Under the pieces are notes generated by a model, which searched no databases, had not been told where the DNA came from, and worked only from the letters and a program-made list of their open reading frames with translations. A stretch of DNA of 44,626 bases from the NCBI GenBank assembly GCA_002104945.1, contig MCFH01000112.1:1-44626 (forward strand). Direction: 5' to 3'. Position numbers and translations under genes: made by a program. Of the stretch, positions 1-44,626 are shown in pieces; positions within the stretch are counted from its first letter, which is position 1, and each line of letters starts with the position of its first letter. This stretch comes from Piromyces finnis finn (Eukaryota; Fungi; Neocallimastigomycota).

Positions 1-13
1 ATCATATGTAAAT

Positions 14-676
14 ATGTTTACTGATAACCAACCTTACTTTGATCCATATCAAAACCAAAATTATAATCTATTTACTCAACATAGTGGTGGAACTAATTAT
101 AATTATTTTAATAATAATGATAGTCCATATACTTATAATGGATACTACAATAATAACTATAATAATAATTATGATAATAATAATAATTATAATAATTATA
201 ATATGCGATTCAATGGAAACTATAATATGAGAAATCAACGTTTTAATAAGAGAAATAATTACAGAAATAATTACCCAAATAATTTCAATACTAATAATAA
301 TAGTTATAGTAACAATTATAATAATAATTATAACAATAATTATAACAACTATCAAGGTGATCAAAATGCATATAATAATGGTTATAGTAAATACCCTTAT
401 AATTCTAGTACATTTAATAACAATAATTATTCCAATATGGAAGAAAATAAATCATATCAAAATTCCACTAATTATTCTAATAATGTTAATGCTAATAAAA
501 TGAATACTACTACTAATAAAGTTAATCAAACTACATCTCAAAGTCAAGTGAATATGTTTAACCAGTCTCAAAGAAATAAATGTTTTAGATGTCAACAAGT
601 AGGCCACAAAATGCAAGATTGCAAATATACATTCCAAGAACTTGCAGAAATGGAAACAAGGCCTTATAAACTCTAA
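14..676 (+). CDS. gag: Gag C-terminal part (N/Y-rich region plus CX2CX4HX4C zinc knuckle); the frame is open to the window edge; apparent 1-nt insertion near 654-656
   Basis: CFRCQQVGHKMQDC knuckle. The tail YTFQELAEME matches element B YTFKQLAEME. The +1 frame continues QGLINSNQNHLNL* (stop 696-698), matching B KGLLN*. Confidence 0.9.
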   Translation: MFTDNQPYFDPYQNQNYNLFTQHSGGTNYNYFNNNDSPYTYNGYYNNNYNNNYDNNNNYNNYNMRFNGNYNMRNQRFNKRNNYRNNYPNNFNTNNNSYSNNYNNNYNNNYNNYQGDQNAYNNGYSKYPYNSSTFNNNNYSNMEENKSYQNSTNYSNNVNANKMNTTTNKVNQTTSQSQVNMFNQSQRNKCFRCQQVGHKMQDCKYTFQELAEMETRPYKL

Positions 677-685
677 TCAAAATCA

Positions 686-720
686 TTTAAACTTATGAGT
701 GGGAGAAGGAATACTCCCAT
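686..720 (+). promoter_or_regulatory. -1 programmed ribosomal frameshift signal (element A)
   Basis: Slippery heptamer TTTAAAC (686-692), 7-nt spacer, stem TGGGAG(700-705)/CTCCCA(714-719). The -1 frame is the pol frame. Confidence 0.8.
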
Positions 721-3700
721 AAATCAAACCAATACTACTTTTGCTACAATATCAGTACCAGTAAATGAAGAAATTACTATTCCAGTAATAAGAAAAGCTA
801 AAAAGAATACTGATATTAAACCATATAAAAGAACTACCAAAGAAAAATTAAGTGACAATCCACAACCAATTAGAGTTCCAAGTAATGAGACTAGAGAACC
901 ATTAAATAATACTTATGAAGATATAATTGAAGTTCCAAATAACGAAGTAGAAATGGAGTCTGTAATTGAAAATGAAAATAATAATAATAATAATAATCTT
1001 AATAATAATTATAATAATAATATTAATAATAATATGAGTATGAATAATGACACTAATATAAATAATAATGAAAGTAATAAAATAGATAATAACATTAATG
1101 ATAATAATATTAATAATAACACTAATTCAACAGAAGCATTAAAACAATTAGATCCTTCATTCATTAATCAACCCACTATAGATAAAGCTAAACGAAATAA
1201 TAAAAAAGAACGAGAAAAGGAAATAATTGAACTAGCAAAAGAGATTGAACTTCCGAGTCAAAAGGAAAAAAATGTATCAAATGAAAAAGGAACAAAAAGA
1301 TTAGTTATTTCAGCAGATCAAGAAAAATATAATATAACTAAAGATATAGGTGAAAAATTTGCAAATATAACAATAGGCCAACTACTTGAAATTAGTCCTA
1401 AATTGAAAACGGAACTTTCAAAAGCACTAAAATTTACTAAAATTATTGAAGATGAATCTACAATTCTTTCTACCATAAGAAAAGATAAAGTCGTGAAATC
1501 AAAATGTAAAATAGAAGGAATAGAAACTACTGTATATTTGGACTCTTGTTCATCTATAAATATGATTACTAGAAGATTCTTATTAGAAAATAATATTCCA
1601 TTAAAACCAGTTTCAAAAATTAGAGAAACTTTATATCAAGCTTATTCCAATACTACTATTGAGTCGCATCTATATGAAATTGAAATTACTATTGGTAATA
1701 TAACATCTAAAGAAATATTTAGACTTATTGAAAAAGAAGATATATTCCAGGTCTTAATTGGTGTAGAAACTTTAGCTAATATGAAATTAATTATGGACTT
1801 TTCTGATCATACTTTATATCAGAAAACTGATGATATTCACAAAATTGGATCTTTTGAAAGTATTAATGAAATGAATCAAACTAACTTAATAGAAGAATTT
1901 GATGAAGAAATTAATCAAGATGCATTAATATATTACTTAACTAGTCAGAATGATAAATATCAAGATTTAGAAATTAAAACTACTAGTGATTCTAAATTAC
2001 AACTTATTAATAAAATAGTTGATGAAACACAAAAAGAAGCAAAAGACCAACTGAAGAATCTTTTAATAACTAATATAGATGTTTTAGCTAATGATACTGA
2101 TGATTTGGGTAAATCAAAATTATTAGCTCATGAAATTAAATTAAATCAAGATGATCCTATTAAACAGAAAATGTATCGTATTTCTAATAAAGAACATATG
2201 GAAATTCTAAAAGAAGAAATAGGAAAGCTTTTAAAGAATGATTTAATAGAACCATCACAATCATCTTGGTCTTCTCCAGTTTTATTAGTACCAAAAAAGA
2301 ATGGAAAATGGAGGATGTGTGTAGATTATAGAAAATTAAATTCTATAACAATAAAAGATTCATATCCACTTCCATACATCGAAGAAATATTATTTTCTAT
2401 TGGTAATAATGTAAAATATTTATCTACATTAGATTTATTCTCTGGTTTTCATCAAATACCAATGAAAAAAGAAGATATTGATAAAACATGTTTTACAACA
2501 ATATTTGGAAATTATAATTACAAAGTAATGCCTTTTGGTTTATGTAATGCTCCAGCAACCTTTCAAAGAGAAATGAACCGTATATTTCTACCACTTATTG
2601 GAAAATGTTTATTTGTTTATATGGATGACCTTTTAGTATTTTCTCCAAGTCTTGAACAACATATATTAGATCTTCAAAAGGTTTTTAATATAATAAAAGA
2701 AAATGGTATAAAAGCAAATCTTTCTAAATGTCATTTCTTAAAACAAGAAGTAGAGGTCCTTGGTCATATTCTATCAGTAGAAGGTGTCAAACCAGTTGAA
2801 AAGAAAATTGAAACTATTAAAAATTGGAAGTCACCAACAAACCTTACACAGCTAAGATCATTTTTAGGAGCTATAGGATATTACAGGAAGTTTATAAAAG
2901 ATTTTGCCCAAATTGCTCATCCATTATTTAAATTATTAAAAAAGGGTATGAAATTTGAATGGACATCTGAAACTGAAGAAAGTTTCCAAATACTAAAAGA
3001 AAGACTGATTAAGTCTCCTATTTTAAAATATCCTGACTATGATAAAAATTTTATTATAAGAACTGATGCATCACTTAATGGTATTGGTGGTGTATTACTT
3101 CAAAAAGATGAAAATAATGTTGAATATCCAATTCATTATGTTAGTAGGTCTTTAAATGATAGTGAAATTAATTATAGTATAACTGACTTAGAAGGAACCG
3201 CAGCTTTTTATTGTTGTAAGAAATTTAAATCTTATATAAGTGGGAATAAAGAAGAAACGATATTATATACTGACCATAAACCTTTAGTTGGCTTATTTAA
3301 TAATAAAGAACCAAATAATGCTCGTCAAACACGCTGGGTTACTACACTTAGTATGCTCAAGGTAAAAGTCAAATATGAACAAGGAAAGAAAAACGTAGTC
3401 GCTGATGCATTATCTAGACTAATACCAGACAATAAAAATGATATAAAAATTTCACTAGCTACCTTTAATAATAATGATGGTGAAACTACTAAAAATAATA
3501 TTTTAAATTCAAATAAAGATTTTTACTCTAAAAATAATGAAAATATAGTTTATTCTTGTAATTTTAATAATTCATGTATTAATGATAATGAAATAAATAA
3601 AAATAACAATATTAATCCTTATATTGATAAAAATATTGACTTAAATAAAAATTCTTGTGTTAATGAAAGTGTAAATTCAATTAAATATTCTAAACTTAAT

Positions 3701-5404
3701 AATGTTGATTTAAATAATTATATCTCTACTAATAATAATTCACATGGAAGTAAAAATATAAATATAAATTTTAAAAATGATATTGATAAAAGCAAGAATA
3801 ATAATTATTTTAAAAATAATGAAATAAATGAATTATCTGAATATGATAATGATATTGTTTATAATGAAGTAATGAATAGTGATATCAATGTCTTAAATGA
3901 TACTCGCAACTTAAATAATAAAATAGATATAAATAAAAATGATTTTCCTAAATTAAATGAAAATATTACAACTAGTTATAATAATTCTAACATCCATAAT
4001 AATCATAATAATATTCATTCATATGATCCATCTAATATTTTTAATATTGATAAAAATAATTATTTTAATATAGAAAATAAAATAAAAACATCCTCAGTCC
4101 CATCTGAAAATGGAAAAGAAGAATTATTAGATAATGATACTGACTCAGAAGCGGTTCTTGTAACTGACACATCTATTGATACTAGTGAAAATAATTCAAA
4201 TGAATATCCAGGAAGTAATAAAATTAAAGAATTTCTTAAAAAGAAAATTATCTTAATAAATGGAATAAAATATTATAAAGATGGAGACAATATCAGAAAA
4301 GTTGTTGAAGATAAAGAAGAGAAAATAGAATTACTATTAGCTGCGCATTCAATAGGTCATGAAGGATTTTATAAAACTTATAATAGACTGAAGAAAAGTT
4401 ATTATTGGAAAAATATGGCTAAAGATGTAGAACTACTTGTAAAAACTTGTCATGATTGTCAATTAAAGAGACCTCAACCTATTAATAGTGGTACTGAATC
4501 ATTTGCTACAAAGCCAGGTCTACCATTCACTAGAGTTGGTTTAGATATTATTGGACCACTACCAATAACTAAAAATAATAATAAATATATAATAGTACTT
4601 GTAGACTATTTTACCAAATGGGTTGAAGCTGAACCTCTAAAATCAATTGAATCTACGGATGTTATAAAATTTCTTACAAATGTATTTTCTAGACATGGTA
4701 CTCCAGAAATATTAATTACTGATAATGGTTCACAATTTACTTCTGATGCTACTAAAGGCTTTCTTGATTTATATGGTATATATGTTCAATATTCTAGCAC
4801 TTATCATCCAGAAACAAATGGACAAGTAGAAAATCGTAACAGAGAAATTGTTAAAAATATTCGACTATTAGGAGACTCAAATAAAGAATGGGACGAAGTT
4901 CTTCCATCGGCTTTATGGGCTCTACGTACTTGTAAAAATGAAGTAACAAAATTTTCTAGCTTTGAATTATTATATGGTCGTACTGACCTTCAACCATTTG
5001 AACTTATGATAGAATATAATAATAAAAATGAATATGAAACTCCAGAAGAATATTTAATAAATAAATTTACTACACATTGGGAATGGATTATTGAAGTTAC
5101 CAAAAATATTCAGAATGCTAATAAATTATGGGAAAATAGAAGAAAACAAAAAGCTTCAATGAATACTGCATTTTCAGCCGGTGATTTAGTACTTGTTAGA
5201 AATTTTTCAAGAAGAAAGTTAGATCCATTTTTCATGGGACCTTTCCGTATTATTAAAATGGAATTTAATACTGCTACATTATGTGACCCTATTAGTGGTG
5301 CAATAGCTGAAAGAAATGTTCATCAAAAGAATTTAGTTCATTATCATACTTGGCACAATGAGACTTCCAGGGACGAAGTCCAAACTCAAGTGGGGGGATC
5401 TTGA
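695..5404 (+). CDS. pol: Pol polyprotein (protease, RT, RNase H, integrase), 1569 aa from the first Met; probably made as a Gag-Pol fusion
   Basis: YLDSCSS (PR), WRMCVDYRKLN and YMDD (RT), IIRTDAS (RH), H-H-CHDC zinc finger, GLDIIGP/ITDNGSQF/GQVENRN (DDE), GPF motif. The stop codon TGA is the first 3 nt of the 3' LTR. Confidence 0.97.
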   Translation: MSGRRNTPINQTNTTFATISVPVNEEITIPVIRKAKKNTDIKPYKRTTKEKLSDNPQPIRVPSNETREPLNNTYEDIIEVPNNEVEMESVIENENNNNNNNLNNNYNNNINNNMSMNNDTNINNNESNKIDNNINDNNINNNTNSTEALKQLDPSFINQPTIDKAKRNNKKEREKEIIELAKEIELPSQKEKNVSNEKGTKRLVISADQEKYNITKDIGEKFANITIGQLLEISPKLKTELSKALKFTKIIEDESTILSTIRKDKVVKSKCKIEGIETTVYLDSCSSINMITRRFLLENNIPLKPVSKIRETLYQAYSNTTIESHLYEIEITIGNITSKEIFRLIEKEDIFQVLIGVETLANMKLIMDFSDHTLYQKTDDIHKIGSFESINEMNQTNLIEEFDEEINQDALIYYLTSQNDKYQDLEIKTTSDSKLQLINKIVDETQKEAKDQLKNLLITNIDVLANDTDDLGKSKLLAHEIKLNQDDPIKQKMYRISNKEHMEILKEEIGKLLKNDLIEPSQSSWSSPVLLVPKKNGKWRMCVDYRKLNSITIKDSYPLPYIEEILFSIGNNVKYLSTLDLFSGFHQIPMKKEDIDKTCFTTIFGNYNYKVMPFGLCNAPATFQREMNRIFLPLIGKCLFVYMDDLLVFSPSLEQHILDLQKVFNIIKENGIKANLSKCHFLKQEVEVLGHILSVEGVKPVEKKIETIKNWKSPTNLTQLRSFLGAIGYYRKFIKDFAQIAHPLFKLLKKGMKFEWTSETEESFQILKERLIKSPILKYPDYDKNFIIRTDASLNGIGGVLLQKDENNVEYPIHYVSRSLNDSEINYSITDLEGTAAFYCCKKFKSYISGNKEETILYTDHKPLVGLFNNKEPNNARQTRWVTTLSMLKVKVKYEQGKKNVVADALSRLIPDNKNDIKISLATFNNNDGETTKNNILNSNKDFYSKNNENIVYSCNFNNSCINDNEINKNNNINPYIDKNIDLNKNSCVNESVNSIKYSKLNNVDLNNYISTNNNSHGSKNININFKNDIDKSKNNNYFKNNEINELSEYDNDIVYNEVMNSDINVLNDTRNLNNKIDINKNDFPKLNENITTSYNNSNIHNNHNNIHSYDPSNIFNIDKNNYFNIENKIKTSSVPSENGKEELLDNDTDSEAVLVTDTSIDTSENNSNEYPGSNKIKEFLKKKIILINGIKYYKDGDNIRKVVEDKEEKIELLLAAHSIGHEGFYKTYNRLKKSYYWKNMAKDVELLVKTCHDCQLKRPQPINSGTESFATKPGLPFTRVGLDIIGPLPITKNNNKYIIVLVDYFTKWVEAEPLKSIESTDVIKFLTNVFSRHGTPEILITDNGSQFTSDATKGFLDLYGIYVQYSSTYHPETNGQVENRNREIVKNIRLLGDSNKEWDEVLPSALWALRTCKNEVTKFSSFELLYGRTDLQPFELMIEYNNKNEYETPEEYLINKFTTHWEWIIEVTKNIQNANKLWENRRKQKASMNTAFSAGDLVLVRNFSRRKLDPFFMGPFRIIKMEFNTATLCDPISGAIAERNVHQKNLVHYHTWHNETSRDEVQTQVGGS
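5362..5401 (+). promoter_or_regulatory. Pre-PPT hairpin and polypurine tract (element A)
   Basis: GACTTC-CAGGGAC-GAAGTC hairpin, then AAGTGGGGGGATCT directly before the LTR TG. Confidence 0.85.
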
Positions 5405-6505
5405 TACGCTACTCACATAAAAACATGATAAAAACTAGCTGAATAAACACGACTTAACCCATAGTAACTTATAATAAAAATAAACAATAATAACCCTTAA
5501 AGATGAATGAATAATAATTTTATGAAAATATAACCCTTTCTTTAAATAAATAATATTATCTTTATTATATAATAAATTCTGAGTAAAAACGACCTAATAG
5601 TGATAATAATAAAATAAATTATTAAATAAAATAAATTATTAAATAAAATAAAACGACTTAATCCAATAATGTACTAAAATAATAAAATAATAATAAATAA
5701 ATAAAAATGAATAAATAAACTAAAAATAAAATGATATACATCAAATTATTAATTCTAGTGTTTATCCAAGTGTTCTTTAGAAATACTCTTAAACTTATAA
5801 ATTAAAAAAATAACTAATTGAGTAATTATTACTAAAATGATAAACTTAAAACCTGGAAATAGAACAATAATAACAATTCCAAAGATAAAATACAGAACTC
5901 TTTTATGTTTCTGTATAAAATGAGTGTTTATAATAATTGATACTTTTAATATTTTAATTTTGTTAAATTTTTATTTTAATTTTATTTTAATTTTATTTTA
6001 ATATTATTTTAATTTTAAATTTTAATTATTTTATTCAAGGTATTATACATTTAATGATAGTCAATGATAATTTATAATAATTTTTCTAAATTTAAACATT
6101 TTGAAGTAATAAGAAAATCAAATAAGTAATATTCTATAATATTTTATAATACTAAGACATAATTTTAATTTATTCTTTTAATTTTAATAAATAATAACAA
6201 TAGTAATAATAACATTTAATAGTTAAAAATAATAATACATGTAATAAATGAAAATGTATAAAAGGAAGATAAAATTCTTCTTTATAAAGGCGGACAATAA
6301 ATAGACAATAAATAAATTATAAATATAATAAAGAGATAATTTAAACATAATAAAAAGAGTTTATTTTCGAGTTTTTGAGTGATTTATTTGTTAATTATAA
6401 AACATATTTTATTTTATTTTAAATTTATTGTTTCATCATAAATATTAGAATTTATTATTTATCAAAAATATTATATTATTCAAAAATATATCGGTCAACG
6501 CATCA
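5402..6505 (+). repeat. 3' LTR, family A (A1, 1104 bp)
   Basis: Follows the PPT. Termini TGATACG...GCATCA. Homologous copies at 28052, 29141, 35767 (-) and 36783 (-). Confidence 0.93.
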
Positions 6506-6509
6506 TTCT

Positions 6510-7137
6510 TGGTACACCACATTCAGAAAAATGCAATAAATCCATATATTTGGTAAATGAAATAACCCTTATAATATATATGGATTTAAATATTTTTATT
6601 TAATAAATTTATATAACGATAGTAATAATAAGAATGGTAAATTAAATTAAATTAATAACTTATAAATAATTTATTAAAGTAAAATAAACTTTTTATAATT
6701 TAATATAAGGATGATAAAAATATAATTATATAAGGAAGAGAAAGACGCGTATATATATAAAAAAGAAAAGAAGAGTTTTTAGTTTTTAGTTAGTTTTTAG
6801 TTAGTATATATTAGTTATATTATAAATAAAATAAAGATAAGGTGATAATAATAGAAGAATAAATAATATTATTGTTAGATTTAGTGAAGGAATTAATAAT
6901 AATATTAGTTTATTTTCTAAGATTATACCTATTTTTAAAACAAATAATAATATAAAATAATAATAAATAATACTTATAAATAATAAAGCTTGTAATAAAA
7001 ATAATAAAATAATAAACAAAATAATAAAATAATATATAATAAAAAAATATTCATCTAGAATATAAATTTGTTATTTATAACTGTTGTAGTGTCCCAAACA
7101 ATAAAGAAAAAGGTACTTATAATAAAATTCTGTACCA
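6510..7137 (+). repeat. 5' LTR, family B
   Basis: TGGTACA...TGTACCA, 628 bp, followed by the PBS. Confidence 0.96.
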
Positions 7138-7143
7138 AGTTTT

Positions 7144-7162
7144 TGGTGGAGAATCCGGGCGT
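7144..7162 (+). promoter_or_regulatory. Primer-binding site complementary to the tRNA-Ala 3' end
   Basis: TGGTGGAGAATCCGGGCGT. Its complement ends ...CCCGGAUUCUCCACCA, giving C72-C71-U70, the G3:U70 alanine identity pair. It lies 6 nt after the LTR. Confidence 0.85.
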
Positions 7163-7214
7163 ACAACAAGCAAATTTATGAAAATAGATGAGTAATAGAT
7201 AGAGATTATACAAA

Positions 7215-7254
<40 letters not shown>

Positions 7255-7632
7255 TTTATAATAATAATAATAATAAATTAATATATATAATAATAATAAT
7301 AAATTATATATAACTATTAAATTATATTATTTTAATTATTTAATTTGAAGAATACACATATTTCCACCAACCGCTTTGGGTAGATCGCGGCTGTTGAATG
7401 AAAAACTTCTTAGCTAAAGGCCTTCTACACCAAAGTCGATAATATAAGTAGTTCTAAGAATTAAATTTATTAAAATAAAATAGTTTATATTTATATATAA
7501 AATATACCATAAATTTATAATTAATACGCGTGTTAATAATAATAAAAATATAAAAATATATACAATTAGAAATCACGCGATATAATAAACAGACAAACAA
7601 TAATAAGAGTAATATTAGTTCATCTTTGAGAA

Positions 7633-8667
7633 ATGGATTTAACTACTATACGTAAAGAGGTTCCCAAACTTGATAACTATGGGAAGAATGTATGGGAATG
7701 GGTAGTGGATATGAACGACTTTTTGGATCTCTATGATTTAATTGAGCCTAGACAAGTGTATAATTGGGCTATGGCCGCAGTAGAGTCTGATACCAAAGAA
7801 GTTGTAAGAAGGTTAAAAATAAGAAGAAATAATGAAGTCCATTACCCATCACTTAAAGAAATACAAATAGCTATCGAAGAAGATATGAAGATTACTGAGG
7901 GAGATAAATGGACCCTACTTAGAAACATGAATATTGCGGAAGGAGAAACTATAAAAAAGTTTAATTATAGATATCGAAACTTGTATCATAATCTAAGTAG
8001 GGAATATCAGAAATTAATAACAGTGAAGGAATATAGAGACTCTATTAGTGCTCGTGTCTATCTGTGCTCCCAGGTAGGAATGTCTGATTGTGAGAACCTA
8101 CAAGAAGCTTACAAAATTGCTGAACGAGCTGAAAATACTGAGAGAGAAATTAAAGAGAAAAACAATGAACAAGTTAACCAAAGGAGAGGAACAAGGAATG
8201 TTACTTTAGCTGCCCAAAGTGATAATGTTCTATTAAATCATCCGATTTATACTGGACTTATGAATGATAATAAAGAGGATTCGCATAATTCATATTACGA
8301 CAGGAAGAATATTAACCAGAACTTTAGATATCCATATTTCAATAGAACTAGGACTAGCTACCGCAGAGTTTATGGAGGACAGTCTAATTGGAGCAACACC
8401 AATGGTTATGTAAATCAACAGAATGATAATAATAGTAGAATGGGTTTAATCCCTTATCAAGGCATGAATAAATCTTATTCTACAACAAGAAATGCGGAAA
8501 AAGGGGTATCCCTGATAGAACCAACCAATGCTATTCCAAGGGAGATTGATGAAAGAAATTCCGATATAAAATGTTTCAGATGTGGACAAAATGGACACAA
8601 ACGTATAGAATGTCCATATACTTTTAAACAACTTGCCGAAATGGAAGAAAAGGGGCTTTTAAACTAA
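7633..8667 (+). CDS. gag: Gag, 344 aa (capsid-like N-terminus, CCHC zinc knuckle)
   Basis: ORF after the PBS and leader; CFRCGQNGHKRIEC knuckle. Confidence 0.95.
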   Translation: MDLTTIRKEVPKLDNYGKNVWEWVVDMNDFLDLYDLIEPRQVYNWAMAAVESDTKEVVRRLKIRRNNEVHYPSLKEIQIAIEEDMKITEGDKWTLLRNMNIAEGETIKKFNYRYRNLYHNLSREYQKLITVKEYRDSISARVYLCSQVGMSDCENLQEAYKIAERAENTEREIKEKNNEQVNQRRGTRNVTLAAQSDNVLLNHPIYTGLMNDNKEDSHNSYYDRKNINQNFRYPYFNRTRTSYRRVYGGQSNWSNTNGYVNQQNDNNSRMGLIPYQGMNKSYSTTRNAEKGVSLIEPTNAIPREIDERNSDIKCFRCGQNGHKRIECPYTFKQLAEMEEKGLLN

Positions 8668-8692
8668 ACTCTGGGAGAAGGACAACTCCCAG
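8658..8692 (+). promoter_or_regulatory. -1 programmed ribosomal frameshift signal (element B, unit 1)
   Basis: T-TTA-AAC in the gag frame (8658-8664), 6-nt spacer, 7-bp stem CTGGGAG/CTCCCAG. The -1 frame is stop-free into pol. Confidence 0.9.
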
Positions 8693-8711
8693 TAAACAAA
8701 CCAATCTATCG

Positions 8712-11700
8712 GTGGTACAACCAACGGTAGATAAAACCATAATTAATACTAATACCTCAAATAATAATTACCGAGAGCCTTCGTCTATAACCTTGGTTGC
8801 AACGAAGAAATCAAAAGACACAAATAGCAAAGCTAAAAATGCGCACAAGGAAACAACCAGCCAAATAAAGAGAATGCATGAGAATAAACTACAGCGAAAT
8901 CCTATGCCTATTAAAACTGCTGCTATGAAGTATAATGAGCAATTAGATAAGAGAAGGAATTATATAAATAATAATGATAAGGAGATGAACTTGGACACTT
9001 CTGAAATTATAACAATAGATTCTGATGGAAAATCAACCAAAGATGAAAATAAGTTAATAGAAACCATAGGAAAAGAAGAAATGGAAGAGGAGTTGGATGA
9101 TATAAATGAAGAATTGGGCAAGAATGATAAGAGCAAAGCAACAACTCCTAAGGAAAATAGAAAATTAAACAAAGTAGAGAAGTTAGAACACTTGGATGTA
9201 TCCTATCTAAATGATAAAAGAATAGAGAATGTAAAGAAGAAAAATCGGGAAGAAAGAAATGCTGAAATGAAGAAACAAGAAAGGAAGGAAATAGATAAAA
9301 TAAACCCTAACCCACCGCAAGAACAAATTTTAAATATTGAAAAACACATACGTCTAATGGATGGTTTTGAAGAGTTCAAGGTAGATGATTTAGTTAAAGA
9401 AGTAGCTTCAACAGAAGTGGTAACAAAACTTGTGAATTTATTAGACCTGTTCCCAAAATTCCGCACAGCATTTGCCCAGAAGTTGAAATTAACACCAAAA
9501 TTCAAAAATGCAGTAACAAATGCTGTCACCTTGCTTGGAGAACATAAAGTTGTCAAAGTCCGCGGGAAGGTAGAAGATGTGGAGGCTGAAATATTCTTAG
9601 ATTCATGTGCCAGCGTTAATATGATAACAAAGTCAGCACTCCGCAAATTTAGGATTCACAAGCAGCCAGTAGGAAATATTACAGAGACAATATTTCAGGC
9701 ATATTCCAATACTTCATCGAATACGGATATATATAAACTAAAAATCACAATTGGCGAGAAGACTTTCACAGAGATATTTAGGGTTATCGAAAAAGATGAT
9801 ATCTTTGATATATTAATTGGAATCGATTCCCTTAAAAGGAATAGGTTTAGTTTAAATTTTGTGGATGATAATTTATATTACATTGATAAAAACAATTCTC
9901 CCATGAAAATTGCAGACCTCCATTATGATGTAAATCTCCAGGAATCTAAAGGGGAGGATTCAGAGGAGGAAACTATAGAAGAAACACCAATGTTAATAAC
10001 AGTAGCGATGTCTACCCAGAATGAAGGAAAAGAAGGAACGTTAGAAACAAAAGAAAATATTATTAATAATATTGTGAATAAAATTCCGAAAGATATTAGA
10101 GATGTAGTAAGAAAGCTATTTGATAAATTTAATCATGTTATCGCTGTTAAAACTGACGATCTGAGTAGAACAAAATTACTACCTCATCGTATCAGGTTGA
10201 AGCCAAACTCGTTTCCTTTTAAACAACGAGCATATAGGCTATCAAAAGTGCAAGCAGATGCATTGAAAGAGGAGTTAACCAAGCTGATTAAGAATAAATT
10301 AATTGAACCATCCCATTCATCGTGGTCGTCGCCTGTAGTCTTAGTGCCTAAGAAAAATGGAAAATACCGAATGTGTGTGGATTATCGACGCTTAAATGAA
10401 TGTACAATAAAGGATTCCTACGCTCTACCACTAATTGATGACATACTGTGCTACGTAGGTAAGAAAGCTGTTTTGACTACTATGGATTTGTTTTCGGGTT
10501 ACCACCAAGTTCCGATGTATCCTGAGGATGAAGATCTTACATGTTTTACCACTATATATGGAAACTATAATTTCAAGGTAATGCCTTTCGGGTTATGTAA
10601 TGCCCCAGCTACCTTCCAGAGAGAAATGAACAGGATTTTCTTCGACCTTATTGGGAAGTGTGTCTTTATTTATATTGATGATTTGATAGTCTTTTCCAAT
10701 ACAATGGAAGAACATATTAGAGATTTATCAAAGGTTTTTAAAATACTCAGGGAAAATGGTTTAAGAATCAACATTGAGAAGTGTCACTTCTTTCAAGAAG
10801 AAGTAGAATTGCTAGGCCATGTATTATCTAAAGAAGGAATTAAACCAATTCCGGGGAAAACGCAGGTAATCATGAACTGGCTACCACCGAAAAATGTTTC
10901 TCAATTGCGTTCGTTTTTAGGGGCTGTAAGTTACTACCGAAAATTTATTGATAAATTTGCACAATATGCTAAACCATTATTTAAGTTATTAAAGAAAGAC
11001 GAAGAGTTCAAATGGAGTCCAGAGGCGAATAATTCATTTGAAATCTTAAAATTAAGACTAATAGAAGCTCCGATATTAATGCCACCGGATTTTGATAAAC
11101 CATTCAAGATTAGAACAGATGCATCACGTAATGGGATAGGTGGAGTGATTTTACAAATAGATGAAGATGGAATGGAGAAACCACTACACTTTGTAAGTAG
11201 GACACTGAATAAATCAGAAGAAAACTATAGTGTAACAGATTTAGAAGGGACAGCTGCATATTATTGTTCTAGGAAATTCAAGCATTATATAGTAGGAAAT
11301 ACGTTGGAAACTGAATTAATCACCGACCATAAACCGCTAGTTGGATTGATTAATAATAGCGAACCAACCAATAATCGACATCTTAAATGGGTCACTACGT
11401 TTAGTATATTAAAAATCAAAGTGTTGTACGAAGAAGGAAAGAAGAATGTAATAGCTGACGCTCTATCAAGATTGACCAGTAAGGAAGAAAGTCAGTTAGC
11501 ACCAAGACCAAGTCATAACAAACAAACAATCAACGTGATCGTGGAGAACAATAGTAATACTACTACTAATAATAAAATAAGTGAGAATAATAATCAATAT
11601 AAAAATATAAATGATTTTATTAATAGGAAACTTATAACTATGGATGGAATACAATACTACAAGAGTAATGGGAAACTAAGAAGAATTATAGATGATGACG

Positions 11701-12740
11701 AAGAAAAATTCAGACTAATTGAAGCCGCTCATTCTATCGGACATGAAGGTATATACAAGACCTATCATAGGCTAAAGAAGGAATTTTATTGGAAGGGCAT
11801 GAATAACGATATAAAAATTTATATTAAGTGTTGTCCAAGATGCCAACAATTCAAGCCACAGAAATCTAACCTTTTTGTTGAAAGCATACCTACAAAGCCA
11901 GGCTTACCATTTTCAAGAGTAGGTCTTGATCTGGTAGGTCCGTTGCCAATAACAAATAAAGGCAATAAATACATCATTGTCCTAGTGGACTATTTAACTA
12001 AATGGGTGGAGGCTGAGGCTTTGGAGAATATAGAATCCGATGATGTCATTGACTTTTTGAAGAGGGTATTTTCTCGCCATGGTATTCCAGAGGTTCTAGT
12101 AACAGACAATGGGCCTCAATTTAGATCTGATAAGACGAAGGCATTCCTGGATTTACATGACGTGTACGTCCAATACGTATCGACATACCACCCTGCATCT
12201 AATGGAGAAGTGGAAAACCGGAATAAGGAGATAATCAAATATCTGAAACTATTAGGTAATGAAGAAGATGAATGGGATGAAATACTGCCTAGTGCATTAT
12301 GGGCTCTTAGAACTTGTAAAAACGAAATTACAAAGTTCAGCAGCTTTGAACTACTATATGGACGCAAAGATCTACAACCCTTCGAACTATCTTTGATGAA
12401 AGACAGGAATAAGTATGAGAACGAAGAGGAATATTGGATACAGAAGTTCGTGAGACATCATAAGTGGATACAAGAAGCCATCGATAATATTGAAACAGCC
12501 AATAAATTATGGAGTGACCGGAGACGACAGAGTAAACGAATGAGAGCCGCATATAAACCTGGAGATTTAGTATTAGTTAAAGTATTCAATAGAAGGAAAC
12601 TGGACCCTTATTTTACTGGACCCTTAAAAATCATAAAGAAAGAATTTAATACAGTTACAGTTTGTGATCCTATTTCAGGGGAAATTGCAGAACGGAATAT
12701 TCACTTAAAGAATATAATTCCGTATTTTTCTGAATTGTAA
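8712..12740 (+). CDS. pol: Pol polyprotein (PR-RT-RH-IN); the true start is probably the frameshift at 8658, not GTG 8712
   Basis: FLDSCAS, YRMCVDYRRLN, YIDD, KIRTDAS, H-H-CPRC, GLDLVGP/VTDNGPQF/GEVENRN, FTGPL. No chromodomain. Confidence 0.97.
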   Translation: MVQPTVDKTIINTNTSNNNYREPSSITLVATKKSKDTNSKAKNAHKETTSQIKRMHENKLQRNPMPIKTAAMKYNEQLDKRRNYINNNDKEMNLDTSEIITIDSDGKSTKDENKLIETIGKEEMEEELDDINEELGKNDKSKATTPKENRKLNKVEKLEHLDVSYLNDKRIENVKKKNREERNAEMKKQERKEIDKINPNPPQEQILNIEKHIRLMDGFEEFKVDDLVKEVASTEVVTKLVNLLDLFPKFRTAFAQKLKLTPKFKNAVTNAVTLLGEHKVVKVRGKVEDVEAEIFLDSCASVNMITKSALRKFRIHKQPVGNITETIFQAYSNTSSNTDIYKLKITIGEKTFTEIFRVIEKDDIFDILIGIDSLKRNRFSLNFVDDNLYYIDKNNSPMKIADLHYDVNLQESKGEDSEEETIEETPMLITVAMSTQNEGKEGTLETKENIINNIVNKIPKDIRDVVRKLFDKFNHVIAVKTDDLSRTKLLPHRIRLKPNSFPFKQRAYRLSKVQADALKEELTKLIKNKLIEPSHSSWSSPVVLVPKKNGKYRMCVDYRRLNECTIKDSYALPLIDDILCYVGKKAVLTTMDLFSGYHQVPMYPEDEDLTCFTTIYGNYNFKVMPFGLCNAPATFQREMNRIFFDLIGKCVFIYIDDLIVFSNTMEEHIRDLSKVFKILRENGLRINIEKCHFFQEEVELLGHVLSKEGIKPIPGKTQVIMNWLPPKNVSQLRSFLGAVSYYRKFIDKFAQYAKPLFKLLKKDEEFKWSPEANNSFEILKLRLIEAPILMPPDFDKPFKIRTDASRNGIGGVILQIDEDGMEKPLHFVSRTLNKSEENYSVTDLEGTAAYYCSRKFKHYIVGNTLETELITDHKPLVGLINNSEPTNNRHLKWVTTFSILKIKVLYEEGKKNVIADALSRLTSKEESQLAPRPSHNKQTINVIVENNSNTTTNNKISENNNQYKNINDFINRKLITMDGIQYYKSNGKLRRIIDDDEEKFRLIEAAHSIGHEGIYKTYHRLKKEFYWKGMNNDIKIYIKCCPRCQQFKPQKSNLFVESIPTKPGLPFSRVGLDLVGPLPITNKGNKYIIVLVDYLTKWVEAEALENIESDDVIDFLKRVFSRHGIPEVLVTDNGPQFRSDKTKAFLDLHDVYVQYVSTYHPASNGEVENRNKEIIKYLKLLGNEEDEWDEILPSALWALRTCKNEITKFSSFELLYGRKDLQPFELSLMKDRNKYENEEEYWIQKFVRHHKWIQEAIDNIETANKLWSDRRRQSKRMRAAYKPGDLVLVKVFNRRKLDPYFTGPLKIIKKEFNTVTVCDPISGEIAERNIHLKNIIPYFSEL

Positions 12741-12765
12741 TAAAAAAAAAAAAAAATATTTAAAA

Positions 12766-12807
12766 TTGGACTTCAAGGGACGAAGTCCAAACTAAGGCGG
12801 GATGTCT
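12766..12807 (+). promoter_or_regulatory. Pre-PPT hairpin and polypurine tract (B unit 1)
   Basis: TTGGACTTC-AAGGGAC-GAAGTCCAA (9-bp stem), then AAGGCGGGATGTCT before the LTR. Confidence 0.85.
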
Positions 12808-13435
12808 TGGTACACCACATTCAGAAAAATGCAATAAATCCATATATTTGGTAAATGAAATAACCCTTATAATATATATGGATTTAAATATTTTTATTTA
12901 ATAAATTTATATAACGATAGTAATAATAAGAATGGTAAATTAAATTAAATTAATAACTTATAAATAATTTATTAAAGTAAAATAAACTTTTTATAATTTA
13001 ATATAAGGATGATAAAAATATAATTATATAAGGAAGAGAAAGACGCGTATATATATAAAAAAGAAAAGAAGAGTTTTTAGTTTTTAGTTAGTTTTTAGTT
13101 AGTATATATTAGTTATATTATAAATAAAATAAAGATAAGGTGATAATAATAGAAGAATAAATAATATTATTGTTAGATTTAGTGAAGGAATTAATAATAA
13201 TATTAGTTTATTTTCTAAGATTATACCTATTTTTAAAACAAATAATAATATAAAATAATAATAAATAATACTTATAAATAATAAAGCTTGTAATAAAAAT
13301 AATAAAATAATAAACAAAATAATAAAATAATATATAATAAAAAAATATTCATCTAGAATATAAATTTGTTATTTATAACTGTTGTAGTGTCCCAAACAAT
13401 AAAGAAAAAGGTACTTATAATAAAATTCTGTACCA
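12808..13435 (+). repeat. Shared central LTR, family B
   Basis: Preceded by the PPT and followed by the PBS; no TSD at either side. Confidence 0.96.
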
Positions 13436-13441
13436 AGTTTT

Positions 13442-13460
13442 TGGTGGAGAATCCGGGCGT
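13442..13460 (+). promoter_or_regulatory. PBS (tRNA-Ala), unit 2
   Basis: Identical to 7144-7162. Confidence 0.85.
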
Positions 13461-13511
13461 ACAACAAGCAAATTTATGAAAATAGATGAGTAATAGATAG
13501 AGATTATACAA

Positions 13512-13551
<40 letters not shown>

Positions 13552-13932
13552 TTTATAATAATAATAATAATAAATTAATATATATAATAATAATAATAAT
13601 AAATTATATATAACTATTAAATTATATTATTTTAATTATTTAATTTGAAGAATACACATATTTCCACCAACCGCTTTGGGTAGATCGCGGCTGTTGAATG
13701 AAAAACTTCTTAGCTAAAGGCCTTCTACACCAAAGTCGATAATATAAGTAGTTCTAAGAATTAAATTTATTAAAATAAAATAGTTTATATTTATATATAA
13801 AATATACCATAAATTTATAATTAATACGCGTGTTAATAATAATAAAAATATAAAAATATATACAATTAGAAATCACGCGATATAATAAACAGACAAACAA
13901 TAATAAGAGTAATATTAGTTCATCTTTGAGAA

Positions 13933-14967
13933 ATGGATTTAACTACTATACGTAAAGAGGTTCCCAAACTTGATAACTATGGGAAGAATGTATGGGAATG
14001 GGTAGTGGATATGAACGACTTTTTGGATCTCTATGATTTAATTGAGCCTAGACAAGTGTATAATTGGGCTATGGCCGCAGTAGAGTCTGATACCAAAGAA
14101 GTTGTAAGAAGGTTAAAAATAAGAAGAAATAATGAAGTCCATTACCCATCACTTAAAGAAATACAAATAGCTATCGAAGAAGATATGAAGATTACTGAGG
14201 GAGATAAATGGACCCTACTTAGAAACATGAATATTGCGGAAGGAGAAACTATAAAAAAGTTTAATTATAGATATCGAAACTTGTATCATAATCTAAGTAG
14301 GGAATATCAGAAATTAATAACAGTGAAGGAATATAGAGACTCTATTAGTGCTCGTGTCTATCCGTGCTCCCAGGTAGGAATGTCTGATTGTGAGAACCTA
14401 CAAGAAGCTTACAAAATTGCTGAACGAGCTGAAAATACTGAGAGAGAAATTAAAGAGAAAAACAATGAACAAGTTAACCAAAGGAGAGGAACAAGGAATG
14501 TTACTTTAGCTGCCCAAAGTGATAATGTTCTATTAAATCATCCGATTTATACTGGACTTATGAATGATAATAAAGAGGATTCGCATAATTCATATTACGA
14601 CAGGAAGAATATTAACCAGAACTTTAGATATCCATATTTCAATAGAACTAGGACTAGCTACCGCAGAGTTTATGGAGGACAGTCTAATTGGAGCAACACC
14701 AATGGTTATGTAAATCAACAGAATGATAATAATAGTAGAATGGGTTTAATCCCTTATCAAGGCATGAATAAATCTTATTCTACAACAAGAAATGCGGAAA
14801 AAGGGGTATCCCTGATAGAACCAACCAATGCTATTCCAAGGGAGATTGATGAAAGAAATTCCGATATAAAATGTTTCAGATGTGGACAAAATGGACACAA
14901 ACGTATAGAATGTCCATATACTTTTAAACAACTTGCCGAAATGGAAGAAAAGGGGCTTTTAAACTAA
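13933..14967 (+). CDS. gag: Gag, 344 aa, unit 2
   Basis: Same as unit 1 except CTG>CCG (L>P) at 14363. Confidence 0.95.
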   Translation: MDLTTIRKEVPKLDNYGKNVWEWVVDMNDFLDLYDLIEPRQVYNWAMAAVESDTKEVVRRLKIRRNNEVHYPSLKEIQIAIEEDMKITEGDKWTLLRNMNIAEGETIKKFNYRYRNLYHNLSREYQKLITVKEYRDSISARVYPCSQVGMSDCENLQEAYKIAERAENTEREIKEKNNEQVNQRRGTRNVTLAAQSDNVLLNHPIYTGLMNDNKEDSHNSYYDRKNINQNFRYPYFNRTRTSYRRVYGGQSNWSNTNGYVNQQNDNNSRMGLIPYQGMNKSYSTTRNAEKGVSLIEPTNAIPREIDERNSDIKCFRCGQNGHKRIECPYTFKQLAEMEEKGLLN

Positions 14968-14992
14968 ACTCTGGGAGAAGGACAACTCCCAG
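14958..14992 (+). promoter_or_regulatory. -1 frameshift signal (B unit 2)
   Basis: Copy of 8658-8692. Confidence 0.9.
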
Positions 14993-15011
14993 TAAACAAA
15001 CCAATCTATCG

Positions 15012-18000
15012 GTGGTACAACCAACGGTAGATAAAACCATAATTAATACTAATACCTCAAATAATAATTACCGAGAGCCTTCGTCTATAACCTTGGTTGC
15101 AACGAAGAAATCAAAAGACACAAATAGCAAAGCTAAAAATGCGCACAAGGAAACAACCAGCCAAATAAAGAGAATGCATGAGAATAAACTACAGCGAAAT
15201 CCTATGCCTATTAAAACTGCTGCTATGAAGTATAATGAGCAATTAGATAAGAGAAGGAATTATATAAATAATAATGATAAGGAGATGAACTTGGACACTT
15301 CTGAAATTATAACAATAGATTCTGATGGAAAATCAACCAAAGATGAAAATAAGTTAATAGAAACCATAGGAAAAGAAGAAATGGAAGAGGAGTTGGATGA
15401 TATAAATGAAGAATTGGGCAAGAATGATAAGAGCAAAGCAACAACTCCTAAGGAAAATAGAAAATTAAACAAAGTAGAGAAGTTAGAACACTTGGATGTA
15501 TCCTATCTAAATGATAAAAGAATAGAGAATGTAAAGAAGAAAAATCGGGAAGAAAGAAATGCTGAAATGAAGAAACAAGAAAGGAAGGAAATAGATAAAA
15601 TAAACCCTAACCCACCGCAAGAACAAATTTTAAATATTGAAAAACACATACGTCTAATGGATGGTTTTGAAGAGTTCAAGGTAGATGATTTAGTTAAAGA
15701 AGTAGCTTCAACAGAAGTGGTAACAAAACTTGTGAATTTATTAGACCTGTTCCCAAAATTCCGCACAGCATTTGCCCAGAAGTTGAAATTAACACCAAAA
15801 TTCAAAAATGCAGTAACAAATGCTGTCACCTTGCTTGGAGAACATAAAGTTGTCAAAGTCCGCGGGAAGGTAGAAGATGTGGAGGCTGAAATATTCTTAG
15901 ATTCATGTGCCAGCGTTAATATGATAACAAAGTCAGCACTCCGCAAATTTAGGATTCACAAGCAGCCAGTAGGAAATATTACAGAGACAATATTTCAGGC
16001 ATATTCCAATACTTCATCGAATACGGATATATATAAACTAAAAATCACAATTGGCGAGAAGACTTTCACAGAGATATTTAGGGTTATCGAAAAAGATGAT
16101 ATCTTTGATATATTAATTGGAATCGATTCCCTTAAAAGGAATAGGTTTAGTTTAAATTTTGTGGATGATAATTTATATTACATTGATAAAAACAATTCTC
16201 CCATGAAAATTGCAGACCTCCATTATGATGTAAATCTCCAGGAATCTAAAGGGGAGGATTCAGAGGAGGAAACTATAGAAGAAACACCAATGTTAATAAC
16301 AGTAGCGATGTCTACCCAGAATGAAGGAAAAGAAGGAACGTTAGAAACAAAAGAAAATATTATTAATAATATTGTGAATAAAATTCCGAAAGATATTAGA
16401 GATGTAGTAAGAAAGCTATTTGATAAATTTAATCATGTTATCGCTGTTAAAACTGACGATCTGAGTAGAACAAAATTACTACCTCATCGTATCAGGTTGA
16501 AGCCAAACTCGTTTCCTTTTAAACAACGAGCATATAGGCTATCAAAAGTGCAAGCAGATGCATTGAAAGAGGAGTTAACCAAGCTGATTAAGAATAAATT
16601 AATTGAACCATCCCATTCATCGTGGTCGTCGCCTGTAGTCTTAGTGCCTAAGAAAAATGGAAAATACCGAATGTGTGTGGATTATCGACGCTTAAATGAA
16701 TGTACAATAAAGGATTCCTACGCTCTACCACTAATTGATGACATACTGTGCTACGTAGGTAAGAAAGCTGTTTTGACTACTATGGATTTGTTTTCGGGTT
16801 ACCACCAAGTTCCGATGTATCCTGAGGATGAAGATCTTACATGTTTTACCACTATATATGGAAACTATAATTTCAAGGTAATGCCTTTCGGGTTATGTAA
16901 TGCCCCAGCTACCTTCCAGAGAGAAATGAACAGGATTTTCTTCGACCTTATTGGGAAGTGTGTCTTTATTTATATTGATGATTTGATAGTCTTTTCCAAT
17001 ACAATGGAAGAACATATTAGAGATTTATCAAAGGTTTTTAAAATACTCAGGGAAAATGGTTTAAGAATCAACATTGAGAAGTGTCACTTCTTTCAAGAAG
17101 AAGTAGAATTGCTAGGCCATGTATTATCTAAAGAAGGAATTAAACCAATTCCGGGGAAAACGCAGGTAATCATGAACTGGCTACCACCGAAAAATGTTTC
17201 TCAATTGCGTTCGTTTTTAGGGGCTGTAAGTTACTACCGAAAATTTATTGATAAATTTGCACAATATGCTAAACCATTATTTAAGTTATTAAAGAAAGAC
17301 GAAGAGTTCAAATGGAGTCCAGAGGCGAATAATTCATTTGAAATCTTAAAATTAAGACTAATAGAAGCTCCGATATTAATGCCACCGGATTTTGATAAAC
17401 CATTCAAGATTAGAACAGATGCATCACGTAATGGGATAGGTGGAGTGATTTTACAAATAGATGAAGATGGAATGGAGAAACCACTACACTTTGTAAGTAG
17501 GACACTGAATAAATCAGAAGAAAACTATAGTGTAACAGATTTAGAAGGGACAGCTGCATATTATTGTTCTAGGAAATTCAAGCATTATATAGTAGGAAAT
17601 ACGTTGGAAACTGAATTAATCACCGACCATAAACCGCTAGTTGGATTGATTAATAATAGCGAACCAACCAATAATCGACATCTTAAATGGGTCACTACGT
17701 TTAGTATATTAAAAATCAAAGTGTTGTACGAAGAAGGAAAGAAGAATGTAATAGCTGACGCTCTATCAAGATTGACCAGTAAGGAAGAAAGTCAGTTAGC
17801 ACCAAGACCAAGTCATAACAAACAAACAATCAACGTGATCGTGGAGAACAATAGTAATACTACTACTAATAATAAAATAAGTGAGAATAATAATCAATAT
17901 AAAAATATAAATGATTTTATTAATAGGAAACTTATAACTATGGATGGAATACAATACTACAAGAGTAATGGGAAACTAAGAAGAATTATAGATGATGACG

Positions 18001-19040
18001 AAGAAAAATTCAGACTAATTGAAGCCGCTCATTCTATCGGACATGAAGGTATATACAAGACCTATCATAGGCTAAAGAAGGAATTTTATTGGAAGGGCAT
18101 GAATAACGATATAAAAATTTATATTAAGTGTTGTCCAAGATGCCAACAATTCAAGCCACAGAAATCTAACCTTTTTGTTGAAAGCATACCTACAAAGCCA
18201 GGCTTACCATTTTCAAGAGTAGGTCTTGATCTGGTAGGTCCGTTGCCAATAACAAATAAAGGCAATAAATACATCATTGTCCTAGTGGACTATTTAACTA
18301 AATGGGTGGAGGCTGAGGCTTTGGAGAATATAGAATCCGATGATGTCATTGACTTTTTGAAGAGGGTATTTTCTCGCCATGGTATTCCAGAGGTTCTAGT
18401 AACAGACAATGGGCCTCAATTTAGATCTGATAAGACGAAGGCATTCCTGGATTTACATGACGTGTACGTCCAATACGTATCGACATACCACCCTGCATCT
18501 AATGGAGAAGTGGAAAACCGGAATAAGGAGATAATCAAATATCTGAAACTATTAGGTAATGAAGAAGATGAATGGGATGAAATACTGCCTAGTGCATTAT
18601 GGGCTCTTAGAACTTGTAAAAACGAAATTACAAAGTTCAGCAGCTTTGAACTACTATATGGACGCAAAGATCTACAACCCTTCGAACTATCTTTGATGAA
18701 AGACAGGAATAAGTATGAGAACGAAGAGGAATATTGGATACAGAAGTTCGTGAGACATCATAAGTGGATACAAGAAGCCATCGATAATATTGAAACAGCC
18801 AATAAATTATGGAGTGACCGGAGACGACAGAGTAAACGAATGAGAGCCGCATATAAACCTGGAGATTTAGTATTAGTTAAAGTATTCAATAGAAGGAAAC
18901 TGGACCCTTATTTTACTGGACCCTTAAAAATCATAAAGAAAGAATTTAATACAGTTACAGTTTGTGATCCTATTTCAGGGGAAATTGCAGAACGGAATAT
19001 TCACTTAAAGAATATAATTCCGTATTTTTCTGAATTGTAA
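15012..19040 (+). CDS. pol: Pol polyprotein, unit 2
   Basis: 1342-aa translation appears identical to unit 1 in the ORF track. Confidence 0.97.
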   Translation: MVQPTVDKTIINTNTSNNNYREPSSITLVATKKSKDTNSKAKNAHKETTSQIKRMHENKLQRNPMPIKTAAMKYNEQLDKRRNYINNNDKEMNLDTSEIITIDSDGKSTKDENKLIETIGKEEMEEELDDINEELGKNDKSKATTPKENRKLNKVEKLEHLDVSYLNDKRIENVKKKNREERNAEMKKQERKEIDKINPNPPQEQILNIEKHIRLMDGFEEFKVDDLVKEVASTEVVTKLVNLLDLFPKFRTAFAQKLKLTPKFKNAVTNAVTLLGEHKVVKVRGKVEDVEAEIFLDSCASVNMITKSALRKFRIHKQPVGNITETIFQAYSNTSSNTDIYKLKITIGEKTFTEIFRVIEKDDIFDILIGIDSLKRNRFSLNFVDDNLYYIDKNNSPMKIADLHYDVNLQESKGEDSEEETIEETPMLITVAMSTQNEGKEGTLETKENIINNIVNKIPKDIRDVVRKLFDKFNHVIAVKTDDLSRTKLLPHRIRLKPNSFPFKQRAYRLSKVQADALKEELTKLIKNKLIEPSHSSWSSPVVLVPKKNGKYRMCVDYRRLNECTIKDSYALPLIDDILCYVGKKAVLTTMDLFSGYHQVPMYPEDEDLTCFTTIYGNYNFKVMPFGLCNAPATFQREMNRIFFDLIGKCVFIYIDDLIVFSNTMEEHIRDLSKVFKILRENGLRINIEKCHFFQEEVELLGHVLSKEGIKPIPGKTQVIMNWLPPKNVSQLRSFLGAVSYYRKFIDKFAQYAKPLFKLLKKDEEFKWSPEANNSFEILKLRLIEAPILMPPDFDKPFKIRTDASRNGIGGVILQIDEDGMEKPLHFVSRTLNKSEENYSVTDLEGTAAYYCSRKFKHYIVGNTLETELITDHKPLVGLINNSEPTNNRHLKWVTTFSILKIKVLYEEGKKNVIADALSRLTSKEESQLAPRPSHNKQTINVIVENNSNTTTNNKISENNNQYKNINDFINRKLITMDGIQYYKSNGKLRRIIDDDEEKFRLIEAAHSIGHEGIYKTYHRLKKEFYWKGMNNDIKIYIKCCPRCQQFKPQKSNLFVESIPTKPGLPFSRVGLDLVGPLPITNKGNKYIIVLVDYLTKWVEAEALENIESDDVIDFLKRVFSRHGIPEVLVTDNGPQFRSDKTKAFLDLHDVYVQYVSTYHPASNGEVENRNKEIIKYLKLLGNEEDEWDEILPSALWALRTCKNEITKFSSFELLYGRKDLQPFELSLMKDRNKYENEEEYWIQKFVRHHKWIQEAIDNIETANKLWSDRRRQSKRMRAAYKPGDLVLVKVFNRRKLDPYFTGPLKIIKKEFNTVTVCDPISGEIAERNIHLKNIIPYFSEL

Positions 19041-19065
19041 TAAAAAAAAAAAAAAATATTTAAAA

Positions 19066-19107
19066 TTGGACTTCAAGGGACGAAGTCCAAACTAAGGCGG
19101 GATGTCT
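19066..19107 (+). promoter_or_regulatory. Pre-PPT hairpin and PPT (B unit 2)
   Basis: Copy of 12766-12807. Confidence 0.85.
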
Positions 19108-19735
19108 TGGTACACCACATTCAGAAAAATGCAATAAATCCATATATTTGGTAAATGAAATAACCCTTATAATATATATGGATTTAAATATTTTTATTTA
19201 ATAAATTTATATAACGATAGTAATAATAAGAATGGTAAATTAAATTAAATTAATAACTTATAAATAATTTATTAAAGTAAAATAAACTTTTTATAATTTA
19301 ATATAAGGATGATAAAAATATAATTATATAAGGAAGAGAAAGACGCGTATATATATAAAAAAGAAAAGAAGAGTTTTTAGTTTTTAGTTAGTTTTTAGTT
19401 AGTATATATTAGTTATATTATAAATAAAATAAAGATAAGGTGATAATAATAGAAGAATAAATAATATTATTGTTAGATTTAGTGAAGGAATTAATAATAA
19501 TATTAGTTTATTTTCTAAGATTATACCTATTTTTAAAACAAATAATAATATAAAATAATAATAAATAATACTTATAAATAATAAAGCTTGTAATAAAAAT
19601 AATAAAATAATAAACAAAATAATAAAATAATATATAATAAAAAAATATTCATCTAGAATATAAATTTGTTATTTATAACTGTTGTAGTGTCCCAAACAAT
19701 AAAGAAAAAGGTACTTATAATAAAATTCTGTACCA
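19108..19735 (+). repeat. 3' LTR, family B
   Basis: Ends TGTACCA, followed by TSD TTCT. Confidence 0.96.
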
Positions 19736-19738
19736 TTC

Positions 19739-21695
19739 TGATAAATAATGAAATTAATAAATATAAAATTATTATTATACCTGATTTTTATGTGAAGATA
19801 TTAACTGGATTTAAAACAAATTCAGATAATATCTATAATTAATTAAACATAATAATTATAATTAAATAATTTCAATAATTATTTTAAAACACTTTTAAAA
19901 GTCACCTTTTAAATTTTGATTCAGTGAAAGGGTTATGATTTCAAAAATTTAATATCAATACACTATAACCCTTAACCAAAAATAAGCAAGTACGAAATAA
20001 GGTGTAACTCGCCAAAAACGATCGCTACGGCTGTAAGTGCTACGGTGATGAAACTAGGTTTATTGGAAAGCTTAGGAAGAAAGCTACAATTTGGTACAAT
20101 CGCGGTCCTTCTAACTGATCATTTAAGGAAGTTATGATCATTTAAAGATTTTATTAGGTAAATTAAAATCAATATGATATCAAGTATGGATCATAAATAT
20201 TTCTTATGACTTGATGAAATTAAAAATATATCAATAGGAATTTTAGTTATATTAATTTAATTAATGATAACGATTGTTACTAAAAATAGAACTAGACCCA
20301 TTTAGGTGTAACAGTTAACACCTATGAATTAAATAATCTTAATTATTATAAAATAGGTTAACGGCAAGTTTTATTAGAAATAATTTTGAAAATAATAATT
20401 ATTTAATTATAACAAATATGTTATGGTAATATCAATTAATAATGATGAATTATTAATTGAATAGTTTTTATAATTACTAATTAGGATCAACTGTTTAAAT
20501 GATTAATCATATGTTTATTTTATTTTATGTCATGACAAACAAACAAACAAACAAACAAACAAACAATCTTATTACTTATTTAATTATATTACTAATATAT
20601 TACATGTAATACTTTATTCTTATTAATATCAATTTAATAATCTGAACAAAGAATATAAAAGAGAATGAATTGAATTCGATTTTAATTCTTTGTAAAGATT
20701 ATAGTTATAATCTTAATTATATAGTTACTTATAATATCATTTATATTATTAATATTAAATAAATAAAAAATTTATAAAAAGTTATTTTAAAGTAAATATA
20801 AATTTTTCATTTTTCATTTGGGAGTTTAAGGTGTTATTTTATAATTAAATTTAATTTCTTAAAAAACATTTTTACTATATAATTAATAATATTCTGACCT
20901 GGCCGCATAACCAAACCCAAAAACTTAACATTTTAAGTTAACCCTAAAAGTAACTTAAAACAAGTTATAGTTTAATTAAGTACTTTACCAAAATTCTTAA
21001 ATAAAATTAATCCTAAACACTGCATATATTTTGATTATTGAAAGAAAATAATAAACTTTAATTAATCGAGATCAAAATATATAACTTTTGTTAAATTAAT
21101 TGTTAAATTAAATATTTAATAACTTCGTTAGTAAATTACACTTTAAAAGTAAACAAATATAATAATTCATGTTATAAAATAATATAATTAAACACCTTTA
21201 TTAAAACATTAAAAATAATTATTACTTTAATTAATTGTAAAATAAACAACTTTTTATATTCTTTAACTTTTAATTATTTCTTTTATTGTTATTTCTAATT
21301 ACTTTTATTATTTTTATTGTAAATAGTTATTAATTTTATTGCTTTAATGTAAATAGTTTAAATCTAAAAGAAAATATAAATACATGTAAATATTCTTATT
21401 TTAATCATTATTATTATTATTAATAAAGAAATATTATATAGTTAGATTAATATTTTATAATTTTAATAATCACTTTTATACTTAAATAAATAAAAATTTT
21501 AAATATTTAAATATTAGAAAAACAAGTGTTTCTAATAAAACCATTTAGTGTTTTAACAAAACAATTTTATTAATTTTTATAAAAACGATTTTAAATCTTA
21601 ATCACTATAACTTATATAGTTATAACAAAAGATATAATATAATAATCACTTTTTGAAGTAAAATTCAAAATTAAGATTATTATCAAATTATATCA
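19739..21695. repeat. Putative solo LTR, family K (~810 bp), interrupted by LTR C1
   Basis: TGATAAATAATGAAATT start resembles family J (25107). Ends ATATCA. Left flank TTC, right flank CTTC. Single copy in the window. Confidence 0.6.
19791..20930. repeat. Solo LTR, family C (C1, 1140 bp) with 5-bp TSD TTTTA
   Basis: TGTGAAG...TTAACA. TTTTA at 19786-19790 and 20931-20935. Second copy at 29192. Confidence 0.8.
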
Positions 21696-21700
21696 CTTCT

Positions 21701-22115
21701 TGTGATACGAAGAAAAATATTATCTTAATTCTATAAATGAATATAGAAAGTGATAATATTTGTATCTAAAATTTAATAAATAAAAATAAATAAGAAAATA
21801 AAAATAGAATGAATGATTTTTATACTTGTTCATTTGCAAGTCTTTGTTAGTTTAAAATATAAAATTATTTTATTTAATTATAAAGTTTTAATATTTAATA
21901 ACTCTTGTATTATTAAATATATATATGTTATGGTTTAATACATCTTGAATGTATGTAAATATAATCACAACTATTATTTTAATAAAATTTAATATTATTA
22001 TCTAATTTTACTGGATTATTAGGAACATCTTTTAAAATAAAATAATTCTATCACTATTTATACAAAATTATTATTTTAAAGTATAATTAAAAACAAATAT
22101 AAACTATTTAATTTA

Positions 22116-22146
<31 letters not shown>

Positions 22147-22220
22147 TTTACATTTATAATTTTTAATTTAATAATTTTATACATGTTAATTATTTTAATT
22201 TTTAACTATCTGTGTTTTAA

Positions 22221-22266
<46 letters not shown>

Positions 22267-22319
22267 GTTATTATTATTATTATTATAAATTCATAATTTA
22301 TAAATTTAATTATTTATCA
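21701..22319. repeat. Solo LTR, family D (D1), containing an (ATT)n tract
   Basis: (TG)TGATACGAAG...TTATCA. Homologous to 39509-40022. TTCT flanks both sides if the extra TG is included. Confidence 0.75.
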
Positions 22320-22324
22320 TTCTT

Positions 22325-23099
22325 TGATACAAGATGCATAGAAAAATATAATATTTTAAATATTTTATGAATAATATCTAATCCTTTTATAAATTGTATA
22401 TCAATTACTAGTGTTAATAATAATTAAACTATATTAGTATAAATTATTATGACGCAAATATTACACATATATTAGAATAATTAATTACACAAGAAATGAA
22501 AAGATATAAAAATAGTGAAAAAGAACAAGATATAAAAAAAAAAGAGAGAAAACTTTTCGTTTATAAATAATATTTGATATTTTAGTTTTAAGTATAAGCT
22601 CTATTTTATTTTATTTTAGTTACAGTTTATTTTAGTTTAGTTTTAGGTCACTAATTACGTATTTAGCATTTATTATATTTAATTCAGTTTAAAATATTAA
22701 TTATAAAAGAAAAGAATAATTATTGTTTATTTTTATTATTTCAAAAAGTTATATTTTATTATTAATAAGAATTTTATCGACATATTTTTATATTTACATT
22801 TTATATTCAACTATTTATATTTATTAAACAATAACTTTCGACTCTACTAGTATTGAATGTTATTAATGTTATAATCATAATAATAATAATAATTAAATAA
22901 AAAAACTTTAAACCAAAATCTATTTAATTATATTATTATAAAATTTATTATTTTTATTATTTGTTTTTATTATTTATTTTTATTATTATAAAATAGAAAT
23001 AAATACAATATTATCTAATATATTATTCAACTCTCATTCCCTATTGCTAACGTTCACAATTATATTTTATTTATGGTGTTTTTAAAATATATTGCATCA
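22325..23099 (+). repeat. 5' LTR, family E (E1, 775 bp)
   Basis: TGATACAAG...GCATCA, followed by the PBS. Copies at 25589 and 37915 (-). Confidence 0.9.
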
Positions 23100-23106
23100 T
23101 AAAATT

Positions 23107-23125
23107 TGGTGGAGAATCCGGGCGT
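23107..23125 (+). promoter_or_regulatory. PBS (tRNA-Ala)
   Basis: TGGTGGAGAATCCGGGCGT, identical to family B; 7 nt after the LTR. Confidence 0.85.
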
Positions 23126-23255
23126 GGTAATACTGAAGTAATATGAAAACAGTTATAATAATATGAGATTTATAAAGATAGGAAAACATAATAATAAATA
23201 TTATAATATATATATATAAATATAAAAAAAAAAGAGAAAAGAAAAGAAAAAGAAA

Positions 23256-24387
23256 ATGGATCCGTTTGAAATAATAAACATGCTTCCATTGTTGGATGAC
23301 TTTGGAAAGGATATTGATAATTGGATCCAAGAATTTAGTGAAATTATGGAAATGTATGAAATAATTAGTCCAAGGCGAATATTTACTTTTATAAAGGAAT
23401 GTGTTAATGAAGATGTAAAGTATATACTCGAAGAATATAAAATTAATTATGGAAAATATCCAACCTTTGATGGTATACAAAAAATAATTGAAGAATATTT
23501 AAATATAACACAAAATGATAAATTCAATATTTTATTATCATTGAAAATAAAAAATAATGAAAGAATAAAGCTATTTAATTATCGCGTAAGAATAAAATAT
23601 AATTTATTAGATGAAAATTATAAAAAAACTTTTTAATGTTAATAATTATGTTGAAATGCTAAAAAGTAGACCATATATTTATTCAAATGTTCTATTAAAT
23701 GATTGTAAAACTCTTGAAGAAGCTTTTAAAGTTGCAGAGTTAGCTTCAAAAGTTGAGGAATATAATGTATTTAATAATGAATTAAATTATTCTTTTGGTT
23801 CAATTATGAATATTAATATGACAGCTTTAAATCCAAGAATTAATGATATTAATATTAATAGTAATGATGATTGTGAAAAAAATATGGATTTATCAAATGT
23901 AAATAATGAAAGAGAAAATATAATAGAAGATGAAAATGAAGCTGATACATGTAATGAAAATTTTAATAATAAATATGAGGACATGGAATGTAATAATAAT
24001 TTATTAAATTCAATAAACCTAAGTGATTGTGATGAAGATAAAATTCTAAAACTTCAAGATAAAATACTTAATAATAAAATATTAGAAGATTATAAATGTT
24101 TACGTAATAAAAAGATTAAAAAACGTTTAGAAAGCATAATTAATGGAGTTGATATTGAAGATAAAAATACCAATGATGAAAATAATATTTATAAAAATAA
24201 TTATATTAGAGATACTTTAAAGAATCATTGTCAATTATTAATAGTTAATCATAAATATAATAAAACAGAAATAGATACAATGCAAAGTAAAATAAAAGAA
24301 AAATTTTCATTTAATTATGGAAATAATAGAAAGGATACCAAAATGTTAGAAAGGAACTATAGGTATAAGAGAAAAAGAAAACGATAA
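23256..24387 (+). CDS. Gag capsid-like protein (~376 aa if a 1-nt A insertion at 23622-23628 is corrected); no zinc knuckle; acidic N/D/E-rich tail ending in RYKRKRKR
   Basis: The two overlapping ORFs align continuously with B Gag (LDDFGKDIDNW/LDNYGKNVWEW, YPTF/YPSL, FNYRVR/FNYRYR, DCKTLEEAFKVAE/DCENLQEAYKIAE) across the break. Confidence 0.8.
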
Positions 24388-24474
24388 ATACTTGAAATAT
24401 AAATTTTATTTTTATTTATTATATATTTAGTATAAGAACAATATAAAAACCTATAATTTTATTAATCCTTTGTT

Positions 24475-24514
24475 GACTTCAAGGGACGAAGTCTCATCTA
24501 AAGTGGGGGCATCT
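24475..24514 (+). promoter_or_regulatory. Pre-PPT hairpin and PPT
   Basis: GACTTC-AAGGGAC-GAAGTC, then AAAGTGGGGGCATCT before TGATAC. Confidence 0.85.
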
Positions 24515-24925
24515 TGATACGTGACGAACAGAAAATACTACTTTTGGTAGAAATTCCAGGTTAATTCATATAAGGGTTAAGATAATAATAAATTAATAAT
24601 AACTTTAATTAATAATGAAATTAATTAATATGAAATTAATTAAAAAAAAATATTTAATATGTACTAATATAAATATAATTAATAATTAAATAATTAAAAT
24701 GATGTTCTTGATTTTGTAATTAAGTTCCAAAGATAATAAGATATAATAAAATGAGAAATTTAGTAATAGTTTAGTAATATTAATAGTGAATAAGTAGTAT
24801 ATTTATATAGGAAAGATAGTTATTTTAAATATGTATTATTAATAATAAATAAATGTAAAAATACTAATTATAATATATTTTAATAAAGATAAATATTTAA
24901 TAATAATAAAAGGCTTATTTTGTTT

Positions 24926-24956
<31 letters not shown>

Positions 24957-25103
24957 TAAATAATAATAAATAAGTAAATAAATATATAATAACTATATCA
25001 CATAATTATTAATAACTGGAATATATTATTTCAGCAATATTCCTTATTACCACAACCTCAAAATAAATAATAATATTATGATATTTTATTTTATAACGTA
25101 TCA
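24515..25103 (+). repeat. 3' LTR, family F (F1, 589 bp)
   Basis: TGATACGTG...GTATCA after the PPT; homologous to 26407-28047 but not to E apart from weak terminal similarity. Confidence 0.88.
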
Positions 25104-25106
25104 TCT

Positions 25107-25583
25107 TGATAAAGAATGAAATTTATAAATAATGAATTAATAGAATAGCTGATTTTAAAATTATATAAACTTAATATAAATTAAAATAATAGTAAATAAT
25201 CAAAATAATATAAAATATAAATGTTTAATTAAATTTTAAAAATGTAAAATATAAACAAACTTAAATGTAATTATTTATTATAAATAGAAATAGAAAATAT
25301 TATTTTTAAAGATTGTTACTAATTAGCCAGGAAAATTAGAATATTTTAAAATTATAATAAATTAATATATTTTTTTTATAATACATAGCGAGATGTATTA
25401 TATATTTATTTTAAATAAATAAACTAATATTATAAAACAAGATGTGTTTTTAAAACTTTAAATTATATTTAATAATTATATATACTTGTAGAATGAGCAA
25501 GTAAAAATAAGTCATTCAAATACACACCAAATATACCACTTTCTAAGCTTATTTAGAATTAAGGTATATTTGAACGTGTGTCA
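25107..25583. repeat. Putative solo LTR, family J (477 bp)
   Basis: TGATAAAG...GTGTCA. TSD TTCT on the right (25584-25587) and on the left after in-silico removal of the E1-F1 element. Confidence 0.65.
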
Positions 25584-25588
25584 TTCTA

Positions 25589-26402
25589 TGATACAAGATG
25601 CATAGAAAAATATAATATTTTAAATATTTTATGAATAATATCTAATCCTTTTATAAATTGTATATCAATTACTAGTGTTAATAATAATTAAACTATATTA
25701 ATATAATTTATTATGACGCAAATATTACACATATATTAGAATAATTAATTACACAAGAAATGAAAAGATATAAAAATAGTGATAAAGAACAAGATATAAA
25801 AAAGGGAGAAAACTTTTCATTTATAAATAATATTTGATATTTTAGTTTTAAGTATAAGTTCTATTTTATTTTATTTTAGTTACAGTTTATTTTAGTTTAG
25901 TTTTAGGTCACTAATTACGTATTTAGCATTTATTATATTTAATTCAGTTTAAAATATTAATTATAAAAGAAAAGAATAATTATTGTTTATTTTTTTTATT
26001 ATTTCAGAAAAGTTATATTTTATTATTAATAGTAATTTTATCGACATATTTTTATATTTACATTTTATATTCAACTATTTATATTTATTAAACAATAACT
26101 TTCGACTCTACTAGTATTGAATGTTATTAATGTTATAATCATAATAATAATAATAATTAAATAAAGAAACTTTAAACCAAAATCTATTTAATTATATTAT
26201 TATAAAATTTATTATTTTTACTATTTATTTTTATTATTTATTTTTATTATTTATTTTTATTATTTATTTTTATTATTTATTTTTATTATTATAAAATAGA
26301 AATAAATAAAACATTATCTAATATATTATTCAACTATCATTCCCTATTGCTAACGTTCACAATTATATTTTATTTATGGTGTCTTTGAAATATATTGCAT
26401 CA
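25589..26402 (+). repeat. Solo LTR, family E (E2), TSD TCTA
   Basis: Homologous to E1; TCTA at 25585-25588 and 26403-26406. Confidence 0.9.
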
Positions 26403-26406
26403 TCTA

Positions 26407-28047
26407 TGATAGGTGACGAAGAGAAAATACTACTTTTGGTATAAACTTCAGGTCAATTTTGTCACGAATACTAGTGAAATCTACAATTTCAAGATCACTT
26501 GAAATTGTGAAATTACTTATAAAATTTTAAAATCAACAATATTTTATTTCCAAATAAATTATAAAATTATATTAAGTAATATTTAAAAAATTTAGAAAAG
26601 GTTAAGATATGACCTTAACCCTTAATAAATTTTATAACAAATAACTTTAACCCTTATCGTCAAAATTAAATAAGGAAAAACAAGCGTATCTCCTTAACGA
26701 ATGACGATTTTTGGGAAATTATGGTTGGGAAATTATGGGCTCGTTAGAAAGCCACACTCGAGATAAACAATATATCTTAAAATCAGGTCAATATCTCTGC
26801 TGGTTCATGAGATATTCCAATTTAAAGATATTTTGTTAGTAATGATTAATTGTTTAATTGTTTATTCAGAGAATGATCACCCCTGATGTATCAAACATAA
26901 ATCATTCACTCAAAAGGATAAAAATTATTGATTTAATTAAATTAAAATTATTTTCCGGAACTAATTAACTTTATTTTATAATAATCATTTCAATAACATA
27001 ACTTATAATCTTTGAATTAGAAGATTATAATTATTAATATTATTATATACAATGAATTATATTATAATTAAGAAATAATTGATATTATAAATATTATAAA
27101 CAATAATTATTTTTAATAATTAGTAATAAGTCTTAAGTTTAGTTTTAGTATTATAAAATATATTATGAATATAATCATGTATTAAAAAGTTATTTTATTA
27201 TTAAATGTAAAATTACAAATAGTATAAATAGTTTAGAATAGTTTATGAAATTAAAATCTTTGCAAAGATTATTAACAATAATTAATGCTTAATAAGTATT
27301 ACTATTAAATAATCTTATTATTATATTCTTTATTAATATTTTATTAAAATAAAATAAAAAGAAATTATTTTAACCACAATATTTAATTTAACTATTCGTT
27401 TATAAAACAATTAAGATTATTTTAATAAAGCATTTTTTCTAATCTAGTTATCTTTTAATCTTTTATTTAATTTAATATTTTAATATTAAATTATAAGTTC
27501 AGTAAAACTTTTACATCAATTCACATATGGATTAAGATAATAATAAATTAATAATAACTTTAATTAATAAAAATTATTTAATATATACATATATACTAAT
27601 ATAAATATAATTAATAATTAAATAATTTATAATAATGTTCTTGATTTTATAATTAAGTTCTAAAGATAATAAGATATAATAAAATAATAAGTGAGAAGAA
27701 TTTTATTAATAGTTTAGTTAGTAATATTATTAGTGAATGAATAGTTTATTTGTATAAGAAAGATAATTATTTAAATATGTATTATTAATAAATAAATGTA
27801 TAAATACTAAGTATAATATATTTTAATAAAGAAAAATATTTAATAATAATGAAATATTTCTTTTGTTTATATATAATAATAATAATAGTAATAATAATAA
27901 CAATAATAATAAATAAATAAATAAATAAATAAATAACTATATCTCATAATTATTAATAACTGGAATATATTATTTCAGCATAATTCCTTATTACCACAAC
28001 CACAAAATAAATAAAAGCATTATGATATTTTATTTCATAATGCATCA
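26407..28047 (+). repeat. Solo LTR, family F (F2), interrupted by G3
   Basis: TGATAGGTGACG...GCATCA. Colinear with F1 once 26460-27515 is removed. Confidence 0.85.
26460..27515 (+). repeat. Solo LTR, family G (G3, 1056 bp)
   Basis: TGTCACG...TTTTACA, the reverse complement of G1/G2. TSD TCAAT(T), with extra T residues on the left. Confidence 0.88.
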
Positions 28048-28051
28048 TTTG

Positions 28052-29136
28052 TGATACGCTACTCACATAAAAACATAATAAAAACTAACTGAATAAACAC
28101 GACTTAATCCATAGTAACTTATAATAAAAATAAACGATAATAACCTTAAAAATGAATGAATAATAATTTTATGAAAATATAACCCTTTCTTAAATAAATA
28201 ATATTCTCTTTATTATATAATAAATTCTGAATAAAAACGACTTAATAGAGATAATAATAAAATAAATTATTAAATAAAATAAAACGATTTAATCCAAAAA
28301 TGTATTAAAATAATAAAATAATAATAAAATGGTATGAATCAAATTATTAATTCAAGAGTTTTACCCAAGTGTTCTTTAAAAATTCTTTTAAATTTATATA
28401 TACAAATTAATAAATAAATAATTGAGTAATTATTACTAAAAGTGATAAACTTAAAACCTGGAAATAGAACAATAATAACGATTTTAAGATAAAATACAGA
28501 ACTCTTTTATGTTTCTGTATAAAATGTGTGCTTATAATAATTGATACTTTTAATATTTTAATTTTATTTTAATTTTGTTATAATTTTATTTTAATTTTAT
28601 TTTAATATTATTTTAATTTTAAATTTTAATTATTATATTCAAGGTATTATACATTTAATGATAGTCAATGATAATTTATAATAATTTTTCTAAATTTAAA
28701 CATTTTGAAGTACTAAGAAAATCAAATAAGTAATATTCTATAATATTTTATAATACTAAGACATAATTTTAATTTATTCTTTTAATCTTAATAAATAATA
28801 ACAATAGTAATAATAATATTTAATAGTTAAAAATAATAATACATGTAATAAATGAAATGTATAAAAGAAAGATAAAATTCTTCTTTATAAAAATCGGACA
28901 ATAAATAGAGAATAAAAAAGACAATAAATAGATAATAAATAAATTATAAAATATAATAAAGATTTAATTTAAAACATAATAAGAGTTTATTTATGAGTTT
29001 CGAGTGATTTATTTGTTAATTATAAAACATATTTTATTTTATTTTATTTTAAGTTTATTGTTTCATCATAATAATATAGAATTTATTATTTATTAAAAAC
29101 ATTATATTATTCAAAAATATATCGGTCAACGCATCA
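28052..29136 (+). repeat. Solo LTR, family A (A2), TSD TTTG
   Basis: Homologous to A1; TTTG at 28048-28051 and 29137-29140. Confidence 0.92.
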
Positions 29137-29140
29137 TTTG

Positions 29141-29191
29141 TGATACGCTACTCACATAAAAACATAATAAAAACTAACTGAATAAATACGA
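29141..29191 (+). repeat. 5' fragment of a family A LTR (A3), cut by C2
   Basis: First 51 bp of the A LTR. Confidence 0.85.
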
Positions 29192-30173
29192 TGTGAAGAT
29201 ATTAACTGGATTTAAAACAAATTCAGATAATATCTATAATTAATTAAACATAATAATTATAATTAAATAATTTCAATAATTATTTTAAAAGTCACTTTTT
29301 AAATTTTGATTCAGTGAAAGGGTTATGGCTTCAAAAATTTAATGTCAATACACTATAAACCCTTAAAGAAAAATAAACAAACACGAAACAAGGTGTAACT
29401 CGCCAAAATAAAAGCAAATTTATTAAAAAATTTAAGGAAAAAGCTACATTTTAGTACAATCGCAGTCCTTCTAACTGGTCATTTAAGGAAGATATGATCA
29501 TTTAAAGCTTTTAATAGGTAAATCAAAATTAATATGATATCAAGTATGGATCATAAACATTTCTTATGGCTTTATAAAAATTAAAATATATCAATAAGCA
29601 TTTTAGTTATATTAAATTAATTAATGAAAATGACTGTTACTAAAAATAGAACTAAATGTAACAGTTATCATACATAAATGAAATAATTTTAATTATTATA
29701 AATTAGGTTAACGGCAAGTTTTATTATTTAAAAAAAAATTTTTTTAAAATAATAATTATTTAGTTATAACAAATACTATCAATTAATAATGATAAATTAT
29801 TAATTGAATAATTTTTACTAATTATCAAATGCTTAAATGATTAATAATATGTTTGTTTTATCTTATTTTATGACATACAAACAAACACTGCTATAATTTA
29901 TTATATTATATTATTAACCTTATATTATTAATGTATTACATGTAATAATTTATTTTATTCTTATCAATTTAATAATTTTAACAAAGGATATAAAATAAAA
30001 TAAATTGAATTCAATCTTGATTCTTTGTAAAGGATTATAGTTATAATCTTAATTATATAGTTATAAAATATATTATATTATTTATAATATTATTATTAAA
30101 TAAATAAAAATTTATAAAAAGTTATTTTAAAAAACAAATATTGATTTTCTTATTTTGAAGTTTTAAGTGTTAT
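29192..30173. repeat. 3'-truncated LTR, family C (C2)
   Basis: Colinear with C1 from TGTGAAG to about 30173; the end and right TSD are missing. Confidence 0.8.
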
Positions 30174-30442
30174 ATTATTTAATATATATCCTAGATTTTT
30201 GAAGGATTCAGCCAGTATCCCTGAGCAAGTAAAATTGAACCCTAGGCAAAATTTTAGCCATGAAAATTAAGGAAACAGGCAAAAATTAGGATGAAAATTT
30301 TATATTTTAAAAATCTATGTTATGATGAATTTTTTTATAATTATTTTTTACTCCCGAACGTATAAATAATAAATTCTTATGCAATTATATAATAGCTCTA
30401 TTTAATTTTATTTTCAACATTTTAAAATAAATTAATATAACA

Positions 30443-30443
<1 letters not shown>

Positions 30444-30528
<85 letters not shown>

Positions 30529-30570
30529 GTTTATTATTATTATGTTTATTATTATTATTATTATGTTTAT
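30444..30570. repeat. (ATT)n microsatellite
   Basis: Direct reading. Confidence 0.95.
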
Positions 30571-31565
30571 TATGTCTTTTATTAATATATCACTAAATAT
30601 AATACATTCAATTTTTTTTTTTTTTTTTAACAGCATCAAATATTTTAAACTTTATTATTAATTTAATTAAAATTATAATACATGAAATAAAAAATTAAAA
30701 ATAAAAATAAAAATAAAAAAAAAATATGTTTAAATAAACACAAATGAATAAAAATTGGGTATAATGTATTCTAGTAATTTTAATTAAAGTAAGAAAGCCA
30801 CTATTATATACTAAGGTATAATAATTGTATTTGACTTTCAATAGGACACCGAGCCAAAGATCTACATTCAATTAAACAGTATTGAATACTTTAATAAAGA
30901 TTTGAACATATAATATCAAAATTTAGCAGATCTAAATGCTATTTAATTAAATAAATTTTAAAACTAAAATCAATCATAAACTCTTCAACAGAAATAATTG
31001 TTAATATAGACATTATAATATAAATAGTTTATGCAATTGTCCTTTAACTTACTAAAACATCATATTCTTAATAAAAATAAACAAATAAAACTGAAGCACA
31101 ATAAGATGGTAAAAAATGATATTTTATATTGAAAAGTTTCCTTAATGAAATAAAAATCTTTCTTCTTATTATACAACACTTTTTTTTTTTTTTTTTAAAA
31201 ATTATTTATTATAAATATCTTTTTTTATTATTATTTATATCATATTTTTAATTTTTATTTTAATAATATTTATATATTAAATATGTAGATAAATATATAT
31301 ATATATAATACAAATATAGATTACAATATTTGATTATTTGAATATTATTAATTCTAAAAAATAATGAAATCAACTCATTAATGTTATTTTTATAAAATAT
31401 ATAATTATGTATTATTTATACTACTATTATTGTTATTATATTAATTACTCTTTTATAAAGGAATTATTTTTTTCATTTTTATTATTTAAGCATTATAAAT
31501 AATAGTATTCCTTTTTTTTTAATTTGTTTATTTACTTTAATTTATTTTCAATTATTATTTCAAAT

Positions 31566-32594
31566 TTAAGCACGATCACCGCCTAACTTATTCTTCTTGA
31601 TGTAATCATCAATTAATTCACGAGTGGAGATACTGTAATCATAATCAGAACCGAAACGAGCGAGGTAGACATACCATTTTGATGGATCCTTATTGTAATT
31701 ACAGCTAATATCACTGAGATGAGTAATAACCTTAGAAGTCTTCATGAAGAAATCACTTGGGTAGGTACTACCAGTGTACTTACTGTAATTATAATTGATA
31801 ATGTCAACACTGTACCAAGTGTCATACCATTTATCATATTTAAATTGAATGTAACTCCAGAAAGTACAAGAACCATCACTGACAGTTAAGAAAGTATTAG
31901 CATCAACACCCATAATTCTAGCTAATTCACGGTAAACCATATGTAAACCTCTGATATTACCAGTACGGTAAATAATGATAGAAGCAAAATTGTTTCCAGC
32001 TGAACCCCAGTTGTATTGATTGAAATTTTCCTTAATTTTCTTAGCAAGTTTGTATAAATCAGTCATTTTCTTGTTTCTAGATTCAGTACCAGCTTCTTCG
32101 TAACCCTTGTAGTTAACTGGTAAACCCCAACTTTTAAGAAGTTTTTCACCTAATCTTTTAGCAAAGGTTGAATAACCTGGACCATTGAATATAACATCCT
32201 TAGTACCAGTGAAAGCATTTGAATTAACAGTAATTTGACCACCAATAACATAAATTTCCTTTAAGTTTTTACAATTGAGGAATGAAGAATCAATTAATTC
32301 AACATCATTTCTACCACTAAAGTCGAAAGTAACCTTTTCAAATTTTTCATTAGCAAAAGCGCCATTCATAATTTCAGTAACATAGTATTTTTCACCTTCA
32401 ACAACAAAGTATGATGGAACAATAATTTCTTTAGCATTCTTGTATTCAGAATCTAAACCGTAAATGGAACATTTTCCAGAAGAAGCACCAGTAATCCAGA
32501 AAATGAATTTACCATTTCTTTGGACCTTAGTTGGAATAGCACTTACTAAACAAAAGTTTAATATGGCTAAAGTGATGATACTTAACAATTTCAT
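31566..32594 (-). CDS. Secreted protein, 342 aa: signal peptide, BspA-like (LRR_5) N-terminal domain, degenerate transglutaminase-like C-terminal domain
   Basis: Intronless ORF with much higher GC than its flanks. Hydrophobic leader MKLLSIITLAILNFCLVSA. EIIVPSYFVVEGEKYYVTEIMNGAF and SFLNCKNLKEI are BspA-type repeats. GNIRGL...ARIMGV...TFW...WYSVD follows the transglutaminase core spacing. Domain calls are by eye. Confidence 0.8.
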   Translation of the reverse strand: MKLLSIITLAILNFCLVSAIPTKVQRNGKFIFWITGASSGKCSIYGLDSEYKNAKEIIVPSYFVVEGEKYYVTEIMNGAFANEKFEKVTFDFSGRNDVELIDSSFLNCKNLKEIYVIGGQITVNSNAFTGTKDVIFNGPGYSTFAKRLGEKLLKSWGLPVNYKGYEEAGTESRNKKMTDLYKLAKKIKENFNQYNWGSAGNNFASIIIYRTGNIRGLHMVYRELARIMGVDANTFLTVSDGSCTFWSYIQFKYDKWYDTWYSVDIINYNYSKYTGSTYPSDFFMKTSKVITHLSDISCNYNKDPSKWYVYLARFGSDYDYSISTRELIDDYIKKNKLGGDRA

Positions 32595-33016
32595 GTTGCT
32601 ATTTTCAAATTAAAATTTTTTTATTTTGTAGTTTTAATTTACAAAAATTTGAAAGATATAGTTTTCTTTTATATTTTTTTTTATTCATTTCTTAAGTTCA
32701 TTATTTTTCTTTTTTAATAATAATTAAGATTTTAATATTAAATAAGATTTGTAACATTCTTTAAAATAATCTAATTTTTAAATTTAAAAAAAAAAAAAAG
32801 GAGTATAATTAATTTTTGAAAAAGAATTTTACACAAAAGATAAATAAAATAAAGATACAAAAAAATAAAGTCTATTAAAGCAGCAAATTATTTTAAAATA
32901 ATAAACGATTTAAAAGCTAAAAGTTCATAATTATTCAATTCATCATTTCTATTAATCAGGCAATAAAAGATGATAAAGAATCAAATAATAAAATTTTTAT
33001 TTTTTAATTACTAAAA
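32461..33016. repeat. Left arm of ~555-bp inverted duplication (upstream region plus 5' CDS)
   Basis: Near-exact reverse complement of 35020-35581. Confidence 0.92.
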
Positions 33017-33507
33017 GAATAAAAAAAATTTTTATTATAAATTTTATTATTATATGAAATTTTAAATATTTTAAATAAATATATGAGACTTTATTAAATA
33101 ATAATTAAATTAAAAATTGACAATTCATTTTAGAATAATATTAAAAAAAAGAAAATTAAAAATTGGGTTAGAATTAAAAATGATTATAATTATTTAACAG
33201 TTTATAATAATAAATGGGTAATAGTAAAAGGCTGAATGAACAAAAGTAACCATAGCAACAATAATGTTAAATAGTAATAATGGTAATAATCATAATGAAA
33301 ATGAATAAGAAATTTTGTATTTCATCTGTTGTTGAAATTTACACCTTTATACTAGAAAAGAAAAGAAATATACACCTAATCTTAAAAAAAAATAGAATCT
33401 AGAATATATAGATAGATATATTTTAATCTTTATAAAAAATATGAATAATCAACAATAAATTTTATTATTATCCTTTTTTATTATATCATTACACTCTACT
33501 AAAGAAA

Positions 33508-33790
<283 letters not shown>

Positions 33791-35019
33791 ATACTCAAAT
33801 TTAATAAACTTTAATAATAATTTATTTTACCTATTATTTAATAAAAACAATTAATTTATTAATGTTACACTATTTATATTCATTAATAAATAAAGTATAT
33901 AACGAAAAAACAGAAATAATTTTCAAATTATTACTAAAATTTAATTATTCTTTTTAGGTTTTTAATTTAAAATATAGTACAAATTAATATTGTTTAATTT
34001 TTAATGCTAACTTTTAAATTATACATAAAAATCATAAAAATCTTTGTGAAACCAAAAAAAAAGTTTTCTTTTTATTTTATTTCACTATAACTATATTTAT
34101 AAGTAATAATAAAATATTATTAGTATATTATAATATCAGTTGAAGTAATAATAAAATACAATACAATATTAATTTTTTACTAATTAGTTATTTTATAAAT
34201 ATTATTTTTGTTTATATATATCCTTATTATTTTATATATATGATATATTTCAATGGTAAACATTTATATTTAATTTTTATTTATAATATCCAATTTTCTA
34301 TTAATTTTTTAATTTAATTTAATTAATTAATATTTATTATTGTTTAATATGTTTTTAATTTATGTTCCAAATGTGAAATTTAATATATATATTAAATTAA
34401 AATAGATGGCAATTGTTATAATATTACAAATATACAAATATCTACCAAATAGAAATAATATATTATAAAATCTGTAACTTTTTTTTATTTTAGAATATTA
34501 TATTTAACCAATAAAATATTTTATTTATATTTATTTAACCAATAAGAATGGATGATACTTTTTTAACAGAATAATAAAAAATTTGAAGTGTAACTTTATC
34601 CGGACCTTTTTCTTTTTTTTTAAAAAAAGAAAATATTATGAAAGGTTTCATAATATGTTTTTAAATAAGATTATTCTTTAAATTTTTTTTTTAAAAAAAA
34701 GCTTTACTATTCGTTAGGTTATAATCAAATATAAATAAAATTTTAGAATATCTTTCAATTCTTTCATTGCAAGAATAGATTATAAATAATTTATAAAATA
34801 ATTATAATTTGTAGTTTTTAAATAGTTAGTATTTTAAAATATTTATTTTTTTTTTTTTAGTAAATTGTAAAAGATATGTAAATTAGTAATAATAACCTGA
34901 AAATAAATATCAAATGTGGAATAATAAAAAAATTATTAAAAAAATTATTTATTCCACATATGGATATATAACGCCACAAAAATTAATTTTAATATTTCAT
35001 TTTGTGGTGTTAATCCAAA

Positions 35020-35581
35020 TTTTAGTAATTAAAAAATAAAAATTTTATTATTTGATTCTTTATCATCTTTTATTGCCTGATTAATAGAAATGATGAATTG
35101 AATAATTATGAACTTTTAGCTTTTAAATCGTTTATTATTTTAAAATAATTTGCTGCTTTAATAGACTTTATTTTTTTGTATCTTTATTTTATTTATCTTT
35201 TGTGTAAAATTCTTTTTCAAAAATTAATTATACTCCTTTTTTTTTTTTTTAAATTTAAAAATTAGATTATTTTAAAGAATGTTACAAATCTTATTTAATA
35301 TTAAAATCTTAATTATTATTAAAAAAGAAAAATAATGAACTTAAGAAATGAATAAAAAAAAATATAAAAGAAAACTATATCTTTCAAATTTTTGTAAATT
35401 AAAACTACAAAATAAAAAAATTTTAATTTGAAAATAGCAACATGAAATTGTTAAGTATCATCACTTTAGCCATATTAAACTTTTGTTTAGTAAGTGCTAG
35501 TGCTATTCCAACTAAGGTCCAAAGAAATGGTAAATTCATTTTCTGGATTACTGGTGCTTCTTCTGGAAAATGTTCCATTTA
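35020..35581. repeat. Right arm of the inverted duplication
   Basis: Reverse complement of 32461-33016. Confidence 0.92.
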
Positions 35582-35629
35582 AAAGTTGGGGTTTACCAGT
35601 TAATTACAAGGATTACAAAGAAGCTAGTA
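35442..35629 (+). pseudogene. Truncated duplicate of the LRR/transglutaminase-like gene
   Basis: ATG 35442 gives 46 aa (6-bp AGTGCT duplication), then TAA at a 326-bp deletion junction with TTA microhomology. The KSWGLPVNYKDYKEAS remnant follows. Confidence 0.9.
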
Positions 35630-35766
35630 TCCCTAAAGTTCCCATTATTGACGGTTTGATTATTGGGAGTTATCCTTTTCTCTAATTGGAGTTTAAATGA
35701 TTAGCACCACTTTTAACTTCCTCTTGATTATTTGATTCTTTATTGTAAACTCCCTTTAAAACGTCC
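35630..35766 (-). mobile_element. Fragment of the gag/pol junction of an A-related Gypsy element
   Basis: The minus strand reads ...GANHLNSN* with TTTAAAC. The -1 frame FKLQLEKRITPNNQT matches A FKLMSGRRNTPINQT. Confidence 0.75.
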
Positions 35767-36229
35767 TAAACATTCATTTTATACAGAAACATAAGAGTTC
35801 TGTATTTTATCTTTAAAATTGTTATTATTATTCTTTTTCCAGGTTTTAAGTTTGACACATTTAGTAATAATTACTCAATTATTTAATTATTAATTTATAT
35901 ATATAATTTTAAAAGAATTTCTAAAGAACACTCTTGGATAAACACTAGAATTAATAATTTGATATATATTATTTTATTTGAGCTTATTTATTTATTTTTA
36001 TTTATTATTTTATTATTTTAATACATTAATACACTGTTTAATTAAGTCATTTTATTATTTAATAAAGAGAATATTATTTATTTAAAAGGTTTATTATTTT
36101 TTATAGAATTAGTATTCATTTATTTTAAAAGGTTATTGTTATTTATTTTTACTAAAAGTCCCTATGGGTTAAGTTGTGTTTATTCAATTGGTTTTTATTA
36201 TATTTTTGTGTGAATAGCGTATGGTATCA
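35767..36229 (-). repeat. Truncated, diverged family A LTR (A5, 5' half)
   Basis: Reverse complement of about the first 500 bp of the A LTR. Confidence 0.8.
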
Positions 36230-36233
36230 AAAA

Positions 36234-36779
36234 TGATATGTAACATTTAATAATACCATAAATTTAATTATTTATTTTATTTCCAGGAATTGAACAAAAG
36301 GGAATTATACAAAATTAATATATTTTAATAAATGAATAAGAAAAAAAGGATCGTTTATATATTTATTTATCTTATAACTAATAATTTTATTTAAATGCGA
36401 TTAATTATTTTGTTTTATTAGTTTTATTGCTTTTAACAAATTATACATAAAGTATTTGAATATAAGAAAAAAAGGAAATAAACATAAAAATCTTATTTAT
36501 AACTTTCTCTTTTATTTTATTAATAAAAATAATTTTAAATACATATATATATTTAATATAACAATATTTAAGTTAAAATAACTATAAAAATTCTCAATAA
36601 TTAATTATATTTTATAAAAGAACGTCTTTCTTTTTAATAAAAGTGAATCTTTGTTACTTTTATATGATATTTTTATGATATTTTATTGGTTATTTAATAA
36701 CTATTCTTTTTCTTAAATAATTGCTAACCCTTAATTTTAACTATATAAATTTAATATTTTTAACTAAATAATTTTGTCA
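36234..36779. repeat. Putative solo LTR, family I (546 bp)
   Basis: TGATAT...TGTCA, wedged between two A LTRs with 4-bp and 3-bp spacers. Single copy; TSD not matched. Confidence 0.5.
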
Positions 36780-36782
36780 TAT

Positions 36783-37910
36783 TGATGCGTTGACCGATAT
36801 ATTTGTGAATAATATAATGTTTTTAATAAATAATAAATTCTATATTATTATGATGAAACAATAAATTTAAAATAAAATAAAATATGTTTTATAATTAAAA
36901 AATAAATCACTCAAAACTCGAAAATAAACTCTTATTATGTTTTAAATTAAATCTATATTATATTTTATAATTTATTTATTATCTATTTATTGTTCTTTTT
37001 ATTCTCTTATTTATTGTCCGCCCTTTATAAAGAAGAATTTTATCTTCCTTTTATACATTTTCATTTATTACATGTATTATTATTTTTAACTATTAAATAT
37101 TATTATTACTATTGTTATTATTTATTAAGATTAAAAGAATAAATTAAAATTATGTCTTAGTATTATAAAACATTATAGAATATTACTTATTTGATTTTCT
37201 TATTACTTCAAAATGTTTAAATTTAGAAAAATTATTATAAATTATCATTGACTATCATTAAATGTATAATACCTTGAATAAAATAATTAAAATTTAAAAT
37301 TAAAATAATATTAAAATAAAATTAAAATAAAATTAAAATAAAAATTTAACAAAATTAAAATATTAAAAGTATCAATTATTATAAACACTCATTTTATACA
37401 GAAACATAAAAGAGTTCTGTATTTTATCTTTGGAATTGTTATTATTGTTCTATTTCCAGGTTTTAAGTTTATCATTTTAGTAATAATTACTCAATTAGTT
37501 ATTTTTTTAATTTATAAGTTTAAGAGAATTTCTAAAGAACACTTGGATAAACACTAGAATTAATAATTTGATGTATATTATTTTATTTTTAGTTTATTTA
37601 TTCATTTTTATTTATTTATTATTATTTTATTATTTTAGTACATTATTGGATTAAGTCGTTTTATTTTATTTAATAATTTATTTTATTTAATAATTTATTT
37701 TATTATTATCACTATTAGGTCGTTTTTACTCAGAATTTATTATATAATAAAGATAATATTATTTATTTAAAGAAAGGGTTATATTTTCATAAAATTATTA
37801 TTCATTCATCTTTAAGGGTTATTATTGTTTATTTTTATTATAAGTTACTATGGGTTAAGTCGTGTTTATTCAGCTAGTTTTTATCATGTTTTTATGTGAG
37901 TAGCGTATCA
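36783..37910 (-). repeat. Solo LTR, family A (A4)
   Basis: Full-length reverse complement, very similar to A1. Confidence 0.92.
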
Positions 37911-37914
37911 ACAA

Positions 37915-38674
37915 TGATGCAATATATTTCAAAAACACCATAAATAAAATATAATTATGAACGTTAGCAATAGGGAATGATATATGAATAATATATTAGT
38001 TAATATTGTATTTATTTCTATTTTATAATAATAAAAATAAATAATAAAAATAATAAATTTTATAATAATATAATTAAATAGATTTTGGTTTAAAGATTCT
38101 TTATTTAATTATTATTATTATTATGATTATAACATTAATAACATTCAATACTAATAGGATCGAAAGTTATTATTGAATAAATATAAATAGTTAAATATAA
38201 TGTGTAAATATAAAAATATGTTGATGAAAGTATTATTAATGATAAAATATAACTTTTCTGAAATAGTAAAAATAAACAATAAATATTCTTTTCTTTTATA
38301 ACTAATATTTAAACTGAAGGAACTATAATAAATACTAAATACGTAATTATTAACCTAAAACTAACTTAAACTAAAACTATTAATATAAAAATAAAATAAA
38401 ATAAAACTAATACTTAAAACTAAAATATCAAATATTATTTATAAATGAAAAGTTCTCTCTCTTGATATCTTCTGCTTTAACACTCTCTTTTATATCTTTT
38501 CCTTTCTTGTGTAACTAATTATTCTAATGTATGTGTAACATTTGCGTCATAATAATTTATACTAATATAGTTTAATTATTATTATCATTAGTAATTGATA
38601 TACAATTTATAAAAGGATTAGATATTATTCATAAAATATTTAAAATATTATATTTTTCTATGCATCTTGTATCA
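37915..38674 (-). repeat. Solo LTR, family E (E3), TSD ACAA
   Basis: Reverse complement of E1/E2. ACAA at 37911-37914 and, after removing H, at 38675-38677 plus 39508. Confidence 0.88.
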
Positions 38675-38677
38675 ACA

Positions 38678-39502
38678 TGTAATAATTATTATTATATATA
38701 TTATATAATAATAATTATTATCTTCAATTTAATAATAATTAGTATTATTAAACTGAGAAGTTAAAATAAAATTTTATACTTATCTTAATAAGAGTTTATT
38801 ATAAGGAAGTATAATAAACAACACAAAACTTTTAATGTTAATTAATTTAAAATATTTTATTAATATTGTTTTAATAAAGGTTATTTATTATAATAGTTCT
38901 TATAATAATAACTCTGGATTTTTAAGTGGTATTCCAGAGTTCTTTTATTTATAATTTTTTAATAATTTAAAGTTTAATAAAAAATTTCTAATCTTAACAA
39001 ATAATCTTTTTAGGAAAAGACTAGAAGAAAAACCTAAAAAGATATTCGATTGATAACTAATATATCAATCATCGTAATATTAAGTAAAACCGAATAAAAT
39101 TCGGAAAAACCTTAATATCCGATTGTCCTAATATTTATTTATATCTTCTAGTTGTTTCTATAAGTTATTTCAAGATACGATACATAAATATAAAATACAA
39201 ACGTAAAATAAAATACATAATGTTTCTTATAAAATGTAATACAAAAATTATTAAATAATAGAATAAATGAATGTTTACTATTATTTTAGATAAATTACTA
39301 AATTAAATAAATAATTAATTAATATAATAATTAAATAAATTTTACATTTAGTAAATGAATAATTAATATTAATATAAATAACTGTTTATAGTAATTTAAA
39401 TGAATGTATGCTAATAATTTAAATAATTAATTAATTTAATAATTAAAAAAATAATTAAATAAGAATTAATAATTATTCAATAAATAATTATTAATTCTTA
39501 CA
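38678..39502. repeat. Solo LTR or small element, family H (825 bp), 5-bp TSD CAACA
   Basis: TGTAA...TTACA; CAACA at 38673-38677 and 39503-39507. Confidence 0.75.
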
Positions 39503-39508
39503 CAACAA

Positions 39509-40022
39509 TGATACGAAGAAAAATATTATCTTAATTCTATAAATGAATATAGAAAGTGATAATATTTGTATCTAAAAAATAATATTTAATAAATAAAATT
39601 TAAAGAAAATAAAAATAAATGATTTTTATACTTGTTCATTTTCAAGTATTAGTTAGTTTTATAAAATATAGTTTATTTAATTATAAATTTTGATATTTAA
39701 TAACTCTAGTATTATTAAATATATATTTTATTATTAATACATCTCGGTATGTATGTGAATATAATTATAAGTATTATTTTAATAAATTTAATATTATTAT
39801 CTAATTTTTCTGGATTATTAGGAACATTTTTAAAAATAAGTAATTCTATCACTATTTATACAAAATTATTATTTTAAGATATAATTATAAACAAATATAA
39901 ACTATTTAATTTAAAAAGAAATAAACAATTAAATAAACAAAAAGTTTACATTTATAATTTTTAATTTAATAATTTTATACATGTTAAATATTTTAAATTT
40001 TTATCTATATTTTAATTATTAT
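39509..40022. repeat. Family D LTR (D2), interrupted by G1
   Basis: Colinear with D1 up to the start of its ATT tract. Confidence 0.85.
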
Positions 40023-41207
40023 TGTAAAAGTTTTACTAAACTTATAATTTAATATTAAAATATCAAATTAAATAAAAGGTTAAAAGATAACTAGGTTAGA
40101 AAAAAAAAATGTTTTATTAAAATAATCTTAATTGATTTATAAATGAATAATTAAATTATATATTATGGTTAAAATAATTTCTTTTATTTTATTTAATGAT
40201 ATATTGCTAAAATATATAATAATAAGATTATTTAGTAGTAATACTCATTAAGTATTAATTATTATTAATAGTTAATAATCTATAGTTAATAATCTTTAGT
40301 TAATAATTTATAGTTAATAATTTTTGGTTAATAATTTATAGTTAATAATTTATAGTTAATAATTTAATAATTTATGGTTAATAATTTTTGGTTAATAATT
40401 TGTAGTTAATAATCTTTACAAAGATTTTAATTTCATAACTATTCTAAACTATTTATACTATTTGTAATTTTACATTTAATACTAAAATAACTTTTTAGTA
40501 CATGATTATATTCATAATATATTTTATAATACTAAGGCTAAACTTAAGACTTACTACTAATTATTAAAAATAACTATTGTTTATATATTTATAATATTAA
40601 TTATTTCTTAATTATAATATAATTCATTGAATATAATATTAATAATTATAATCTTTTAATTCAAAGATTATAAGATATGTTATTGAAATAATTATTATAA
40701 AATAAAGTTAATTAGTTCCGGAAAATAATTTTAATTTAATTAAACAATAATTTTTTATACTTTGAGTGAATGATTTATGTTTGATATATCAGGGGTGATC
40801 ATTCTCTGAATAAACAATTAATCATTGCTAACAAAATATCTTTAAATTGGAATATCTCGTGAACCAGCAGAGATATTGACCTGATTTTAAGATATGTTGT
40901 TTGTCTCGAGCGTGGCTTTCTAACGAACGTAATTATAACCAAAATATTTTTATTCAAAAATCGTCATTCGTTGAGGAGATACGCGTGTTTTTTCTTATTC
41001 CATTTTAACGATAAGGGTTAAAGTTATTTATTATAAAAATTATTAAGGGTTAAGGTCATATTTTAACCTTTTCTAAATTTTTAAATATTTCTTAATAAAA
41101 TTTTATAATTTATTTGAAAATAAAATATTTGTTGATTTTGAATTTTCATAAGTGATTTCACAATTCCAAGTGATCTTGAAATTGTAATTTCACTAGTATT
41201 CGTGACA
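40023..41207 (-). repeat. Solo LTR, family G (G1, 1185 bp), TSD ATTAT
   Basis: ATTAT at 40018-40022 and 41208-41212; expanded ~14-bp GTTAATAATTTATA-type minisatellite. Confidence 0.9.
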
Positions 41208-41212
41208 ATTAT

Positions 41213-42313
41213 TGTAAAAGTTTTACTAAACTTATAATTTAATATTAAAATATCAAATTAAATAAAAGGTTAAGAGATAACTAGGTTAGAAAAAAAATGT
41301 TTTATTAAAATAATCTTAATTGATTTATAAATGAATAATTAAATTATATATTATGGTTAAAATAATTTCTTTTATTTTATTTAATGATATATTGCTAAAA
41401 TATATAATAATAAGATTATTTAGTAGTAATACTCATTAAGTATTAATTATTATTAATAGTTAATAATTTATAGTTAATAATTTAATAATTTATGGTTAAT
41501 AATTTTTGGTTAATAATCTTTACAAAGATTTTAATTTCATAAACTATTCTAAACTATTTATACTATTTGCAATTTTACATTTAATAATAAAATAACTTTT
41601 CAATACATGATTATATTCATAATATATTTTATAATACTTAAACTAAACTTAAGACTTATTCCTAATTATTAAAAAATAACTATTGTTTATAATATTCATA
41701 ATATTAATTATTTCTTAATTATAATATAATTCATTGAATATAATATTAATAATTATAATCCTCTAGTTCAAAGATTATAAATTATGTTATTGAAATAATT
41801 ATTATAAAATAAAGTTAATTAGTTCCGGAAAATAATGTTGATTTAATTAAACAATAATTTTTATACTTTGAGTGAATGATTTATGTTTGATATATCAGGG
41901 GTGATCATTCTCTGAATAAACAATTAATCATTGCTAACAAAATATCTTTAAATTGGAATATCTCGTGAACCAGCAGAGATATTGACCTGATTTTAAGATA
42001 TGTTGTTTGTCTCGAGCGTGGCTTTCTAACGAACGTAATTATAACCAAAATATTTTTATTCAAAAATCGTCATTCGTTGAGGAGATACGCGTGTTTTTTC
42101 TTATTCCATTTTAACGATAAGGGTTAAAGTTATTTATTATAAAAATTATTAAGGGTTAAGGTCATATTTTAACCTTTCCTAAATTTTTAAATATTTCTTA
42201 ATAAAATTTTATAATTTATTTGAAAATAAACTATTTGTTGATTTTGAATTTTCATAAGTGATTTCACAATTCCAAGTGATCTTGAAATTGTAATTTCACT
42301 AGTATTCGTGACA
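41213..42313 (-). repeat. 3' LTR, family G (G2, 1101 bp)
   Basis: Directly follows the PPT on the minus strand; TGTCACG...TTTTACA. Confidence 0.92.
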
Positions 42314-42323
42314 TCGCTCCGCC
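42314..42323 (-). promoter_or_regulatory. Polypurine tract
   Basis: GGCGGAGCGA abutting TGTCACG on the minus strand. Confidence 0.8.
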
Positions 42324-43232
42324 AAAAAAAATCGAATACCAGGCGATTGAAATAATATAAAATAAAATTGTATAATAAAGTATAATTGAAATAAATTGAA
42401 GTAGTATATATTAAATATAAACCAATATATAGTTGTATGTGTAACATGAAATAAAATGGTAACTAAATAAAGAATATATTTAATATAATATGTTGAATAT
42501 ATTGCAATATATGAAATAAAATTAAAAAACATTTTCTTGTGTAACATTCAGTCAAATTCATAAAATTTTTGAAAGAAATGTTGAAATTTAAATTGATCAT
42601 TGAGTGAAAAAATTGAAATTCGTACGAAAAATTAAAATTTGAATAAGAAATATTATTCCTAGGATATTGAAACACTTTTTATTTTTGAAAAATGTTAACA
42701 TTTGCTAAAATAATTGAAATTTCAAAAATTGATCAAATAAACTTTAATTAATATGATTTTGAAAAAAAAATTTTTTGAAATTTTTGAAAAATTTTTAATA
42801 ATAAAAAATTTTTTCATTAAATACAAAAAAATTTTGAACTAAACTTTTTGAAAAAATGTCACTGAAGAATATTGATTTTAATGATCGATCGAGATAGTGA
42901 CAATATTGAAATTGATACTATTGAATAGAGAATAAAATAAGCATTAACAACATATAAATATTTGTAATTGTACTGCTAAAATAAATTGAAAATTATTCTC
43001 TTTAAATATTTAATTTTCATTATAAAAATTTTGTGTTTTAAATTAAATAAATTGATAAAATTGTTGGATCAAAAATTATTGAATTGAAATTTAACATTCA
43101 TAGAAAAAAATTTTTGAAATTTGTGTTGAAATGTATTAGATGAGTAATACAAATTATAATAAAACATAATGTTAGTGAAAGATATTAATAAATTTTTAAA
43201 AAAATAAAATTGTTGAAATGCAATTTAAAGAA

Positions 43233-44576
43233 TTAGATTTTGTGTTTTCTAATACTTTTATTGAATTGAATTAATAATTCTTGATATCTTGGGTTACTTT
43301 CTATTACTGTAGCAGGAACCCAGTGCCAACTTAGGCGGTGTTTATAACGAATTTTATATTCGTAGCGTTTTTCTTTATAATTTGTCCTAAAGTCACCAAT
43401 TTCTATAATTTCTGCATTAGTTTCTTTATATTTAAATCTATTTTTAAATTTATCTGGCGTAGATACATAAGGTTCAAGTTCCGATATGTGAAATACAGGG
43501 TGGTGTTTTGGAAAAGGTGATTTTGAAATATCTATTTTATAATTACCATTGTTTAAAACTTCTAAAACCTTGTAAGGACCATACTTACGAGGCGCTAGTT
43601 TGGCATTTTCAGTAGTAGCAAAAGCAGGAGGTGCATGAATCCAAACTTTTTGTCCTTCATTCAATTCAGGAGCAATAATTCTTTTCTTATCGGCAGCTCT
43701 TTTGTATAAATCTTGAGATCTAAGCAAAACATCTTTAACTAAAAGGAAATTTTTACTAACATCTTTAATGTATTTAAAGTTTGAATCAGAACCTTGAAAC
43801 AAAAAGACATCATCCATAGGTGGGTGGAATCCATAATTAATGAAAAATGGAGTTTGTTTTGTAGATTCATGAACTGTATTATTATAAACAAATTCAGCTA
43901 GATGTAACCATTCAATCCAGTCATCGTGGAAAAATGTTCTTGAATAGCAACGTAAATATTGTTCAATGAAAGAGTTACAACGTTCTACTTGACCAACGGT
44001 CTCATGGTGATCTGTGGTAGCTATTTTTGGCTTAACACGCAATTTTCCCATAATTTCTATCCATAAAGCACTAGTAAATTGTGTTCCTCTGTCCGTATAA
44101 ATATCTGTAGGTAGTCCATGGAGTTTAAAAATATTTTTTAGGAAAGCTTTGGCAGTTTCTTCAGCTGTAGGTATTTCTTTGAACGGAATAAGGTGAATCA
44201 TTTTTGAAAAGCGATCTACAACAACCATTATAACGGAAAACTTTTTTGATTCAGGGAGACCACAAAGAAAATCGATTTCAATAGATTTCCAAGGGCGATC
44301 AGGAATTTCTAAAGGTCTTAAAAGATCATATCTTTTATGTCTATTAACTTTATTTCTGGAACATTGTTCGCAAGAATTGACAAAATTTACGATATCTTGA
44401 TGCATTTTGGGCCACCAAAAATTACGGTTAATTAGTTCTTCAGTTCTTCGAATACCTAAATGTCCAGCAGTAGCGTTATCATGGTACCTGGTTAAAATAT
44501 CTACATGAAGTTTTTCTGGTACATAAATTAAATTATTATATAAAATTAAATTATTTTTTATTTTAAATTTTTCCAT
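43233..44576 (-). CDS. pol: Integrase region of Pol (HHCC, DDE, GPY/F, divergent chromodomain); an in-frame TAA at 44612-44610 separates it from upstream pol
   Basis: YHDNATAGH...CEQC, EIDFLCGLP/YTDRGTQF/GQVERCN, KYGPYKVLEV, EIIEIGDFR...YEYKIRYK...HWVP...YQELLIQF. Confidence 0.92.
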   Translation of the reverse strand: MEKFKIKNNLILYNNLIYVPEKLHVDILTRYHDNATAGHLGIRRTEELINRNFWWPKMHQDIVNFVNSCEQCSRNKVNRHKRYDLLRPLEIPDRPWKSIEIDFLCGLPESKKFSVIMVVVDRFSKMIHLIPFKEIPTAEETAKAFLKNIFKLHGLPTDIYTDRGTQFTSALWIEIMGKLRVKPKIATTDHHETVGQVERCNSFIEQYLRCYSRTFFHDDWIEWLHLAEFVYNNTVHESTKQTPFFINYGFHPPMDDVFLFQGSDSNFKYIKDVSKNFLLVKDVLLRSQDLYKRAADKKRIIAPELNEGQKVWIHAPPAFATTENAKLAPRKYGPYKVLEVLNNGNYKIDISKSPFPKHHPVFHISELEPYVSTPDKFKNRFKYKETNAEIIEIGDFRTNYKEKRYEYKIRYKHRLSWHWVPATVIESNPRYQELLIQFNKSIRKHKI

Positions 44577-44626
44577 TTTTCTGAAAGGTCTGTAAAAGTA
44601 ACCTTTTAATTATTTTTTATTTAAAT

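Follow-up and report, generated by a model that had tools for sequence, protein, structure and literature searches.

The window, by which we mean the whole 44,626-nucleotide stretch of Piromyces finnis DNA that was analyzed, holds a train of LTR retrotransposons whose LTR ends abut from position 5402 to 28047, with spacers of 3 to 7 nt, every one of them a piece of one short sequence. A script was used to check the coordinates, and the termini of each family were taken as the points where alignments to its other genomic copies begin and end. About 10 LTR retrotransposons integrated serially onto the same few bases, so that a preliminary description of the locus as a junction-by-junction stack of unrelated LTR families on one short site holds. 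Element A, at the left edge and on the forward strand, is represented by its internal region (1–5401), in which Pfam recognizes a gag with a zinc knuckle and a pol with reverse transcriptase, RNase H, and integrase, and by its 1104-bp 3′ LTR (5402–6505, forward strand, TG..CA), which matches at 100% identity the element's 5′ LTR, located on another contig (C162:571570-572673). The spacer TTCT (6506–6509) serves as a target site duplication (TSD) copy for both A and element B, a forward-strand LTR-internal-LTR-internal-LTR tandem (6510–19735; LTRs at 6510–7137, 12808–13435, and 19108–19735) whose repeats are 99.93% identical across 6.9 kb and in which each internal region keeps intact gag and pol ORFs. 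The next spacer, TTC (19736–19738), is completed by the first T of the following LTR to give the right-hand TSD of B, TTCT.

That following LTR had been read as a single element, K, and proves to be composite: a forward-strand solo LTR, Kh (19739–21695), is split into two parts (19739–19790 and 20936–21695) by a nested second-tier solo LTR, Km (19791–20930, forward strand, TG..CA), which has a 5-bp TSD, TTTTA, and lies 52 nt inside the end of Kh that faces the tRNA gene described below. The spacer beyond Kh is CTTCTTG (21696–21702), made up of the Kh duplication CTTC, a remaining T, and an extra dinucleotide TG at the end of element D; approximately 40 genomic D copies begin at the equivalent of 21703 and not of 21701, which fixes this spacer at 7 nt. 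The TTCT duplication previously assigned to D therefore stands if D is taken to include the extra TG and is lost if D starts at 21703. D is a solo LTR (21703–22319) whose true orientation is reverse, with its 3′ end toward the tRNA, since in other D copies the primer-binding site (PBS) follows the 21703-type end and the polypurine tract (PPT) precedes the opposite end. Both D and L, the tRNA-proximal element introduced below, occur in the genome in both orientations, and uniform orientation was dropped as a mechanistic argument because D and L are found inverted.

To the right of D, the spacer TTCTT (22320–22324) leads into a gag-only element on the forward strand (22325–25103) in which an E-type 5′ LTR (E1, 22325–23099), a PBS, a 1.4-kb internal region, and a PPT are followed by an F-type 3′ LTR (F1, 24515–25103), and which, judged from its sequence, is probably a recombinant of two adjacent stacked elements. 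The spacer TCT (25104–25106) and the first T of the solo LTR J (25107–25583, forward strand) give the duplication TCTT, and the spacer TTCTA (25584–25588) separates J from E2 (25589–26402, forward strand), a solo LTR 97% identical to E1, with its duplication TCTA at 26403–26406. The forward-strand F2 LTR (26407–28047) contains a nested second-tier solo LTR, M (26460–27515, forward strand), that was missing from the earlier parse and lies 53 nt inside the tRNA-facing end of F2. Because the left flank of F2 is TCTA and its right flank TTTG, F2 is probably an ectopic recombinant LTR that bridges two stacks. The train was thought to stop at F2, and in fact it continues on the forward strand from 28048 to 30178, through TTTG, a solo LTR of the A family (A2, 28052–29136), a second TTTG, the start of an A-like LTR (29141–29190), and a truncated Km-type LTR (Km2, 29191–30178).

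Junctions of 2-LTR circles were considered as an origin of the 4-nt spacers and were discarded: the bases between LTR and PBS (6–7 nt, for example AGTTTT), joined to the TCT that follows the PPT, would yield longer junctions that differ from those observed. A segmental-duplication origin for the K|D and D|E junctions was set aside as well, the same family pairs being found elsewhere with the spacers ATTTT, TGTT, and ATTTT as against CTTCTTG and TTCTT here; because these pairs recur with different spacers, the two junctions are taken as independent events.

Neither ARAGORN nor Rfam, the latter at E values up to 5, detected a tRNA or other RNA polymerase III (Pol III) gene within the window or next to A. 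The tRNA gene and most of the stack lie on separate contigs and are joined via a 7.7-kb overlap, in which window positions 1–7699 correspond to C162:574868-582566. The LTR part of C162 differs from the window there by about 5%, so that the end of C162 is either poorly polished or a second copy. To the left of A on C162 there is a complete Ty3/gypsy element, L, and directly beyond it a tRNA-Ser(UGA) gene (C162:558448-558529, minus strand) with its 5′ end toward the window, called by both ARAGORN and Rfam (L001:2448-2529, 58.5 bits). L begins 11 nt past the tRNA gene, has 619-bp LTRs that are 100% identical, and carries the 5-bp duplication GTTCT on both sides; with its own nested element it now forms a 13-kb block between the stack and the tRNA. 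No A or B box was seen on reading the terminal sequence of L. The domains RVT_1, RT_RNaseH, Integrase_H2C2, and rve follow in that order in each of A, B, and L, with SH3_Tf2-1 also in L.

The right flank of L reads GTTCT-TCT and then runs into the TG of A, from which it follows that the end of A lay 14 nt from the tRNA gene before L arrived. It had been predicted that the sequence upstream of A would read CTTCT, and C162 indeed reads GTGACAGTTCTTCT immediately before the TG of the matching 5′ LTR. The original 15 nt upstream of the tRNA-Ser gene read TTCACAGTTCTTCTA, and every target duplication in the stack (GTTCT, CTTC, TTCT, TCTT, and TCTA) is a substring of it, A, B, Kh, J, and E having duplicated 4 bp and L 5 bp. 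When the elements are removed one TSD at a time, the tRNA-facing termini fall at 11 nt from the tRNA for L, 13 nt for Kh, 14 nt for A, B, D, and J, and 15 nt for E1, E2, and F2. The three datable LTR pairs, those of L (100% identity), A (100%), and B (99.9–100%), are all nearest the tRNA, solo LTRs being undatable.

The stack is very probably the outcome of repeated position-specific integration upstream of one Pol III gene, the tRNA-Ser. The abutment of LTR with LTR then follows secondarily from integration that is oriented, Ty3-like, and directed by Pol III genes: serial insertion of this kind beside a tRNA gene must leave abutting LTR ends, and targeting of LTR ends is therefore unnecessary to account for the stack. 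Each new Ty3/gypsy-type element would land 11 to 15 nt from the tRNA and displace the older ones outward, in the order F2, E2, J, E/F, D, Kh, B, A, and last L, an order that the chain of duplications permits and in part requires, and the arrival of L would have separated the stack from the tRNA. The 5-bp-TSD families M and Km would have used a register approximately 65 nt upstream and hence inserted within whichever LTR was then nearest the tRNA, and later recombination among stacked copies would account for the tandem of B, the chimeric E1-F1, and the discordant flanks of F2. By analogy with Ty3 integrase and TFIIIB (Brf1/TBP), we infer that the integrases may be tethered to the Pol III initiation complex. 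The earlier propositions that integration at this site was repeated and independent, with 1-bp shifts of the target, and that the site renews itself after each insertion, are both supported. Some features fit the tRNA anchor less readily, namely that the tRNA and most of the stack are linked only across a contig overlap, that D needs the extra TG for its duplication to fit, that the flanks of F2 are mismatched, that no anchor was found for the TTTG sub-stack, and that the age polarity comes from three elements only.

The pattern extends beyond this locus. The motif pair GCATCA-N(0-30)-TGATAC has 168 matches as compared with 40 for a control pattern, and among 100 matches listed, 24 have spacers of 3 to 5 nt (12 of them exactly 4 nt), which bears out the genome-wide excess of short spacers that the preliminary description anticipated. 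Among 100 A-family 5′ ends listed, 58 abut another LTR end, 13 abut tRNA genes called by ARAGORN at 12 to 16 nt, 7 abut degenerate tRNA-like units that have a B box and a run of Ts, and 1 abuts unrelated DNA. The 13 tRNA-facing ends span tRNA-Pro, Ser, Cys, Gly, Met, Thr, Ala, and Trp genes. At the 3′ ends, none of the 100 listed abuts a tRNA, and 7 to 9 abut unrelated DNA. Of the 17 tRNA-Ser(UGA) copies, 13 to 14 have an LTR end 11 to 17 nt upstream, drawn from at least 10 LTR families, and approximately three sites are apparently empty.

There is also a second tier of 5-bp-TSD LTRs, Km and M, approximately 65 nt upstream of tRNA genes. Insertions of Km or M in this second window, tens of bases upstream and comparable in effect to those of TRE5 or Ty1, lie 63 to 66 nt from tRNA 5′ ends at four sampled loci (L004, L006, L013, and L015), which are few cases, and the Km and M copies in the window, being 52 to 53 nt inside the LTR then nearest the tRNA, correspond to 65 to 68 nt from it.

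It is also conceivable, though rather unlikely, that resident LTR ends sustain or attract integration besides the tRNA anchor. The LTRs have a conserved stretch in their first 50 nt, which may, for instance, have evolved to seat TFIIIB, such that the site stays live after each insertion, or to act where the tRNA has decayed. A role of this kind would be compatible with the seven A-family ends at degenerate tRNA-like units and with the unanchored TTTG sub-stack, and if resident LTR ends do sustain integration, stacks could grow without an intact tRNA gene.

The stronger proposal, made in the preliminary description, is that the integrases recognize resident LTR ends or LTR-flank junctions, the junction being a safe harbor independent of any tRNA gene. 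Most sampled LTR termini do abut another LTR terminus at 3 to 5 nt, the window itself lacks a tRNA, and A2 is flanked on each side by TTTG and then by an LTR end. Against this, the tRNA-Ser gene, with the stack 11 to 15 nt upstream of it, stands at the young end; LTR-end targeting requires similar neighbors at both ends of an element, whereas the A family is asymmetric, with 20 of 100 5′ ends listed facing a tRNA or tRNA-like unit at 12 to 16 nt versus 0 of 100 3′ ends listed, and with unrelated DNA almost only at 3′ ends; and the high occupancy of tRNA-Ser(UGA) copies at 11 to 17 nt (13 to 14 of 17) points the same way. Integration directed by tRNA genes predicts LTR abutment, whereas recognition of LTR ends does not predict the tRNAs, and we regard the latter as improbable.

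Still less probable is an origin without serial integration, by segmental duplication, recombination, or repeat mis-assembly. The contig break does fall within the stack, the overlapping contig ends disagree in their LTR part, recombinant structures are seen (the B-B tandem, E1-F1, and F2), and tandem copies of whole stack-plus-tRNA units exist at other places in the genome. However, different families with full TG..CA termini are joined in the stack by 4-bp duplications that form one coherent chain, the same family pairs occur elsewhere with different spacers, and similar stacks are present on many contigs. A local hot spot, with integrases favoring sequences like CTTCTA in this very AT-rich genome, is scarcely credible: every spacer of this stack does derive from one pyrimidine-rich 6- to 9-mer, but the spacers of other stacks are quite unlike it (for example TTTG, ACCT, AAAT, TATT, and CAAT), no motif is common to the sequences upstream of occupied tRNA genes, and the variation of spacers from locus to locus shows that the elements do not take their cue from local sequence.

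Targeting of tRNA genes is a textbook case of how transposons reach safe sites, known in budding yeasts, one fission yeast, and dictyostelid amoebae. In the literature searched we found no description of tRNA-directed LTR integration in such an early-diverging, AT-rich fungus, which is probably an anaerobic gut inhabitant. Here it would involve at least 10 LTR families and two distance registers in an extremely AT-rich genome, with a clear orientation rule for family A and stacks more than 10 elements deep that keep the order of insertions. Such stacks provide a natural record with which to date transposition bursts and to ask if Pol III tethering is ancestral or convergent. They also carry a caution: a preference for LTR ends as targets cannot be deduced from matching TSDs and abutting LTRs.

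Double insertion at one site, described in Drosophila, yields transposable element dimers and tandems separated by TSDs, and the B-B tandem and pairs of A elements 4 nt apart fit such double insertion followed by LTR-LTR recombination; unlike the Drosophila dimers, site reuse here has an identifiable cause, the tRNA gene, and involves many families. Ty3 makes a 5-bp target duplication. This Saccharomyces cerevisiae element of the Metaviridae integrates at Pol III transcription start sites via TFIIIB and inserts in both orientations (PMC5911963). The P. finnis elements resemble it in being LTR retrotransposons with the order protease, reverse transcriptase, RNase H, and integrase, in having a target position, immediately upstream of tRNA genes of various isotypes, that shifts by no more than a few bases, and in accumulating solo LTRs at that site. 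They differ in that most families duplicate 4 bp and only L 5 bp, in that family A has a strong bias for pointing its 5′ end at the tRNA, and, in our comparison, in placing at least 10 families on one site in stacks at least 10 deep. The targeting may or may not share a common descent with that of Ty3, since by phmmer the A integrase is at least as close to foamy-virus integrase as to Ty3 (a PDB sequence search gave ordinary integrase homology). In Dictyostelium, DGLT-A inserts 13 to 33 bp upstream of tRNA genes and TRE5 approximately 44 to 54 bp upstream in an oriented manner (PMC5911963, PMC5006619, PMC4600332). P. finnis likewise has two distance classes upstream of tRNA genes in one genome and an orientation rule for some elements; its elements, these, and Tj1 of Schizosaccharomyces japonicus seem to have converged on tRNA genes as safe sites. 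Unlike DGLT-A and TRE5, both tiers here are LTR elements, with the outer one (63 to 68 nt) landing inside an LTR of the inner tier, and whereas the hosts of DGLT-A, TRE5, and Tj1 have compact genomes, the host here is a very AT-rich fungus rich in transposable elements.

The 44.6-kb window, at the start of contig C16 (12-35% GC in the window; assembly of 56.5 Mb in 232 contigs), carries Ty3/gypsy-type gag-pol genes and a train of adjoining LTRs, whose junctions were read in the sequence and whose coordinates were then set by script. With the spacer that follows each, these are the 3' LTR of element A (5402-6505, TTCT), B (6510-19735, TTC), K (19739-21695, CTTCTTG), D (21703-22319, TTCTT), E1-internal-F1 (22325-25103, TCT), J (25107-25583, TTCTA), E2 (25589-26402, TCTA), F2 (26407-28047, TTTG) and A2 (28052-29136, TTTG), after which the start of an A-like LTR (29141-29190) is fused to a truncated LTR ending at 30178. 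Element B is an LTR-int-LTR-int-LTR tandem with 99.93% identity across 6.9 kb. The family ends of the stacked LTRs are genuine, since alignments to other genomic copies begin and end at the same positions. The junction-by-junction layout of the preliminary description stands, with four corrections. K is a host LTR (Kh) with a nested solo LTR, Km (19791-20930), which has a clean 5-bp duplication, TTTTA; F2 likewise contains a nested LTR, M (26460-27515); D begins at 21703, as in ~40 genomic copies, and therefore the extra TG precedes it here; and D is inverted in the window, with a primer-binding site after the corresponding end in other D copies. The extra TG occupies 21701-21702, before the terminal TGATACG of D, and in sampled locus L022 another D copy is separated from a J end by TG alone.

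Because the window begins at a contig end, the left flank of A was read on another contig, C162, whose last 7.7 kb (C162:574868-582566) overlap window positions 1-7699. The two versions differ by three indels in the 5.4-kb internal part of A, by ~5% in the LTR part, and by an A|B spacer that is one base shorter in C162; the LTR mismatch may reflect either poor polishing at the contig end, which it would fit, or a second allele. The 5' LTR of A is present on C162 and 100% identical to the 3' LTR in the window, and it is preceded by ...GTTCTTCT, which includes the CTTCT that had been predicted upstream of A. Further left is the end of another LTR. Element L, between A and a tRNA-Ser(UGA) gene, is a complete Ty3/gypsy element with identical 619-bp LTRs and GTTCT on each side (boundary mapping and alignment). 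Its pol is broken by a nested chromovirus-like, chromodomain-bearing Ty3/gypsy element (L001:6247 to L002:2459; C162:562247-568459), whose two 605-bp LTRs match at 100% identity and whose target site duplication (TSD) of 5 bp is GGCAT; from its position inside pol, the family of this nested element is not aimed at tRNA genes. The tRNA-Ser(UGA) gene itself is 11 nt left of L, with its 5' end toward the stack (ARAGORN; Rfam, 58.5 bits; sequence read). The tRNA-L-A-B part and the remaining stack are on two contigs, linked only by the overlap.

Outward from the tRNA, the arrangement is TTCACAGTTCT [L] GTTCT-TCT [A] TTCT [B] TTC [Kh] CTTCTTG [D] TTCTT [E1-F1] TCT [J] TTCTA [E2] TCTA [F2]. The insertion history was reconstructed by taking out each element with one copy of its own duplication, which is consistent for all except D: the TSDs are GTTCT for L, TTCT for A, TTCT for B (including the first T of Kh), CTTC for Kh, TCTT for E1-F1 (including the first T of J), TTCT for J and TCTA for E2, and D has TTCT only if the extra TG is counted in D. 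After these removals one sequence is left, TTCACAGTTCTTCTA, followed by F2. The logic of the duplications makes Kh older than A and B, and J older than E1-F1. At insertion, the tRNA-facing end was 11 nt from the tRNA for L, 13 nt for Kh, 14 nt for A, B, D and J, and 15 nt for E1, E2 and F2. The three elements nearest to the tRNA (L, A and B) are the three with datable LTR pairs, which are 99.9-100% identical. A second tier is formed by Km, inserted 52 nt within the tRNA-facing end of Kh and then ~65 nt from the tRNA, and by M, inserted 53 nt within F2 and ~68 nt from the tRNA; at four sampled loci, Km or M ends are 63-66 nt from tRNAs.

The preliminary description had taken LTR-end junctions as the target, and the excess of short spacers that it proposed to look for is indeed found genome-wide: a generic LTR-end/LTR-start pattern with a gap of 0-30 nt gave 168 matches overall versus 40 for the reversed control, and among 100 matches listed the spacer was 3-5 nt in 24 and exactly 4 nt in 12. 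Across 240 kb of sampled TE-dense loci, the termini of A, D, J, Kh and E nearly always adjoin another LTR terminus, and since the spacers vary between loci these abutments are independent events; where a tRNA gene is present in such loci, an LTR terminus is 13-15 nt upstream. The tRNA-Ser gene 11 nt beyond L and the asymmetric flanks of the A family argue instead that the stack is Pol III gene-directed.

This asymmetry is the prediction of oriented insertion beside tRNA genes, in which the 5' end of A would face the tRNA or a younger insertion, and its 3' end either an older insertion or the DNA that was upstream of the tRNA to begin with. Flanks of 100 listed ends of each kind were sorted by eye, with ARAGORN confirmation for the tRNA subset only. 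Thirteen 5' ends are 12-16 nt from confirmed tRNA genes of eight isotypes, 7 face degenerate tRNA-like units (a B box plus a T run) and 58 adjoin an LTR end, with spacers of 3 nt (13), 4 nt (32), 5 nt (5) and 8 nt (7); the others are 12 tandem-array copies, 9 internal 3' LTRs and one copy next to unrelated DNA. The same search found no tRNA next to the 100 listed 3' ends, ~70 of which adjoin LTR ends and 7-9 unrelated DNA, while 11 are followed by a primer-binding site and 11 are array copies. At five loci (L034, L035, L038, L044 and L046), A-family 5' ends face sequences without an ARAGORN tRNA call, in which a B-box-like GGTTCGA/GTTCAA ~60-70 nt off is followed by a T run. These sequences may represent tRNA genes that have decayed, or SINE-like Pol III units, used as targets.

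When the 17 genomic copies of tRNA-Ser(UGA) were sorted by eye, 13-14 had an LTR end 11-17 nt upstream, from at least 10 LTR families, and ~3 were apparently empty sites. L-family ends are 11-12 nt from these copies, and this register, closer to the tRNA, accounts for the 8-nt L/A spacer that recurs in several independent loci. The best reading of the stack is Ty3-like integration at a specific position upstream of a Pol III gene, a site that many families have used again and again, with an outer register that serves families with 5-bp TSDs.

Later recombination among stacked copies plausibly made the B-B tandem and the E1-F1 chimera, for which matching TSDs are uninformative because all TSDs in a stack are alike, and it plausibly gave F2 its mismatched flanks, if a second, TTTG-based stack was joined and its anchor deleted. 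Tandem arrays with a period of ~5.57 kb occur at L004 (C79:826001-836000) and also on C47 and C74. Their unit comprises an A LTR, a second LTR and an L fragment, the last two each with M nested inside, plus a tRNA-Cys gene; as the repeated unit holds an entire stack together with tRNA-Cys, such units are being duplicated as blocks. A rough first look at the whole genome with a tRNA model gave ~2900 candidates, with many equal-scoring copies on TE-dense contigs, which suggests that tRNA gene numbers were inflated together with the stacks. Elsewhere in the window, a 342-aa ORF (31566-32594, minus strand) has a weak BspA-type leucine-rich-repeat match, and a 560-bp inverted repeat (32461-33016 and 35020-35581, 98.9% identical) overlaps its start region with one arm. 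A second run of adjoining LTRs, in the opposite orientation (36783-44626), comprises A (36783-37910), a spacer, E (37915-38674) and further LTRs, along with two tandem M copies and an M-type element whose ORF encodes an integrase plus SH3_Tf2-1; the anchor of this run would be to the right, beyond the window end.

By analogy with Ty3, where integration involves the Pol III initiation complex (PMC5911963), we infer that the integrases may be tethered to that complex. The A integrase scores lower against Ty3 (E 1.7e-20) than against foamy-virus integrase (E 6e-31; phmmer), which indicates only general retroviral-type homology. Our literature search found no paper tying tRNA-directed integration to anaerobic gut fungi. 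Integration of this kind is known for Ty1-Ty4, Tj1, DGLT-A and TRE elements (PMC5911963, PMC5006619, PMC4600332), and our finding falls within it; we do not claim a new targeting principle.
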